DNA of 58,948 nucleotides, the filler included. It is 5 parts of 5 records of this genome, joined end to end, with 100 filler letters (N's around TTAATTAATTAA, not from the genome) between each part and the next. Parts side by side here need not be neighbours in the genome. Positions count along the whole stretch, not along the records: positions 21,037 to 38,311 come from SRR2962707_747; 4 more parts are not named here. One strand, 5' to 3'. This document shows, one piece after another, positions 1 to 58,948 of the stretch. A program made the translations under genes and the position numbers. The notes below the pieces were generated by a model, which searched no databases, was not told the DNA's origin, and worked only from the letters and a program-made list of their open reading frames with translations. Numbering within the stretch: the stretch's first letter is position 1; the number at the start of each line of letters is the position of its first letter.

Positions 1-492
1 CTCCAGGCATACACCCAAACATTGCAGGAATCGAGGGAGCTCTTTCATAAAGCCACCATGAATGCAGAGAAATGCAGAGAATTTCATGATCTACTAAAAA
101 ATGCCGGAGATAGCTCTGCTACGATAAAGGCGTACAGGGCTGTTTCCGAAGTGATGATGGCTCAGGAAGCATGGAATCCTTTTACTAAACTCTCCCTGGT
201 TTTCAAGTACGATAAGCTCATGGAAATGGCAGTAGCTTCAGATCCTGATAACGTTGAGATCCGCTTCCTGAGACTTGCGATAGAATACAATCTTCCCTCT
301 TTTATCGGTGTGAGCAAACACATAAATGAAGATTTGATGGTGATTAATGAAAACATGAATTCCATCAGGAAATTGGGGATTGATCCTTCGTATGGTCGTT
401 ATATTTTCTGGTTTTTGGAGTCGACCAAGCTTTGCACAGAAAGTCAGATCACCGCCATGAAAGAAAGCCTCGGCGAACAAACTTCTTTTTAA
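1..492 (+). CDS. Hypothetical helical protein, 5'-truncated
   Basis: Frame is open from base 1 (LQAYTQTLQESRELF...) to TAA at 492. The 'DPDNVEIRFLRL...LPSF' motif resembles Bacteroidota hypothetical proteins. Confidence 0.7.
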   Translation, partial: LQAYTQTLQESRELFHKATMNAEKCREFHDLLKNAGDSSATIKAYRAVSEVMMAQEAWNPFTKLSLVFKYDKLMEMAVASDPDNVEIRFLRLAIEYNLPSFIGVSKHINEDLMVINENMNSIRKLGIDPSYGRYIFWFLESTKLCTESQITAMKESLGEQTSF

Positions 493-570
493 TAAATTGA
501 GTTAAGATAGTATGGTTCTCTCATTCGATTGAGGTGAATCCTAAGCTTTAAATGCATTAAAAAGAATAAA

Positions 571-1413
571 ATGAAAACAATACTCGTACCAACCGATTTT
601 TCTGATAAAGCCAATGATGCGCTGAACTTTGCACTTGAATTCAATGCGAAATTAGGAGGCAAGATCATTCTTATGCATGTATTGGATTTTCCTTCATCAT
701 CATTCAATACTGCTGGTGAAATGGACTTATCAGGTGCTGAAGCCTTGTATCACGCCGAATTTATCAAGGGAGTGCACAAGCGTCTGGAGGAGCTAAAAGC
801 TTCTGTGGAGTCTCATGGACAGGAGGTGGAAACGAAAATCAAATATGGCAATCCATATGTGAGTATTAGCAAGGAAATAGCTGAGGAGAAAGTAAACTAT
901 ATCGTCATCGGATCGGATGGTGCTTCCGGATTGAAGGAAGTGTTTGTAGGCTCTGTGGCAGAAAAGGTGATCCGAAACGCTGACTGCCCGGTCATCACTG
1001 TGAAAGGTCCCGCAAAAATCGCTGATATGAAAAGTTTTGTTTTCGCATCGGATTTGACTGCAGAGAACGATTTCATTGCGGAAAAAGCCAAGGAAATCCA
1101 GGAGTTGTTGGATTTGAATATGCACCTGCTCAAGGTGAAAACCCCTCACAACTTCCTAACAGATGAAGATGCGCACAAACAATTGGATGAATTTGCAGAA
1201 CGAAATTACCTGGACAGGTTTACCAAGAATACGATCAATGCAGATTACTCTGATGAAGGTATTGTTGACTTTGCTGAGGAGGTACAAGCGGGAATGATTC
1301 TAATGGGCACGCATGGCAAGACAGGCTTGGCTCACATTTTTGGCGGAAGTCGCGCAGAGGATGTAGCCAATGAGTCTAACATCCCTGTAATGACCTTCAA
1401 GATCAATCTTTAG
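571..1413 (+). CDS. Universal stress protein (tandem USP domains)
   Basis: N-terminal MKTILVPTDFS, central GSDGASG...VFVGSVAEKV, and a second domain MGTHGKTG...FGGSRAEDV. Confidence 0.95.
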   Translation: MKTILVPTDFSDKANDALNFALEFNAKLGGKIILMHVLDFPSSSFNTAGEMDLSGAEALYHAEFIKGVHKRLEELKASVESHGQEVETKIKYGNPYVSISKEIAEEKVNYIVIGSDGASGLKEVFVGSVAEKVIRNADCPVITVKGPAKIADMKSFVFASDLTAENDFIAEKAKEIQELLDLNMHLLKVKTPHNFLTDEDAHKQLDEFAERNYLDRFTKNTINADYSDEGIVDFAEEVQAGMILMGTHGKTGLAHIFGGSRAEDVANESNIPVMTFKINL

Positions 1414-2456
1414 AACTTTACAGCTTCAATTTTTTTAGGCTCGAGGATTGAGATCGTACTTCCGTTGATCTCGATCCACTTGTCTTTTTTGAATTCAGAA
1501 AGGATTCTGATCACAGATTCTGTGGCTGTACCTACCATACCGGCAAGATCTGCGCGTGAAATATCAAAGCTTACCTGCTCCTGATCATTGTTGTAGGTCT
1601 CATAAAGCTTCATCAGGGAATCGGCAGTACGCTTACGCACGGTGTTGTAGGCCATCTCCATGAGCTCATGCTCCCGTTGTGAAAGGTTCTTTGAAAGGAT
1701 TTTGATGAATTGACCTGAGACTTCCCTGTTTTTGAAGATCAGATCCTGAAAGTCATCTTTAGGAATCAACAACAATTCGGTTTCTTCCAGCGCTTCTGCA
1801 AATTCTGTTCGTGTATTGTCCTGAATCAGGGCCCTTTCTCCAAGAAAATCTCCTTCTTTCAGCAAGTCATGGATGAATTCTTTCCCATCTTCATTGATGC
1901 GATAGGTCTTCACTTTCCCTTTGATGATTTTATAAACATAGGAGCCAAAGTCCCCCTCCCGGTAAATAATGTCTTTCTTCTTGAAAATCCTTGTCTTTCT
2001 TTCCTTCTCCAGATCATCCAGGCTGTTGTATTTGCCTGCTCTATTAACGAGCTCATCCACATCCATGGCCTTGGCCAATCCATCGTATTTCTCGAGGCGT
2101 CTTTCGATGGCACCCAATAGTTCCATTTCTTCAAAAGGCTTGGTGATGTAGTCGTCAGCGCCCATGTTCATCCCTTTTCGGAAGTCCGCCTTTTCTGCTT
2201 TGGCAGTAAGAAAAATGAATGGAAGGGATGCTGTTGTTGGGTTCTTTGTAATTAGGTAGAGTACTTCGTACCCATCCATTTCCGGCATCATGATGTCACA
2301 TAAGATTAGGTCGGGGGGTGAATCAAGCGCCATTTTCACTCCTGTTTTTCCATCAGGGGCAGACTTTACGTCATAATTGGATAGCTCAAGGAGTTCAACA
2401 ATATTTTCTCTTACATCGTCCTGATCTTCGATAACAAGGATGCGTTTTTTGCTCAT
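1410..2456 (-). CDS. Response regulator: receiver domain fused to Crp/Fnr cNMP-binding and HTH domains
   Basis: RILVIEDQ...DLILCDIMMPEMDG...FLTAK...GADDYITKPF (REC), then IYREGD...GKVKTY...GDFLGE and SRADLAGMVGTATESVIRILSEF (Crp HTH). Start moved to the ATG at 2456 (MSKKRIL). Confidence 0.93.
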   Translation of the reverse strand: MSKKRILVIEDQDDVRENIVELLELSNYDVKSAPDGKTGVKMALDSPPDLILCDIMMPEMDGYEVLYLITKNPTTASLPFIFLTAKAEKADFRKGMNMGADDYITKPFEEMELLGAIERRLEKYDGLAKAMDVDELVNRAGKYNSLDDLEKERKTRIFKKKDIIYREGDFGSYVYKIIKGKVKTYRINEDGKEFIHDLLKEGDFLGERALIQDNTRTEFAEALEETELLLIPKDDFQDLIFKNREVSGQFIKILSKNLSQREHELMEMAYNTVRKRTADSLMKLYETYNNDQEQVSFDISRADLAGMVGTATESVIRILSEFKKDKWIEINGSTISILEPKKIEAVKF

Positions 2457-2581
2457 TTTGGGTGCCGCTTGAATTCTGCCGCTCAATTTAATAAAACCGC
2501 TGATGTTAGTCATTTATCTCGCTAAGGAATCTCATTAGAGAGGTGATGAACGGTTTGTTACTTTACTTAAAAGCTAAAAAG

Positions 2582-2785
2582 ATGGACTACTGGATCTACT
2601 TTGCATTGGTAGCAGCCGCCATTGCCATCTTTGCGATGGTGGATATTTCCATGAGACAGTTTCCTTTGAACCGAAAGCTGATATGGTTCCCAATTGTGGT
2701 TTTGATCCCATTTTTCGGACCATTGGCCTATTACATCAACAGGAAATCCCTCATTAGAAAAATTAAACAGGAAAAAGGAGCGTAA
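2582..2785 (+). CDS. Small membrane protein, PLDc_N-like
   Basis: Two hydrophobic segments with the KLIWFPIVVLIPFFGPLAYY motif. The 3' end overlaps the kinase gene convergently. Confidence 0.75.
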   Translation: MDYWIYFALVAAAIAIFAMVDISMRQFPLNRKLIWFPIVVLIPFFGPLAYYINRKSLIRKIKQEKGA

Positions 2786-4010
2786 ATGTGCTGCCCTCAT
2801 TTTGTTTGCTCTTGAAGGAAATTTCTCCTCCTAAAAGATCCATGTACTTTTTCACGATGGTTAGTCCAAGCCCCGTTCCCTGGATGTTGGTGACATTTCC
2901 GGCCCTGAAGAAACGCTGAAACATGTTTTTCTGCTCTTCTTTTGGAATGCCTATGCCATGATCGATGAAGTGCATCTCCAGGGCGGTTTTACCTTTCTTC
3001 ACTTCAATTTCAATCGGATCGCCAACATTGGAATATTTACTGGCATTAGAGATCAGGTTGATAATGATGTTTTTCAATATGTGTGGATCAGTGGTAATCA
3101 TGCTGCCATTACAATCATATTGGATAGACTGTCCTTCTTTTAGCAGGGGAGTAAGCTCTTCCACTACCTCTTCCAGCATCTCACCCAGATTGATCTCTTC
3201 ACTATCTACTTTTTGCGCACCGCTTTCCAGTTTTTCTATGGATAGAAAATCGTTTAGAATGGTCGTCAGGTTTTGAACGCTTTTCCTGATTCGTTCGACA
3301 TGTTTTTCTCGTGCTTCCTGTTGTTCAGCATCCGTGTACTTGGCTATCAAATTCGCTGAAGAAAGCACTGTTGTAAGGGGTGTTCGGAATTCATGACTGG
3401 CCATCGATACAAACCTGGATTTAAGTTCGTTCAGCTCTTTTTCTTTTTCCAGTGACTGAAGAATTTCCTGCTCGGCTTTTTTAAGATCGAGCAAACTTTC
3501 CTTTAAAGCTTCCTCAGCAATTTTCCTCTCCTGAATTTGGCTTTGAAGTCCCAGGTTCAAATGTTCTAGCTCACTCGTTCGTTCTTTTACCTTGAACTCC
3601 AGCCGCGAGGTATACTCTTCCAGCTTCTTTTCATTCTCCTTTCTTTGGGTAATGTCTGTTATGAAGGCAACTACCATCTTAGTCTTCTCATGTTCAAGAA
3701 AACTCAGGCTTATTTCAAGGGGGAAAGTAGAGCCATCTTTTTTCAAACCTACCAAATCCCTCCCCAAACCCATTTGCCTGGGAGTAGGGTGGTTGATATA
3801 ATTATTTCGATCTCCTACATGCTTCTTGCGGTAGCTTTCCGGGATCAACACTTCCACCTTCTGACCAGCCAATTCTTTTTCAGAATAGCCAAACATGTTT
3901 TCAGCTCGTGGATTCAACGCGGTAATGTCTCCCTTTGAGCTAAAAAAAATAATACCTTCCCCGGAGCTATAGAATAGCTTCGTAAGTAACTCCATTCCTT
4001 TATCAGACAT
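2763..4010 (-). CDS. PAS-domain sensor histidine kinase (FixL-like)
   Basis: PAS (NPRAENMFGYS...LIPESYRKKH...GLKKDGSTFPLEISL), H-box SHEFRTPL, N-box NLISNASKYS, G1 DHGIGI and G2 GTGLGL. Start is uncertain (4034 or 4010). Confidence 0.93.
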   Translation of the reverse strand: MSDKGMELLTKLFYSSGEGIIFFSSKGDITALNPRAENMFGYSEKELAGQKVEVLIPESYRKKHVGDRNNYINHPTPRQMGLGRDLVGLKKDGSTFPLEISLSFLEHEKTKMVVAFITDITQRKENEKKLEEYTSRLEFKVKERTSELEHLNLGLQSQIQERKIAEEALKESLLDLKKAEQEILQSLEKEKELNELKSRFVSMASHEFRTPLTTVLSSANLIAKYTDAEQQEAREKHVERIRKSVQNLTTILNDFLSIEKLESGAQKVDSEEINLGEMLEEVVEELTPLLKEGQSIQYDCNGSMITTDPHILKNIIINLISNASKYSNVGDPIEIEVKKGKTALEMHFIDHGIGIPKEEQKNMFQRFFRAGNVTNIQGTGLGLTIVKKYMDLLGGEISFKSKQNEGSTFTLLFPV

Positions 4011-4067
4011 GAGATATTTACTACTTAATTCCATGGGTAAGTTCTATTGGGAATTGATCGTTTGGAA

Positions 4068-4145
4068 TGATAAACCTACTAAACCAAACTGATTAAAAGC
4101 GAGGGGTTCTCTGATAAACTTCAATTTTCAAATTGACGAATGTCA
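4068..4145. promoter_or_regulatory. Four FNR-like TGA-N6-TCA (half-)boxes at 22-bp period in the divergent kinase/usp promoter region
   Basis: TGATAAACCTAC (4068), TGATTAAAAGCG (4090), TGATAAACTTCA (4112), TGACGAATGTCA (4134). A Bacteroidota -7 element TACTTTTG follows at 4169. Confidence 0.65.
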
Positions 4146-4194
4146 CTAGCTACTCTGAAACCCGCCTCTACTTTTGAATTCAAATCTCGACTTA

Positions 4195-4635
4195 GTGATC
4201 TCAAGCATACTCATACCCACAGACTTTTCGCCTGCGTCATGGAAGGCTACCCAAGTAGGATTGGAGATGTCCAGATTAAATAAGGACATCAGGCTTTCAA
4301 TCCTGCATGTGTACCCTGTGTCGAAAAACAAAAAGATCAATGAGTCGGCTGAGCCAGTCATTAAGGAAGTCAAGGATCGAATGAATAAGCTTGCGAAAAA
4401 CCTGACAGATCATTCGGAAGAGATCATCAAGAATGTAGTGCTGTCAGGTAATGTTGAGGATACACTGATTAAATTTATCAAAGAGAATAAATTTGATTTG
4501 GTCATCGTCGGAGTGAACAGCAATGGAGCCACCAATGAAATTGGTAGCCATACCGTTAGTGTGATAGAAAAAAGTGGAGTCCCGGTGATGATTGTACCCA
4601 ACAATCCTTCTCCTTATGGAGCTATTGCAAGCTGA
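4195..4635 (+). CDS. Universal stress protein (single domain)
   Basis: ILIPTDFS...FDLVIVG...IGSHTVSVIEKSGVPVMIVP. GTG 4195 is preferred because the TTG at 4174 lies inside the -7 promoter element. Confidence 0.9.
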   Translation: MISSILIPTDFSPASWKATQVGLEMSRLNKDIRLSILHVYPVSKNKKINESAEPVIKEVKDRMNKLAKNLTDHSEEIIKNVVLSGNVEDTLIKFIKENKFDLVIVGVNSNGATNEIGSHTVSVIEKSGVPVMIVPNNPSPYGAIAS

Positions 4636-6991
4636 GGAATTAACCTGCCATCATTGTGGAGATCCTTGTGATGAGTCTATCACCAGTGACGATCATCATT
4701 TTTGCTGCTATGGCTGCAAAGCAGTTTACGAACTTCTTGATCAAAGTAATCTCGATCAGTATTACTCAGAAACGTCTCAGGAAAACAAGTCCCTTTCCCA
4801 GATAAAAGCGGAAAGGAAGTATGCATTTCTTGACAATGAAGATATTCAAAACCAATTGCTTCGATTTAAAAGCGATGAGCTTTCGGTGATTCGGTTCTTC
4901 TTACCAGGTATTCATTGCAGCTCATGTATTTATCTGCTTGAGCATCTCCCCAAATTGGATTCTGCCATCCTACGCTCTGAAGTCAATTTTGTGAAAAAAG
5001 AGGTGGTGGTCACCTTCAATCATCACGAAAAATCCTTGCGTGAGGTAGCAGTCCTTTTATCGCAATTAGGATATCCTCCAGGGATTTCACTTGACAGTTT
5101 GGATAAGACCAAAAATCATGTGGTCAAATCCAAAGTAGGAACCAAAATCGCGGTGGCAGGTTTTTGCTTTGGGAATACCATGCTGATGAGCATGCCAGAA
5201 TATCTGGATAGCAATTTTCTGCTGACCCAAGATTTTAAAAGTGTCTTCAACTGGATCAATCTGGTGCTGGCTTTTCCTGTGATCCTTTATTCTGCCAATG
5301 ATTATTTCATCAAAGCCTGGAAAGGCATTCGATACAAGGATGTCAATATTGATGTGCCGATTGCATTAGGCATTATGACCCTTTTTGGAAGAAGCGTCTA
5401 TGAGATATTAACTCAGACAGGCATGGGTTATGTAGACTCGCTAGCGGGGCTGGTTTTCTTTCTTTTGATTGGGAAGTGGTACCAGGGAAAAACGTATGAA
5501 GCCTTGGCATTTGATCGTGATTTCACTTCATATTTTCCGGTTTCCATTACCTGTCGCATCGATGGCTCAGATGTAGCTAAACCATTGAAGGAGTTGGAGA
5601 AGGGGGATGTCATCGTCATTCATAATGATGAATTGATTCCTGCAGACGGGAAAATTGTGGAAGGATCAGGCTCCATTGATTACAGTTTTGTGACGGGAGA
5701 ATCTAAGCCGGAGATTAAAGCAGCGGGGCAACCGGTGTTCGCTGGTGGCAGACAGAAGGGTGCTGAATTGGTAATCGAATTGACAAAAACCGTTGACAAC
5801 AGTGAATTGACCAGGCTTTGGAATACAGAATCCTTCCAAAAAGAAAAGGCTGATCTTCACACATGGGTGGATAAGATCAGCAAGTATTTCACTTTGACAA
5901 TTATTCTAATTGCAGTGGGCACAGCTATCTATTGGAGTATTGCAGATTCTTCCATGATCTGGAATTCGGTTACTGCAGTATTGATTGTCGCTTGTCCATG
6001 CGCACTGGCATTGGTGCTACCCTTTGCCTATGGTCATGCCATGCGGCGACTTGGCAAATCAGGACTTTACCTTAAGAATGCAGAGGTTATAGAGAAACTT
6101 GCTTCCATCGATGAGATAGTTTTTGATAAAACCGGAACGCTTACTACCAGTGAAGCTGGGATTGGTTATCGGGGTGAAACAATAGAAGGAAGAGAACTGG
6201 CAGCCTTGAAGACGGCTCTTGGGAATTCGGCACACCCATTGAGCCGATTGATTCATCAGGAATTACCAGCTTGTGAGAAGCTCCCTGTGACCAAATTCAA
6301 TGAAGAAATAGGTAAAGGATTTACAGCCATGGTAGATGGATTGAGGGTCATGGTTGGTTCGGCCGAGTACCTGAATGTATCCGGGTCTTCAGAAGTTAAC
6401 GAGTCACAGGTCTACACGATTGTTGGCGATCGGGGAGGCTACTTTTCCATTCGTTCCAATTACCGTCCAGGTATTTTTCCATTGCTTGAAGATCTGAGAA
6501 AAAAGTACGGGATGCATCTTCTTTCCGGTGACAATGAATCCGAAAAAGAGCGATTGAACCCTTACTTCGATACGGTTTTGTTCAACCAAAAACCAATGGA
6601 TAAGTTGCATTTTCTTGAGGAAAAAGAAGGCAATCACCTCATGATTGGTGACGGCCTGAATGATGCAGGAGCTTTGAAAAACGCCACCGTTGGTATTGCG
6701 GTATCGGAGGATATTCATCAGTTTTCACCAGCATGTGATGCCATCATAAGCTCTGAGGAAGTAACGCAAATCCCTAAATTCCTATCGTTTTCCAAACAAG
6801 TGATCACTGTTGTGTTTGTTGCTTTTGGCCTGTCTTTTCTCTATAATCTTGTAGGGCTATCCTTTGCCATGACTGGCCATTTAACCCCTTTAATATCCGC
6901 GATCCTGATGCCTATTAGTTCAGTAACAGTGGTCGGATTTGTAACGCTCATGATTGGATTTTTAGGAAAGTCAATTGCCACCGGCAAATAG
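4616..6991 (+). CDS. ccoI: Heavy-metal P1B-type ATPase, CcoI/FixI family
   Basis: CHHCG...FCCYGCKAVY N-terminal domain, HCSSC HMA domain, TGES, CPCAL, DKTGT and GDGLND motifs. cbb3 oxidase genes lie on the same contig. Confidence 0.9.
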   Translation: MELLQAEELTCHHCGDPCDESITSDDHHFCCYGCKAVYELLDQSNLDQYYSETSQENKSLSQIKAERKYAFLDNEDIQNQLLRFKSDELSVIRFFLPGIHCSSCIYLLEHLPKLDSAILRSEVNFVKKEVVVTFNHHEKSLREVAVLLSQLGYPPGISLDSLDKTKNHVVKSKVGTKIAVAGFCFGNTMLMSMPEYLDSNFLLTQDFKSVFNWINLVLAFPVILYSANDYFIKAWKGIRYKDVNIDVPIALGIMTLFGRSVYEILTQTGMGYVDSLAGLVFFLLIGKWYQGKTYEALAFDRDFTSYFPVSITCRIDGSDVAKPLKELEKGDVIVIHNDELIPADGKIVEGSGSIDYSFVTGESKPEIKAAGQPVFAGGRQKGAELVIELTKTVDNSELTRLWNTESFQKEKADLHTWVDKISKYFTLTIILIAVGTAIYWSIADSSMIWNSVTAVLIVACPCALALVLPFAYGHAMRRLGKSGLYLKNAEVIEKLASIDEIVFDKTGTLTTSEAGIGYRGETIEGRELAALKTALGNSAHPLSRLIHQELPACEKLPVTKFNEEIGKGFTAMVDGLRVMVGSAEYLNVSGSSEVNESQVYTIVGDRGGYFSIRSNYRPGIFPLLEDLRKKYGMHLLSGDNESEKERLNPYFDTVLFNQKPMDKLHFLEEKEGNHLMIGDGLNDAGALKNATVGIAVSEDIHQFSPACDAIISSEEVTQIPKFLSFSKQVITVVFVAFGLSFLYNLVGLSFAMTGHLTPLISAILMPISSVTVVGFVTLMIGFLGKSIATGK

Positions 6992-6995
6992 TCTG

Positions 6996-7958
6996 ATGTC
7001 CGAGAGCGGATCAATCATTACGCCACTTATTATAGGCCTGGCTCTATTCCTTTACAGCATTAGACAGCTCTCTTCCACGCTGAGAAAAGTATTTACAGAA
7101 AGTGCCAAAAAAAGCATTGGGCAATATACAGACAACCTTTACCTGGGCTTGATCCTTGGCATAGGTTTCACATTCCTGATGGGTTCGTCATCGGCCGTCA
7201 TCATCATAGTGATCGTTTTCATCAATGCCAATTCACTCAGCTTCAGGCAGGCAGTTGGCCCTATAATGGGAGCGAACATCGGAACTACTTTTTCTAGCAA
7301 GATCATTGCCATGGACGTTTCGGAATATTCGTTCATCCCACTGGCAATAGGGTTACTTGTATACCTATTTTCCAATTCTAAGAGCGTAAAGCGTATCGGA
7401 AATGTCATCTTTTTTCTGGGCCTGTTGTTTTTTGGATTATTTCTGATGGAGGAGTCCATGTCACCTTTGAAGGACAGTCAAACATTTGAGGAATGGATTC
7501 TTTCCATCGATGGTGCATTGGATGGTGTCCTGATTGGCGGATTGGTGACCCTGATCATTCAGTCTTCCAGTGCTACTGTAGGGATAGTGATCACTCTGGC
7601 AAAACAGGGGTTGGTTCACCTGGATGCTGGAGTGGCGATCATGTTGGGGGCAGAGTTAGGCACCTGTTCTGACACACTCATAGCCACCATTCGGGGAAAG
7701 AGACAGGCTATCAAAGCCGGAGTTTTTCATCTGACCTTCAATCTATTGACCATTTTGATTGGTGTTTTACTATTCCGGCCTTTTGTTGATTTTGTAAAAT
7801 GGATTTCAGTATCGGATGAGATCAATGAGCAGGTAGCAAACGCGCATATGCTGTTCAATACATTGGGTGTACTTCTCTTTCTTCCATTTGTAGGAGTAAT
7901 GGTTAAAATGCTGGATCGGATTTTACCGGATACGGTAAGCCATCAAACGATAAATTAA
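6996..7958 (+). CDS. Na+/Pi cotransporter family protein
   Basis: GSSSA...IMGANIGTT and QSSSAT...MLGAELGT repeats with multiple TM helices. Confidence 0.9.
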   Translation: MSESGSIITPLIIGLALFLYSIRQLSSTLRKVFTESAKKSIGQYTDNLYLGLILGIGFTFLMGSSSAVIIIVIVFINANSLSFRQAVGPIMGANIGTTFSSKIIAMDVSEYSFIPLAIGLLVYLFSNSKSVKRIGNVIFFLGLLFFGLFLMEESMSPLKDSQTFEEWILSIDGALDGVLIGGLVTLIIQSSSATVGIVITLAKQGLVHLDAGVAIMLGAELGTCSDTLIATIRGKRQAIKAGVFHLTFNLLTILIGVLLFRPFVDFVKWISVSDEINEQVANAHMLFNTLGVLLFLPFVGVMVKMLDRILPDTVSHQTIN

Positions 7959-7978
7959 TCAGATTAAGCTGATTGCTT

Positions 7979-8812
7979 TCATGTTACAACAGGCAATGTC
8001 CCCGGCTGTCCCCATTCACTCCATGAGCCATCATAAACGCTCAAATCACTATATCCGGCGATATAGGCTGCCAGCAGAATGATGCAGGCAGTCAATCCGG
8101 ATCCACATGAAAAGACAAGACGCTTTCTATCCAATTGGAGAGGTTTGAGAAGTGACTTTAACTCTTGTTCAGATTTCATAAAAGCTCCATCAAGTACCTC
8201 CGGAAAAGGAAGGTTAACAGAGTTAGGAATATGTCCCCCTCTCATACCTTCACGTGGTTCTGGTTCGGTACCTTCAAAGCGACCCTTTGATCGGGCATCA
8301 AGCACAAGGATTGTTGGATCATCCAGATGGTCAAGGACGAAACCTGAATTGACAAAGCAGGAGGAAGTGAAAGAAGCTTCAAAGTCACCATTGGCAGTAG
8401 AATATGCTTTGTTTTCTGTTGGGTACCCTTTTTGAACCCATTCAGGAAGACCACCATTCAAGACATAGACTTGCTCATGCCCCATCGATTTGAGCATCCA
8501 CCAGGCTCGCGGGCTGGAATACACACCGTGCTGGTCGTAGATTACAACCGTGCTGTCCTTATGAATTCCCAGCGATCGTGCTTTCTTCTCAAATTGTTCT
8601 TCACCGCACATCATGTGAGGTAGCGGAATGGAAGCGTCTGAAAATAGGTGATCAATATCAAAGTATCGGGCTCCTTTGATCTGAAGGTCGCTATTCGGAA
8701 TATCCGTGATTGCGGACTTTGGTTTGGCTAAAGTCGCATCCAGCACGACCATATTTGGATCATTCAAATGGCCATAAAGCCATTCAGTACTTACAAGAGG
8801 GGAATGTTGCAT
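7979..8812 (-). CDS. sseA: 3-mercaptopyruvate/thiosulfate sulfurtransferase (tandem rhodanese)
   Basis: LVSTEWL, RAWWML, GHIPNSVNLP, CGSGLTAC and YDGSWSEW motifs. Confidence 0.92.
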   Translation of the reverse strand: MQHSPLVSTEWLYGHLNDPNMVVLDATLAKPKSAITDIPNSDLQIKGARYFDIDHLFSDASIPLPHMMCGEEQFEKKARSLGIHKDSTVVIYDQHGVYSSPRAWWMLKSMGHEQVYVLNGGLPEWVQKGYPTENKAYSTANGDFEASFTSSCFVNSGFVLDHLDDPTILVLDARSKGRFEGTEPEPREGMRGGHIPNSVNLPFPEVLDGAFMKSEQELKSLLKPLQLDRKRLVFSCGSGLTACIILLAAYIAGYSDLSVYDGSWSEWGQPGTLPVVT

Positions 8813-8820
8813 GCCGAAAG

Positions 8821-9114
8821 TTAGGCCTTCTCAATCGCCTTCACCAGCATGTGCTTGGGAATTGCACCTGATTGTCTCCAAAGCTGTTTGCCTTTTTTGA
8901 ATAAGATGAAAGTAGGGACGCCTCGAACACCATACTTGTGCGCAGCTTCCGGATTCTTGTCTACATCTACTTTAATGATCCGGGCTTTGCCTCCCATTTC
9001 CCGTTTTACCTGCTCCAGAATAGGCGCCATGGTTTTACAAGGGCCACACCATGTGGCGTGAAAATCCACCAGTACGGGCTGGTTCCCATTGATTAAATCG
9101 CTGAATTTCGACAT
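8821..9114 (-). CDS. trxA: Thioredoxin
   Basis: VLVDFHATWCGPCK and GVPTFILFK motifs. Confidence 0.95.
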   Translation of the reverse strand: MSKFSDLINGNQPVLVDFHATWCGPCKTMAPILEQVKREMGGKARIIKVDVDKNPEAAHKYGVRGVPTFILFKKGKQLWRQSGAIPKHMLVKAIEKA

Positions 9115-9143
9115 ATCAAATTGGAAACATGGAGATGAGACAT

Positions 9144-10217
9144 TTAGTTCTGGGTGATGGTGTAAAGTTCAAGCTCCTCCGATTTGCCACGAAGGCCGAT
9201 CTTTCCTATACTTTTTATCATTGTTTCGGCAAGGCTTAACCGGCTTTTCAGGTCAGCTGAAATCAGAAGATCAACCCCAAATTCATTGCATTTAGATTGA
9301 ATCCTGGCAGTGGTATTCAGGACATCCCCGGAGTAAGCTATTTCGCGTTTGATGACCCCAATTTCTCCAGCCATCACATAACCATAGTGAATGCCTGCTT
9401 TGAATTCTGGAAAGGCTTGGTATTTCTCCTGGAAATACGACTCCTCTTTGCTTAATAATCTTTTGGCCTCAAAGAAGCAATCAATGCAATGATTCTTGTC
9501 AAGTCCCTGGTTAACTGGCCAGCTAAGCACCATTTCATCACCAACGTATTGGTAGATCTCAGCCTTATGCCTTGCAACTGCAGGGGTAATTTTTCGAAAG
9601 GTATCCCTTAGGAAATGGAAGTATTTCTCCTCACCAAGGTGTTCAGCTATTGTCGTGGATGATCGAAGATCAAGGAACATGAATACCCGCTCTTCCCTGG
9701 AAGGGTTGAAATATTTTCCTAACAAGAATTTCTTGAACACGCCAGGGCCATATTTATCATCAACCAGGAAGGTGATCATGGTAAGCGTGACAATGATTAG
9801 CCAGAAAATAAACGGTACAACTAGTGTGCGTGCGACCAGCGCTTTGTACACTTCAATCCATAAAGCTTTATCAGTTATTGAAAGACCTGTATAGCCTATG
9901 TTAAAATAGACACTGGTAGGGATGGCTACCATGAAAAAAATCAGTGTGTAGCTAATAATGATATTTCTCAAAGCAACACCATAAGGCTTGGTCCGCAACC
10001 ACTTTTCCCATCCAAATACCAACATGCTTCCTCCAAGGATTCCGGCAAGCACTCCGGTAATAAGGCTCCCTTTGAGTGGAATGAGCGGACTTCTGTTGGA
10101 AAAATCGTAATCCATGTCCAGTAGTGTAGCCAAACCGATCAGATACTGGATCAGAGAGACCAATGTCCAGGCGATGGTGATTCGAAGAATTTTTTTAAGC
10201 TGACCTCTGAGAAGCAT
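9144..10217 (-). CDS. Membrane-bound class III adenylate/guanylate cyclase
   Basis: About four N-terminal TM helices, then FLDLRSSTTIAE, YQYVGDE, GIHYG and GDVLNTTARIQ. Confidence 0.9.
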   Translation of the reverse strand: MLLRGQLKKILRITIAWTLVSLIQYLIGLATLLDMDYDFSNRSPLIPLKGSLITGVLAGILGGSMLVFGWEKWLRTKPYGVALRNIIISYTLIFFMVAIPTSVYFNIGYTGLSITDKALWIEVYKALVARTLVVPFIFWLIIVTLTMITFLVDDKYGPGVFKKFLLGKYFNPSREERVFMFLDLRSSTTIAEHLGEEKYFHFLRDTFRKITPAVARHKAEIYQYVGDEMVLSWPVNQGLDKNHCIDCFFEAKRLLSKEESYFQEKYQAFPEFKAGIHYGYVMAGEIGVIKREIAYSGDVLNTTARIQSKCNEFGVDLLISADLKSRLSLAETMIKSIGKIGLRGKSEELELYTITQN

Positions 10218-10261
10218 AAAACCTATAATTCACGGTGATAAGTTAGGTAAGATGCAAGAAA

Positions 10262-10288
10262 AAAGGTTGCGGAGGACCCGCAACCTTT
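10262..10288 (-). terminator. Intrinsic terminator after hsp20
   Basis: AAAGGTTGCGG-AGGAC-CCGCAACCTTT hairpin with a T-run on the minus strand. Confidence 0.8.
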
Positions 10289-10302
10289 CAGGTGAGAATA
10301 CA

Positions 10303-10719
10303 TCAATCGATGTGTACCTCTTTTTTAGGAGGTAGTACTTTTTCGGTTTTGGCAATGGTCAATCGCAATATTCCATCGTCATACCTGGCCTTCATGGCAT
10401 CTTCGTCCACGTTTTCAGGTAAGGTGAAAGACTTAGCAAAAGAGCGGGTTCTAAACTCTCTTCGAGTGTAGTTTTTGGTTTTTTCTTCCTCCTCTTTTTT
10501 TGTCTCTCCACTCACAGTGAGAACACCATTTTCAAGTGTTACATGAAAGTCTTTTTTCTTCATACCTGGCGCAGCTACTTCAATTTCGTAGTTTTCTTCA
10601 TTGTCCACTACGTTGATGGCAGGAGTCCAGTCCCGGGTAAACTTATCTTTCAACCAATCGTCATCAAAAAAATCGGTGAGATTGTTGAGCATTGGGAAAT
10701 CCCTCTTAATAAGCGACAT
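10303..10719 (-). CDS. Hsp20/alpha-crystallin small heat-shock protein
   Basis: PAINV...IEVAAPGMKKKDF...SFTLPENVD...YDDGILRL. Start at MSLIKR (10719). Confidence 0.95.
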   Translation of the reverse strand: MSLIKRDFPMLNNLTDFFDDDWLKDKFTRDWTPAINVVDNEENYEIEVAAPGMKKKDFHVTLENGVLTVSGETKKEEEEKTKNYTRREFRTRSFAKSFTLPENVDEDAMKARYDDGILRLTIAKTEKVLPPKKEVHID

Positions 10720-10789
10720 GTCCTTAACCTTTAATTGTTCAACATTCATTTAACTGTGCAAAGCTCGACGAGGTATTTGAACCAAACAA

Positions 10790-10823
10790 TGAGCTAGTTC
10801 AGGTCAGGGAATGATAGTAATCA
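10790..10823 (-). promoter_or_regulatory. Tandem TGA-N6-TCA boxes upstream of hsp20
   Basis: TGAGCTAGTTCA (10790) and TGATAGTAATCA (10812), 22 bp apart. A -7-like GAGCTTTG lies on the minus strand at 10766-10759. Confidence 0.7.
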
Positions 10824-10831
10824 TCGACACC

Positions 10832-12220
10832 TCAAAGGTGATCGAAAAGGGTATGTGCCTGGAGGTATTCGGGGATTGAAACATTCCATCCTCGCTCCTT
10901 GATCTTAAGGCTTAATGCCTCAGACTCTTCTTTTTCTCCGTGAATCAAATAGGTCATTTTTGGGCCATCAGGCAGATGCCCTGACCAATCCAGCAGTTCT
11001 TGTTGACCGGCATGCGCCGATAGTCCATGCATATTTAAAACATGCGCGTTGACGGGTACTACCTCACCGAAGATCTTAACTGATTTAGCGCCATCTACCA
11101 GTTCTCGGCCTCTACTGCCAACGGCCTGGAATCCGGTGAATAAAACAATGTCTTGTTCATTCTGAAGCCTATGATATAGGTGATGTAGAATCCGCCCCCC
11201 GGTGGCCATACCACTTGCTGAGATGATAATCGCATTGCTTTTGATGGTATTCAATACACGTGACTTACTTTGCTCAGTCACGTAATGCACAAAGGGTGCA
11301 TCAAAGATGTGGTGCCCAAATTCACTGTCAGACTGAAGCCGGTGGAATCGTGTATATCTTTTGTATAAACGAGTTACACTGATAGCCATTGGGCTGTCGA
11401 CGTAAACGGGCCTTGATTTCATGGTTTGGAATACTTTCCAGAGGTAATAAAGAATCAACTGTGTTCTGCCAAGAGAAAAAGCAGGGATGACAATGCAGCC
11501 TCCTTTTCGATCACTTTCCTCGATGATCTTTCGCATCTCTAATTCCATATTCAGTGGCTCATGGTTTCTTGCCCCGTAGGTAGATTCCATGAAAAGAATG
11601 TCGGCCTTTTTGGGAAATTCAGGTGATAGGTGAAGCGGGTTATCGAATGGGCCAAGGTCACCTGAGAATACCAGGATTTTCTCTCCTTGCGGAGTGAAGA
11701 CTTTAACCTCTACGCTTGTGGCACCTAGTATGTGGCCAGCGTGAAAGAATTTTACTTCCACATTGTCATTAACCCGAAAACTACGATGAAATGCATGGGT
11801 GTTGATCGAGGGAAACATTTCTTCAGCTTCTTTGACTGTGTAGAGTGGCTTGGCCGGATGGTGCTTACTGTATCCTTTTTTATTGGCAAATTCTGCTTCT
11901 TCTTCCTGCAGCTTTGCACTGTCAGTGAGCAAAATCTCCACAAGGTCTTTGGTAGGTTCAGTACAATGCACCTTGCCTCCGTATCCATTTTTAAACAACA
12001 ATGGTAAATAACCGGAATGATCGATGTGGGCATGTGTAAGCACGATCGCATCAATGGATGATGGATCAATGGGTAATTCATCCCAGTTCCTCAACCTCAG
12101 CTCTTTCAATCCCTGAAACAAGCCACAGTCGATCAGCAATGAAAAATCATCCACTTCTACCAGATGTTTGGAGCCGGTGACTGAACCTGCTCCACCTAAA
12201 AATTTCACACGTATGTCCAC
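10832..12220 (-). CDS. MBL-fold beta-CASP ribonuclease (RNA-specificity domain)
   Basis: FLGGAGSVTGS, THAHIDHSG, AGHILG, MESTYG, SASGMATGGRILHH, SAHA and HGE motifs. Confidence 0.93.
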   Translation of the reverse strand: MDIRVKFLGGAGSVTGSKHLVEVDDFSLLIDCGLFQGLKELRLRNWDELPIDPSSIDAIVLTHAHIDHSGYLPLLFKNGYGGKVHCTEPTKDLVEILLTDSAKLQEEEAEFANKKGYSKHHPAKPLYTVKEAEEMFPSINTHAFHRSFRVNDNVEVKFFHAGHILGATSVEVKVFTPQGEKILVFSGDLGPFDNPLHLSPEFPKKADILFMESTYGARNHEPLNMELEMRKIIEESDRKGGCIVIPAFSLGRTQLILYYLWKVFQTMKSRPVYVDSPMAISVTRLYKRYTRFHRLQSDSEFGHHIFDAPFVHYVTEQSKSRVLNTIKSNAIIISASGMATGGRILHHLYHRLQNEQDIVLFTGFQAVGSRGRELVDGAKSVKIFGEVVPVNAHVLNMHGLSAHAGQQELLDWSGHLPDGPKMTYLIHGEKEESEALSLKIKERGWNVSIPEYLQAHTLFDHL

Positions 12221-12385
12221 AGGCGGAAGTTAGTAGAAATCTTTAATTCGTGAACCAGCACAGTTAATAAGTCGACATATTGTCTATTCCATCGAATGAT
12301 ATCCGCTGATTGCCGATGTGATTCATATTCAGCGTTGATATTTGCTTGATTTATAATAAATTGGAAGATGTAAACCTGACAACCT

Positions 12386-12949
12386 ATGCTATCTGAATTA
12401 CAAAAAGAAAAGATCTCACATTACTTTCGAGTAGTACTTGATCAGGACAGAAATGGTGTGCTGGAAGCCAACGATTTCAGGGAAATTGGAGAATCCCTCT
12501 GTCTTTTGTGGGAGTTTAAACCGATGACTCCAGAATACGATCGCATCATTAGTGGAAGCATCAAAAGCTGGGAAATGTTCAGGGACCACTTCATGAGCCA
12601 GGGAGAAGAAGCAAACGAGCAACAGTTTATAAGATTCTATGAGAAAATGCTTAGTCCGGGTGGCGAACAACTTTACAAGCAATTTGTAAGTGAGTCTGTG
12701 GGAGGCATTTTCGATGCATTTGACATCAATAAAGATGGTGTCATCTCTACTGATGAGTATTCAGATATGTTCATGTGCTACCACATTCCAATCAAATATT
12801 CTGCAAAAGCATTCGTAAAACTGGATCGTGACGGAGATGATTTCATCACCAAGGAGGAGTTGATGGCCGCAGTGGATGAATTCTTTAAATCCAGTGATGA
12901 AAAGGCTCCAGGTAACTGGCTCTTTGGCTTCTGGGGCGACAAAGACTAG
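12386..12949 (+). CDS. EF-hand protein, calerythrin/sarcoplasmic Ca-binding protein-like
   Basis: EF loops DQDRNGVLEAND, DINKDGVISTDE and DRDGDDFITKEE, plus C-terminal PGNWLFG. Confidence 0.85.
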   Translation: MLSELQKEKISHYFRVVLDQDRNGVLEANDFREIGESLCLLWEFKPMTPEYDRIISGSIKSWEMFRDHFMSQGEEANEQQFIRFYEKMLSPGGEQLYKQFVSESVGGIFDAFDINKDGVISTDEYSDMFMCYHIPIKYSAKAFVKLDRDGDDFITKEELMAAVDEFFKSSDEKAPGNWLFGFWGDKD

Positions 12950-12959
12950 CACCTATTTC

Positions 12960-13012
12960 TGACCAATCTTTTACTACATCCTGACCAACATCATGTTTCA
13001 TGATTGACTTCA
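12960..13012 (+). promoter_or_regulatory. TGA-N6-TCA boxes upstream of osmC
   Basis: TGACCAATCTTT (12960), TGACCAACATCA (12982) and TGATTGACTTCA (13001). A -7-like GATAATTG is at 13017. Confidence 0.6.
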
Positions 13013-13047
13013 GAGGGATAATTGCATTCAATTAAATCTGAAGTAAA

Positions 13048-13500
13048 ATGGAACCACATTATTACAATGTCAATATCAATTGGGATAGGGATCGCAAGGG
13101 AGTTATGTGCTCACCTGAGTTAAATCAGGAATCAAAGATTTGTGTGGATGTAGCCACGCCCCCCCAATTCCCCAAAGGCATGCCCGGAATTTGGTCACCT
13201 GAACACCTGTTTACAGCAGCGGTCAGTAGCTGTTTAATGACAACCTTCCTGGCCATAGCCGAAAATTTCAAATTGGAGTTCAAAAGTTTTAAGTGTGAAT
13301 CGAAAGGTAAGCTGGATAAAGTAGATGGCAAGTTCATGATGTCTGAGATCACGCTATTACCCGTAGTGACCATTGCTGATGAATCCATGCGGGAGCTTGC
13401 TCTGAAGGTATTGGACAAATCAGAGAATGCCTGTCTGATTACGAATTCAGTAAAATCGAAAGTGACAATGGAGCCAAAGATTGAGGTGGTACCATCTTAA
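13048..13500 (+). CDS. OsmC family protein
   Basis: TPPQFPKG...WSPEHLFTAAVSSCLMTTF...CLITNS, with two conserved Cys. Confidence 0.92.
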   Translation: MEPHYYNVNINWDRDRKGVMCSPELNQESKICVDVATPPQFPKGMPGIWSPEHLFTAAVSSCLMTTFLAIAENFKLEFKSFKCESKGKLDKVDGKFMMSEITLLPVVTIADESMRELALKVLDKSENACLITNSVKSKVTMEPKIEVVPS

Positions 13501-13625
13501 GTGGTGTATCTGAAAGATAAAATTGTACTTATTTCAGGGTTCTTTGGCAACCCGACCTTCTCTATTTAAATTAACAGAAACCTAACTGCGGAAGAGTATT
13601 GATGTGCTATGACGTTAAAAATGGA

Positions 13626-13690
13626 TGACAAAAATCACCCGTTTTCCTAACACCTCTCATTAACAGCACTTCATGTCTCCGCTAATCTTG
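13626..13690 (+). promoter_or_regulatory. ccoS/ccoN promoter with tandem FNR-like boxes
   Basis: TGACAAAAATCA (13626), TAACACCTCTCA (13648) and a -7-like TAATCTTG (13683). Confidence 0.65.
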
Positions 13691-13701
13691 CTAAGCGGAT
13701 T

Positions 13702-13914
13702 ATGAGTGTCATTTTTATCCTTATCGCCTGTAGCCTGCTTCTAGCCGGCAGTTTTCTCGCAGCATTTCTGTGGGCATCTAAATCCGGGCAGTTTGAGGAT
13801 GATTACACCCCTTCCGTCAGAATCCTGTTTGAAGAGGATCAGGCGAGTACCGCACACAACAGTTCAAGTATTAAACCTAATGACCAATGTCAGAAAACAA
13901 CGAAAAAACAGTAG
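13702..13914 (+). CDS. ccoS: cbb3-type cytochrome oxidase assembly protein
   Basis: MSVIFILIACSLL...FLWASKSGQFEDDYTPSVRILFE, immediately before ccoN. Confidence 0.93.
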   Translation: MSVIFILIACSLLLAGSFLAAFLWASKSGQFEDDYTPSVRILFEEDQASTAHNSSSIKPNDQCQKTTKKQ

Positions 13915-14213
13915 GTCTTGAGACCTTCCATTATGACAACACCACGGTCCGAAATTTCCTGATTGCGACAGTAGTATTCGGGATTATCGGGATGACAGTG
14001 GGGCTTTTGGTTGCCACGCAGTTTGTGTGGCCGGAAGCAAACTTCGGGTTACAATACACCACGTTTGGACGGGTAAGGCCACTGCACACCAATGCAGTGA
14101 TTTTTGCTTTCGTAGGGAACGGAATCTTCGCTGGGGTGTATTACTCCCTGCAGCGACTTTGTAAAACGAGGATGTTTAGTGACCTGCTGAGCAAGATCCA
14201 CTTCTGGGGATGG
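13887..14213 (+). CDS. ccoN: cbb3-type cytochrome c oxidase subunit I (3'-truncated at contig end)
   Basis: FGRVRPLHTNAVIFAFVGN...YYSLQRLCK...IHFWGW. Confidence 0.95.
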
Positions 14214-14313
14214 NNNNNNNNNNNNNNNNNNNNNNNNNNNNNNNNNNNNNNNNNNNNTTAATTAATTAANNNNNNNNNNNNNNNNNNNNNNNNNNNNNNN
14301 NNNNNNNNNNNNN
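14214..14313. other. Artificial contig linker
   Basis: 100 nt: N-run, TTAATTAATTAA (stops in all frames), N-run. Confidence 0.98.
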
Positions 14314-14868
14314 TCTACAGAAATTAAAGACGAAACCATTGCTACAGCAGACATTGCTGATGAGGCTATAACTACTGCTAAAATTAAAAATGGTACGGCA
14401 AATCAAATACTTACTACTAATGCCGCAGGAGATGGTGTTGAATGGAAAGAGCAAACAGCTTCAAGTATAAGTTTAGATACAGAATTAGATGTTGATGGAG
14501 ATGGAACTAATGAAACTAATACAAATGAAGCAATATCAGCTATGTCAAAAGTAACCGCTAAAGCAGCAAGAATTTTCTATCCCCCGTCGATAGCGTTAAA
14601 TGCATCTGCAGTTTCAACTGGAAATACGAGAGACCTACATGAAGATTATGTAAGCCAATACGGTTCGCCAATGGTTTCAAGTACTAGTGCTCCTTCTAGT
14701 GGGATTCCCACTTATGGTGAAGACGAATTGTATTACTATGTAACTTATTACGACACGGATGTATTTGAAAATGTATCTATTTCAGATACTGGAGTTTTAA
14801 GTTATGATATAAAGGCAGTGCCTTCTGACTACAACTCGCTTATCAACGTAGTTTTTGTTGTAAAATAA
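14314..14868 (+). CDS. C-terminal fragment of a repetitive Flavobacteriaceae surface protein (5'-truncated)
   Basis: Frame is open from 14314: STEIKDETIATADIADEAITTAKI short repeats, then FYPPSI...LYYYVTYYD...INVVFVVK. Confidence 0.8.
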   Translation, partial: STEIKDETIATADIADEAITTAKIKNGTANQILTTNAAGDGVEWKEQTASSISLDTELDVDGDGTNETNTNEAISAMSKVTAKAARIFYPPSIALNASAVSTGNTRDLHEDYVSQYGSPMVSSTSAPSSGIPTYGEDELYYYVTYYDTDVFENVSISDTGVLSYDIKAVPSDYNSLINVVFVVK

Positions 14869-14899
14869 TTGTTTGATAAAAATCTAAAAAAAAATCATT

Positions 14900-17200
14900 T
14901 TGAAATATCAAAATATACATATCAAACAGTTTTTGTTCGGCTTATTTTTATTGCTGACATTCCAAATGCAGGCACAATTTATATTGGAAGCTCCAAAAAC
15001 AAGTGTCGAAAATGGAGTTATTAGTAATTATAAATGGTATGTGCAGGATGGAATGGAAGAAAATGGAGGAGACGCTGTATGGTTACCTTCTTCTCAAGAT
15101 GGAGACCACCTTCTGGAAGTAAAAATTCCAGGTGTTTATTACGCTACTTATGATGGTACTAAATGTGGTAAAAATGCTACTTCATATTTTGTAGTTACGT
15201 ATTGCAATTCTCCAGCCAATGAGGTTGCATTAAATGTAGCTGGTAGTGTTGGAACTAATGCAGCAGTAACTTGGAATGAAGGTCTTAGCGGACTTTCGCC
15301 TACCGTAAAAGCAGGGACTACATATATTGAATATATAGCTACGCTTCAAAAAGGGGGGAGTGCTAAACAACTACCTACTTTTACCGTAGTTTGCCTTAGA
15401 AATGAATTCCAATTGGTGGACGATGTAGTAGCTTCCGTAGCAACTACAGGAACTACTATTAATATGCTAGAGAACGATTCTGATATTCCAACTATTGGGG
15501 TAATAGAAGTAACAAAAGCACAATATGGAACGGTTGTACTTAATCAAAATGAAACATCAGAGAATCCTAATGATGACACCATTACCTATATTCCAGGGAG
15601 TAATTTTAAAGGGCAAGATGAATTTACCTATTCGTTATCGGTTTTAAATACCGATGGTTCACCTATGACAGATACTGCTACAATTACCATCAATGCTTTG
15701 TATGCTGAAGATGATAGTTTGGATGTTTTGCAAGATAGTAGTCCTGGGGTATCAAATCAAATAGATGTAAGGGAGAATGATAATATTGGAGCTACTGGAA
15801 GTAGCGGAAATGATTATCAATATAATACAGATGCAAGTAACGGAACTGTTGTAGAAGTTTCTGATGGAGTATTTGAATATATCCCAAATCCAAGTTTTAA
15901 TGGAAATGACCGTTTTAGTTATACGCTAACAGATGCTAATGGAAACCAAACTACAGCTGTAGTTAGAGTTACAATAGTTGAAGTTACAGATAATTCAGCC
16001 AACGATGCCCCAGTTGCTGTGGACGATTTTTATGTGTTTGATGGAGAATCATTGATTATGGATGTGCTGGTAAACGATACAGACCCAGATGGAGACGCCT
16101 TGTCTATTTACGACTATGTGTTGCCTGCACACGGACTTGTAGAGTTTAATCCTAATGACAATGCAACGCTTATTTATACGTCGGAACCAGGTTTTGTAGG
16201 AGAGGATAGCTTTACTTATACTGTATCAGATGGGAATGGTGGTTTTGATACTGCAACAGTTCATGTTGATGTAAGTGATGGAAATGACGATAGAGATGAT
16301 ATTGCTGAAAATGATAATGTAACTACAGATGAAGATACAGTAATTACTATTAAGGTTTTGGATAATGATAATGTTGATTGGGTTTCAAATTTTTCAATAG
16401 AAGTTGATACCCCAATTTACGGAACAGCAATTAAAAATGCTGATAATACAATTACTTATACTCCCGAGTCCGATTTTGTAGGAAACGATACTTTTGAATA
16501 TAGTATAAACTATACAAATATTGATGGGGTAATGGAGTCTTCTTCAGCTACTGTTCTCATAAAAGTGAATGCTGTGGTAGATGTGGTAGACGATTTATAT
16601 TATGTTGACTCTTCAAATCCTTCAGAAGTAATTTTTAATGTTTTAGAAAACGATGCTTTCAATGAAAATTTAAACTTAGTTATTTCAAGTATAGGGACGC
16701 CTGGAAATGGTGTTGCTACTATAAATTCTGACAACACAATTTCATATGTTGTTGATGCAAATTATGAAGGACAAGATGTTTTTAGTTATGTAGTAGATGT
16801 TATCCATTCCGATGGAAGTATTAATTTTGAAAGAGGTTTTATAACTGTAAATGCAGAGCCATTAAACCCAGCTCCACCTCCGCCACCAGCACCAGAAGAA
16901 GATTTGCAAATTCATCAATTAGTATCGCCTAATGGAGATGGAAGAAACGATTTTTTTAAAATTGGTGGGATTGAATTATATCCTCAAAACTCAGTTAAGA
17001 TTTTTAATAGATGGGGAGTATTAGTCTTCGAAACGGAAGGTTATGGACAGAGTACTAATCATTTTAACGGGTATTCACAGGGGAGAATTACCATAGGTCA
17101 AAATAATAAATTACCAGTTGGAACATATTATTATGCAATAGAATATGTTAAAGACCAAACCACAAAGAGTACAGCTGGATATCTATATATCAATTATTAG
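14900..17200 (+). CDS. T9SS type-B CTD (gliding-motility-associated C-terminal domain) protein with cadherin/Ig-like repeats
   Basis: Signal peptide, repeated xxDD...ND...G.D.F.Y Ig-like units, a Pro linker, and C-terminal SPNGDGRNDFF...IFNRWG...GTYYY...GYLYINY. Confidence 0.92.
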   Translation: MKYQNIHIKQFLFGLFLLLTFQMQAQFILEAPKTSVENGVISNYKWYVQDGMEENGGDAVWLPSSQDGDHLLEVKIPGVYYATYDGTKCGKNATSYFVVTYCNSPANEVALNVAGSVGTNAAVTWNEGLSGLSPTVKAGTTYIEYIATLQKGGSAKQLPTFTVVCLRNEFQLVDDVVASVATTGTTINMLENDSDIPTIGVIEVTKAQYGTVVLNQNETSENPNDDTITYIPGSNFKGQDEFTYSLSVLNTDGSPMTDTATITINALYAEDDSLDVLQDSSPGVSNQIDVRENDNIGATGSSGNDYQYNTDASNGTVVEVSDGVFEYIPNPSFNGNDRFSYTLTDANGNQTTAVVRVTIVEVTDNSANDAPVAVDDFYVFDGESLIMDVLVNDTDPDGDALSIYDYVLPAHGLVEFNPNDNATLIYTSEPGFVGEDSFTYTVSDGNGGFDTATVHVDVSDGNDDRDDIAENDNVTTDEDTVITIKVLDNDNVDWVSNFSIEVDTPIYGTAIKNADNTITYTPESDFVGNDTFEYSINYTNIDGVMESSSATVLIKVNAVVDVVDDLYYVDSSNPSEVIFNVLENDAFNENLNLVISSIGTPGNGVATINSDNTISYVVDANYEGQDVFSYVVDVIHSDGSINFERGFITVNAEPLNPAPPPPPAPEEDLQIHQLVSPNGDGRNDFFKIGGIELYPQNSVKIFNRWGVLVFETEGYGQSTNHFNGYSQGRITIGQNNKLPVGTYYYAIEYVKDQTTKSTAGYLYINY

Positions 17201-17203
17201 GAG

Positions 17204-18163
17204 ATGAACAATTTGAAGCGTAATAATTTTTTAATAGTGTTGTTTATTCTTACGGCATTAAATTCTGTTTATTCACAGCAAGATGCGCAGTATACTCAAT
17301 ATATGTATAATACCATGAGCATAAATCCTGCCTATGCGGGGAGTAGAGGAATGTTTAGTGCTACAGCTTTATACCGTAATCAATGGTTAGGTTTAGATGG
17401 AGCGCCACAAACGCAAACGCTTAATGTGCATTCGCCAATTAGAGATAGTAGATTAGGAGTTGGCTTGTCTATAATTAATGATAAATTAGGTGAAGGGGTT
17501 ACTCAAGAAACCTTTTTTGATGCGAATATTTCATACACTATCCAAACTTCCTACCAAGGGAATTTATCTTTTGGATTGAAAGTGGGAGGTAGCTTATTGA
17601 ATATTGATTTTACAAAGCTTAATCAATATGATGATGTGGAACTTACAGGACAAAACAATATCGATAATAAGTTCTCGCCAAATATAGGGGCTGGAATTTA
17701 TTACCATGCCGATAAATATTATGTTGGACTTTCTGTTCCTAATATGCTTACTACAGAGTATTTTGATGAATCTAACAATTCCAATAGTAGCACGTCTTAT
17801 GTGGCTACTTCTAGAATTCATTATTATTTAATGGGGGGCTATGTTTTTGATTTAAATTATGATTGGCAATTTAAGCCTACAGTATTGACCAAATATGTTT
17901 CTGGAGCACCCTTGCAAGTAGATGTATCTGCTAATTTTATGTATAACGAAAGTGTTTCTTTTGGTGTAGGATACAGATTGGATGCAGCAGTAACCGCTAT
18001 GATTGCTTTTCAGTTAAACGAATCTTTAGCTATTGGAATGGCTTATGACCGAGAAGTAACAGCATTAGGAGGAACTCAGTTTAATAATGGAACTATGGAA
18101 ATTTTCCTTAGATATGAGTTTTCTAGAAATTACAGAAGAGTTACTGCTCCAAGATTTTTCTAA
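17204..18163 (+). CDS. PorP/SprF family T9SS membrane protein
   Basis: QQDAQYTQYMYN...INPAYAG...YRNQW...PRFF, directly after a type-B CTD gene. Confidence 0.95.
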   Translation: MNNLKRNNFLIVLFILTALNSVYSQQDAQYTQYMYNTMSINPAYAGSRGMFSATALYRNQWLGLDGAPQTQTLNVHSPIRDSRLGVGLSIINDKLGEGVTQETFFDANISYTIQTSYQGNLSFGLKVGGSLLNIDFTKLNQYDDVELTGQNNIDNKFSPNIGAGIYYHADKYYVGLSVPNMLTTEYFDESNNSNSSTSYVATSRIHYYLMGGYVFDLNYDWQFKPTVLTKYVSGAPLQVDVSANFMYNESVSFGVGYRLDAAVTAMIAFQLNESLAIGMAYDREVTALGGTQFNNGTMEIFLRYEFSRNYRRVTAPRFF

Positions 18164-18175
18164 GTAATAAGGTGT

Positions 18176-18278
18176 AACTTTTTAATCCCATACAGAAGGT
18201 ATAATGCTTCAAAGCCTGTTCCGGACTTACCATTGGACTCTGCGTTTGAATATCTTGTGATTTTGCTTCGGGGTAGTT
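18176..18278 (-). ncRNA. ssrS: 6S RNA (Flavobacterial type)
   Basis: The minus strand AACUACCCCGAAG...UUCAAA...UCC-AAUGGUAAGUCC-GGA...UUUGAA...CUUC..GGG..AGUU folds into a rod with a central bubble. It resembles the 6S-Flavo motif as I recall it. Confidence 0.65.
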
Positions 18279-18360
18279 GATTTTAGATGAAATTATTGAT
18301 TGCTTCAATTTAAAATAATATAGCGTTACTATAAAAAAAACTCTAAAAAGGGTTTAGCTG

Positions 18361-18387
18361 AAAAATCTCACAACAAGTGGGATTTTT
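18361..18387. terminator. Hairpin/terminator-like inverted repeat
   Basis: AAAAATCTCAC-AACAA-GTGGGATTTTT. Confidence 0.5.
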
Positions 18388-18483
18388 TGTTTTATGATAT
18401 GGTTAACCATTTTTGTAGATTTGTTGTGCTATTTTACGGCAGATTGAAAAGAAACCAATCATCCTTTGAAAGAAAAATGCTAA

Positions 18484-19020
18484 ATGGAAAAAGAAAAAGT
18501 TATTTTGGTTGATGCAAATGATCAGCAAATTGGATTAATGGAAAAGATTGAAGCACATGAAAAAGCGCTGCTTCATAGAGCTTTTTCAGTTTTTGTCTTT
18601 AATGATGCTGGGGAAACCATGGTTCAACAACGTGCGGCTCATAAATACCATTCTCCAGGCTTGTGGACAAATACCTGTTGCAGTCACCAAAGAGAAGGAG
18701 AAAGTAATATTGAAGCAGGAAAACGTCGTTTGCAAGAAGAAATGGGTTTTACAACAGACCTTGAAGAAGTTTTGTCATTTATATACCATGCTCCTTTTGA
18801 TAATGGATTAACAGAACATGAATACGATCATATTTTGGTAGGTAAGTATAATGAAGAACCAAAAATTAATCCTGATGAAGTAGCAAGCTGGAAATGGATG
18901 TCTTTAAAAGATATTAAAAAAGATATGCAGGTTAATCCTGATGAGTATACAGCTTGGTTTAAAATAATATTTGAAAAATTCTACCTTCATATTGAAGAAC
19001 AATCTAGTGCTATATCATGA
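18484..19020 (+). CDS. idi: Isopentenyl-diphosphate delta-isomerase type 1
   Basis: AHEKALLHRAFSVF, WTNTCCSH and EHEYDH motifs. Confidence 0.96.
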   Translation: MEKEKVILVDANDQQIGLMEKIEAHEKALLHRAFSVFVFNDAGETMVQQRAAHKYHSPGLWTNTCCSHQREGESNIEAGKRRLQEEMGFTTDLEEVLSFIYHAPFDNGLTEHEYDHILVGKYNEEPKINPDEVASWKWMSLKDIKKDMQVNPDEYTAWFKIIFEKFYLHIEEQSSAIS

Positions 19021-19108
19021 AATGCCTATTAACAAATTTGGAAAACCAACCAATTATGATAGTCAAGAGCATTATAGCTGACCATTGAAAAACAATAAAT
19101 AGTAACAG

Positions 19109-19516
19109 ATGAACTTAAAAGTTAGTAGAAAAGCTCATTTTAATGCAGCTCATAGATTGTTTCGTCCAGATTGGGACGACGATAAAAATAAAGCTGTATT
19201 TGGAAAATGCAGCAATCCTAATTATCACGGTCATAACTACGATTTAATTGTAAGTGTAAAAGGAGAAATTGATCCTGAAACTGGATTTGTAATCGACTTA
19301 AAAATATTAAAAGAGCTTATCGAAAGAGAAGTTGAAGATCATTTAGATCATAAAAATCTTAATATTGAAGTTCCAGAATTTAAAACCTTAAATCCAACCG
19401 TAGAAAATATAGCTATTGTAATTTACAATCGGTTAAAACCTTTTTTAGAGGAATTTGAATTGGAGGTTGTGCTATATGAAACACCAAGAAATTATGTTAC
19501 CTATACAGGGGCTTAA
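19109..19516 (+). CDS. queD: 6-pyruvoyl-tetrahydropterin synthase / 6-carboxytetrahydropterin synthase
   Basis: FNAAHRL...FGKCSNPNYHGHNY...LDHKNLN...PTVENIA...ETPRN. Confidence 0.9.
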   Translation: MNLKVSRKAHFNAAHRLFRPDWDDDKNKAVFGKCSNPNYHGHNYDLIVSVKGEIDPETGFVIDLKILKELIEREVEDHLDHKNLNIEVPEFKTLNPTVENIAIVIYNRLKPFLEEFELEVVLYETPRNYVTYTGA

Positions 19517-19544
19517 TAATTATTAATAAAGCGTTTATATAAAA

Positions 19545-20513
19545 ATGAATTTATACCCATTAAAGTTTATTCCTATTTATAAAGAGTATTTATGGGGAGG
19601 AAACAAATTAAAAGAAGTCCTTCAGAAGGATGTAAAAACAACTACAGCCTCAGAAAGTTGGGAGCTGTCTGGAGTGGAAGGAAATGTTTCTGTTGCTAGC
19701 AATGGAGAATTACAAGGAAAAACACTTCAAGAATTAATAGATACTTATAAAGAGGAACTTTTAGGAGCTTCTGTTTACAAACGTTTCGGGAATAAATTTC
19801 CAATCTTGATTAAGTTTATAGATGCAAAATTAGATTTATCTGTACAGCTTCACCCTAATGATGCCTTGGCAAAAGAAAGGCATAATTCTTTCGGAAAAAC
19901 AGAAATGTGGCATGTTATGCAAGCCGATCCAGGTTCTAAATTGATTGTTGGTTTTAAAGAAACTTTGACGAAAGAAGAATATTTAGAACACTTAGAAAAC
20001 GGACAATTACTTGAGATTTTAAATCAAGAAGAAGTTAAAGCAGGCGACACCTATTTTATCAATACAGGAAAAGTTCATGCAATTGGAGCAGGAATTCTAT
20101 TGGCAGAAATTCAGCAAACATCAGATGTTACGTATCGAATTTATGATTATGAACGTAAAGATAAAGATGGGAATACACGAGAATTGCATACCGAATTGGC
20201 AGTAGACGCAATCGATTATCAGAAGAAAGACGATTTTAAGGTTAACTATGGTACCGAGTATAATTCGTCTAATAATATGGTGACTTGTGATTATTTTATT
20301 ACCAATTATTTAAATGTTGTAGGAACCTTTGTAAAGCAATTAGTTAATAGAGATTCTTTTACTATTTATATTTGTGTGGACGGACAAGCGCAAATTAAAG
20401 TCGGAGAAAATATAGAGAAGTTAGCACAAGGAGAAACAATCCTCATTCCAGCCACAATCAATGAAATTAGTATTAGTGCTAAGGATGCTAAAATTTTGGA
20501 GGTACATTTATAA
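19545..20513 (+). CDS. manA: Mannose-6-phosphate isomerase class I
   Basis: LWGG, ESWELS, LSVQLHP, GKTEMW, VHAIG and EIQQTSDVTYR motifs. Confidence 0.93.
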   Translation: MNLYPLKFIPIYKEYLWGGNKLKEVLQKDVKTTTASESWELSGVEGNVSVASNGELQGKTLQELIDTYKEELLGASVYKRFGNKFPILIKFIDAKLDLSVQLHPNDALAKERHNSFGKTEMWHVMQADPGSKLIVGFKETLTKEEYLEHLENGQLLEILNQEEVKAGDTYFINTGKVHAIGAGILLAEIQQTSDVTYRIYDYERKDKDGNTRELHTELAVDAIDYQKKDDFKVNYGTEYNSSNNMVTCDYFITNYLNVVGTFVKQLVNRDSFTIYICVDGQAQIKVGENIEKLAQGETILIPATINEISISAKDAKILEVHL

Positions 20514-20547
20514 AAATGCTGTACTTTTGCAGCTAAAATAAAATAGT

Positions 20548-20823
20548 ATGGCTAGTATAAGAGATTTAAAGAGAGATATAAACTTCGTTTTAGGAGATAT
20601 TATTGAAGCTGTTTACATTTGGGAAATAAGTACCAATACACCAAATTCTAAAGAAGGTGATAAAATTATAGATGAAGCAATTGCTACTTTTGATGAGTTA
20701 ATCGTAAAGGTTAATAATAAGGATGTAGATAATAGAAAAGCTCATTTAAAGCAAGTTAACAAAGAGCTTGAAGAGAAAGCTTCTTCTTTAGTTGAAAAGC
20801 TGAATAAATTGTCAGCGGCTTAA
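20548..20823 (+). CDS. Conserved hypothetical helical protein
   Basis: MASIRDLKRDINFVLGDIIE...; an upstream TACTTTTG -7 element is at 20522. Confidence 0.8.
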   Translation: MASIRDLKRDINFVLGDIIEAVYIWEISTNTPNSKEGDKIIDEAIATFDELIVKVNNKDVDNRKAHLKQVNKELEEKASSLVEKLNKLSAA

Positions 20824-20856
20824 TCTAAAAAAAATCAAAAATTTCTTTTAAAAAAG

Positions 20857-20887
20857 TTTGCAAGTATAATTTTGAGAATTATATTTG
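20857..20887 (+). promoter_or_regulatory. Bacteroidota primary-sigma promoter for the tRNA
   Basis: TTTG (20857), 19 nt, TATATTTG (20880), matching the TTTG/TAnnTTTG consensus. Confidence 0.75.
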
Positions 20888-20906
20888 CGCACTTTTTAAG
20901 GGAAAC

Positions 20907-20936
20907 GCCGATGTAGCTCAGCTGGCTAGAGCAGCT
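20907..20936 (+). tRNA. tRNA 5' half (probably tRNA-Thr), truncated before the anticodon
   Basis: GCCGATGTAGCTCAGCTGGCTAGAGCAGCT gives the acceptor strand and D-arm. The isotype is inferred by resemblance only. Confidence 0.8.
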
Positions 20937-21036
20937 NNNNNNNNNNNNNNNNNNNNNNNNNNNNNNNNNNNNNNNNNNNNTTAATTAATTAANNNNNNNN
21001 NNNNNNNNNNNNNNNNNNNNNNNNNNNNNNNNNNNN
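20937..21036. other. Artificial contig linker
   Basis: N-run + TTAATTAATTAA + N-run. Confidence 0.98.
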
Positions 21037-21834
21037 GTTATTATTTGGATTACCTGTTCCGCTTTGTGTAACTTTAAAGGTTGTTTTAGTATCATCTTCA
21101 GAAGTATGCGTATACGTTCCATCTCCGTTATCTTTTAAAACAGTTATCGTTTCATTCGCTTTAACGATATCTCCTAAATTAATGGTTTGCTCAGCACCAT
21201 TTTCATCTATATATGTAAAGTTATTACCATCATAATAAACATTACCACCTATATTATTAATTAGATTAGTAATCTCATTCCTTACATTTTCATTTTTGAT
21301 GATTTCCCCAAATTGGTTGATTACATCCGCAGGTACCTGAATAGTAGTTACCGTTCCGTCTTCGGAGGTATGTGTATACGTTCCATCTCCGTTATCCTTT
21401 AAAACAGTTACGGTTTCATTAGCCTTTACAATATCTTCAAAACTTATATTTTGAAGATTCCCTTCATTATCAATATAGTTAAATGTCTCCTCTAATGGAT
21501 TGTATATAACAATGTTATCTGGGAGCCCCCCAGTACCATTAACATCGTTTGCATTAAGAATACGAAGCCATTTATCTACATACCAATAATAGTACCCCGG
21601 TATTAAATCGGTAGTAGTAGCTGTATTAAAAACTAACAAACTGTTAACATTACCGTTAACTATAGTACTTGAATCTGTTGTACTTTTGAGTGCAAGTCTC
21701 GGAATAAGCAACCCCTTGTCTTGGGCTTCAACATCTAGTTGAGAGGAACTATTGGGATATGTATTTCCTATCCCAACTTGAGAATAGGAAAAATAGCCAA
21801 TAGTTAATGCTAGAAAAAGTAATAATTTTTTCAT
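21037..21834 (-). CDS. N-terminal fragment of a large repetitive surface protein (3'-truncated)
   Basis: Signal peptide, QVGIGNTYP...LDV...KGLLIPRLAL...PGYYYW head, then repeats DIVKANET.TVLKDNGDGTYTHTSED. Confidence 0.85.
21095..21436. repeat. Intragenic direct repeat with 264-bp (88-aa) period
   Basis: Similar blocks of about 78 bp start at 21095 and 21359 (tcttc.ga.gtatg.gtatacgttccatctccgttatc.tttaaaacagtta). Confidence 0.85.
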
Positions 21835-22352
21835 TCGTTATATCGTAATTTATTTTATATAGTTTAGCCTTCACTTATTAAGAAACCCAATCATCATTTT
21901 CGTCACTCATAATTGACTCCTATTAGACTAAAAGCGATATAAAATCGATAAACTACTTACAAAACCTTCTTTTTCATCCTAAAAATCATAAAGAATTCTC
22001 TTTCAAATCATTATTAATAGTATTAAAAACTTTAATTTTTGAACTATTCTTAAAGAATGAAGATATATTTTAAGTTAATAAAAATGTTCAAAAAAATAGA
22101 CTAAATTCTAATAATACTCAAGTAAATTAGAGTGTAAAAACAACTACTACCTAGTTGAAAAAAATCTACATTACGCTATGATTTTAGCCCTCAGTATAGC
22201 TTAGTAAGCAGTTTAAATTTGTAACTTAAAAGCTGAATATTAAAATTGAAGAGAAATTACATTGTGTAGTCTTTAATAATAAACTAGCACGCTTACGTAT
22301 ATAAAGTAAAACTTAGAATTATAAAAAGTAGGAAACTAGTTTGAAAATAATT

Positions 22353-22380
22353 TAGCCTTCTCTATTTTAAGAGAAGGCTA
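22353..22380 (-). terminator. Terminator-like hairpin ending the SusC/D operon
   Basis: TAGCCTTCTCT-ATTTTA-AGAGAAGGCTA, a perfect 11-bp stem. Confidence 0.7.
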
Positions 22381-22413
22381 TTATACTATTGTAAAACCTT
22401 AACTAATTTATGT

Positions 22414-23490
22414 TTAAGGATTTGTTATTTTTAAATCAGCACCTTTCATAGTTTTGGTATCGATTTTGGTATTTAAGATATTTAAAATAGTAGGTGCAAT
22501 TTGATTACTGTATAATTGCTCATCATGTTTAACTTCTCCCAATGTATTTACATTAGCACCAAAAGCAATTAACCACACCTCATCTGCTCCCTTAATATCT
22601 CTTCCGTGACTTCTCCATGTTTTTAAAGGCGTTGTACCACGACCATGATCTGTAGTAATTATAAAAGTTGTATTGTCTTTATAAAAAGGATCTGCTTGTA
22701 CATATTCCCATAAATCTTTTATAAAAGAATCTGTAGTATGTGCCGATTTTAAATATGCTTCATAATGACCATCATGCGCAAAATCGTCTGTTTCTCCGTA
22801 GGAAATATAAACTACCTTAGGATGCTCTTTTTGTATGTATTCTTTTGCATAGTGATGCGTAAAAGCATCCAAACGAACACTTCCCCATGGGCTAGGAATT
22901 TCAGTCTGCAATTGATTTAAAAACTCTTCTTTTTCGGTTAAGTCACCTTCTGCATTTCTAAATCCTGCATTTACAGGGATTCCACTTCTTTCATCATTAA
23001 TTATAAAAGGAAACACATCCCAACTCCCAAAGGCTGCCACCTTATTTTTAAAATCTGCTGTGTTATTTAGCAATTCTAAAATAGTAATATTAGGATTATA
23101 AATCTTATCATTACTCTTTATGTTTACATCATCTGCAGCCCCTGTTAAAATTTCATTATAACCAGGGTAAGAAAACCACATCGTGTTTGTTAAATTCACC
23201 TTACTTCCTACATTTCTATTTCCATGAATCTGTCCGCTTTCAGCTACAAAATTCCATACAAATGGAAAAAGTGCAGTTCTACGTTCTTCTGGAGTTTCCT
23301 TCCAAAACATTCTCTTTAACCCTTCTGGATTAGCTACATATTCTTTGTTAGCTACTAACTTCTCATCTGCTCCAGTAAATAGCTCCTGCCAACGAAGGCC
23401 ATCTAACGTAATTAAAATTACTTTCTGATCTTTATCTTGTGCCGAAATAAAGCTCGTTATTAATAAAAGTAGTAAACTTATCTTTTTCAT
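22414..23490 (-). CDS. Secreted alkaline-phosphatase-superfamily protein
   Basis: Signal peptide, then ILITLDGLRWQE, FSYPGYNE, GETDDFAH and TTDHGRG metal-binding motifs. Confidence 0.88.
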   Translation of the reverse strand: MKKISLLLLLITSFISAQDKDQKVILITLDGLRWQELFTGADEKLVANKEYVANPEGLKRMFWKETPEERRTALFPFVWNFVAESGQIHGNRNVGSKVNLTNTMWFSYPGYNEILTGAADDVNIKSNDKIYNPNITILELLNNTADFKNKVAAFGSWDVFPFIINDERSGIPVNAGFRNAEGDLTEKEEFLNQLQTEIPSPWGSVRLDAFTHHYAKEYIQKEHPKVVYISYGETDDFAHDGHYEAYLKSAHTTDSFIKDLWEYVQADPFYKDNTTFIITTDHGRGTTPLKTWRSHGRDIKGADEVWLIAFGANVNTLGEVKHDEQLYSNQIAPTILNILNTKIDTKTMKGADLKITNP

Positions 23491-23591
23491 TTGTTAATAT
23501 TTATTGATTTAAAAAGTCAGATGTGATACCCTCAATTATCATATCGATTGATTTGATAAAACTGCTAATGGGTATTTCATATTTTTATTTT

Positions 23592-25190
23592 TTATTTTGT
23601 TGTAAAAGTTGCGGTTTTAGACCAATCACTCCAATTTAAATTTTGATCTCTATAACGTACGCGCCAGAAATATTTAGTGTTAGATTTTAATAAAGGCATT
23701 TTCTCATCTGTAAGATCATCATCCTTTTGTCGGTTTTCATTATAATACCAATTTTGGTATTGCTTCCATCTATCTACTATAATATTAGAAAATTCAGCAT
23801 CGGTAGCTAATTGCCAATTTGAAGCTGCATGAAAACTATCTTTATAATCGCTTTCATAACCTCCCGCCTTCAACATTACATCTTTAATTGCTATATGCTC
23901 TCCCATTGGACTTTCTATTATTGGAGCGTAAGGCAAGCGTTTTTTCTTATAAATTACCATACTATCTGTAACCTCATTGTTTCTAGATTGTACAGTATTT
24001 CCCCTACTAACTCTTTTTACAACAAACTTAGGATTTTCTGGGTTTGGATCTACCTCTACCATTACAAATCCATACTCATCTTGAGTTACAGTAAATTCAT
24101 CATAATCTCGTCCTTCAAATTCTCCCCAATTATCTATAGCTCCTCCAGCAGAAGCTACATTAATCCACAAATGTTTATGTTCTTTAGATTGCCCTCTTGA
24201 ATACCCATGTGTATGTCCGAAAAAATGTATGCTCGGTTTTCCAGTTTTGGTAGTAAAATTCTCTAATAATTCAACAACTTTTCCTGTGAAATCTGTCTCC
24301 CCAGGAATCCATAATTCCGATTTATGTGGATGATGTAATTGTGCAAAAACAAAATCTATTTCATTATTATTGGCTGTACGCTCTAAAAGTTCTTTTAACC
24401 AAATATACTGCTCTTTAGAGTCTCTATATCCGTCATTTGAATTTAGCCCTATTATTCTTGTATTTCCATAATCTTTATACCACCAATGCTCGGCATAAGC
24501 TGGAGTTCCATTTTTAGGAAGACTAAAATACTTAAAATAGAATGTAGAATTCTTTTCATGGTTCCCCAATACAGGATATACAGGTACATTTGAAAATAAC
24601 TTCTTTGAAGGCTCAAAAAACTCATTTTGCCATTGTTCATATTTAGTTCCATTTTCAACTAAATCTCCAGGAATAAGCACTAAAGCCAGGTTGTCTGAAA
24701 TATCTTCTCCATATTCTTTCTTCAGGTAGGTTAAAATTCCTTCATTTACAATTTCAGCAAACTTTTCTGGTTCATTATGGTCTCTTTGCATATCGCTCAT
24801 GGCTAAAACATTGAACGCTTTTTTATCTTCAGCAAAAGGAGGAGTTTTAAACTGATAAACATCTGAATACGTTTCTCCAGTTCTTACTCTATAATAATAA
24901 GTTGTAAAACGCTCTAATCCTTTAAGTGTTACCTCGTGAATTCTATGGTCGGAAAAATTAACATCGTAAGAAATTCCTGTCTCTTTTTTCTTTAAATCGG
25001 TTGTTTTGCCATACAATACTGTACTTTCTTCTCCTACAGCTGTTTCCCACATAATAGTTATTTCTTGTGGAGAAGCGTTTTGTAAGTAAGGCGCTACTAA
25101 TAAATTTTGTTTAACTGTTTGTGCATGAGTCAACATTAAACTCAACATAAAAAAACAGATAAGCAGGCTTTTGGTATAAACTAATCTCAT
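23592..25190 (-). CDS. Secreted purple-acid-phosphatase-like metallophosphoesterase with FN3 domains
   Basis: PYLQ...FN3 N-domain, then SDMQ, GDLV, LGNHE, HHP and GHTHGY. Confidence 0.9.
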   Translation of the reverse strand: MRLVYTKSLLICFFMLSLMLTHAQTVKQNLLVAPYLQNASPQEITIMWETAVGEESTVLYGKTTDLKKKETGISYDVNFSDHRIHEVTLKGLERFTTYYYRVRTGETYSDVYQFKTPPFAEDKKAFNVLAMSDMQRDHNEPEKFAEIVNEGILTYLKKEYGEDISDNLALVLIPGDLVENGTKYEQWQNEFFEPSKKLFSNVPVYPVLGNHEKNSTFYFKYFSLPKNGTPAYAEHWWYKDYGNTRIIGLNSNDGYRDSKEQYIWLKELLERTANNNEIDFVFAQLHHPHKSELWIPGETDFTGKVVELLENFTTKTGKPSIHFFGHTHGYSRGQSKEHKHLWINVASAGGAIDNWGEFEGRDYDEFTVTQDEYGFVMVEVDPNPENPKFVVKRVSRGNTVQSRNNEVTDSMVIYKKKRLPYAPIIESPMGEHIAIKDVMLKAGGYESDYKDSFHAASNWQLATDAEFSNIIVDRWKQYQNWYYNENRQKDDDLTDEKMPLLKSNTKYFWRVRYRDQNLNWSDWSKTATFTTK

Positions 25191-25192
25191 CT

Positions 25193-26530
25193 CTATAAAT
25201 TTGAAATACTGTTTTCTAAAATATGAATTGCTTTTAACAATTCCTCTCGTGTAATTGTTAAAGGAGGCGATAATTGTAAAACATTCCCCGAAGAAACTTT
25301 AAAACTTAATCCTTCTCTTAAACAATTGTACATAACTTTCTCGGCAGCTTCTAGGGCCTTTTCTTTAGTTAATCTATTTAAAACTAATTCAACTCCCCAA
25401 AGCATTCCAATCCCTCTTACATCTCCTATTATATCAAACTTTGTTTTTAATCTATTGAGTTCTGTTTTTAGAAAAGCTTCATCTGCTTTAACTTTCTCCA
25501 ATAAACCTTCCACAATTCTAATCGTTTCCATTCCAGCTACTGCTCCAAGTGGACTTTTCTCGTGGGTGTAATGCCCCAAAGACAGTTCTCCAAATGTATT
25601 ATATTTATCTCTTGTTATAACCGCTGCTTGCGGAAATATTCCTCCCCCAAGTCCTTTTCCTAAACAAATAATATCTGGTTCTATAGAATAATGCTCAAAA
25701 GCAAACAATTTACCTGTCCTTCCTAAAGCTATTGGAATTTCATCTAAAATAAGAAGAACCCCATATTTATCGCATAATTTGCGAGCCTCCTTCCAAAACT
25801 CTTTAGAAGGAATTTGTACGTCTGTATTTCTAATAGTTTCTGCTAAAAAAGTACCAATATCTCCTTCTTTAGCAAAAACATATTCCAAATATTCTAAACA
25901 CTTGGCCTCATTATTTTCAAAAATCCCTCTATAGGTAACGGGAGGTGGAATTCTTTCTACTCCTGGCATTAGAGGCCCCATAGCTTCTCTAAAAACCGCT
26001 TCTCCTCCAACACTGATAGCATCTAAAGACGCTCCATGAAAAGAATCCCAAAAAGAAACCACTTTAAACTTTCCTGTAATAGCTCTAGCCAATTTTAACG
26101 CTATTCCAATTGCAGAGCTTCCATTGGGCGTTAATAAAACTCTATTTAAATCTGATGGAGCTATAGACGCTAATTTCTCAGCAAATAAAACGGCTGGTTC
26201 ATTGGTATACCTTCTTGTAGAAAAAGAAAGTGTTTTTAATTGCGCTATTAATTTTTGAATTAATTCCTCATTTCCAAAACCTATTTGATGCACATTATTA
26301 CCATGAAAATCCAAATATTTATTTCCAGACAAATTCTCTATATAACTATTTTTAGATGATTTTAAAACATCCAAACAAGGAGTAGACATAGATTGATGCA
26401 TAAAATAACGTTCGTCCTTTTCTAAAATTAACTGTGTATGCTTATCCTTTTCTCGAAGGTTCCATTTTTCCCTTTCTGAAGTAGTATTAATATCTCCTTC
26501 TGTTCTTTTATTAATTTCACCTTGCTTCAT
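25193..26530 (-). CDS. pbfA: Class-III aminotransferase-fold PLP enzyme, (R)-1-hydroxy-2-aminoethylphosphonate ammonia-lyase-like
   Basis: RTEGDIN, FMHQSMSTPCL, DFHGNNVHQ, WDSFHGASLDAISVGGE, LGKGLGGG, GHYTHEKSP and GLSFKVSSGNV match my recollection of PbfA. Phosphonate gene context supports it. Confidence 0.8.
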   Translation of the reverse strand: MKQGEINKRTEGDINTTSEREKWNLREKDKHTQLILEKDERYFMHQSMSTPCLDVLKSSKNSYIENLSGNKYLDFHGNNVHQIGFGNEELIQKLIAQLKTLSFSTRRYTNEPAVLFAEKLASIAPSDLNRVLLTPNGSSAIGIALKLARAITGKFKVVSFWDSFHGASLDAISVGGEAVFREAMGPLMPGVERIPPPVTYRGIFENNEAKCLEYLEYVFAKEGDIGTFLAETIRNTDVQIPSKEFWKEARKLCDKYGVLLILDEIPIALGRTGKLFAFEHYSIEPDIICLGKGLGGGIFPQAAVITRDKYNTFGELSLGHYTHEKSPLGAVAGMETIRIVEGLLEKVKADEAFLKTELNRLKTKFDIIGDVRGIGMLWGVELVLNRLTKEKALEAAEKVMYNCLREGLSFKVSSGNVLQLSPPLTITREELLKAIHILENSISNL

Positions 26531-27779
26531 AAGGACCAAATTTATTTACCACATTACGCTTTTCATCTTTATCATTCAAAATGTAAACATTGTATTTTTT
26601 TCCATCATTATAAACCCTTACTACAATATGTCCTTCCTGACTTTTATACGCATCTAAGCGATTGCCTATTACTTTTTTATTTGCAGCTAGCATTACTGTT
26701 GAAAACACATCTCGCTCCCCAGGATATATTTCTTTACTAAGTATTCTTCTGAGCACTTCTTCTCCAGGATGATCTGACGACCAATTTTGTTGTACCCATA
26801 CTCGAGGACGAAGTGTTCTTACATAAAATGCATTTTGAGAATCTCTATTTCCATGATGATTTAAGGTAGCAACATCAACAGGGCCTACAACAGGAGCAAT
26901 ATTGGATTCTAGGGAATTAAAATCGGTTGCCCCTATTGCATTTACCCCGCTAATATCTCCTCCGGTATAATAATCAAACAAACCAAATGAAATTTTTATA
27001 ACGGTACTTAAATTATTTTCAGAAGGAGAATCTCCTTCTGAAAATAATGCGTAGTAATTTTCCTTTTCTCCTGTCCAGACATTACCATTTACAGCAATAT
27101 TTCTGACAGAAAAACTCTTATAATTTTCAGGATTATATAACAGTCTTATTTGATTTAGCATTCCTGCTTTTAGAACAGAATGTTTCAATCCATTTTTAGA
27201 GTGTACATCACTATACTTCCAATAATTTTTCAAAGTTGGAATTATATGATATTTATCTGCAGATAGCTCCTTTTGAACCTGTTCATCTTTTAAATCTATA
27301 GGAAACTGAGAACCTCTATCTATTAAGTTTTTAATAGGAATAGCATCTCCAACAGCAACAATTCCGGTTAATTGATACTTCCCTTTTTTAGAATATAACC
27401 GTGTACTATCTACTTCTCCAAAATGATCATCATGATAATGCGTAATCAAGGCATAATCTAAAGTCTGCCCTTTTGGTTTTGGATGAAATTGATTTATATA
27501 ATCTACAATCCATTCAGGAGCAGTTTTACTTCTATTAGGAAGCAATTTTGCATTTCTATCAGACAAAGTTCTTGGATGTGTTTCTGAGGTATCACCTGCA
27601 TCTATAAGCAAAGTAGTTCCATCTGGAAAAACACAAAAAGTAGCGTCTCCTCTACCAGTGTTTATATGATGAATTTCTAAAATACCAGGTTCCCAATTTG
27701 GGTACGTCTCTTGAGAGATTCCTTTATAAAAGCACAGAATGAATAAAAAATATAAAGCTAGTTTTATAGTTGTTTGCAC
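26517..27779 (-). CDS. Secreted ComEC/Pce-like MBL-fold hydrolase
   Basis: Signal peptide, then HHINTGRGD, LIDAG, THYHDDHFG, ENNLS, GGDI and HHG. Confidence 0.85.
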   Translation of the reverse strand: MQTTIKLALYFLFILCFYKGISQETYPNWEPGILEIHHINTGRGDATFCVFPDGTTLLIDAGDTSETHPRTLSDRNAKLLPNRSKTAPEWIVDYINQFHPKPKGQTLDYALITHYHDDHFGEVDSTRLYSKKGKYQLTGIVAVGDAIPIKNLIDRGSQFPIDLKDEQVQKELSADKYHIIPTLKNYWKYSDVHSKNGLKHSVLKAGMLNQIRLLYNPENYKSFSVRNIAVNGNVWTGEKENYYALFSEGDSPSENNLSTVIKISFGLFDYYTGGDISGVNAIGATDFNSLESNIAPVVGPVDVATLNHHGNRDSQNAFYVRTLRPRVWVQQNWSSDHPGEEVLRRILSKEIYPGERDVFSTVMLAANKKVIGNRLDAYKSQEGHIVVRVYNDGKKYNVYILNDKDEKRNVVNKFGPYEAR

Positions 27780-27786
27780 GCTGTTT

Positions 27787-29424
27787 TTAATTTAAAAGTT
27801 CTGTAGAAACTAGTTGCTTTGGATTTTTACCATCTTTATAATAAACATCTAACCAACCATCTCCTCCCCCATTAAACCAAGCTACTCTTATAGCATGTTC
27901 TCCAGCATTAAGCTTAACAGTTCCAGATTTTTCTAGTACCCCATGGTCGCCATCATTAGCTACTACCAACTCATTATCAATCCATAGTTTACTCCCATCA
28001 TCAGATCTAGTGTAGAAAGTATAATTAGCTGCTTTTTTAATATCTATAATTGCTGTATAAATTACTGCTGTGTTCTCTTTTATCTTCTCTTTTATTTCTT
28101 CTGAAGTGATTTCATAGGTGTTACCACTATCATCTGGAGTTTTATTGGACAGTTCAGGAAGAGAAGTAAGATTCACTAAATAATAAATTTTATAAGATAC
28201 TCTCTTTCTATCATCATGACGAATTCTAAAAAAGGCTTCGCTTAAGGGACTCGATATTTTCCCCTTTAAAAATATTGCTGCTTTTACTACTTTATTGTCG
28301 GTTATATCAATAATACCCTCATATACTGTTGAATTTTTTGTAGGCATCGACCCATCCAAAGTATATCTAATAACACCTTCTTTATTTGGATTTATTATTT
28401 CCAATTTCGTTTCATTAAAAAAAAGACCTCCTGCTCTTTTATTCAAACTAGCTTCTGGCTTTATTATGGGAGCTACCAAACGATCTTCAATAAGATAGTC
28501 ATCACCCTTTATTTCATTCCCTTCAAACAATGACAGAACAGGCTTTCCTATCCATGCTGTAGGCGTTTTAACACCTAATGCATAGGCAACGGTAGCAGCA
28601 TTGTCATATTGATATACGGGCGTTTTAATTTCATATCCCTTTTTAACTGATTTCCCCCAGGCAATAAATGGGATTTCAATTTCTGCTAAAGACTCCCCTC
28701 CATGTCCTTTTCCTACTCCACCATGATCCGAAGAAATAATAACTAATGTATTTTCTAGTATTCCAGCTTTTTTAATTGCCGATAAAACCTCTCCTAATAA
28801 TTTATCTCCTTTTGTAACCGATTCATAGTATTCTGGTGTTCCATGTCCGTATTCATGACCAGCATGATCAATATGGTCAAAATGAATAAAAGTAAAAGTC
28901 GGTTTTTTGTTCTTAATATAACTACTTGCTACGGCGGCAGTCTGTTCTTCTGTGTCTGCATGAATATCAAAATTAACAGCACTTTTCTCAAACAATCTAC
29001 CAAAATCGCCCCAATGATAGATAGCACCTATCTCTGTATTTTCTTTTTGCTTATTTATTAAATTAAAGACTGTAGGAAACAAAAAATCTTCCCCTTGAAC
29101 TACTGTAGGTAACTCAAAATTGTCTTTATTCCACGCATTAGATGTAATTCCATGTTGAGAAGGGCTAGCTCCCATTATCATAGATGCCCAATTAGAACTA
29201 GAACTTGTAGGAAGTACGGCTCTTGCTCGCATGGTAGAAGCCCCTTCAGCAATAACCTTATCAAAATTAGGTGTGGAAGCATTTCTAATCCCATCTGGAC
29301 TAAGTCCATCAAACCCAATTACAACAACATGTTTAATTTCTCTGTTCTCAGTAGAATTATTATGGCAAGACCACAAGCCTAAAAGACTTGTGGTTACCAT
29401 AAAAATGATTTTTTTAAATTTCAT
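27787..29424 (-). CDS. Lipoprotein of NPP/alkaline-phosphatase family with FN3-associated and PA14 domains
   Basis: Lipobox LWSC, then GFDG, PTSSSSNWAS, DHAGHEYG, SSDHGG, YTLDGSMP and SDDGSKLWID...NDGDHG (PA14). Confidence 0.88.
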   Translation of the reverse strand: MKFKKIIFMVTTSLLGLWSCHNNSTENREIKHVVVIGFDGLSPDGIRNASTPNFDKVIAEGASTMRARAVLPTSSSSNWASMIMGASPSQHGITSNAWNKDNFELPTVVQGEDFLFPTVFNLINKQKENTEIGAIYHWGDFGRLFEKSAVNFDIHADTEEQTAAVASSYIKNKKPTFTFIHFDHIDHAGHEYGHGTPEYYESVTKGDKLLGEVLSAIKKAGILENTLVIISSDHGGVGKGHGGESLAEIEIPFIAWGKSVKKGYEIKTPVYQYDNAATVAYALGVKTPTAWIGKPVLSLFEGNEIKGDDYLIEDRLVAPIIKPEASLNKRAGGLFFNETKLEIINPNKEGVIRYTLDGSMPTKNSTVYEGIIDITDNKVVKAAIFLKGKISSPLSEAFFRIRHDDRKRVSYKIYYLVNLTSLPELSNKTPDDSGNTYEITSEEIKEKIKENTAVIYTAIIDIKKAANYTFYTRSDDGSKLWIDNELVVANDGDHGVLEKSGTVKLNAGEHAIRVAWFNGGGDGWLDVYYKDGKNPKQLVSTELLN

Positions 29425-29429
29425 AGATA

Positions 29430-31010
29430 TTAATTATTCACAGACACATCCCACCAAAGCAATGTATTTAGATTATCTCCTCCCATTCTGCTCACAGCCT
29501 CTTGGTAGTTTGCATTGTTTGTAGATTTTACTGAATTTGGATATTGAAAACGAACTGGCACTTTCCCTCCGTTAGCAGCATCTGGACCAGGCACTATTGC
29601 TGGCATATTGGTACGTCTCCAATCCGACCAAGCTTCAAAACCTGTGTAGAAAAGTGAAATCCATTTTTGCATAGCCACTTTCCCTAGTTTTTCTTCGGAA
29701 GTTCCTGTATAAGCTACTTTTTCTTGATTTATATATGCATCTACATCAAAACTTGCCAAGCTTGTAGCTATTTCATTCCAACCTCCAGCATTAATTCTTT
29801 CTAGATAATACTCAAATGAAGCATAAATTCCATTTTCATAATACTGCTCTGATGTCCCTGCAGTAATAAAATTTTTCTCGCGAGCTTCCGCTAAAATAAA
29901 CTGAAGTTCAGAATAACTCATTATAATAGTTTGAGAAGCTGTTGGAGAAGCATTTTCAGGATCACATGCTCTACATGTAAGTAAAACCCCCAAACGAGAA
30001 ATAAAATTAGAACCCGATTTTTGTGGATCCCCAGAAGGACTATATGCCAATGCATCTTCATCATTTAAACCATTTGGCATCCCTACATAATCGTCCATAT
30101 TATCCGAATAAATCCCTTTTCCTGATGCCGAAGTAGGCTGGGCAAAAACAATTAATCTTTGGTCGTTTAAATCCTTTAGCCTAGTTTCTAAAGTAGTACT
30201 TAACCTTACCTCATCATAACTTCCAGATCGAGTAGTAAATTTAGGCTGTGGATTATCAGAATTCCATTGTATCACTGCAGCATCTCCATTGCTTTCAAAA
30301 ATTGGAAATTCTGAAGGAGCATTTGTTATTTCCTTCATTTCCGAAATTGCTCTCGCTTTATCTACATCACTAATTCTCATTAATAATCTTAATCGCAAAG
30401 AGTTTGAGAACTTTCTCCATTTAGTAACATCTCCATTGTAAAGAATATCCCCAGAGATAGTAGCAGCTCCTTTTAATAAATTATTTGCAACAGTAAGATC
30501 TGTAATTAGTCCATCATAAATTTCACTTTGTGGTGTAAATTCTGGTGTAATATTATCTTCTCTTATTCCTTTTGTTGCTTGTGTGTATGGCACATCTCCA
30601 TAAGCATCTGTTAAGTAAGAATAAATCCAAGATTTTACTATTAAAGCAACAGCTAAGTAATTTTCTTGTCCTTTTACACCTTCCGTAGATTCTATAATAT
30701 TCTCAACATCTCTAAGCGCATCATAGGCATCGTTATATGGGTTTCCTGTTGGCGACCAATTATAGCGATCTCCACTTGTAAACTGTAGTCTTGCTCCATA
30801 TTGTGCAACTGTAAAGCCTTGTTCCCAGCCCATATTACCCCAATTGTAAGACATTTGTCTTAAAATCCCTGGCAATAATAATTCTGATGCTGCCTTTTCA
30901 GGATAATTAGGATTTGCATTTATTTCTTCAAAATCTTTAGTACAGGCATTTAATGAAAGTATCATTGTAGCCCCTAAAAATAGCTTCTTTATAAATTGAT
31001 TTTTCTTCAT
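29430..31010 (-). CDS. SusD/RagB family lipoprotein
   Basis: LNACTKDFEEIN.NPN, LTDAYGDVPY, KWRKFSNSLRLR, QKWISLF...EAWSDWRRT and LWWD. Confidence 0.95.
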   Translation of the reverse strand: MKKNQFIKKLFLGATMILSLNACTKDFEEINANPNYPEKAASELLLPGILRQMSYNWGNMGWEQGFTVAQYGARLQFTSGDRYNWSPTGNPYNDAYDALRDVENIIESTEGVKGQENYLAVALIVKSWIYSYLTDAYGDVPYTQATKGIREDNITPEFTPQSEIYDGLITDLTVANNLLKGAATISGDILYNGDVTKWRKFSNSLRLRLLMRISDVDKARAISEMKEITNAPSEFPIFESNGDAAVIQWNSDNPQPKFTTRSGSYDEVRLSTTLETRLKDLNDQRLIVFAQPTSASGKGIYSDNMDDYVGMPNGLNDEDALAYSPSGDPQKSGSNFISRLGVLLTCRACDPENASPTASQTIIMSYSELQFILAEAREKNFITAGTSEQYYENGIYASFEYYLERINAGGWNEIATSLASFDVDAYINQEKVAYTGTSEEKLGKVAMQKWISLFYTGFEAWSDWRRTNMPAIVPGPDAANGGKVPVRFQYPNSVKSTNNANYQEAVSRMGGDNLNTLLWWDVSVNN

Positions 31011-31020
31011 TTCTATTGAA

Positions 31021-34000
31021 TTAAAAGTCTACTCGTAAATTAAAAGTGAATGATCTTGTACTTGGATACGACATGTTTTCGATTCCAGGTTGCAATGTCC
31101 CTCCCGAAACAGCTACTGTTTCTGGGTCAAAATGTGGGTTTTCTGTCCACAGAAGTAAGTTTCTTCCGCTAAGAGAAAATCTAGCATTTGTAATTGGCAA
31201 CTGCTTTATAAAGCGCTTAGGAATAGTGTACCCCAATGTTACCTCTCTTAGTTTTGTGTAAGAAGCATCATATTTTGCAGCCTCCACATTATCTCTTTCG
31301 TAATATCTGTTATTATAAGTTCTAGCATCTACATTAGTAGTATTAGGTTCATAAACCCCATCCGATACTTGTACAACTCCATCTGCAACAATTCCTGTTT
31401 CTCTTCCTACTAAAGTTTCCTTTAATTGTCCAGAAGTACTTCCAATTGTTTTTGTTCTAGACACTACAATTCCTCCTTGGCGGGTATCTAATAGAAATCC
31501 AAAATCAAAAGCCTTATATCTAAAGCTATTCTGAAACCCAAGCGTATAATCTGGAGCATAATCTCCTTGGTACACCAAATCATCTGTACGTAACGGAATT
31601 CCATTTTCATCAATAATCATTTCCCCAAAGTACGGGCTATTCTCATCTTCTACTCTTTGAAATCCTCTTCCGTAAATTGCACTAATAGAACCTCCTTCTC
31701 TTGCTTGAATAAAAGCTGAATTTCTTTCGGTTAAGGTATAATCTACCCCTCCCAAATCTGTAACCTCACTTTGGTTTTTAGCAAAATTGAAGGTTGCTTT
31801 CCATGAAAAATTATCATTTCTAACTGGAGTTATTCCTAAAATAGCTTCAAAACCATAATTTTTAACCTCCCCAGCATTGATAAGTTTACTAGCGTAACCA
31901 CTAGCAATATCTGCATCAATAGAAATAATCTGGTTCTTTGTTAAGGAGCTATAATAAGTAGCATCTATATTTAAGCGACTCTGAAAAAAGCGTAAGTCAA
32001 CCCCAAATTCATAAGAAGAAGTAATCTCTGGTTTTAAATTTGCATTTGGTATTAAAGAAGATTCTGTTAACACCGGATACTCTCCAAACGGATTCTCATT
32101 GGTATAAAAACTAGATAATTTATAAGGATCTGTATCATTACCAACTTCTGCATAAGCTGCTCTCAATTTGGCAAAACTTACAAACTCTGGCAACACAAAC
32201 ATATCGCTAAACACTGTACTCAATGTTACAGAAGGGTAGAAATATGAATTATTATTAGAAGGAAGCGTACTAGACCAATCGTTTCTTCCTGTTATATCTA
32301 AAAACAGATAATTATTATAGGCTAAACGAGCAAAACCGTACACACTATTAATACGTTTATTTTGATCTATGGAAGTAACTTCTAATGGTTTTCTATTATT
32401 ATTAAAAGAATACACCCCTGGATTTATCAGTTCTGGCGCTACCGTTTGGTCGTACTCTTGATTTTGTCTAAGTTGATTAGCTCCTACAGAAAAGTTTACA
32501 TTCCATTTTTCATTAAAAGTTTTATCGTATGACAATAGGAAGTCTGTATTAATCTCTTCAAAAAACACATTATCTTCTCTATAATATCCTAACGGAAAAC
32601 GTTGCGTACTAAAAGCTCTCTTTTTAGCTCTTAAATCTCGGTAAAAATCGCGTCCTGTACGAAGTAACAGTTTCCAATTATCGGAAATATCATAGGTTAA
32701 ATTTACATTTCCATATACCCGATCTTTGTCTTGAGAATTTGTATTTTCATACACATTAAAGAAAGGATTATCATGGTAATTGTAATTGTAATTAAACTGC
32801 TGCACGCCTTCTTGCCCTGGCATCCAATAATCTCTTAAACTATTGGTATTTAATTGTCTTCCGTACCAAATAAAAAGATACATAATACTTTCTGTTCCAT
32901 AACTCAACGACGGTCTGTTGCCACTATCACTTTTTACATAATTTACATTTGCATTAACCTTAACTTTATCAGTTAAATTAAGACCCGCACTTAAATTAAA
33001 TGTATTTCTCTCTAAATCTGTATTAGGAACAACTCCTTCTTGATCAAAATTCTGATAGCTGAAACGGATATTCCCTAAATCTCCAGCTTTAGAAATAGAA
33101 ATACTATTGGTTTTGGTAAATCCAGTATTAAAAAAATCTTTTGTGTTATCTGGATTAGAAACCCAAGGAGTTGCTATAATTGGAGAATTACTTATTAAAT
33201 CTCCCCCACGAGTTCCGTCTTGTCTAGGCGAATCGAACTGCGGAATTAAAAGTCCTGTATCTAATCTTGGTCCCCAACTTTCGTCAACACCATCTGCAAT
33301 TCCTCCTCCTTTTCCATCTACAAAAGAGAATTGTTGATTATTACCTTGACCGTATTCATTTTGCCAATCTGGTAACATTAAAATATTATCTACTGTTACT
33401 CCAGTATTTATGGTAACCCCTATTTTTCCATCTTTAGAAGTTCCTTTTTTTGTTGTGATGATGATAGCCCCGTTTGCCGCTCTAGAACCATATAAAGCTG
33501 CCGCCGCTGGCCCTTTTAAAACGTTCATCGACTCAATATTCTCTGGGTTTATCTCAGCAGCTCCATTTCCGTAATCCACATCTTGAGTCCCAGCTCCAGA
33601 AGATCCAACTATTTCATTACTAATAGGAGTACCATCTATAATAAACAAAGGAGAGTTTCCATTAATATTTAACGACGCATCTCCACGAATAGAAACTCTA
33701 GCAGACCCTCCAATTCCTGAAGGACTATTAGTTACTTGAAGTCCCGCTACTTTACCAGAAATACTATTTAATAGATTAGGCTCTCTTGCCGAACTAATTT
33801 GGTCGCTATCAAGTTCTTGAGAAGCATATCCTAGCGACTTCTTTTCTCTTTCAATACCTAGAGCAGTTACCACCACTGCATCTAATTGTTGAGAATCTGG
33901 TTGTAAAACAACTTTTACTCCATTCTCTAATGCTGAATTAATTTCTTGAGAAAGATACCCAACGTAAGAAATTATCAATATTTCGTTGCCTTGGGGGAGC

Positions 34001-34182
34001 TCTATCTCAAAATTTCCGTCAAAATCTGTAGCAACTCCATTATTTTGACCTTTTATCATAATGGATGCACCTGGTAAAGGTGTGCTATTTTCATCTAATA
34101 CACTCCCTTTAAATAAGGTTTGAGAGTAACTTGTAATAAATGCGAAGAACGCAAATACACATAATAATTTCCGCTTATTCAT
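31021..34182 (-). CDS. SusC/RagA TonB-dependent transporter
   Basis: VVVTALGIERE, VLKGPAAAALYGSRAANGAIIITTKKG, and a C-terminal Phe. Confidence 0.97.
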   Translation of the reverse strand: MNKRKLLCVFAFFAFITSYSQTLFKGSVLDENSTPLPGASIMIKGQNNGVATDFDGNFEIELPQGNEILIISYVGYLSQEINSALENGVKVVLQPDSQQLDAVVVTALGIEREKKSLGYASQELDSDQISSAREPNLLNSISGKVAGLQVTNSPSGIGGSARVSIRGDASLNINGNSPLFIIDGTPISNEIVGSSGAGTQDVDYGNGAAEINPENIESMNVLKGPAAAALYGSRAANGAIIITTKKGTSKDGKIGVTINTGVTVDNILMLPDWQNEYGQGNNQQFSFVDGKGGGIADGVDESWGPRLDTGLLIPQFDSPRQDGTRGGDLISNSPIIATPWVSNPDNTKDFFNTGFTKTNSISISKAGDLGNIRFSYQNFDQEGVVPNTDLERNTFNLSAGLNLTDKVKVNANVNYVKSDSGNRPSLSYGTESIMYLFIWYGRQLNTNSLRDYWMPGQEGVQQFNYNYNYHDNPFFNVYENTNSQDKDRVYGNVNLTYDISDNWKLLLRTGRDFYRDLRAKKRAFSTQRFPLGYYREDNVFFEEINTDFLLSYDKTFNEKWNVNFSVGANQLRQNQEYDQTVAPELINPGVYSFNNNRKPLEVTSIDQNKRINSVYGFARLAYNNYLFLDITGRNDWSSTLPSNNNSYFYPSVTLSTVFSDMFVLPEFVSFAKLRAAYAEVGNDTDPYKLSSFYTNENPFGEYPVLTESSLIPNANLKPEITSSYEFGVDLRFFQSRLNIDATYYSSLTKNQIISIDADIASGYASKLINAGEVKNYGFEAILGITPVRNDNFSWKATFNFAKNQSEVTDLGGVDYTLTERNSAFIQAREGGSISAIYGRGFQRVEDENSPYFGEMIIDENGIPLRTDDLVYQGDYAPDYTLGFQNSFRYKAFDFGFLLDTRQGGIVVSRTKTIGSTSGQLKETLVGRETGIVADGVVQVSDGVYEPNTTNVDARTYNNRYYERDNVEAAKYDASYTKLREVTLGYTIPKRFIKQLPITNARFSLSGRNLLLWTENPHFDPETVAVSGGTLQPGIENMSYPSTRSFTFNLRVDF

Positions 34183-34184
34183 TT

Positions 34185-34199
34185 TTTCGTATTTGTAAA
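34185..34199 (-). promoter_or_regulatory. Candidate XRE operator next to the susC start
   Basis: Minus strand TTTACAAATACGAAA, a 13/15 match to the site at 38142. Confidence 0.5.
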
Positions 34200-34318
34200 C
34201 TTTATTAAGTTATTTAGTTATGCAAATATCGAAGAGGTAAGTTAAGTTAAACTACATGCACTATTAAATCATTGCAATCATACTGTAAATTCAGTTAACA
34301 AAAAGTTAACAACCTTAG

Positions 34319-34333
34319 TTTACTAATAGTTAC
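34319..34333 (+). promoter_or_regulatory. Candidate XRE operator in the susC/regulator divergent region
   Basis: TTTACTAATAGTTAC, a 12/15 match to TTTACAAATAGTAAA. Confidence 0.45.
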
Positions 34334-34440
34334 TTTTCTGTTTTTCATTAATTTGAATAAATAACAGAATCAAAAGCATAAAATAGGGTAAATAATTTAC
34401 AGTATTTCTTTTAATTTTGAGGTGTAAAAAACTCTACTAA

Positions 34441-35007
34441 ATGGAAGATTATCTTATAGGTATTGGTAAGCGAATAAAAGAAATTAGAAAAAATGATGGT
34501 AAAACCATTAATGATGTTGCTGTAAAAGCAGAAGTAACTAGCGGACTTATTTCTCGTATTGAAAATGGAAGAACAATTCCTTCCCTCCCAGTATTTATAA
34601 AAATAGTAAATGCGCTTGAAGTTGAAGTAACCGATTTTTTTAAAGGAATACCAAATGGTAGTGGCGCTAATTTTATTGTTTCAAGAAAAGAAGAAAATAC
34701 CCCTATTGATAAAGAGGAAGAGGCAGAAGGCTTTACCTACAACTTTATATTTAGCAAACAACTTTCTTCCCTTGGTTTTGAAACAGTTCTCTTAGAAGTA
34801 AAACCAAATTCTAAAAGAGAAAAAGTAACTACCGATGCATTTGAATTTAAATACATTCTTTCAGGAGAATGTTACTATATTATTGGAGAAGAAGAAGTTT
34901 TACTAAAAGAAGGAGATTCCATATTTTTTGATGGTAGAATTCCACACGTACCAGAAAACAGAAGTAAACAACCTTCTAAAATGCTAGTTGTTTACTTCTT
35001 TATATAA
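34441..35007 (+). CDS. XRE-family HTH regulator with cupin domain
   Basis: IGKRIKEIRK...LISRIENGRTIPSL and the cupin motif EFKYILSGE...LKEGDSIFFDGRIPH. Confidence 0.93.
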   Translation: MEDYLIGIGKRIKEIRKNDGKTINDVAVKAEVTSGLISRIENGRTIPSLPVFIKIVNALEVEVTDFFKGIPNGSGANFIVSRKEENTPIDKEEEAEGFTYNFIFSKQLSSLGFETVLLEVKPNSKREKVTTDAFEFKYILSGECYYIIGEEEVLLKEGDSIFFDGRIPHVPENRSKQPSKMLVVYFFI

Positions 35008-35012
35008 TACCT

Positions 35013-35690
35013 TTATTTAAGCAATATATCTTTTAATTCTAATAAAGATGCTACTACATAAGTAGGATGAGCACTCAGTAATTGCTCTTTTGTATGAGCT
35101 CCCGTAGTAACTCCTACCGTAATTGCACAGTTTGCATTTTTTCCTTCTTCAATATCTATAATAGAATCTCCAGCCTTTAACACCTTATTTGCCTCAAGAA
35201 CATTGGTTAATTCCATTGCCTTAGAAATCATGTCTGGACATGGCCTTCCATTTACTACATCATCGGCAGTAATTAAAACATCATATTGTTCTCCCTTTGT
35301 CCAGTTTAATTTATTCAACAACAAGGTTGCAATTTCTTTATTGTACCCTGTATTTAATGCAACTTTAATATTGTTACTTTTTAGTAATTTAAATAACTCT
35401 TCAACACCGTTACAAGCTTTGACCGCTAATTTTTTGTATGCTTTATCCAGTAATACTTTGAAGTCTTCAAAAATAACATCCGACTTACTTTTATCTTCAT
35501 TTAATTCTTCTAAAACATCTTTAATAGCTTGATGCTTTTCTTTCCCAGCGCCATGTGTAAGCACAAAGTCTAATTCTACTTTATACCCTGCATTATTTAT
35601 TGCTTTCTGTAAGGTTTTATAAACAACATTACCTTCGTTCACTGTAGTTCCAGCCATATCAAAAACGGCAAGTTTTATTTTATTTTGCAT
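35013..35690 (-). CDS. Phosphonatase-like HAD hydrolase (PhnX-like, TIGR03351 type)
   Basis: FDMAGTTV, cap motif GAGKEK, LNTGY, GRPCPDMI, GDSIIDIEEG and GVTTGA. Adjacent to the TIGR03364 oxidase. Confidence 0.85.
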   Translation of the reverse strand: MQNKIKLAVFDMAGTTVNEGNVVYKTLQKAINNAGYKVELDFVLTHGAGKEKHQAIKDVLEELNEDKSKSDVIFEDFKVLLDKAYKKLAVKACNGVEELFKLLKSNNIKVALNTGYNKEIATLLLNKLNWTKGEQYDVLITADDVVNGRPCPDMISKAMELTNVLEANKVLKAGDSIIDIEEGKNANCAITVGVTTGAHTKEQLLSAHPTYVVASLLELKDILLK

Positions 35691-35691
35691 T

Positions 35692-36855
35692 TTAAAAATT
35701 AAAAATTGAATTAATATTTTCTTTAGAAAAACCTGCGCTTCCTGTCATTCCTTTTCCTCCAATTCCAGTTACGATATGAATATTTTTATCTATTGTTTTC
35801 AAATAAATATCGCTTTCCTTGCACTGCGAATACATTCCATACCACCTATGCTGAATGGCATAATTTGGTAAATAGAATATTTTTTTAGCCTCCTCAATAA
35901 TAAATTGATCTATATCCATATTTAAATCAAAACCTAAACTTTCCTTTTCTTTAACTGATGCATACTCATGAGAATCGCCTATAATTACAGAACCATCTAC
36001 TGCTTGCTTAAACAAAATATGCACTCCCCATTTTTTTTCTAAACTCTCAGAAGATTCTTTTTCTTTTATCTTTTTAAATGAAGGGCATTCGAAAAAAGCT
36101 TCATATCTTCTTATAGAAAGTCCCGTAAGAATTGCCCCCTTCATTTTATAATTTAATGGTTGAGGCTTGGTTGCCATCATCTGTAATTTGGAGATTATTA
36201 ATTCACTTTCAGAAAATAATTCAGGATATAAATTCTCAAAATCACTTCCATTACAAATAATCACTTTTTCGGCTGTAACAACCATTCCGTCTGCTGTAAA
36301 TACTTTTACACATTCTCCTACAGATTCATTTCTTACCACTGTCTTTCCAGAAAAAAGTGCTAATCCCTTTGTTTGTAAATAAGCATGAAGCTTACTTATC
36401 ATAACTCGAGGTTCTACTAAAACCTCATCAGGAAAGAATAAAGACTCTTTTACATAAGCCTCATTTATGCCTGCATAATTATTAATTGTTTTTTCTTTAG
36501 TCCACAATTCGGACGTATAATTATTTGCTTGGTTAATTTTTTTTAACTCGTGTAATAATTTAACTTCCTCCTCATTAGAAGCTATATAAACCGATCCTTC
36601 TTGGCGTACAGAAATATCAAATTTTGATTGAATCTCCTTATATATTTTCAGACTCTCCCTACCAAAAGTCTGCCATTTCGTGTTCATTCCAGAAGGAACT
36701 ACTTGTCCGAAATTTCTAACAGTAGCCCCTTGAAGTATTTTATTTTTCTCTATTAATGCTACTTTTAACCCTTTATTAATGGCATGATAAGCATGAAAAC
36801 TCCCCAATACTCCTCCTCCAATAACAACAAGATCATACTTCTCAATATTATTCAT
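35692..36855 (-). CDS. TIGR03364-type FAD-dependent oxidoreductase (phosphonate-associated)
   Basis: GGGVLGSFHA, GATVRNFG, KLQMM, TGLSIRRYEAF, IGDSHEY and GIGGKGMT. Confidence 0.88.
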   Translation of the reverse strand: MNNIEKYDLVVIGGGVLGSFHAYHAINKGLKVALIEKNKILQGATVRNFGQVVPSGMNTKWQTFGRESLKIYKEIQSKFDISVRQEGSVYIASNEEEVKLLHELKKINQANNYTSELWTKEKTINNYAGINEAYVKESLFFPDEVLVEPRVMISKLHAYLQTKGLALFSGKTVVRNESVGECVKVFTADGMVVTAEKVIICNGSDFENLYPELFSESELIISKLQMMATKPQPLNYKMKGAILTGLSIRRYEAFFECPSFKKIKEKESSESLEKKWGVHILFKQAVDGSVIIGDSHEYASVKEKESLGFDLNMDIDQFIIEEAKKIFYLPNYAIQHRWYGMYSQCKESDIYLKTIDKNIHIVTGIGGKGMTGSAGFSKENINSIFNF

Positions 36856-38137
36856 AAGCTATGTTTAAAAGATGTGATATTTTTTTTTCTGAAGACTTAT
36901 ATTTCTTTTTAAAATAATTTAGAGAAGCCACTGCAACAATACAACCCAGCGCTGCAATAAGGTAACATCCATAAATGAAAAAGTTTAACCACGATACTCC
37001 TCCCTGACCAAAATTCTTATAAAGCAACACGGCAATACTTCCTAAATAGCCAAAAGCATCTGCTATATAAATAAGAAATCCAGCATTTCCTTTAATTCTA
37101 AAAGCTGCTATCATTCTGTCAAAAAATATACAATTAAAAGGCACATAACATATATATAATCCGAAGCCTACGCTTATCATCCAGAAAATTTCGCTAATCA
37201 ATTCTAATTGATAGAATACCGTAAGCAACCCTATTACGAACGCTCCCCCAAAAAGCAAATAATGGTAATAAATAAAAACTCTAAAATTGCTTTTTATAAA
37301 AGCAAATAGTCCTAAAATAACAAGCACTAAAATAGCTATTGGAATCTCAGAAAATGTGTAAATAGCTATACTATCCCTAAGCCCTAATGCATCCCATATC
37401 TCTCGAGAGAAATTATCTCTATAATCTCTTAATGCCGTAAGAGCCGCATAAAAAAACACTAATATTACAATTGGAAAAAAATAGGTTTTAATCAAATTAG
37501 CCCTATCTACTTTACTCATTGGTTTTCTTTCTGCTCGTAAGGAAATATCTTCTGGTGTTGGTGAGGGGATTCGTTCTAAAAGATAAGAGAATATTAAAAA
37601 AGGAACTATAAATATTGCTCCAGTCACCGCAGGCATCCAAAACTCATTAACACCAATCCATCTCATTGAAATAAGTCCCACAGACTTTACGGCTCCACTA
37701 GAAACTATAAAACTAGAGCACAATACTACTCCCAATATCTCTGTAGTTTTTCTCCCTTCTAAATATGAAAAAACAATCCCCCAAATCACTCCCAACGGAA
37801 GTCCATTTAAAAACATAAAAACAAGATTATAGGGAGCTGGTACAACGGCAAATAACACCAAGCTAATTTCTGCCACTGCAATCATTGTTATTAATAGCAA
37901 TAAACGCTGATTATTTCTGAGTTCTGAAATAAGTTTAATCCCAATAAACTTTGAAAGCATATATCCAAGAACCTGCGCTATTATAAGAATAATTTTATAA
38001 TCTACCTCCCAAAAACTCAGCCCCTCATATGTAGCAACAGTAAATGGCTTCCTAAAGGCATACATACAAAAGTAAGTACCAAAGGCAGCAAAAGAACCAT
38101 ATAATAATGTTTTAATATCTGTTTTTGTATATTTCAA
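36848..38137 (-). CDS. DUF5690 family MFS-like membrane protein
   Basis: AFGTYFCMYAFRKPF, GYMLSKFIGIK, YLEGR, RDYRDNF and DAFGYLGS, with about 11-12 TM helices. TTG start. Confidence 0.85.
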   Translation of the reverse strand: MKYTKTDIKTLLYGSFAAFGTYFCMYAFRKPFTVATYEGLSFWEVDYKIILIIAQVLGYMLSKFIGIKLISELRNNQRLLLLITMIAVAEISLVLFAVVPAPYNLVFMFLNGLPLGVIWGIVFSYLEGRKTTEILGVVLCSSFIVSSGAVKSVGLISMRWIGVNEFWMPAVTGAIFIVPFLIFSYLLERIPSPTPEDISLRAERKPMSKVDRANLIKTYFFPIVILVFFYAALTALRDYRDNFSREIWDALGLRDSIAIYTFSEIPIAILVLVILGLFAFIKSNFRVFIYYHYLLFGGAFVIGLLTVFYQLELISEIFWMISVGFGLYICYVPFNCIFFDRMIAAFRIKGNAGFLIYIADAFGYLGSIAVLLYKNFGQGGVSWLNFFIYGCYLIAALGCIVAVASLNYFKKKYKSSEKKISHLLNIAYE

Positions 38138-38141
38138 AATG

Positions 38142-38197
38142 TTTACAAATAGTAAATTTATGGATGTAAAATTCGATAAATAATTACTATTTGTAAT
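38142..38197. promoter_or_regulatory. Two inverted copies of palindromic operator TTACAAATAGTAA
   Basis: TTTACAAATAGTAAA (38142-38156) and ATTACTATTTGTAAT (38183-38197; reverse complement ATTACAAATAGTAAT), just upstream of the DUF5690 operon. Confidence 0.65.
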
Positions 38198-38311
38198 GTT
38201 TTTAAAATTACCTTTAAGTTACCAAATGTTTAAAAAAGATGTTTTTCTGGAATAATTAAGCTTGTATTAAAAAGTAGATTTGCCACGAATTCACGGATAT
38301 ATTTTGTTGCC

Positions 38312-38411
38312 NNNNNNNNNNNNNNNNNNNNNNNNNNNNNNNNNNNNNNNNNNNNTTAATTAATTAANNNNNNNNNNNNNNNNNNNNNNNNNNNNNNNNN
38401 NNNNNNNNNNN
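38312..38411. other. Artificial contig linker
   Basis: N-run + TTAATTAATTAA + N-run. Confidence 0.98.
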
Positions 38412-38502
38412 TCACTCTCTCACTCACTCACTCACTCATAGTCGCTCCCCCCCCTCGCGCGCTCTCTCTCTATCTCTCGATCTCTCTCTCTTTCTCTCTT
38501 TC
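38412..38502. repeat. (TCAC)n and (CT)n microsatellites
   Basis: tcactcactcac and ctctctct tracts at the start of the eukaryotic contig. Confidence 0.85.
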
Positions 38503-38825
38503 TCCGCTTTGTTCGTGATCGGTTCCCTTCGGAGTCCCTCGTGGCCGATTTCTTGAGGGGGTGCGCAGGGCGTGAAGCGCTGCGAAGCACGTTCAGGATC
38601 ACAGCTCCTTTTTTCGCTTTTTTCGGAGTTTGTGCGCATGTTCGTGTGTGTCACAAAGAGAATGCCACGAATGTGGTGGGGCAATTGAGCGTGTCGCCGC
38701 CGCACACGCAGACTGCACAAAACAAAGTAAAGGAGCGAAAGGAAGAGGGCCAGCAGCGCAAACAACGAGTGTTGTGCAGAGCTGCTACCCTGTGCCTGTG
38801 TCTCTGAACCTTCTTGCAAAGGTCT

Positions 38826-41445
38826 ATGTCGATGAATTTCGTTGACGACAGCGACGACGACAACGACGAAGGCTGTGGCTACGAAGATGCGGAGCAAGAG
38901 GCGTGGCGTGAGCCCGAGTACGTGACGGAGCAGTTCTCAGGGACCGAGCGCACCCACAAGCTCGTGGACAAATACGAGGGCTCCAGCAGCTCGAAGCGGC
39001 GTAAGAGCGCGATGAAGAAAGTCACGGACACGATGCAGTTTCCGGAAGACCATCCGGTGGCAATCCGGGGGCTGGGCTTCATGGACGCAGTCTATGAGCT
39101 TGGGAAGACGCAGGTTCGTTGGCGGGTGCACGGTGGTGCGGCTGCGCTCGTGTTGGGGAAAACGTGCGCGGTGTGTCAACAGCAGCCAACCGCTGACTTT
39201 TGCTTGTTGCGTTTCCTTTCTTTTTTGTTTTCGTGTCCGTGCTCCACCTCTTGTTTTGCATGCCTGCCTATGCTAGGGCCAAAAATTAATCCTGGTGGCA
39301 GCTGCTTGCTTCTTCATCGCTTGCCGGCTGAGCTCGTCACCAATTACGATCCGAATGGAAGACATTGCTCACGCGCTGGTCAACGCCGGGTTTTCGCTTT
39401 GGTACCTCAAGCCCAAAAAATTCAAAGTGGAAAGCAGTGGGGAGCGCGCAAACCCGGCGAAAAGAATACGAAGTTCTGGAGGCGTGGCCGCCACCAGCTC
39501 ACAGTCACGTGTTGCATCCGACGATGCTGTGAAAGCCCAATGCTCCACAGCACGCTGTGCCCAAAGCATGTCCTCGGGTGAGGCCACTCCGAGCGTGTCA
39601 ACTTCAACAAAGTCGGACTCGGACTCGCCAGACCCGGACACGGGGACCAGACGGCAGCCATTCACCACAGAGATGGGCAGCACCTCCAGCGTAAATTCCG
39701 CAAATACAGACTCTGGAAACCAGACAGTTGCGTGCAACGAAATGACTCGACTGTACCGGATGAAGACTACTATCGTGCAAGATCTGCTCGCCTGTGGTCG
39801 ACTGCATCCTTCGGAAGCACGCGCTGTGACAGAACAACCCTGGGAACGCAAGCTAGAGAAGGTTCGTATTCCTCTGCATGTCAAGCAAGTTGTCAGTGGA
39901 CCGCCAGTTTTTTCAATCGTTTGTGGTTGTCTGAATCCCAGGCTGTGTCGAGTATTCGCGTAAAGCGAGGCCAGCAGGGAGATATTGATGGCGGTCCTGG
40001 CATGCAGCTGATGAAAGATCTTGCAAAGGAAATTCTTCAATATGTTCATCTGGACGACTTCGGCGACGGGATTAATCCACACATTGTGATTGCGGCTGCC
40101 ATGATTGAGGTGCGTGGCCGCGCCGTGCATGACAGCTGCGCACAGGGCCATCGTTTCTTGTCTGCTTCAACTCCTGGCCTTTCCCATGGTTCATGTACTG
40201 TCCTTTCGGATTGTAGGCACGACGCAGAATGCTCCCCTCATCGCCCATGAGTGAAAAAGGTGCGTGGCGGCTTCAGTATGCACCGGCATGCATTCCTGCA
40301 AATCAGTTGATATATTTAACAATCTGGGCCGTCTATGTCGATGTCCCGCAGAGATTTTTGAACACTTCCGGGACTTGGGAACTGAGCGAGCCATTCTGAA
40401 GCGACGCGTTCTCTTGACAAAGAAGCTGGACGTGTGGTTAAGACGGCAACTGTCGTCGCAACAGGTCGGCGTTATTCCAGCCGAGCCGAAAGCGTTTTTG
40501 AGATTACTTGAGGAAGCGAACTACATGGGTGAACAACGTCGCCAGCAACTTCACACCAAAAGTCTGGAGGTTGGTAGTGTTGGTGCCTCTGCACTCGCCC
40601 ACCTTGTCAGGACGCCTCCATTCAACACTGCCTCGATGTGCATCGCAGATACGACAGGAAATCTTTGTTCGGCGCCAAAGTGAAGCTCAACCGATGCGAA
40701 AGCCCGCTTCTACGCTGAAAACGTTGAAAAATATTGATCCTGGGCGCCTCACCGAGCGCCAGAGCAGGTGCGTAGCTGAAACCGATCATTGCGGAATGCC
40801 GAGTTTGGCACCATTTACACTCGCCCTGCGTGCCTTTGATGATGTGTCAGCATTGAGAGCACAGACAGCATTGGCGAGGATCCTTTCAGCCCGCAAACTT
40901 TGGATTCACTATTTGTGGATGGTGTCAAGCTCGCTAATGATGGGTTCATGCGTTTGTCAAAGGGCGACAATGTGAACGAGGGCGTCGATGTGAACGGCGA
41001 AAGCGTAGGTGTCGCAGATACAACTCATTTTAGTCCATCAGCTGGTGTCAAAACGGGCGATTGCCGAGCCAAGCCGCAGCCCGCAACGACCGCGGTGAAC
41101 ACGATAGACCCCCCAACGATTGTTGGCAAATCCCCTTGCAATCAATCACACGCGAAAGCTCATTCTATTCCAGAACATGCGGGAAAGAATACGGCCGCCA
41201 GCAACGCTGTCGACTCTGTGAAGAGCTGCACGGCCTCAATTGAACCCGGCCGTTCTTTGGAAGCATCCCTAAAGTCGGTGCCTTGTCCAAATTTTGCTCC
41301 GAAAAAACTCACACAAATTGATCGTGCGCCGTCAGCTGCAACCGAAGCCAGTGAACGCGCACGACCTGCAACAGCACTGGATCTCGCAGTGCAACGCGCT
41401 GGGGGACTATCAAGTGTCGACGATGGCACTGATGCAGCCTGGTGA
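38826..41445 (+). CDS. Spliced eukaryotic gene, TFIIB/BRF-like cyclin-fold protein
   Basis: GT-AG exons with consistent phases: 38826-39113, 39277-39861, 39942-40109, 40217-40259, 40352-40569, 40649-40767, 40851-41445. Splicing yields VYELGKTQGQKLILVAAACFFIACRL and AKEIL...GINPHIVIAAAMI, resembling the two TFIIB cyclin repeats. The 5' end is uncertain. Confidence 0.55.
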
Positions 41446-41557
41446 CCTCGTTGATCATGTAAAGAATTTTCAAACTTTACACATATTATTTGTCCTCGAA
41501 AATGCCCATTCGATTGTGATTACTCGCGTTCGCGCCCCCAAGCCGCTTTTGTGCATA

Positions 41558-43922
41558 TCACCTTGAGTTCCCAGTGCGAGAGTAATAGCTTTTCACCCAA
41601 TGACTTTTCTGTCCAATCTGCAAACAAACAAGCAACCACGAAGAGACCATGCATTCGCATGGGCCACGAAAGACGGGAGAACATTTCGTAAGCAAGCTAT
41701 TTCCCAATTCCCCGCTACACGACACTCACGAGTGCCTTTTGCAATGTGTCGCGAAGTGCTTGCACAGCTGGCTTCTCGGTGTACTTTTCATCAAACGGCA
41801 ATGGGTGAAGTCCTGAAACAGCGACGCAAATGCCCGCGGATGGAATCAGCAAACGAAATCAGCAACGCCGCAAACACAAATGGTGTTCCTTTCGGTGTAC
41901 CTTTTCGCCACGTATGAGCATCCGTGAAACCCCAAGTTTCAAAATTCTTACACGCAGGTGAACTCAAACAAGCATCCAGAAGCGCTGCATACACCTCTGC
42001 CTGCAATTCGAATGAACAGACTTCAAACCCGCGTGTGCGCTTGCAGAAGGAAATCGTTCTGGTTGGCGAGCAATTGTAATGCACGTACCTGCTTTTGTTC
42101 ATCTACGGAAGTCCACGACTGGCAAACTTTAGGGTCTGACCCTGGCTTAGCGACACATGCGACATCAACTTCTGTCATGTGAACCTCAATACCAATGTCA
42201 TGGTAGCTGGAGACGCAGCGGTACAAAAAAAAGGGCCAAGTGGTTAGATAAGCACGGGTGGGCACGCATGAGTGCAGTCACAGAAGCGGAACCAACCGTG
42301 CAATGTTGCTTGAGACGCCTGCAACCAGGTCGTAGTCAACCGCCACATGCAGCTAATGCCCAGCCAATGCATATGCAAAGTTGGTCACTCTACAAATTCC
42401 CTTATTAAAATCGAAAAGATGCACAGCAACTGCACTGCACACTTGTCCAACGAACTTGCAAGCCGACGCCATCAATCGGAATTCCTCGCGCCTTCATATC
42501 TTTGACCATATTGAACCTGGTTCAAGGTTGGTCGTGATGAGAATGTGTCGAAACAGATAAAATCAGCACGGCAGAGCAGGCATAAAGCACAAAGGCAGCG
42601 CACATTTTGTCGGACTTTGCCTGCGAGAAACCGAGGCTTGAGGCCACATTGTAATCATTGTAAAACAGCTTCACCTCGTCACCACCTGCTGCGCGAGCGG
42701 TCGTGAACGCAAAATCCACGTAGTCCGGAACGGCTGGATACCTGCATCCGACGGTACCACAGCAGCAGGCGCCAATAATGTCAGCTTCTGTCGACTGCAT
42801 AAATCACCGTGAAACACAGAACCCTCCAAAACTCTCACCAAGTGTTGTTTTTGAACAGCGGGTGCTTTCCTTCATCAAGTGCTTCGTTGACCACATCCCT
42901 GCAAAGCGCATTCAACTGACAGGGTCAATAACGCATGCACAGCGAAATAAAAAAGCAAAGGCACGAAACAATAAACCATACCAGCCGTACACAGCTTCGC
43001 CGTAGTGGGGAACCACAGTGTCGATGTGGGCTTTCAAGGCAGCGCGAAGTTCATCGCCGGAAAGTGGCAGAAGCCAATCAGGGTTATTACTTCCCCAGCA
43101 CAAGTTGTGTCCTTGCATTCGAACGCCAAAACAATCAGAGTATCCCAAAGAGTATTTCATTCAACAAGATTCTATCCGCTTGCACAACCGGACAATCAAA
43201 AACGACCAAGTCACGACACGCTCGTCAAGAAATACAAACCACGAAAAGTTTGATTCACGTGCTCTTGGCGTGTCCTAACATGAAAAAAAAAAACATTCGC
43301 AAAAAGCAACCATTATGCCTGTGAATGTGAACGACCTTTCAATGTAGAGATGATTGACGAAAACATTGTGGGGCGATTGACCACACGACAGGGCAATGGA
43401 GTATTCGTTAATTGCCGCACCAATGAGGAAACAAACGGCTCACCAGTTCAGCACAGCATCACAGCTTGAAAAGTTGAATTGACCTTTTAGTGGCTCTGTC
43501 GCTGCCCACTTGCACGAATTCTCTGCTGTCACGAGTGAATACTGAGCAGCCAGCAAGCTTGAGTAAGGAGCGCAATCGGGGGCAGACCCATCAAGCTGTG
43601 GTGCACAACAAACGCAACAGAAAAAAGAATGATAAAAAAAAACAGAATAAAAAAACAGAAAAAAAAGAAAGCACAAGCCATGAAACGAAATCATTCGTCT
43701 CGGGGCGAGGAAACAAAGAAAAATAATGGGCGGCCGTACCTCGTGGGCATTGGCAGCGGCTCCGAAAAAAATCCCAAGATTCGCAGCAAGCTCGCGCAGC
43801 GACGGTGCATCTGCGTCTGCCGGCACACTAGCTTCCACTAGCAAACCATCTGCTGCTGCCATCGCCACCACTGCCATTGATGCTGCCCATGCCAACAACC
43901 CAAAAGCAGCAGCCGCTGGCAT
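41558..43922 (-). CDS. Spliced eukaryotic glycoside hydrolase family 10 (endo-beta-1,4-xylanase-like), 12 exons
   Basis: Exons 43922-43740, 43595-43444, 43274-43240, 43111-42982, 42898-42839, 42741-42604, 42516-42456, 42352-42297, 42206-42089, 42000-41901, 41812-41730, 41617-41558, all GT-AG and phase-consistent. Motifs TAENSCKW, FRGHNLCW, WDVVNE, LFYNDYN, IDGVGLQLH, HMTEVDV, TWGFTD and PFDEKYTEKPA, plus a signal peptide. The last exon is less certain (alternative stop at 41715). Confidence 0.9.
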
Positions 43923-43970
43923 TTTCCACTCCTGCGTAAGAAAAATACGAAAAAAAAAAAAAAAAAAAAA

Positions 43971-44070
43971 NNNNNNNNNNNNNNNNNNNNNNNNNNNNNN
44001 NNNNNNNNNNNNNNTTAATTAATTAANNNNNNNNNNNNNNNNNNNNNNNNNNNNNNNNNNNNNNNNNNNN
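43971..44070. other. Artificial contig linker
   Basis: N-run + TTAATTAATTAA + N-run. Confidence 0.98.
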
Positions 44071-44071
44071 T

Positions 44072-44209
44072 ATCGCTCCTGATCATGTGCATGAAGATGC
44101 TGACACAATAGAGCACGTCATCACTCCTGAACTGGAGCAACGATTAGAAAAATTACTTGACTATCCGGAAGCGGATCCGCATTCATCCATCATACCTTCA
44201 AGAAATTAA
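44072..44209 (+). CDS. C-terminal DtxR/MntR dimerisation-domain fragment (5'-truncated)
   Basis: IAPDHVHEDADTIEHVITPELEQRLEKLLDYPEADPHSSIIP matches the DtxR pattern 'VH.EA..LEH...L..P..DPHG..IP'. Confidence 0.8.
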   Translation: MAPDHVHEDADTIEHVITPELEQRLEKLLDYPEADPHSSIIPSRN

Positions 44210-44309
44210 CAATTAATAATGAGGAATGATCAATGTGTAATTAACTAATATCAAAGAGTAAATCATCAATTAACAACTATAAATAAACAATGAACAATGA
44301 TTAATTGAG
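44204..44309 (+). repeat. Degenerate heptamer tandem array (AATKARY) upstream of the four-helix-bundle gene
   Basis: AATTAAC AATTAAT AATGAGG AATGATC AATGTGT AATTAAC, then 15 nt, then AATCATC AATTAAC AACTATA AATAAAC AATGAAC AATGATT AATTGAG followed directly by ATG. Confidence 0.75.
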
Positions 44310-44660
44310 ATGACAAGACAACCCAACATCATACTAGACAAGTCATTTGAATTTGCTGTGACTATTATTGAGACGTACAAAACATTAACCAGTGAGTCAA
44401 GAGAATTTACTCTTTCTAAGCAGCTGCTAAGAAGTGGCACTTCCATTGGCGCAAATGCTGAAGAAGCAGTTGGAGGTTATACAAAAAAGGACTTTAAGTA
44501 CAAGATGGGAATCGCATACAAAGAAGCAAGAGAAACCATGTACTGGCTCAAGCTCTTAAAAGAAACTAAGTATATTCTTGCCAAAGATGCAGATCTATTG
44601 ATCGCTAACTGCGAGGAGTTATTAAGAATATTATGGAAAATCATCAAGTCATCGGAGTAA
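44310..44660 (+). CDS. Four helix bundle protein (23S rRNA IVS protein / TIGR02436 family)
   Basis: KSFEFAV...LSKQLLRSGTSIGANAEEA...DF.YK...AYKEARETMYWLKLL. Confidence 0.93.
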   Translation: MTRQPNIILDKSFEFAVTIIETYKTLTSESREFTLSKQLLRSGTSIGANAEEAVGGYTKKDFKYKMGIAYKEARETMYWLKLLKETKYILAKDADLLIANCEELLRILWKIIKSSE

Positions 44661-44711
44661 TTATTCATTGCTCATTTTTAACTATTAATTGCTCATTATT
44701 AATTATTCATT
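44656..44711 (-). repeat. Inverted copy of the heptamer array downstream of the four-helix-bundle gene
   Basis: The minus strand reads AATGAAT AATTAAT AATGAGC AATTAAT AGTTAAA AATGAGC AATGAAT AATTACT. Confidence 0.78.
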
Positions 44712-44716
44712 GAGAA

Positions 44717-45556
44717 ATGGATTCTTTTTGGATCATATTGACCGGATCATTAGTGGCAGTAAGCTGTGCACTGCTTGGCACCTTCCTTATCCTGAGAAAG
44801 ATGTCGATGGTGGGTGATGCTATTTCACATTCTGTTCTTCCGGGAATTGTAATCGCTTTCTTTATTGCCGGAAGCATGCAATCCATCTGGATGCTCGTGG
44901 GGGCAGGAATTATTGGAGTCCTCACAACCTTCCTCATTGAATTTTTTCATCAAAAGGGTCGGCTTCAAACAGACGCCTCAATTGGTGTGACCTTCACTTG
45001 GCTATTCGCCTTAGGAGTAATTCTGGTTACCTACTACGCAGGAAATGCACACATTGACCAGGATTGCATCCTTTATGGAGAAATAGCTTACGTACCGATT
45101 GATTTGATCTACGACAGTTCTGGTAATCCCATTGGTCCAAAAGCTGTGATCATCCTTGCTGTTGTACTTCTTCTCATAGTATCATTCATCATTGCCTTTT
45201 ACAAAGAACTCTTTATCACCACATTTGATGCTTCCTACGCAAAAGCCATTGGGATAGCAACCAACAAATGGCATTATGCCTTGATGGGATTGGTATCATT
45301 AACCACTGTCGCTTCATTTGAATCAGTCGGTGCAATACTGGTCGTTGCACTTTTGATTGCACCTGCAGCATCAGCTTACCTGATTACCCATCAGCTGAAA
45401 TTAATGCTTGTATTGAGTGCTTTATTCGGCATTTTAAGTTCAATCGGAGGATACTGGCTTTCTTATTTATTGGATGGCTCCATTGCTGGTGCCATGGTGA
45501 CCGTTTCAGGTTTTATCTTCGCCATCTGCTATCTGATTGTAAGAATAAGAAAATGA
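44717..45556 (+). CDS. Mn/Zn/Fe ABC transporter permease (ABC-3, MntD/TroD-like)
   Basis: LGTFLILRKMSMVGDAISHSVLPG and FESVGAILVVALLIAP. Confidence 0.93.
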   Translation: MDSFWIILTGSLVAVSCALLGTFLILRKMSMVGDAISHSVLPGIVIAFFIAGSMQSIWMLVGAGIIGVLTTFLIEFFHQKGRLQTDASIGVTFTWLFALGVILVTYYAGNAHIDQDCILYGEIAYVPIDLIYDSSGNPIGPKAVIILAVVLLLIVSFIIAFYKELFITTFDASYAKAIGIATNKWHYALMGLVSLTTVASFESVGAILVVALLIAPAASAYLITHQLKLMLVLSALFGILSSIGGYWLSYLLDGSIAGAMVTVSGFIFAICYLIVRIRK

Positions 45557-45924
45557 GAAAACTGCTTTTTACCTCTATTATAATTCTGCTTACCTCCTGC
45601 TACAACCAGCTGACTTTGGATGGTTTTGATAAGGAAAAATGGGCAAACCTAGCTGATTGCAGTGAATACCGTCTTGAGATTGCCGATTACCTCATTGAGA
45701 ATCAGGAAGTGCTGTTAGAGGGAACTCAAAATGAAGTGGAGAGCTTGCTAGGTCAGGCAGATGAGCATGAACTCTATCAACGGAACCAGAAGTTCTTTCA
45801 TTACCGCTTGACTCCTTCTGATGAATGCGGAAATTATGAAACACTCTCCTTCCTTTCTATTCGATTCAATGCAATCGGCAGGGCTAATTTGGTTCAGGTG
45901 ATGCTGCGAGAAAATGGAAAATGA
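45553..45924 (+). CDS. Hypothetical lipoprotein
   Basis: Lipobox LLTSC; GTQNEVESLLG is SmpA/BamE-like. Confidence 0.75.
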   Translation: MRKLLFTSIIILLTSCYNQLTLDGFDKEKWANLADCSEYRLEIADYLIENQEVLLEGTQNEVESLLGQADEHELYQRNQKFFHYRLTPSDECGNYETLSFLSIRFNAIGRANLVQVMLRENGK

Positions 45925-46144
45925 AAGACAAGATAGTACTGGACTTGAGTCAATTAATTCATCTTACAATCCTAAGAAAAGATCATTGTTATTCAGAATT
46001 ACCGCTTGGATAACACTGATAGTTATTCTTTTCATTCCACTTTCAGCAATCATATACGGACATTTTTACTACTTCTACTGCTATTGCTTTTGTGGGACTT
46101 ACTTTGATGAAATAGTCCGAGCTTTTGTTGAATTATTTCAGTAG
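45914..46144 (+). CDS. Small hypothetical membrane protein
   Basis: Overlaps the upstream stop. One TM helix followed by FYYFYCYCFCG. Confidence 0.5.
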   Translation: MENERQDSTGLESINSSYNPKKRSLLFRITAWITLIVILFIPLSAIIYGHFYYFYCYCFCGTYFDEIVRAFVELFQ

Positions 46145-46668
46145 CTAATCAACGAATGCACGTCTTCCGCATACGGCATGAGTGTTTCTTTTCCATGCAA
46201 AAACGATAGCTCAACGAGGAAAGAGAAACCTGCCACTACCCCACTGCATTTTCTGACCAACTCAGATGCAGCAATAGCAGTCCCACCTGTAGCTAATAGA
46301 TCATCATGCACCAAGACCCGCTGGCCTTCAAGAATTCCATCCTTGTGAATCTCTACTTCAGAAGAACCATACTCTAGTTGGTACTCGAAGGAATAGGTGT
46401 CTGCAGGTAGTTTTCCTTTCTTTCGAATTGGCACAAAAGGAATTTTCATTTTCTGTGCCAATGAATTACCCCAAATAAACCCCCTAGATTCAATACCAAC
46501 AACTACATCAATATGGTGAGGAGTCCAGTATTCGGCAAGTGCTGTTGTAATGTCAGCACTAAGAGCCACATCCTTCAAAAGTGGCGTGATGTCCTTGAAC
46601 ATAATTCCCGGCTTTGGGAAGTCAGGAACATCCCGAATGGATTGCTTGATACGTTCTTCCAGATTCAT
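46138..46668 (-). CDS. apt: Adenine phosphoribosyltransferase
   Basis: DFPKPGIMFKDITPLL, GIESRGF, RKKGKLP and HDDLLATGGT. Confidence 0.97.
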   Translation of the reverse strand: MNLEERIKQSIRDVPDFPKPGIMFKDITPLLKDVALSADITTALAEYWTPHHIDVVVGIESRGFIWGNSLAQKMKIPFVPIRKKGKLPADTYSFEYQLEYGSSEVEIHKDGILEGQRVLVHDDLLATGGTAIAASELVRKCSGVVAGFSFLVELSFLHGKETLMPYAEDVHSLISY

Positions 46669-46830
46669 TTGTCAGATCAGTGATTATAAAACAGGCACAG
46701 TATTTGGAACAGTTCTGCTAAAAAACTCAATCATTATGAAATGAGCATTAAAATTCATGAACGATTTTGTTAAACAGCGAATGAATTTTAATGTGAATTC
46801 CATGAGACAATAAATAAAAATTAAATACTC

Positions 46831-47217
46831 ATGAAAAGACTATACTTAATCCCTTTAATTCTTTTGATTGGACTGTCATCCGTCCAGGCGCAAAAGTTAT
46901 CTAAGATTCAGAAGATCCTGAATTCAAAGCAGAAGTGGACGGTCATCGATGTGAAGAGTAAACGTCCATATTTCGAGATTGGAGAGAATTTCACCATCCG
47001 CATAGATGGGAAATTTTATCATGACAGAAACAACTATGCTAAAATGGGTGGTGATTATACCCTCGACAAGAAGCAGTTGATTCTCACCTATGATTCCTTT
47101 ACTGAAGAAAGACGAAGGGTGCCTTACGTATATAAAATTCAGAAATGGGGTAAGAATGGCTTTAAACTCTCCTATCGAAATAAGTTTAATAAGAAAGAGA
47201 AAGTCTATCTTAAATAA
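46831..47217 (+). CDS. Secreted hypothetical protein (basic, beta-rich)
   Basis: Signal peptide ending SVQA-Q; followed by a terminator. Confidence 0.75.
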   Translation: MKRLYLIPLILLIGLSSVQAQKLSKIQKILNSKQKWTVIDVKSKRPYFEIGENFTIRIDGKFYHDRNNYAKMGGDYTLDKKQLILTYDSFTEERRRVPYVYKIQKWGKNGFKLSYRNKFNKKEKVYLK

Positions 47218-47218
47218 A

Positions 47219-47243
47219 GAAAGCCCGCATTTAGCGGGCTTTC
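47219..47243. terminator. Bidirectional intrinsic terminator
   Basis: GAAAGCCCGC-ATTTA-GCGGGCTTTC between convergent genes. Confidence 0.8.
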
Positions 47244-47248
47244 ATGTG

Positions 47249-48358
47249 TCAGTTCATTACATCATAAGCTCCTTTAAAAACCACCTCCTTGTTTTCCAGA
47301 TCACTAAAGTTCTTAATCTCAGTCCACTCACCCGAACGAATACCTGTTTGCACTTCAATCTTTTCAAACAAATCTTGATCTGTATTCACTTTATACAGAA
47401 TGAATTGAGCTCCATCCATGTCCACTATAGCTTCTGAAGGTAAAGCGTATGCATTGGTTGTCCCTACTTCAATACTGGCCTCAACGTACATCCCAACAAC
47501 CAACCCTTTGCTATCTTCTGGTAAATGTCCATGAACGTTTACTGAGCGTTCATTTTGATCGATAGCTTTCTCTATCATATGTACTTCACCTTCCAAAACT
47601 CGATCATCATTATCCACTTTGAATGAGATCTTCTGTCCTTCTTTCAATTTGGACACATCCTTTTCATACACTTTTAATTCAAGATGCATGTGCTCGGTAT
47701 TTATAATCTGAAGTGCCACATCCTGCGGTGACAGGTATTTCCCCTTGTTAATGGAAAGATCGCTAACAAAACCTGCTATAGGTGCACCCACTGGAACAGA
47801 ACTAACGATGGTACCTTTTTCGAGGGTATTGATATTTACCTTGATCAGTTCTAATTGCTCTCTCAGACTTTCCAGTTTCGCCTTCATCACCTGATAGTCA
47901 GATTCAGCTTGCTTGAATTTTTTCTCCGATGAAATAGACTCGCTTACCAGTTGCTTTTGCCGCTCATAGTCACTTTCAAGAAAACTCAATTTGCTTTTTG
48001 TTTCTAGATATGATTCCTGCATGGTGATGAACTCTGGATTCTGAATGGTAAAAAGTAGCTCTCCTTTTCTTACTTGTTGACCAGGTAAAAGATCCAGCTT
48101 TCTCACAAACCCTCCATGGAAGACATTGATAGATGCCCGATGAGTTGGTGGTACATCGATGATCCCTCTGGCTGTAACATATTGTGCAAGATCCACTTTC
48201 TTCAATGGGCCTGTTTCAATTCCAGATTTGCTTACCTGCTCTTTAGTCAGGCTAATCTGATTTGTCATCACTTCAGGTTCTTCAGCTTCGTTAGATGGAG
48301 AACTGCAAGAAACCATTACCAAGATAGAAAACAGAAATATGATTGATTTATAATTCAT
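47249..48358 (-). CDS. RND efflux periplasmic adaptor (CzcB-like) lipoprotein
   Basis: Lipobox VSC, then GQQVRKGELL, APIAGFV, HLELKVYEKD and GMYVEA. Confidence 0.92.
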   Translation of the reverse strand: MNYKSIIFLFSILVMVSCSSPSNEAEEPEVMTNQISLTKEQVSKSGIETGPLKKVDLAQYVTARGIIDVPPTHRASINVFHGGFVRKLDLLPGQQVRKGELLFTIQNPEFITMQESYLETKSKLSFLESDYERQKQLVSESISSEKKFKQAESDYQVMKAKLESLREQLELIKVNINTLEKGTIVSSVPVGAPIAGFVSDLSINKGKYLSPQDVALQIINTEHMHLELKVYEKDVSKLKEGQKISFKVDNDDRVLEGEVHMIEKAIDQNERSVNVHGHLPEDSKGLVVGMYVEASIEVGTTNAYALPSEAIVDMDGAQFILYKVNTDQDLFEKIEVQTGIRSGEWTEIKNFSDLENKEVVFKGAYDVMN

Positions 48359-48367
48359 GATGATATT

Positions 48368-51300
48368 TTAATACGTTAAATAATTGATCTCCAGCACTGT
48401 TTGATTGTACTTCAAAACAGCTGACAGATACTCGATTTGAATGTTGGCAGCTCGATCCAATAGCTGCACGTATTGAAGAAAATCGATTTCTCCATTTTGG
48501 AATGATCGATTAGCGGCAAGCATCATTTGATCGCTCAGTGCCTTTCCCGATTCCTCATAGGATGATATAGCACTCTCGTGAATACGTAGCTCCTGCTGTA
48601 ACTGCAAGAGTCTGCCTTGTAACTGGGATTGATAATTCTCTGCTTCAAGTCTTGCCTGATCTACTGCAATACGGGAGGCATTGATTCTGGATTTCTCCCC
48701 GGAATAAAGCAATGGAATACTCACCCCTACCTGAAATCCACGATAGGTAGGTGCATTTTGCGATCCATCATTTCCCTGAAAATATTCAAACTGCAAACCG
48801 GGTAACAATTGATTTTTCTTCATTGCCAAATCAGAAGCAACCAGATCAACCGATTCTTGTGCATACAGTAATCCGGGAATACTTGAAGTATCAGGAAGTG
48901 CTACAGGCAATTTGAAAATAGAATCCTGATCAATCTTCAATGCTTCATCCGTTTGAAGTAACCGATAGAGACCCGTGTAGGCTCTATCTAATTCATTTTC
49001 TGTCTGCGACTTCTTCCTTGCAGTCTCAGTGGCTAAGCTCCTGGCTGTGAGCTGCTCCAGGTAATCGGTCTCCCCCAATTCAAAACGTCGCTTGGCTGCC
49101 TCATTGAAACGAGTATAGACACTATCGAGATAGGCGTACCAACTCAATCGTTGATTGATATATACAATCTCCTGGTAGGCAATCGATACATTCTTCGTTA
49201 GCTGCCTTAAAACCTCATCATGTCTGTATTGTGACAACTGCACTTCATTCTGAAGCATCTGCTTCTTCTTTCCATAGACCGTTGGAAAATCAAAATTCTG
49301 CTGGATACCCCATAGATTCAACGGTTGATTATTGGGAGTCAGGTTGTTCTGATCCTTGTTGTAATAAACCGTTGTTTTCTCGAAGGAAAACGCACTGCTT
49401 ATCAATGTATTCGAACGCTCCACTTCCAGAGCTGATGCCTGGAATGCCTTGTTGTTTTGTTTGGCAATTTCAATGGCTTCATCCAAACCAATGGTCTTCT
49501 CTTGTGCATTCAACACTGCCGGAAGCACCAGAATTGCCAGGAATACAGCCAGCTTATTGGAGGCTTTGATTTTAAAAGATCCACGATCAAACAGGCAGTA
49601 TAGTACCGGAAGCACAACAAGTGTCAACAAGGTTGCCGTAATCAATCCACCCACAACTACCGTGGCTAAAGGGCGCTGAACCTCTGCTCCTGCCGAAGTA
49701 GAAACCGCCATCGGAAGGAAGCCAAGTGCAGCTGCAGAAGCAGTCAATAGAACTGGCCGTAATCGCTGAGTGGCTCCTTTGATCACTCGTTCTCTTACAT
49801 CGGATATCCCTTTGGCTTTGAGCTCCTTAAAATGTTCGATCAGTACAATCCCATTCAATACCGCAATCCCAAACAAAGCAATAAAACCGACCCCCGCTGA
49901 AATACTAAATGGCATTCCACGAATCCATAGCAAAAGCAATCCTCCAACTGCCGATAGTGGAATGGCGCTGTAAATCATCAACGCATCCTTTACAGATTTG
50001 AAGGCAAAATGCAACAAAATGAAAATCAGGATTAAAGCAACCGGCACAGCAACCATCAATCTCCGTTTGGCACTTCTCAGATTTTCGAATTGTCCGCCAT
50101 ACGTGACATAGTAGCCCGTTGGAAGCTGAATATGTTGCTCAATCAGAGAGCTTACATCTTCAACTACTGACTCCAGATCACGATTCCGAACGTTGATGCT
50201 TACAACTATTCTTCTCCTTGTATCATCCCGCGAAATCTTAGCCGGGCCATGCGAATACGTCACATTCGCTAAAGCTGTCAGTGGAACTTTCCCGCCTTTT
50301 GGCAGTGGGACAAAGATCTGATCGAGATTTTCAATTCCCTTTCGGAAATCCTCATTGAAACGAACTGACAAGTCGAATCGCTTTTCTCCTTCAAATACGC
50401 TTCCAGCAACCTCTCCTGCAAAACTCAGCGACACCAACTTATTTACATCGGCTATATTCAACCCGTATCTGGCAATCTTGTCACGATCATATTCCACCTT
50501 CATCTGAGGCAATCCTACCACCTTCTCCACCGTAATATCTGCTGCTCCTTCAACATTGGCAATAAGTGACTCAACCTCAAGCGCTTTCTCATATAGCAGA
50601 TCAAGATCCTCACCAAATATTTTGATAGCAAGATCTGAGCGTACTCCCGTTATCAATTCGTTGAACCGCATTTCAATCGGCTGGGTAAATTCAAAATCAA
50701 CACCTGGCAATTCCACTACAAGTGCATCTTTAATCTTATCGGCAAGTTCATCCTTGCTACTCGCTGATTCCCACTCACTTTTATCCTTCAAAGTGAAGAT
50801 GACATCCGTCTCCTCCATGGACATTGGATCTGTTGGAACTTCTGCTGCTCCAATTCTGGTGACCACTTGTTTCACCTCAGGAAATCGCTTGATGATTTGC
50901 TCGATTTCCGTAGTGATTTCAACCGTCTTGGAAAGCGAAGTGCCTGTTTTCAAAACCGGTTGAATTACAAAGTCTCCTTCATCGAGAGTTGGCACAAATT
51001 CGCCTCCCATTCTTGAAAACAAGAAAACCGTCCCTGCGAGCAATAAAGTCGCAATGGTCAACACAGCTTTCTTGTGACTGAGGGCCCAGGTCAAGACAGG
51101 CTCATACAGCTTTCCAATTCCGGCGATGAGTTTGGCAGATATACCCCCTTCTTTTTTGGATGGACGAATAAAAAGGCTTGAAATAACAGGTACGTACGTG
51201 AAGCCAAAGATCATTGCCCCCAACAGCGCAAAACAGAAAGTAAGCGCCATGGGTATGAACATCTTACCCTCCACATTCGTCAATGAGAGAATCGGAATGA

Positions 51301-52690
51301 ATACGATAATAATAATCAACTGACCAAAGATTGCAGATCGCATCATTTTGGTCGTACTCTCAAAGGTGATTTCATCTACCCTTTCTTTCCGATCAGCAGC
51401 ATCTAATCCTAGCAGCTCCTTCTGATTGCTGGTGATCTTGAATGCAATAAATTCCACGATAATCACTGCTCCGTCTATGATGATCCCAAAGTCAATTGCT
51501 CCCAAACTCATCAGGTTGGCGTCTATTCCAAAGATGTACATGAGTGAGATGGCAAAGAGTAGCGCAAGCGGAATGATTGAAGCTACCACCAAGCCTGACC
51601 TCATATTACCCAAAAGCAATACAACCACAAATACCACGATCAAACAGCCCAAAACCAGATTTTCAGTAATGGTAAAAGTGGTTTTACCTATCAACTCGCT
51701 TCTTTCCAAAAATGGATTGATGGTAATACCTGGAGGAAGTGTTGGTTGAATTTCAGCAACACGTTCTTTTACCGCGTCAATTACAGCTTTCGAATTGGCG
51801 TCTTTCAACATCATCACCTGCCCAAGTACTTTCTCGCCTTCTCCATTTCCTGTTACTGCTCCAAAGCGAGTGGCATAACCATAACCAACCTCTGCCACAT
51901 CTTTGATGAAGACGGGATTACCATTCCTGGTCTCAACTACAATGTTTTCAATATCTTCAAAGGAAGTGACCAGACCTTCGCCACGAATAAAATAACTCTG
52001 ATTCGTTCGTTCGATGTATCCTCCACCGGCTACACTGTTGTTCATCTCCAATGCATCAAGTACCTGAAATGGTGTGATATTCATCGCATTAAGATGTTCA
52101 GGATTGATTGATACCTCATAGCGTTTAAGAAACCCTCCCCAGGTATTCACCTCCACTACTCCTGGTATTCCTGAAAGTTGACGTTTCACAATCCAGTCCT
52201 GAATGGTTCTCAAGTCCATGGCAGAATACCGATCCTTATAAGCTGGGTCCACATCCAAAACGTACTGATAAATCTCTCCCAGACCAGTAGTTATTGGCCC
52301 CATTTCAGGGCTCCCAAAACCAGCAGGAATTTTATCGGACGCTGTTTTGATCTTTTCGGCAATCAATTGCCTGGGCAGATACGTCCCAATATCATCATCA
52401 AAGACGATTGTCACAACCGACAGACCAAATTTGGAAATGGATCTTATCTCCTTGACACCCGGCAGGTTGGCCATCTCCAATTCAATGGGATAAGTGATGA
52501 ACTGCTCAATATCCTGCGTGGACAAGTTTCGCGAGGTAGTAATTACCTGCACCTGATTATTCGTGATATCAGGAACTGCCCCAATTGGGATTTGAGTGAG
52601 TGAATAGATGCCAAAGGCAAATACGCTGATGGTAAATAATATGATGATCAGCTTATTCTTCAAGCTGAATCGAACAAGATTTTCTAACAT
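48368..52690 (-). CDS. CusA/CzcA heavy-metal RND transporter fused to a C-terminal TolC-like outer-membrane factor
   Basis: AVPDITNNQVQV, MSLGAIDFGIIIDG, RLRPVLLTA and EVQRPLATVV, plus about 400 aa of OEP-like tail. Confidence 0.95.
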   Translation of the reverse strand: MLENLVRFSLKNKLIIILFTISVFAFGIYSLTQIPIGAVPDITNNQVQVITTSRNLSTQDIEQFITYPIELEMANLPGVKEIRSISKFGLSVVTIVFDDDIGTYLPRQLIAEKIKTASDKIPAGFGSPEMGPITTGLGEIYQYVLDVDPAYKDRYSAMDLRTIQDWIVKRQLSGIPGVVEVNTWGGFLKRYEVSINPEHLNAMNITPFQVLDALEMNNSVAGGGYIERTNQSYFIRGEGLVTSFEDIENIVVETRNGNPVFIKDVAEVGYGYATRFGAVTGNGEGEKVLGQVMMLKDANSKAVIDAVKERVAEIQPTLPPGITINPFLERSELIGKTTFTITENLVLGCLIVVFVVVLLLGNMRSGLVVASIIPLALLFAISLMYIFGIDANLMSLGAIDFGIIIDGAVIIVEFIAFKITSNQKELLGLDAADRKERVDEITFESTTKMMRSAIFGQLIIIIVFIPILSLTNVEGKMFIPMALTFCFALLGAMIFGFTYVPVISSLFIRPSKKEGGISAKLIAGIGKLYEPVLTWALSHKKAVLTIATLLLAGTVFLFSRMGGEFVPTLDEGDFVIQPVLKTGTSLSKTVEITTEIEQIIKRFPEVKQVVTRIGAAEVPTDPMSMEETDVIFTLKDKSEWESASSKDELADKIKDALVVELPGVDFEFTQPIEMRFNELITGVRSDLAIKIFGEDLDLLYEKALEVESLIANVEGAADITVEKVVGLPQMKVEYDRDKIARYGLNIADVNKLVSLSFAGEVAGSVFEGEKRFDLSVRFNEDFRKGIENLDQIFVPLPKGGKVPLTALANVTYSHGPAKISRDDTRRRIVVSINVRNRDLESVVEDVSSLIEQHIQLPTGYYVTYGGQFENLRSAKRRLMVAVPVALILIFILLHFAFKSVKDALMIYSAIPLSAVGGLLLLWIRGMPFSISAGVGFIALFGIAVLNGIVLIEHFKELKAKGISDVRERVIKGATQRLRPVLLTASAAALGFLPMAVSTSAGAEVQRPLATVVVGGLITATLLTLVVLPVLYCLFDRGSFKIKASNKLAVFLAILVLPAVLNAQEKTIGLDEAIEIAKQNNKAFQASALEVERSNTLISSAFSFEKTTVYYNKDQNNLTPNNQPLNLWGIQQNFDFPTVYGKKKQMLQNEVQLSQYRHDEVLRQLTKNVSIAYQEIVYINQRLSWYAYLDSVYTRFNEAAKRRFELGETDYLEQLTARSLATETARKKSQTENELDRAYTGLYRLLQTDEALKIDQDSIFKLPVALPDTSSIPGLLYAQESVDLVASDLAMKKNQLLPGLQFEYFQGNDGSQNAPTYRGFQVGVSIPLLYSGEKSRINASRIAVDQARLEAENYQSQLQGRLLQLQQELRIHESAISSYEESGKALSDQMMLAANRSFQNGEIDFLQYVQLLDRAANIQIEYLSAVLKYNQTVLEINYLTY

Positions 52691-52741
52691 GAAATTAAGT
52701 TTTAGAACAACAATTGGATAGGATGTGAAATCCTTTCGGGT

Positions 52742-53110
52742 TTAAGCCAATTGTGGAGGGCCTCTAAAACTTATTTGATAGGAAAAGTGCTGGGGAACAA
52801 TTACAGATTCGTATTCAACCCAAACTGGTTGATCATCCTCTGCATTGATATGTTGAAACTCAAAACTTGCTAATTCTGAAGCTATGAATACAAATGTGGC
52901 AGAAGAAGCTTTCTCAAACTCTTCCAGATGATTCTCACCTGGATTAGTATGAAAAGCAAGTAAAATGTAATCGAGTAGTGAATCAGCTTGTTCATGCTCG
53001 ATGACATGTCGATCGTCAGGAATCTGATCATGATGCTGATGAGGCAATAGGGTATGCAGCATCAGAATACTGATGGCTAGAAACACTGCTATTTTGCCTA
53101 TTCTCTTCAT
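52742..53110 (-). CDS. His-rich exported leader protein ending in RGPP (DUF2946-like)
   Basis: Hydrophobic N-terminus, then LPHQHHD...HVIEHE...FHTNPGENHLE and a C-terminal SFRGPPQLA. Lies directly upstream of czcA. Confidence 0.8.
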   Translation of the reverse strand: MKRIGKIAVFLAISILMLHTLLPHQHHDQIPDDRHVIEHEQADSLLDYILLAFHTNPGENHLEEFEKASSATFVFIASELASFEFQHINAEDDQPVWVEYESVIVPQHFSYQISFRGPPQLA

Positions 53111-53211
53111 TGCTTATGCAATTTACGGATATCTCTATGGAATGTTGATTAGCTGAGCTAATTGAGAATTATTCTACATAACCCCTACTTATAATTTAAT
53201 TCCATTTGAGT

Positions 53212-53236
53212 TTAGTTGCATAAACAACTAATTTTG
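53212..53236 (+). promoter_or_regulatory. Palindromic operator overlapping the -7 promoter element
   Basis: TTAGTTG-CATAAA-CAACTAA (53212-53231) overlaps TAATTTTG (53229-53236). Confidence 0.6.
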
Positions 53237-53257
53237 CATTCTTAAAAAATATAGTGC

Positions 53258-54493
53258 ATGAATTGGGAATCATACAGTCATTCGAAGCTCAAGAAAATCG
53301 TATTTGATGCGTTGGAGAAGAACTTGGATTACAGACATAAACCTGTTCTTGGATTACCTGCCTCGTATCTTGATACAGAGGTTTTTTATCAAGATGCCCC
53401 ATTTCTGAAGGACGCTCCTTTCCTTTCTTCAATGATTGCTAACCCAAATCATATTGGCTGTCATACCCTGAATGAATCCGAAACAGCTTTTGAAGGAACG
53501 CAGAAAATTGAAGCTGAATTGATTCAATTATGCGCTAAAGAAATATTTGGAGGTGAAGATCCAAGTTACGACGGATATGTGGCTTCTGGTGGTACGGAGG
53601 CTAACATTCAGGCCATTTGGGTATTGAAGCGGTATTACGAAAAGGAATTCAATGCAAGGCCCGATGAAATCACGTTGGTGTTTTCAGAGGATGCCCACTA
53701 CTCTATGCCAAAGGCAGCAAGCCTACTGAGTCTGGACACCACCATTCTTTCTGTTGATTTCGAAACACGAGCTTACAGCGAATCTGCTCCAGAACAACTC
53801 CAAGCAGCAAAGGAAGCCGGTAAGAAATACTTCATCATAGTGCTTAACATGGGAACGACCATGTTTGGATCGATCGATGATATCGATACGATTACCAATT
53901 GGATGGATTCTTTAGATGTTGATTATAAAATTCATGTAGATGGCGCATTCGGAGGATTCATCTATCCTTTCTCAGATCCGAACTCCAAACTCACCTTCAA
54001 TCATCCAAAGATCAATTCTTTCACTCTGGATGGCCATAAAATGCTGCAATCCCCTTATGGGACAGGGATATATCTTACTCGAAAAGGGTTCATGGATTAT
54101 GCATTGACAGAAGAAGCCAATTACGTCAAAGGGAAAGATTATACATTAATTGGGAGTCGTTCCGGTGCGAATGCAATAGCTGTTTGGATGATTATTCGAA
54201 CGTATGGCTCTGACGGTTGGCAAATGAAAATCAAAAACCTGTTGAAAAAAACAGATCGTCTGTGTGATCAATTGGATGAGAGAGGCATTGCGTATTACCG
54301 AAATCCATTAATGAACATTGTTACCATTAAAGCCGAATTCATTAGTGAGCAAACCTCGCATGACTATCTGTTAGTACCGGATAAACATGATGGCCAACCA
54401 GATTGGTACAAAATAGTAGTAATGGATCATGTGACTCAAGGGTTCCTGGATCGTTTCTTAATGGAGCTTCGCTCTGAAGTTAAAATCGATTGA
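53258..54493 (+). CDS. Group II PLP-dependent amino-acid decarboxylase (MfnA/PanP-like)
   Basis: SGGTEANIQA, AHYS, GTTMFGSIDD, HVDGAFGG, DGHKM (PLP Lys) and GSRSGA. Confidence 0.88.
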   Translation: MNWESYSHSKLKKIVFDALEKNLDYRHKPVLGLPASYLDTEVFYQDAPFLKDAPFLSSMIANPNHIGCHTLNESETAFEGTQKIEAELIQLCAKEIFGGEDPSYDGYVASGGTEANIQAIWVLKRYYEKEFNARPDEITLVFSEDAHYSMPKAASLLSLDTTILSVDFETRAYSESAPEQLQAAKEAGKKYFIIVLNMGTTMFGSIDDIDTITNWMDSLDVDYKIHVDGAFGGFIYPFSDPNSKLTFNHPKINSFTLDGHKMLQSPYGTGIYLTRKGFMDYALTEEANYVKGKDYTLIGSRSGANAIAVWMIIRTYGSDGWQMKIKNLLKKTDRLCDQLDERGIAYYRNPLMNIVTIKAEFISEQTSHDYLLVPDKHDGQPDWYKIVVMDHVTQGFLDRFLMELRSEVKID

Positions 54494-54503
54494 GCCCTTC
54501 AGC

Positions 54504-56240
54504 CTAGTTATCTGAGAGTACCAGTTGGTCAGTGGCTTTCTTCATAGATTCGGAAATTTCAGCAAAGTGACTAATCCTACTATTGAAAGAATCCATACCG
54601 CTGGATAACTCTGTGGCAGAAGCTGAAACCTGCTCAGTTCCCGCAGCAGTTTCCTCTGCTACAACAACTATATTCTCTGTGATTGATACCACCTCATTGA
54701 TTTTAGTAATCTGCTCCTGGGCGGCATCCAAAATACTCTTGGAAGACTCCAATGTTTTAATGGTTACCTCATGTATCTCCTTAAAAGAGGCCGATGCTTC
54801 CATGGACTTCTCCTTACCTGCACCAATCTTGCTCAACATCTCTTTCATTGATTGTCCGGCCGTGTGCGTGTCATTTTGAACATCTTTCACGAGTTTCTCA
54901 ATCTCTGAAGCCGATTTTTTGGAATCTTCAGCAAGTTTCCGAATCTCCTCTGCAACCACAGCGAATCCCCTCCCAGCATCTCCAGCTTGAGCTGCTTCAA
55001 TAGCTGCATTCAGGGCAAGTAAGTTAGTTTGTGATGAGATTTCTGAAATCACACTAAGAACAGTGTTTATTTCAATAGATCTATTCATAAGGACTTCCAT
55101 CGATGCATTTGTCTCCTCAGCATAGTTGGAAATATCAGACATGCTTCCCTGAACTTCATCAGAAATTGACATTCCCTTCTCACTTCTTTCCGCTCCTAGA
55201 GAAGCTGAGCGAGTAATTTCTTCTGCTCTTTTTCCCATCTCGCTAGATGAACTGCGAATGCCTTCTATCAAGGAAGATGATTCATCTACCTTTTGCATTT
55301 GTGTTTGCGCTCCCCTACTCATTTCAGTAATGGAGGTAGCAATCTCACTGGTATTGACACTTATTTCCTGACTAGTAATGGACATTTCTACTGTTGCAGC
55401 ATCTATCACAACCGTGTTTTGAACAACGCCTTTTAGAATTTGATCAAGATTAATGAGCGCATTATTCAGATTTTGCTTCAAGGTATCGATATCTCCCACA
55501 GCCTCTAGTTCAAATCTCTTTGTTAAATCTCCAACTGAAAGGCTTTCCAGAATTTGATTGATTTGGACAAGGGGTGTGACAAATGAACCTAATAGCTCAT
55601 TAACTGAATGGCCTAAATCATGCCATGCTCCATGCTTATTAGAAATATCTATGCTGGCTTTCAGATTTCCATTTAAGCTTGCTTCTTCAACTACTCTCTT
55701 GGTGTCATCAATACCTTCACTTAGATGCTTCTTCATCATCGTAAGTGCATTTCCTAACTCATCCTTTTCACTCCTGATTTTATACTCTGCACTCAAATCA
55801 CCCTCACCCACACTTGAGGCAAAAACAGAAATATCTTTAAGCATCTGTACGAAGCGATTGAAAGAATGATAGGTATCTGAAATCTCGTTATTCTTCAGCA
55901 GGTATTTTGCATTGATCGTAATAGCAAAGTCCCCTTGATTCATCTTATCCAAATGAATAATCATACCCCTGATTGGATTTCTAACTTCATTGATGAGGTA
56001 GTAAAACATCAATATAATAACAGACATACCTAATGGGACAGCCCAAAAAAGATTGATTAATCCATAGGCTGCAGTGGTGTAACCGAGAAACGCGATTATG
56101 AGACAAACGACTACAATGAGGTGAGAGAGTTTGAGCAAGAAAGACTTTCTAAAGAGGAAATAGCTTATTCCAATTAGTAATGCAGCGGTAAGTATTACAG
56201 CGATGCTAAAAATGGTAAAATCACTCATATTGACTTTCAA
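54504..56240 (-). CDS. Methyl-accepting chemotaxis-like protein (TM-HAMP-MCP)
   Basis: [35 protein letters not shown], with N-terminal TM helices and HAMP-like repeats. The start may be the ATG at 56228. Confidence 0.92.
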
Positions 56241-56398
56241 TTGACGGTTTAGGCAGTGGTGGACTAACTAATAGTCCTCAACGATGAGTGATTATTTCCT
56301 AGCTACTACAAAGTAATACAATTAATAAATTAAGATATGATTCGATTAGTTCAACCAAGTCCATTGGTCGACTAATTGAGGTCTATAGCACATGATAT

Positions 56399-57637
56399 TT
56401 ATTCGAATCTTAAAGAATCGATTGGGTCTAGCTTAGAGGCTTTGTAGGCTGGAATGTATCCTGAGATTAGTCCTACCACCACACCAATTAAAACAGCTAT
56501 TAACATCCATAGCCAAGGCACTACAAATCCGGAATTAAATATGACTGTGGCAGTCAAATTACCAATGGCCATACCGAAGATGATACCTCCGATTCCGCCC
56601 ATCTGACAGATAACAATGGCTTCAATCAGGAATTGTTGACGAATCTTCAAAGGAGTGGCGCCTAATGCTTTTCGAACACCAATTTCCCTTGTGCGCTCAG
56701 TTACAGAAACCATCATGATGTTCATCAAACCAATTGAGGCGCCTATTAGTGTAACAAAACCAATGGCAAATCCACCAGCTCGAAGATAGCCAGTGATCTC
56801 ACCCATTCTTTCTGCCAAAGATTTACTGGCCGTCAAGGCGAATGAATCTTCTTCTCCCGGTCGATCCTGGCGAATTGCGCGCATTAGTCCACGAGCAATG
56901 CCCATTGCATTGTCCATTTGTGTCGGATCAGGAACTGCTACAGCAATTTCATAACCGAAATTTCTCTCAGGAGCAATGATCCTTGCTGTTTGCATTGGTA
57001 TAATGATGGTACGATCAATATTCGACGTTCCGCTTGCTCCTCCTTGTTCAGCAATTGTTCCAACAATTCTAAACTTAGAACCCATCAGGCTGATTTTCTT
57101 TCCTATCGGGCTTTCTCCATCGGTGAATAATTCATCAATAACGTCACTACCAACCAAAGCGACATAACTGCCATTCAAACTTTCATTCGCTGAAAATGGA
57201 CGACCTTCCGCCACATCATAACCATCCACGGTCAAATAATTTTCGTCACCACCACGAACTATCTGATTAGGATTGGTCACTTTCGATCCGTACTTCACTT
57301 CTGCCTGACCTGTAATTACTGTATAAATAGATACAGTTCCGGGTCCTTCATATTTTTCCTTGAATTGTAAAAGCTGGCTATAGGTAACTTTTGGATATGT
57401 CTTTTCTTTTTTTCCGCTTGATGAGCCTCTGCTTCTACGCCTATCTTCAATATCGAATGTATTGGCACCAAGACTTGAGAAAGAGCTATTGATTGAGTTT
57501 TGGATTCCATCAATGGCTGTCAGAATTCCAACCAATGAGGTTATTCCGATGGAAATAATTGCAGCGGTCAGGAATGTCCTTAATTTATTGGCTTTGATCG
57601 ATTTGATACCTTCTTTGACGTTCTCGCGGATGTTCAT
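56399..57637 (-). CDS. MacB/FtsX-family ABC transporter permease
   Basis: [34 protein letters not shown] and [11 protein letters not shown]. Confidence 0.95.
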
Positions 57638-57697
57638 AGGTTAGCTTTAGAAAAACACTCGGTTTTGATTAACGTTGTATAGACAAAAGTGATGCAT

Positions 57698-58948
57698 ATG
57701 CGGGGAATATTGTTACTAATTCTTTTAAATATATCTGTTTCGGTAAAGGCGGCTTACATCCTGATACCCATGGATGAGACTCAATCCAATCATTTAAAGG
57801 CATACGGAATAGCCTATTGGATTTTGACAAAAGATGTGAGTATCGACTGGATGCTGAATTATAAAGGTGGCAGCTTCATGGTAAAACACCTGCAGGTTTT
57901 TGAAAATGAATGCATCATTCGAGGTGTCTCCTATCAAGTCATTTCTGATGCTGAAGCAAATGATATTCTAAATGTTATTGCGAGTCCCTCTTCAAATATG
58001 GACGTGATGAAGCTCGAGAAATTTCCAAAAATAGCTGTTTATTCTCCAAAGAGTAAACAACCCTGGGATGATGCAGTAACCTTAGTCTTAACTTATGCAG
58101 AGATACCCTATGATGTCATTTTTGATGATGAAATCATGGGTGATGAACTTCCAAAGTACGACTGGCTCCATTTGCATCATGAGGATTTCACAGGACAATA
58201 CGGAAAGTTTTATCGCGCCTACCATCATTTCCCATGGTACCAGCAGCAGCAAAGGGATTATGAGGAATCAGCCCGTAAGCATGGATTTAATAAAGTCTCT
58301 CTTTTGAAACTTGCGACTGTTAACAAAATCAAATCGTATGTAGCAAGCGGAGGATTTTTGTTTGCTATGTGCTCAGCAACTGACACCTATGATATTGCAT
58401 TGGCAGCAGAAGGTCTTGATATTGTAGAAAGCATTTACGATGGAGATCCGGCAGATCCAAGGGCTCAGTCCAAGCTGGATTTTTCCAAGACCATGGCGTT
58501 TGAAAATTTCACTATCGAGCGAGATCCCATGCGTTATGAGTATTCCAACATCGACAATCAAGCAAATGAACGTGGGTTAGTAGAAAACAATGATTACTTC
58601 ACATTATTTGAATTTTCTGCTAAATGGGATCCTATCCCCACCATGCTGACCCAAAACCATCAGCAGATCATTCATGGATTCATGGGACAAACTACTGGTT
58701 TTAAAAAAGGTTTGGTGAAAGGTGATGTAATCGTTATGGGGCAAACACCCAGCATACAAGAGGCTAAATACATCCATGGTGTATTGGGTCGTGGGTTCTG
58801 GACATTCTATGGTGGACATGATCCCGAGGACTACCAGCATTTTGTAAATGAACCCCCAACTGATCTCAACCTTCACCCTAATTCTCCAGGATACCGGTTG
58901 ATTCTGAACAACATCCTATTTCCGGCAGCTAAGAAGAAAAAGCAGAAG
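57698..58948 (+). CDS. Conserved secreted Bacteroidota protein (often labelled 'asparagine synthetase B'), 3'-truncated at window end
   Basis: Not in the ORF track because it has no stop. MRGILLLILL...AYILIPMDETQSNHLKAYGIAYW...PWDDAV...WLHLHHEDFTGQYGKF...FAMCSATD...YGGHDPED...LILNNILFPAAKKKKQK. Confidence 0.85.
   Translation, partial: MRGILLLILLNISVSVKAAYILIPMDETQSNHLKAYGIAYWILTKDVSIDWMLNYKGGSFMVKHLQVFENECIIRGVSYQVISDAEANDILNVIASPSSNMDVMKLEKFPKIAVYSPKSKQPWDDAVTLVLTYAEIPYDVIFDDEIMGDELPKYDWLHLHHEDFTGQYGKFYRAYHHFPWYQQQQRDYEESARKHGFNKVSLLKLATVNKIKSYVASGGFLFAMCSATDTYDIALAAEGLDIVESIYDGDPADPRAQSKLDFSKTMAFENFTIERDPMRYEYSNIDNQANERGLVENNDYFTLFEFSAKWDPIPTMLTQNHQQIIHGFMGQTTGFKKGLVKGDVIVMGQTPSIQEAKYIHGVLGRGFWTFYGGHDPEDYQHFVNEPPTDLNLHPNSPGYRLILNNILFPAAKKKKQK

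Follow-up and report, generated by a model that had tools for sequence, protein, structure and literature searches.

A cluster of eleven genes that fills a 17.3-kb contig of the analysed DNA (positions 21037-38311, GC 0.33) combines a SusC/SusD pair with predicted exported phosphoesterases, phosphonate genes and a candidate inner-membrane organophosphorus transporter, and it encodes no catalytic domain of a carbohydrate-active enzyme (CAZyme). The gene identities, the operon structure, the conservation of linkage and the intactness of the catalytic motifs were read directly from the data. In our judgement the cluster is probably, though by no means certainly, a Pus-type nutrient locus (a CAZyme-free SusCD locus) specialised for natural compounds of the 2-aminoethylphosphonate (AEP) type, namely AEP, 1-hydroxy-AEP (HAEP) and N-methyl-AEP.

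AEP-type compounds are found in nature largely bound to glycans and lipids as phosphonate esters. R-HAEP is a natural compound described in hydrolysates of Acanthamoeba polysaccharide and in sphingophosphonolipids of Bdellovibrio (PMC8154272). We propose that SusD would capture conjugates or soluble headgroup fragments at the cell surface, that SusC would pull them through, and that an NPP-PA14 lipoprotein and three signal-peptide esterases may split the P-O-C ester in the envelope. DUF5690 would then take the free aminophosphonate over the inner membrane. In the cytoplasm, following the chemistry in the literature, PbfA (from HAEP) and PbfD (from AEP and N-methyl-AEP) would produce phosphonoacetaldehyde, and the PhnX-like HAD hydrolase would convert it into phosphate and acetaldehyde.

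Gene cluster and C-P pathway genes

The window, i.e. the whole 58.9-kb stretch of DNA, consists of five contigs with N-linkers between them, so that adjacent sequence in the window is not the genomic context of the cluster. We therefore took the true flanks from Galbibacter orientalis DSM 19592 (L001), which matches the contig with 99.2% DNA identity over 17,274 bases. Contigs from RNA libraries are evidence of presence only.

The cluster described in the original prediction is real. An ORF check recovered 11 of 11 genes where they had been placed beforehand, all within the one contig; the regulator is on the plus strand and the other ten are on the minus strand. Their families were scored (Table 1). 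A domain search of the eleven genes and of the L001 flanks found no catalytic family of the GH, PL or CE classes, in agreement with the predicted absence of a glycosidase; the locus is thus not a classical PUL, in which SusCD is accompanied by GH, lyase or esterase CAZymes. The only glycan-type modules (CHB_HEX_C, PA14 and Ig_Rha78A_N) are non-catalytic.

Table 1. Features of the cluster, with positions counted along the window
Feature	Position	Strand	Length	Evidence
Terminator-like hairpin	22353..22380	-		11-pair stem, then T-rich tail; 34 nt past the APsf358 stop; closes susC operon
Alkaline-phosphatase-superfamily esterase, predicted exported (APsf358)	22414..23490	-	358 aa	Weak Pfam matches Metalloenzyme/Phosphodiest/Sulfatase
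Purple-acid-phosphatase (PAP)-like metallophosphoesterase, predicted exported	23592..25190	-	532 aa	Pur_ac_phosph_N + Metallophos
PbfA	25193..26539	-		NF049939, 707.2 bits (equivalog cut-off 525)
Metallo-beta-lactamase (MBL)-fold phosphodiesterase, predicted, exported	26517..27779	-	420 aa	Pce/ComEC branch
NPP-type phosphodiesterase lipoprotein (NPP545)	27787..29424	-	545 aa	Phosphodiest, E 3.9e-33
SusD-like surface lipoprotein	29430..31010	-		SusD-like_2, E 1.5e-95
SusC/RagA TonB-dependent transporter, no STN domain	31021..34182	-		TIGR04056, 674 bits (cut-off 368)
10-mer TATTTGTAAA, copy 1	34190..34199	+	10 nt	8 nt upstream of susC ATG; candidate shared operator
XRE-family HTH + cupin regulator	34441..35007	+		HTH_3/HTH_19 + Cupin_2; divergent from susC
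PhnX-like phosphonoacetaldehyde hydrolase candidate	35013..35690	-		TIGR03351, 238.6 (cut-off 218.9)
PbfD-type FAD amine oxidase	35692..36855	-		TIGR03364, 396.3 bits (cut-off 285.1)
DUF5690 polytopic membrane protein	36848..38137	-		PF18943, E 1.2e-168
10-mer TATTTGTAAA, copy 2	38142..38151	-	10 nt	Upstream of DUF5690

The seven genes from susC to APsf358 form one operon, with gaps of 2-101 nt or overlaps, that ends at the hairpin. As predicted, susC and susD (10 nt apart) are co-oriented with the esterase genes and pbfA, and both match their families. SusC also carries the signature TIGR04057 together with CarboxypepD_reg, Plug and barrel domains; the SusD N-terminus shows, on inspection, a hydrophobic stretch with a Cys behind it and then TKDFEE. 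The pbfA gene, whose product is a cytoplasmic, HAEP-specific enzyme with no signal peptide on inspection, lies within this operon of exported enzymes and shares 23 nt with the MBL gene that precedes it. In the second operon, the DUF5690, PbfD and PhnX-like genes overlap or abut one another.

The predicted PbfA-like lyase and DUF5690-oxidase-PhnX-like operon were borne out by matches of PbfA, TIGR03364 and TIGR03351 above curated cut-offs and by the PF18943 match. Both its score and the adjoining TIGR03351 hydrolase gene assign the oxidase to PbfD. TIGR03364 has been tied to AEP and N-methyl-AEP oxidation (PMC10590968), and activities are published for PbfA and PbfD-type enzymes (PMC8154272, PMC10590968). 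The hydrolase belongs to a phosphonatase-like "hypothetical equivalog" family and fails the true PhnX model TIGR01422 (107.7 vs 220). The profile of its orthologs matched B. cereus phosphonatase (2iof, E 2.3e-28), with FDMAGTT aligned to FDWAGTT and the invariant K52 to the K of MGLLK, so that both PhnX hallmarks are kept, DxAGT with the HAD nucleophile and the lysine of the cap domain. In PhnX this lysine serves Schiff-base catalysis. A route from aminophosphonate to C-P cleavage, as originally proposed, is coherent in gene content.

DUF5690 has nine hydrophobic blocks, three with room for two helices, suggesting about 12 segments. It has no relative in the PDB; its language-model neighbours are mostly MFS_1 clusters (score 0.90, a lead only), and we regard it as a candidate inner-membrane aminophosphonate permease. 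PhnW, C-P lyase (PhnJ) and PEP mutase did not exceed their cut-offs in any of the five carrier genomes searched, so that the locus is the sole recognisable phosphonate route there and serves exogenous compounds.

The divergent XRE regulator was found as predicted, with a weak PuuR-like match (44 bits). Its orthologs (52-82% identity) stand alongside the module in most loci, whether SusCD is present or absent. The 10-mer TATTTGTAAA occurs just twice in the window, in front of both operons, against 0.36 copies expected; the statistical weight is modest, since 6 of 100 shuffles reach two copies. It was found again in orthologous promoter regions of L001, L002, L008 and L022. The strict palindrome, considered as an operator, was at chance level. 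The regulator probably controls both operons.

Predicted exported phosphoesterases

The original prediction of four exported phosphoesterases of three folds agrees with our assignments (two of the alkaline phosphatase superfamily, one metallophosphoesterase and one MBL), with export judged by eye from the N-termini, as for SusD. Three have cleavable-type signals, and NPP545 has a Cys after the hydrophobic stretch.

APsf358 had no sequence match in the PDB. Its AF2 model was moderate (pLDDT 73), with LtaS (2w8d, E 1.5e-8) and S1 sulfatases as nearest folds, and it has at least 7998 relatives, many in marine Flavobacteriaceae. The PAP-like esterase could be aligned to plant PAP 6git, with GNHE and GHTH among the motifs that match, and has a C-terminal Ig-like domain (Ig_Rha78A_N).

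NPP545 scored 115.9 bits against PF01663 (gathering score 23), with ENPP4, Xanthomonas NPP and ENPP5/7 as relatives in the PDB. D39, S75-x-x-N78, D183, H187, D233 and H234, presumably the metal ligands and the nucleophile, are invariant in 7 of 7 sequences, and 6 of 7 have a Cys behind the signal. Its tail (CHB_HEX_C_1/Fn3_assoc/PA14) is of glycan-binding type. CHB_HEX_C/PA14 tails recur in each of the 7 orthologs aligned, and the PAP-like esterase carries them as well in loci of the L029 type.

The MBL esterase matched no Pfam family at E<=0.001, choline-binding repeats included. Pce/CbpE of Streptococcus pneumoniae was its best match both by sequence (1wra, E 1.4e-6, phmmer against the PDB) and by fold (2bib, E 1.2e-12, Foldseek with an AF2 model of pLDDT 86 and pTM 0.88). 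The model predicts a binuclear-metal MBL core as in Pce, with the HxHxDH motif (H114-x-H116-D117-D118-H119) conserved without exception in 41 of 41 sequences; identity to Pce is only 12-15%, the choline-binding repeat module is absent, and the ComEC nuclease domain (9ic4), the next match, scores almost equally. Pce strips phosphorylcholine, an aminoalkyl-phosphate headgroup, from teichoic-acid sugars, and phosphonate monoesters resemble diesters in their chemistry as substrates. As a point against a specialised phosphonate role, the folds of all four esterases include ordinary phosphate mono- and diesterases.

The three SPI-type esterases matched no NCBIfam secretion-tail model and are therefore probably periplasmic, which implies that the substrate enters still esterified. 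This speaks against SusCD being a high-affinity importer of free AEP, HAEP and N-methyl-AEP, with esterases that act outside or independently and no imported conjugate.

Conservation of the module and turnover of SusCD

We sampled 401 Flavobacteriaceae genomes, of which 26 carry PbfA (28 loci). SusC/SusD was contiguous with the enzyme module (<=600 nt) in 21 of the 28 loci, corresponding to 21 of the 26 genomes, within 10 kb in four more, and absent in three. Of the 21 contiguous loci, 18 have the NPP esterase directly after SusD, a further point against import of the free compounds alone.

Module enzyme genes that are 59-73% identical to those of the window are flanked by SusDs from at least four deeply divergent lineages, which share 26-38% identity with one another; SusCD is thus retained though its lineage is not fixed. 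In L032 a classical TonB-dependent transporter (TBDT) replaces SusCD next to the PhnX-like gene. A TonB-dependent importer was thus kept or recruited repeatedly. Outside the family, the module often has an NPP-type esterase and no SusCD (in a phylum sample, 10 of 17 places with PbfA also have the NPP esterase, some without SusCD), and the Flavobacteriaceae locus L053 contains the full module and no SusCD, which indicates that the outer-membrane pair is dispensable for the pathway.

The association of SusCD with phosphonate genes thus stood at the level of the module. As a property of the window's own SusCD clade it did not: among 15 loci with this SusD (>=72% identity), five have phosphonate genes and 10 have an ethanolamine/inositol gene set with no phosphonate gene within 10 kb. 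The original prediction had staked the specificity of this clade on its orthologs not mostly lacking phosphonate genes, and, taken literally, they do. The closest orthologs, in Arenibacter, adjoin ethanolamine-permease-like, gamma-glutamylation and inositol genes. The ethanolamine-context SusDs nest within the phosphonate-linked clade, which fits a ligand with a 2-aminoethyl group.

A stronger form of our reading, which we advance tentatively and think somewhat more likely wrong than right, is that all four exported enzymes are dedicated phosphonate-ester hydrolases and that the 2-aminoethyl-phosph(on)ate headgroup itself is what the window-type SusCD recognises. Such recognition would explain the re-deployment of this clade in Arenibacter for ethanolamine/inositol (lipid-headgroup) catabolism.

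The Arenibacter neighbourhoods, and likewise a PhoX monoesterase at the position of the MBL esterase in L037, would also suit a general organophosphate locus. SusCD and the four esterases would then harvest common phosphate esters, for instance fragments of nucleic acids or the headgroups of phospholipids (glycerophosphoethanolamine, phosphoethanolamine), and the phosphonate enzymes would be an add-on for co-imported analogues. We consider this unlikely, although phosphate esters are the best-known substrates of all four folds and are imported by the characterised PusCD1/2. The pbfA gene is one of the genes of the esterase operon and overlaps that of the MBL enzyme, the esterases accompany PbfA, DUF5690 and PhnX-like genes also in loci where SusCD is missing or has been replaced, the inner-membrane permease shares an operon with the C-P pathway enzymes, and family searches of the window's locus found no phosphate transporter or classical PhoA/PhoD gene.

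Import of the free aminophosphonates, comparable to vitamin import by TonB-dependent transporters, appears quite improbable in view of the esterase location and gene order described above, even though all three cytoplasmic enzymes use free aminophosphonates, the L032 transporter is of the classical small-ligand type, PusD1 is described to bind the small ligand inositol phosphate, and the orthologs in ethanolamine contexts point to a small ligand with a 2-aminoethyl group. Free AEP is so small that the need for a dedicated importer is not obvious, which is a point against the specialised locus that we favour.

Relation to known systems and significance

The novelty implied by the original prediction did not survive comparison with the literature, where CAZyme-free PusCD loci with phosphonate genes are already in print (PMC8115612; bioRxiv 10.1101/719427; bioRxiv 10.64898/2026.09.03.749221). 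The PusCD loci of Flavobacterium johnsoniae and relatives likewise combine SusC/SusD with exported phosphomono- and diesterases without CAZymes (Lidbury et al., ISME J 2021, PMC8115612; Connolly et al., bioRxiv 10.64898/2026.09.03.749221). Some Flavobacterium loci include phnX, oxidase, class-III-aminotransferase and gpmI-like genes (2019/2021; bioRxiv 10.1101/719427, PMC8115612). As here, the pairs are said to co-localise with phosphonate-degrading genes, "particularly those targeting aminophosphonate", a link that the 2026 preprint also notes, and import followed by periplasmic hydrolysis is proposed there too (PMC8115612; bioRxiv 10.64898/2026.09.03.749221). Compared by text description, the pusCD4/5/6 operons, with phosphonatases, monoesterases and diesterases, contain nearly the same gene families (bioRxiv 10.1101/719427). 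PusCD1/2, from a soil species, import glycerophosphoinositol and inositol phosphate, bind ligands via Trp stacking and are induced by Pi depletion (bioRxiv 10.64898/2026.09.03.749221), whereas the present locus is from a marine flavobacterium and has an XRE-cupin regulator.

The hydrolytic AEP/HAEP clusters pbfD-phnX and phnWX-pbfA are described as cytoplasmic enzymes (Zangelmi et al. 2021, PMC8154272; 2023, PMC10590968). With PbfA, PbfD and a phosphonatase-type hydrolase but no PhnW, the present locus is an "oxidative deamination only" version of that pathway, set within an operon for uptake and de-esterification in the envelope. The available text of PMC10590968 does not mention TonB, DUF5690 or Bacteroidetes, and that of PMC8154272 neither Bacteroidetes nor phosphodiesterase. 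The concept of a SusCD-linked aminophosphonate locus is already known, as a biochemical prediction, and what makes the present locus valuable is therefore less any surprise than its specificity and testability.

A considerable part of the organic phosphorus in the sea and in soil consists of aminophosphonates, most of them in ester linkage to lipids and glycans. The degradation schemes published so far begin at the free acid; the accessible part of a 2023 review mentions phosphonolipids once, and phosphonoglycan, liberation and phospholipase not at all (PMC10574752). Galbibacter orientalis DSM 19592 offers a cultivable test bed with candidates for the release enzymes, for the outer-membrane importer and for the inner-membrane permease (DUF5690). 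The swapping of SusCD lineages under a constant module, and the presence of one SusCD clade in both phosphonate and ethanolamine loci, provide a direct handle on the SusD ligand. If the stronger form of our reading were true, the esterases would be the first enzymes known to release AEP/HAEP from phosphonoglycans and phosphonolipids, and they would define the entry step that is still missing from aminophosphonate cycling by Flavobacteriaceae in the sea.

Gene content and genomic setting of the locus

The 58,948 bases of the window are five contigs separated by linkers of the form N44-TTAATTAATTAA-N44, not one stretch of a genome. The GC contents of the contigs, in order, are 0.43, 0.34, 0.33, 0.51 and 0.41. 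The fourth contig opens on a CT-rich simple repeat, and no long ORF is read from it under translation table 11; together with the GC differences, this makes a mixture of organisms in the assembly probable. An rRNA was considered as the cause of the GC jump at 38.4 kb and rejected, as Rfam and ARAGORN returned nothing there; the jump is a contig junction. The second contig encodes an IPP isomerase, a QueD/PTPS-family protein and a class-I mannose-6-phosphate isomerase; it is close in GC to the locus contig, probably stems from the same bacterium and is probably unrelated to the locus.

The third contig is almost wholly taken up by the locus, so that the true context had to be sought elsewhere. 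Species-representative genomes were scanned with SusD as the anchor, and this retrieved the locus of Galbibacter orientalis DSM 19592 (L001), to which the contig is 99.2% identical at the DNA level across 17,274 bases. Upstream of the DUF5690 gene, G. orientalis carries a 182-nt element twice in tandem (L001:2378-2748, copies 96% identical, spacing 189 nt). The second copy is where our contig breaks off, and the repeat is probably the reason for the gap in the assembly after 38311.

The arrangement of the genes and the absence of a glycosidase, both part of the original prediction, were borne out: the ORFs are exactly as described, and the family searches agree, with no glycoside-hydrolase catalytic domain among the locus genes.

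Features of the joined contigs and of the locus, with coordinates where available and family matches (scores in bits against the model cut-off)
Feature	Coordinates	Match or remark
Contig linkers (N-TTAATTAATTAA-N)	14214-14313, 20937-21036, 38312-38411, 43971-44070	
Second contig	14314-20936	GC 0.34
Third contig (locus)	21037-38311	17,275 bases
Fourth contig	38412-43970	
Leftmost gene	21037-21834	cut by contig end
Hairpin past last esterase of susC operon	22380-22353	11 pairs, T-rich tail
SusC		TIGR04056, 674 against 368
SusD		SusD-like_2, E 1.5e-95
NPP-type phosphodiesterase		CHB_HEX_C, Fn3_assoc and PA14 domains
Purple-acid-phosphatase-like metallophosphoesterase		Ig-like tail
PbfA		NF049939, 707 against 525
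420-aa protein		no Pfam match
358-aa protein		alkaline-phosphatase superfamily
Regulator, divergent from susC		XRE-HTH and cupin
DUF5690		E 1e-168
PbfD-type oxidase		TIGR03364, 396 against 285
PhnX-like 'phosphonatase-like' hydrolase		TIGR03351, 238.6 against 218.9

From susC to the last esterase gene the gaps are 10, 5, 7, -23 (overlap), 2 and 101 nt. PbfA, a cytoplasmic enzyme, nevertheless has an exported esterase on either side, and its gene overlaps the one upstream. The DUF5690, PbfD and PhnX-like genes overlap by 8 nt or lie 1 nt apart. The leftmost gene, whose product is Kelch-like and at least 800 aa long in G. orientalis, was rejected as a member of the locus, being on the far side of the terminator and missing in the related locus L002.

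Judged by eye, the N-termini of SusC and three esterases carry cleavable-type signals, the cysteine past the hydrophobic core that marks lipoproteins is seen in SusD and the NPP enzyme, and PbfA, PbfD and the PhnX-like protein lack a signal. NCBIfam includes models for type IX secretion tails; none of its secretion-tail models matched any of the four esterases.

Both operons may share an operator. In the entire window the 10-mer TATTTGTAAA has just two copies, one 8 nt before the susC ATG and the other shortly before DUF5690, against an expected count of 0.36; two copies were reached in 6 of 100 shuffles. The corresponding promoter regions of L001, L002, L008 and L022 contain it as well, with one additional copy elsewhere in L022, and it is absent from eight loci of other types. 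A strict palindrome, TTTAC-N5-GTAAA, gave 4 matches with at most one mismatch against 3.6 expected, and 46 of 100 shuffles scored as high, so it was dropped as chance in favor of the 10-mer. The 10-mer, itself modestly supported, is a plausible candidate operator common to both operons. A sigma-70 promoter scan, of no informative value in this phylum, returned 56 sites against 72 expected.

The full stretch of the locus is present in five DNA-type runs with five organism labels. Contigs at least 95% alike over parts of both operons were also found in two RNA-labeled runs of marine metagenomes, X1 (guessed to be RNA) and X2 (oligo-dT RNA-Seq). They cover 17 of 30 depth bins in X1 and 16 of 30 in X2, which indicates presence only, as the libraries may include DNA; bins without such contigs carry no meaning.

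Esterases, phosphonatase-like hydrolase and permease

Among PDB sequences, the best match of the unannotated 420-aa esterase was the pneumococcal teichoic-acid phosphorylcholine esterase Pce/CbpE (E 1.4e-6). Its AlphaFold2 model, built with 41 homologs (pLDDT 86, pTM 0.88), retrieved Pce first in Foldseek (2bib, E 1.2e-12) and the ComEC MBL domain next, and the motif H114-x-H-D-D-H119 is invariant in all 41 aligned sequences. Sequence match and predicted structure place this protein in the Pce/ComEC MBL branch. The 358-aa protein had no PDB sequence match at E of 0.01 or below. Its model is of moderate quality (pLDDT 73), with LtaS-type enzymes and S1 sulfatases as nearest folds, and the predicted fold assignment is clear.

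The PDB relatives of the NPP enzyme are ENPP4, Xanthomonas NPP and ENPP5/7. D39, S75-x-x-N78, D183, H187, D233 and H234, which we take to be the catalytic residues, are kept in 7/7 orthologs, and the cysteine after the signal in six of the seven. The metallophosphoesterase aligned with plant purple acid phosphatase across the GNHE and GHTH motifs.

The PhnX-like protein scored below the model for true PhnX (107.7 against 220 bits). A profile of four orthologs nevertheless aligned end to end with Bacillus cereus phosphonatase (E 2.3e-28), placing FDMAGTT on FDWAGTT and the invariant K52 on the lysine of MGLLK. Judging from this alignment, the phosphonatase cap lysine is retained. DUF5690 has about 12 hydrophobic segments. 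Its language-model neighbors are mainly MFS clusters (score 0.90, a lead only); comparison with solved structures gave no match at E of 1 or below, and a limited literature search returned nothing relevant.

Association of the SusCD pair with the phosphonate module

The original prediction was that this SusCD clade co-occurs with phosphonate genes, a check set beforehand, and the survey did not support it. The SusD-anchored scan works by exact peptide patterns, with a bias towards near relatives; it identified eight genome loci with SusD identity of at least 73%. Phosphonate genes are present in three of them, as a reduced set in Sinomicrobium and as the complete eleven-gene series, in order, in Galbibacter and a Sediminicola MAG. 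The other five, all from Arenibacter species, have none. Seven metagenome loci divided into two phosphonate and five ethanolamine loci. Altogether 5/15 loci were phosphonate-linked and 10/15 were not; on these counts and the SusD tree described below, the idea that SusCD of the window type is phosphonate-specific was rejected.

Arenibacter-like genomes (L003-L007, L039, L041-L044; for example L003:4497-18258) carry a SusCD ortholog with 73-81% identity. The SusC ortholog has gained an STN domain and is preceded by an ECF sigma/anti-sigma (FecR) pair. SusCD is followed by a permease that matches a single family, 'ethanolamine permease', at 349 bits, slightly below the cut-off of 382, and then by a glutamine-synthetase-like gene, an aldehyde dehydrogenase, an Fe-alcohol dehydrogenase and a class-I amidotransferase. 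Ahead of it lie iolG and iolA, both over cut-off, and an iolE-like gene. The arrangement is kept in 5/5 Arenibacter loci as far as the contigs extend, and the gene content makes this a candidate SusCD-fed ethanolamine/inositol (lipid-headgroup) locus.

The linkage was also surveyed from the side of PbfA. Of 401 genomes sampled evenly across the phylum, 16 had PbfA over cut-off, at 17 places. Neighbors were sought within about 10 kb by tblastn (coverage at least 0.4, E at most 1e-6). SusC and SusD lay beside the module at 3 places, an NPP545 homolog (the 545-aa NPP-type esterase) and DUF5690 at 10 each, and PbfA stood without other module genes at 4. One further locus, L032, has a classical 678-aa TonB-dependent receptor by the PhnX-like gene, plus an ECF-linked SusC.

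Of 401 genomes sampled evenly within the family, 26 contained PbfA (29 places, 28 loci). SusC or SusD was contiguous, that is, at most 600 nt from a module gene, in 21 of the 28 loci and thus in 21 of the 26 genomes; in 4 loci it was non-contiguous but within 10 kb, and in 3 there was none. SusD and the NPP esterase were the closest pair in 18 of the 21 contiguous loci, 8-160 nt apart. L053 (G613:C73:1-19700) has the full module, with DUF5690, PbfD, PhnX-like, XRE, NPP, PbfA, PAP and AP-superfamily esterase genes, and no SusCD between regulator and NPP gene. Within the family, this seems to be a case of natural deletion, or of SusCD never having been acquired.

Several variants of the locus were observed. 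The module without SusCD of L029:6334-16618 (similarly L027, L028, L030 and L031) consists of a histidine kinase, an NPP-PA14 esterase, DUF5690, PbfA and a PhnX-like gene, faced by a PAP-like esterase with the CHB_HEX_C/Fn3_assoc/PA14 tail of the NPP enzyme, PbfD (404 bits), a second, PRK06062-like class-III aminotransferase (345 bits) and an XRE regulator. In L032 (688-15982), the receptor gene lies directly upstream of the PhnX-like gene and is heme-receptor-like by NCBIfam, below cut-off, with an ECF sigma factor, a putative anti-sigma factor and SusC some kb off; the receptor represents another kind of outer-membrane importer on the same pathway. L037 has a PhoX-family alkaline phosphatase (12379-13722) between the NPP and AP-superfamily esterases, at the position of the window's 420-aa esterase. 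In Sinomicrobium pectinilyticum, a D-2-hydroxyacid-dehydrogenase-family gene (PF02826, L008:8952-9947) directly follows PbfA. The HAEP (1-hydroxy-2-aminoethylphosphonate) racemase PbfF belongs to this family and, in the available text of its description, is apparently limited to some Alphaproteobacteria (PMC12366243). The Sinomicrobium gene may be its Bacteroidota counterpart.

Across the compared loci, the module enzymes are 59-73% identical to those of the window. SusC/SusD identities are 81/73% for L002, 59/53% for L037, 51/34% for L022 and 35/30% for L020, Arenibacter's own phosphonate locus. A maximum-likelihood SusD tree, for which coverage of at least 70% was required, contained 36 rows from 41 loci offered (L053, L062, L066, L067 and L069 had no qualifying match) and at least four deep lineages. 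Seven ethanolamine-context SusDs are nested within a 17-row clade (support 100/100). Every one of the remaining ten rows is phosphonate-linked, as are L037 and L068, the successive outgroups; this predominance arises by construction, as phosphonate rows were chosen through PbfA. The ethanolamine label changes twice on the tree, at least once forced by well-supported branches; with a midpoint root and no glycan-PUL SusD among the rows, the tree does not prove formal polyphyly or the direction of change.

Proposed function and relation to PusCD systems

The genes form a real and coherent locus, and it is conserved widely. Five carrier genomes (G002-G005, G360) were searched for other phosphonate genes, with controls as expected. 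PhnW over cut-off, PEP mutase at E of 1e-20 or below and PhnJ at E of 1e-10 or below were each found in 0/5 genomes, suggesting that the carriers are neither phosphonate makers nor equipped with another recognizable degradation route.

We consider it probable, with some reserve, that this is an aminophosphonate-dedicated Pus-type locus. SusCD would capture and import headgroups of the 2-aminoethylphosphonate (AEP) type or small conjugates, their de-esterification in the envelope would fall to the NPP lipoprotein and to three esterases that are probably periplasmic, and DUF5690 would carry the free aminophosphonate across the inner membrane. PbfA and PbfD would then produce phosphonoacetaldehyde, and the PhnX-like hydrolase would cut the C-P bond. 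For the cytoplasmic chemistry, there is published enzymology of PbfA/PbfD family members (PMC8154272, PMC10590968). The envelope steps are suggested by the position of PbfA inside the esterase operon, by the esterases accompanying C-P genes whether SusCD is present or not, by the nearest relative of the MBL enzyme, which removes aminoalkyl-phosphate from sugars, and by the glycan-binding-type tails on NPP545 and, in other loci, on the PAP-like esterase too. Natural HAEP, moreover, as described in the available text of PMC8154272, is known from polysaccharide and sphingolipid conjugates only. A limited literature search found no enzyme releasing AEP from phosphonolipids.

A general phosphate-ester Pus locus is an unlikely reading of the same genes. 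That SusCD imports free aminophosphonates only is a little less likely still.

Similar systems are known. Lidbury et al. (PMC8115612) defined CAZyme-free PusCD systems induced by Pi depletion. In an earlier preprint (10.1101/719427), a figure legend lists phnX, dao, dgdA, gpmI-like and deoB-like genes, and according to the Discussion pusCD4/5/6 share operons with phosphonatases, monoesterases and diesterases. According to the accessible part of Connolly et al. (10.64898/2026.09.03.749221), PusCD1/2 import glycerophosphoinositol and inositol phosphate, and other pusCD-like pairs are often co-localized with aminophosphonate genes and need a different binding mechanism. Like these systems, our locus combines CAZyme-free SusCD with esterases and phosphonate genes. 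SusCD-linked aminophosphonate loci are a kind known already, biochemically uncharacterized. The present analysis adds the assignment of the unannotated esterase, the retention of the cap lysine, the candidate shared operator TATTTGTAAA, and counts of SusCD-module linkage in family and phylum. It further adds, from the comparison of loci, the apparent exchange of one SusCD lineage for another while the enzyme module stays stable, and the re-use of one SusCD clade at ethanolamine/inositol loci.

Follow-up and report, generated by a model that had tools for sequence, protein, structure and literature searches.

The closest described relatives of the locus reported here are the ORF-bearing intervening sequences (IVSs) of 23S rRNA genes. 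The IVS in helix 45 of Coxiella burnetii is reported to carry tandem heptamers ahead of an S23p ORF, in numbers that vary between strains; it has a terminal stem of 28 bp and RNase III cuts at the first repeat (PMC4990558). ORF-bearing IVSs of Coxiella and Leptospira have long been suspected to be selfish or mobile, and Xcc0516, a relative from the same protein family, is described as pentameric (PMC4990558). Similarly, the DGR accessory protein Avd is a pentameric barrel which has been likened to 'S23 ribosomal proteins'. According to that report, all five Avd protomers touch a single imperfect stem-loop, whose flipped-out bases are lodged in the inter-protomer crevices, and in the DGR RNA the template is bracketed by a long-range duplex (10.1101/2023.10.23.563531). 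Finally, 23S_rRNA_IVP genes have been found wedged in cas operons, e.g. between cmr3 and cmr2. This position was taken as a functional link to CRISPR-Cas; neither flanking repeat arms nor insertion are described in that paper (PMC3936711).

Here we examined a gene of this family that is located between two transporter genes. The window, i.e. the whole stretch of DNA analysed, comprises 58,948 nt and consists of five contigs joined by N44-TTAATTAATTAA-N44 linkers. The locus is on contig SRR2962707_763 (44071-58948, 14.9 kb); the artificial joint at 43971-44070, which has no strand, separates it from an unrelated contig to its left. All genes and arrays of the locus are on the plus strand. The cassette begins 133 nt past the joint, thus only the last 45 codons and the stop of the upstream host gene are in the window (44072-44209). 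They encode a DtxR-type metal-binding domain, which is C-terminal in an ABC-3 permease fusion; the 5' portion of the gene is missing at the contig start. In relatives the full-length gene product has 429 aa and consists of an ABC-3 permease and the DtxR-type domain. The downstream host gene (44717-45556) was identified by family match as an ABC-3 metal transporter permease of 279 aa. It is 83-90% identical to permeases of Ekhidna species, and the host is referred to as an Ekhidna-like bacterium (Cytophagales). The nearest genome, G001, was rejected as kin of the contig, having neither a DNA match to the locus nor a permease ortholog; its 10 family genes were used solely as a separate, independent set.

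Between the two host genes lies a gene for a four-helix-bundle (4HB) protein of 116 aa (44310-44660). The protein matched PF05635 (E 3.5e-26; 91.9 bits, cut-off 33.8), TIGR02436 (E 6.6e-31; 106.8 bits, cut-off 24) and, by sequence, PDB 2RLD (E 2.6e-27), an entry with five chains. The RxxxSxxxNxxE motif as defined in PMC3936711 is intact (RSGTSIGANAEE), and the protein is under purifying selection (pN 0.15-0.21 vs pS 0.84-0.86). With both scores above the curated cut-offs and the match to 2RLD, the 4HB protein is by sequence a member of the PF05635/TIGR02436 '23S rRNA intervening sequence' family, in agreement with an initial annotation of this DNA. To our knowledge no function has been established for this very large family. 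The window contains no further PF05635-family gene.

The 4HB gene is bracketed by heptamer arrays. Lag and unit analysis placed a first block of six in-phase heptamers with the core AATKA at 44204-44245 (units AATTAAC, AATTAAT, AATGAGG, AATGATC, AATGTGT and AATTAAC). The upstream stop codon TAA (44207-44209) falls within the first of these units. After an out-of-phase segment of 15 nt (44246-44260), a second block of seven in-phase heptamers follows at 44261-44309 and ends right at the ATG of the 4HB gene (44310). The initial annotation had described 13 heptamers in a single run up to this ATG. The count was correct; the array, however, is not continuous but consists of two blocks with a phase offset of 1 nt. 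The eight inverted units which it had placed downstream were found at 44658-44713 as reverse-complement heptamers with a TMATT core. This 3' arm begins at the TAA of the 4HB gene and, in the AAT register, stops 5 nt short of the downstream ATG at 44717. The reported match of the outer ends in 21 of 24 positions is also real (inverted pair I3, 88%). Identity at lag 7 was 0.60 in the 5' arm and 0.62 in the 3' arm, at lag 21 it was 0.61 and 0.79, respectively, and Tandem Repeats Finder returned periods of 7, 14 and 21.

The complementarity of the flanks scored 17.5 (z 8.6), a value that 100 shuffles never attained; among 79 control ORFs from the same genus, the 95th percentile was 9.5. When the order of the units in the 3' arm was permuted, the score was equal or better in 1668 of 2000 cases. 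Arm complementarity stems from a common 5-nt core motif and has no register. These data demonstrated that both arms are arrays of a short motif specific to the lineage, in this case AATKA followed by two variable nucleotides with a period of 7, which is direct on the left of the gene and inverted on the right.

Is the cassette an ancestral part of the operon? We classed 60 related junctions and termed those tight which had at most 10 nt between stop and start. Forty of the 60 were tight, and 24 of these had overlapping stop/start codons of the TAATG type; such empty sites (AAAATAATG) lack any spacer. An intact 4HB gene was present at the same junction in four, gene remnants in two, and 7-nt periodic arrays without a gene in nine; five junctions with short spacers were left out of these classes. 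The upstream protein ends in ..IPSRN* with the insert and in ..IPK* at empty sites, therefore its last codons and its stop come from the insert. As judged by these sequence comparisons, the cassette was shown to have been inserted into a junction that was ancestrally tight. It takes the place of the upstream gene's final codons, provides the stop of that gene and ends just ahead of the downstream ATG. The search for empty-site orthologs thus bears out the earlier proposal of a self-contained insertion in an operon, as among relatives a single junction can be empty, filled or decayed, or have arms only.

The unit that is copied was identified by two paralogs of one genome, L098 and L101. They are about 80% identical over arms and gene only, while their flanks are unrelated. 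Sharing nothing beyond gene and arms, they show at the sequence level that these constitute the copied cassette, as had been suspected. Colonisation has been repeated: at orthologous junctions of fadB-like and thiolase genes, the resident cassettes belong to different subfamilies and differ in their motifs. All five cassettes at the present site had 8.7-11.8 AATK cores per 100 nt of 5' arm, compared to 0-4 in nine paralogs from the same genus, and in orthologous cassettes the motif core is conserved though synonymous sites are saturated. Common descent of the entire cassette may suffice to explain why motif and protein clade are linked. A pattern of three AATKA units had 1-3 matches per Ekhidna genome, which makes the arrays a private feature of the cassette. 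A REP-like dispersal of AATKA arrays was rejected; the four matches outside of cassettes were isolated and had no arrays. Metagenome contigs with about 89% identity and the same filled site were shorter by 7 nt in the 3' arm and longer by 14 nt in the 5' arm, and unit counts also differed between orthologous cassettes. This demonstrated that array length changes in steps of whole units. Each Ekhidna genome has 3-6 family genes, the closest pair being about 80% identical.

Beyond this locus, the layout is common in Bacteroidota. PF05635 was present in 119 of 151 genomes and in 70 of 89 genera, with 1-19 matches per genome that had a match. The initial annotation had proposed to search the flanks of family genes for periodic inverted arrays, and the outcome was positive. 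Arm complementarity exceeded the 95th percentile of the controls at 19/26 loci in a test set with flanks taken from the Pfam match, and at 27/30 loci in a second sample, which consisted of the best-scoring Pfam matches and was not drawn at random. Periodicity did so at 21/26 and 25/30 loci; clear arms were absent at 7/26 and 3/30. The cassettes were co-oriented with the upstream ORF in 22/22 and 26/28 cases and with the downstream ORF in 23/23 and 28/30. Family cassettes are nearly always sense-oriented between co-directional genes. In a literature search whose scope stopped short of subscription journals and supplements, we found no report on repeat-armed PF05635 cassettes outside of rRNA. 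In the literature searched, such packaging has been described only inside ribosomal RNA genes.

How does the cassette compare with the 23S rRNA IVSs? Both have an S23p/PF05635 protein, an ORF between terminal inverted repeats, heptamers of variable count directly upstream of the ORF, a size of about 0.43-0.5 kb and no transposase (PMC4990558). Here, the inverted repeats around the ORF can form a stem, though pairing is motif-based and has no fixed register, and the upstream heptamers (13 units) differ by whole units in relatives. Unlike the IVSs, which reside in helix 25 or 45 of the 23S rRNA gene, the cassette is located between protein-coding operon genes, the two permease genes; an Rfam search returned no match, rRNA or other, at the cassette at E values up to 1. 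Further, its arms are degenerate motif arrays, whereas the Coxiella stem of 28 bp is described as near-perfect; its intact ORF is subject to purifying selection, while that of Coxiella is reported to be decaying and probably untranslated (PMC4990558). With the 23S_rRNA_IVP genes of cas operons the cassette shares the position between operon genes and the motif GxxRxxxSxxxNxxE (PMC3936711).

The cassette also invites comparison with small mobile elements. REP/RAYT and IS200/IS605 elements have a single small gene, flanking inverted short repeats or hairpins, and no classical long terminal repeats. Their gene product is an HUH tyrosine transposase, and their repeats are scattered all over the genome. 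In contrast, the cassette encodes a four-helix bundle, and its motif is private (1-3 pattern matches per genome). Neither a transposase of its own nor many near-identical copies, the hallmarks of insertion sequences, transposons and MITEs, were found in the cassette and in Ekhidna genomes, respectively.

To account for these data we propose, with a probability of roughly 0.6, that the 5' array, the PF05635 gene and the inverted 3' array are a compact, selfish promoterless cassette which inserted at the overlapping stop/start junction of the two metal-ABC-permease genes. With equal confidence we consider it akin to the ORF-bearing 23S rRNA IVSs, its arms being sequence-specific sites. Expression would occur by read-through from the host operon. 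A terminator-like site was not found at the cassette, and a sigma-70 promoter scan is uninformative in Bacteroidota. The arm motif would be read in a sequence-specific manner, most economically by the cassette's own oligomeric protein. Because cassettes within one genome carry different motifs, this protein is probably the reader. In the transcript, the arrays may pair in many registers as an imperfect duplex, looping out the ORF; by analogy with the ORF-bearing IVSs, such a duplex is a plausible substrate of RNase III. New sites would be gained rarely via some trans-acting route, and the filled or empty allele would pass between related strains by homologous recombination. The latter is suggested by L015 (empty) and L016 (filled). 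They are sisters with 100% support, and their identity is 76-84% beside the insert and 95-100% farther away. In a tree of 400 nt of upstream sequence the loci did not cluster by filled, arms-bearing or empty state. Since homologous recombination alone can explain the filled/empty scatter among close relatives, this scatter does not prove active transposition.

An insertable cassette with private arms would explain why PF05635 genes are found inside unrelated operons, cas operons included, and would tie these genes into the 30-year-old puzzle of the ORF-bearing rRNA IVSs. For annotation this means that PF05635 cassettes should not be taken as functional partners of their host operons.

Could the arms act purely at the level of RNA? 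In this alternative the cassette is an intervening sequence whose arms form an RNase III stem; the ORF would be excised or the host stop and start joined, and the element would spread as RNA. The arm-arm RNA duplex had an energy of -27.6 kcal/mol compared to -14.6 ± 3.3 for dinucleotide shuffles (z -3.9), and none of 300 shuffles reached it. Minimum free energy and centroid structures both paired the outer arms, 2 nt past the stop and 5 nt ahead of the ATG. The strict sense orientation is in line with an RNA-level process, as is the Coxiella precedent, where the IVS is reported to be excised by RNase III with a cut at the first heptamer (PMC4990558). However, the fold of the entire 541 nt was no better than that of shuffles (z -1.03; 17 of 100 folded equally well). 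The initial annotation had suggested folding the RNA; duplex energy and pairing of the outer arms came out positive and the fold of the whole region did not. Among arm mismatches of 52 cassettes G-U was no more frequent than A-C (50 vs 55), hence selection for pairing of the sense RNA is unsupported. The complementarity is registerless and due to the shared core motif, and this core is kept and does not drift by compensatory changes. In addition, the arrays differ greatly in length, 13 vs 8 units here and about 290 nt in the 5' arm vs a few units in the 3' arm of L053. The notion of a mobile RNA element with an RNase III stem is thus weakened: a duplex can form in the transcript, but its pairing follows from the core motif and is registerless. 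Together, the missing register, the lack of a G-U excess and the conserved core point to sequence-specific recognition. This is what the initial annotation had offered as a second option, arms that are predicted sites for the oligomeric protein. A purely RNA-level element is an unlikely explanation in our opinion, albeit one to be taken seriously.

A bolder version of the cassette proposal combines protein and RNA, and we put it forward as a speculation with rather poor odds. A ring-shaped 4HB protein would bind its own 7-nt motif, and the resulting RNP would mark the excised RNA for re-insertion. The motif would be displayed in an imperfect RNA duplex whose bases are mismatched or flipped out at 7-nt intervals, comparable to the RNA bound by Avd. 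The likeness to Avd follows the description in that paper (10.1101/2023.10.23.563531); the cassette protein itself was matched to PF05635 and TIGR02436. A host enzyme, e.g. a reverse transcriptase, would copy the excised RNA into tight stop/start operon junctions. No reverse transcriptase was detected near the cassette among 15 Pfam-scanned ORFs of 44071-58948, six of which had no Pfam match. If such self-recognition were true, PF05635 cassettes would be a new class of mobile elements, each guided by a protein and an RNA of its own, with the ORF-bearing rRNA IVSs as one special case.

Alternatively, the cassette could be a transposon-like DNA element, its inverted arrays being multi-site terminal repeats as in the ends of Tn7 or Mu. 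The 4HB protein or an unlinked recombinase would then bind the arms as double-stranded DNA or hairpins, and cut and paste the cassette. The strand-symmetric mismatch pattern, the inverted orientation of the motif arrays, the joint copying of arms and gene and the persistence of arms-only remnants are compatible with such an element. So is a possible border repeat of 5-7 nt. Here AGAAAT is present at 44201-44206 and at 44713-44718, where it overlaps the permease ATG; both assignments are ambiguous. L016 has GAAATAA at either border compared to AAAATAA at empty sites, and L064 and L021 are ambiguous. As the border repeat resembles an arm unit, a target duplication is not clear. The 4HB gene is the sole ORF of the cassette, and a Pfam scan of 15 ORFs on the 14.9-kb contig (all 6 of at least 120 aa and 9 others; 6 of the 15 without a match) detected neither a transposase nor an integrase or recombinase, be it within the cassette or beside it. 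The statement that neither transposase nor target duplication is evident thus stood for the transposase; for the duplication it is weakened by the possible direct repeat at the outer borders. Further, the motif differs from cassette to cassette, which makes one common enzyme unlikely, and a genome has only a few, old copies (3-6 in Ekhidna, as given above). We know of no nuclease or recombinase activity for a four-helix-bundle fold. A DNA element is, in our view, decidedly doubtful.

Has the cassette been domesticated as an immobile part of the operon, with arrays which tune mRNA stability or translational coupling and a 4HB protein which serves the host? Orthologous cassettes do persist across genera at mnt, scoA/B-like and fadB-like/thiolase junctions, the protein is under strong purifying selection, and the stop and start codons of the neighbours are left intact. 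Yet the host operons are unrelated in function, most relatives lack a cassette at this site (40/60 junctions are tight), a decay series runs from gene remnants over arms-only states to a footprint, and an unrelated junction has been colonised within one genome. This renders domestication highly improbable. Lastly, chance can be dismissed: although the region is AT-rich and heptamers like AATTAAT are of low complexity, shuffles did not reach the observed complementarity (0/100) or duplex energy (0/300), the control percentile of 9.5 is far from 17.5, the layout recurs with other motifs at 19/26 and 27/30 family members, and empty sites have no spacer.

Two individual loci deserve mention. A 1410-nt insert at L047 was considered as a mobiliser of the cassette and rejected; it is an IS3-type element inside an arms-only remnant. 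At L023 the junction is tight, yet the upstream protein has retained an altered tail, IPRNI*.

The feature at 44204-44713 is real and is an insertion; its cassette design is widespread, and this is one example of it. At its center is a four-helix-bundle gene (44310-44660, + strand) coding for 116 amino acids. Its product matched PF05635 (E 3.5e-26), TIGR02436 (E 6.6e-31) and the structure 2RLD (E 2.6e-27), as expected from its initial annotation as a 23S rRNA intervening-sequence or four-helix-bundle protein, and it carries the family motif RxxxSxxxNxxE. Thirteen upstream heptamers had been described as running to the ATG. The unit count stood; the continuity did not. On the + strand, six heptamers in phase (44204-44245), with the host stop codon inside unit one, are followed by 15 out-of-phase nucleotides (44246-44260) and then by seven further units up to the ATG (44261-44309). 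The 3' arm consists of eight inverted units which begin at the gene's own stop (44658-44713, + strand). Lag-7 identity was 0.60 in the 5' flank and 0.62 in the 3' flank. Flank complementarity was 17.5; none of 100 shuffles was as high, and 79 same-genus control ORFs had a 95th percentile of 9.5. The arm-arm duplex had a calculated energy of -27.6 kcal/mol compared with -14.6 +/- 3.3 for shuffles, a value reached by 0 of 300. Because complementarity and duplex energy surpassed shuffles and controls, the inverted heptamer arrays are confirmed, with corrections, in heptamer layout, lag-7 identity, complementarity and duplex energy. A stop codon (TAA, TGA or TAG) lies within many of the arm units, both in the window at 44204-44309 and at L105, L110, L113 and L117. 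Since neither 7 nor 8, the periods seen, is divisible by 3, the unit stop codon recurs in all three frames. Arm stops could terminate the upstream gene in any insertion frame.

The cassette starts 133 nt into the last contig (44071-58948) which, judged by its sequence, comes from an Ekhidna-like bacterium within the Cytophagales. G001, the nearest comparison genome, is on this contig a different Bacteroidota organism. Upstream, a DtxR-type metal-binding domain is represented by its final 45 codons; relatives have this domain at the C-terminal end of an ABC-3 permease fusion of 429 aa. The downstream host gene is a second ABC-3 permease (44717-45556) with 83-90% identity to permeases of Ekhidna species. 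A permease-query scan of genome contigs yielded 80 loci, at 60 of which the permease was accompanied by the DtxR-domain tail. At 40 of the 60 the junction was tight (stop-start distance ≤10 nt), with 24 overlapping as TAATG, TGATG or a TGA stop overlapping the start (e.g. TGACA). An intact four-helix-bundle gene was in the same place at four loci (L016, L064, L053 and L062, with 71, 73, 57 and 51% identity to the window protein) and gene remnants at two (L044, L048). Nine had 7-nt periodic arrays without a gene (L021, L027, L030, L036, L037, L070, L056, L058, L047); lag-7 identity was 0.57-1.0 in the eight measured, with L036 weak, and L047 was judged by eye. The remaining five had unclassified spacers of 33-81 nt. 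Tight, filled, decayed and arms-only states thus all occur among the mnt junctions of these 60 relatives, and insertion inside an operon, as originally proposed, is borne out.

At tight junctions the upstream protein typically ends in ..IPK before the stop, e.g. at 12 empty Ekhidna junctions. Six Ekhidna alleles have the altered tail IP(S)RN(N)-stop: filled (window, L016, L064), arms-only (L021, L027) and tight (L023, with IPRNI-stop). Therefore, the insert overwrites the final host codons and supplies its own stop. In L030 and L070, also arms-only, the tail is IPLK-stop/IPGK-stop instead. Two runs of a single metagenome study yielded contigs with about 89% identity to the window that cover this filled junction; compared with the window, their 3' arm is 7 nt shorter and their 5' arm 14 nt longer, i.e. 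the arms differ by whole units. Both runs with a relative of the cassette carry the label algae metagenome.

Several alleles of this junction are unusual. In L047 (1590-3001, Cyclobacteriaceae) an IS3-type element (HTH_Tnp_1 and rve) is flanked by GAATTAA x5 on one side and an inverted array on the other; here an insertion sequence landed within an arms-only remnant. In L053 (2130-3001) the 5' array is giant, with GGAATGR/TTCAATGA heptamers over about 290 nt, and the 3' end of the four-helix-bundle gene is tandemly duplicated together with the 3' arm. In the Fulvivirgaceae-like genomes of L056 (2726-3001) and L058 (2804-3001), GCTATGG-type inverted arrays without the gene had a self-complementarity z of about 11.6 and a motif unlike others at this site. 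The arms-like insert of L037 (2170-2280) has arrays which are not complementary, GAATTRA x4 and then CTAACAA x8 in perfect period 7.

Of 151 sampled Bacteroidota genomes, 119 contained PF05635, as did 70 of 89 genera; positive genomes had 1-19 matches each. A comparison of flanks across Bacteroidota had been suggested initially, and most loci sampled had inverted periodic flanks. In a first set of 26 loci (10 in G001, 13 in three Ekhidna genomes, two further mnt-site loci and the window) arm complementarity exceeded the control 95th percentile in 19 and periodicity in 21. The second set, the 30 best-scoring Pfam loci from 30 other genomes and not a random draw, gave 27/30 and 25/30. The Mann-Whitney p of about 1e-12 for both properties in the first set versus controls overstates the evidence because related loci are not independent. 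Upstream ORFs were co-oriented in 22/22 cases and downstream ORFs in 23/23 among the 23 loci of complete paralog sets, and in 26/28 and 28/30 in the second set. The arm period is mostly 7, sometimes 8, and the unit sequence varies from cassette to cassette. A second, unrelated contig in metagenome runs X1 and X2 (records 2 and 6) aligns over just 40 nt of the 3' arm (window 44666-44705), beyond which it runs on as another ATTGTTCATT-type array; by its sequence it is probably another organism's cassette with a similar motif.

Are the arms a mere stem, kept by RNA pairing? The arms match at 76-88%, including the 21 of 24 nt noted at the outer ends. This match is present, yet it arises because both arms are arrays of one motif: when the eight 3' units were permuted, complementarity was equal or better in 1668 of 2000 trials. 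Three tests speak against a mere stem. Besides the permutation, arm mismatches in 52 cassettes comprised 50 G-U versus 55 A-C and 208 others, i.e. no G-U preference. Third, although synonymous sites are saturated among the window, L016 and L064 (pS 0.84-0.86), the AATK core is still present at 8.7-11.8 copies per 100 nt in the 5' arm of each of the five mnt-site cassettes; its density is 0-4 per 100 nt in nine paralogous cassettes from that genus. The 5' unit consensus is A13 A13 T12 K A11 among 13 units plus two variable positions, and the three-unit motif pattern, with 1-3 matches per Ekhidna genome, is private to the cassette. Because the motif is conserved, lineage-specific and cassette-private, we infer a sequence-specific reader co-inherited with the cassette. 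The only candidate would be the four-helix-bundle protein, on which purifying selection acts (pN 0.15-0.21). That the cassette's own protein reads the arms is a tentative proposal, with the odds somewhat against it.

In a permease DNA tree the junction states were scattered, L015 (empty) and L016 (filled) being sisters with 100% support, and in the upstream-flank tree loci did not group by junction state. Identity between L015 and L016 is a mosaic, 95-100% further out and 76-84% near the insert over about 450 nt on the left and 250 nt on the right. Therefore, homologous recombination of alleles can explain the patchy filled/empty pattern. Better evidence that the cassette may move as a unit comes from two other comparisons of sequence. 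The paralogs L098 and L101 of one Ekhidna genome share about 80% identity over arms and gene and are unrelated outside, and orthologous fadB-like/thiolase junctions of G001 and Ekhidna contain cassettes of differing subfamilies with differing motifs. Cassettes seem to prefer certain tight gene junctions. Ekhidna genomes have 3, 4 and 6 family genes, and in the protein tree cassettes from the same site cluster; movement appears to be rare. No transposase, integrase or reverse transcriptase was detected by Pfam in 15 ORFs scanned on contig 44071-58948 (6 of 15 had no Pfam match), in keeping with the initial annotation, which had seen no transposase. The fadB-like/thiolase junction is filled in L009 (G001), L092 (G004) and L095 (G002), from two classes of Bacteroidota.

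The Coxiella burnetii IVS has a 28-bp terminal stem and tandem GACAGAT heptamers ahead of the S23p ORF, strain-variable in copy number, and RNase III cuts at the first repeat (PMC4990558). Therefore, the repeat-armed architecture is already known from one rRNA case, and in layout the present element is alike in all but the host, an mRNA operon junction instead of 23S rRNA. Outside rRNA, no description of repeat-armed PF05635 cassettes was found in the full-text literature, subscription journals and supplements aside. A 2013 survey mentions family genes wedged within cas operons and takes this as a functional link (PMC3936711). In a DGR cryo-EM preprint, pentameric Avd is compared to 'S23 ribosomal proteins', and all five protomers grip one imperfect stem-loop via flipped-out bases (10.1101/2023.10.23.563531). 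By analogy, this grip is a plausible model for a ring that would read a duplex mismatched at 7-nt intervals.

The cassette, initially annotated as a candidate intervening-sequence-like mobile RNA element, works like an ORF-bearing rRNA intervening sequence and lacks that family's defining location. We consider it most likely (probability roughly 0.6 for the mechanism as a whole) that it would be expressed by read-through, that its own protein would read the arms sequence-specifically, that the arms may optionally form a duplex with RNase III processing, and that it would move rarely and spread by recombination. The insertion-and-cassette part is held with high confidence; for RNase III processing in vivo the chances are about even.

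The window's five contigs are joined by N44-TTAATTAATTAA-N44 linkers (14214-14313, 20937-21036, 38312-38411, 43971-44070). Because GC content varies between the contigs (about 30-35% at 14-38 kb versus 47-51% at 38.4-44 kb), this 'assembly' represents mixed organisms. The GC-richer contig 38412-43970 has a terminal run of about 24 A (43947-43970) and numerous overlapping ORFs on both strands; it does not resemble the bacterial contigs and is possibly a eukaryotic transcript or gene. At 48368-52690 (- strand) a 1440-aa one-frame fusion joins an AcrB/CzcA-type RND pump (PF00873) to an outer-membrane efflux protein domain (PF02321), and an HlyD/CusB-type adaptor gene adjoins it.
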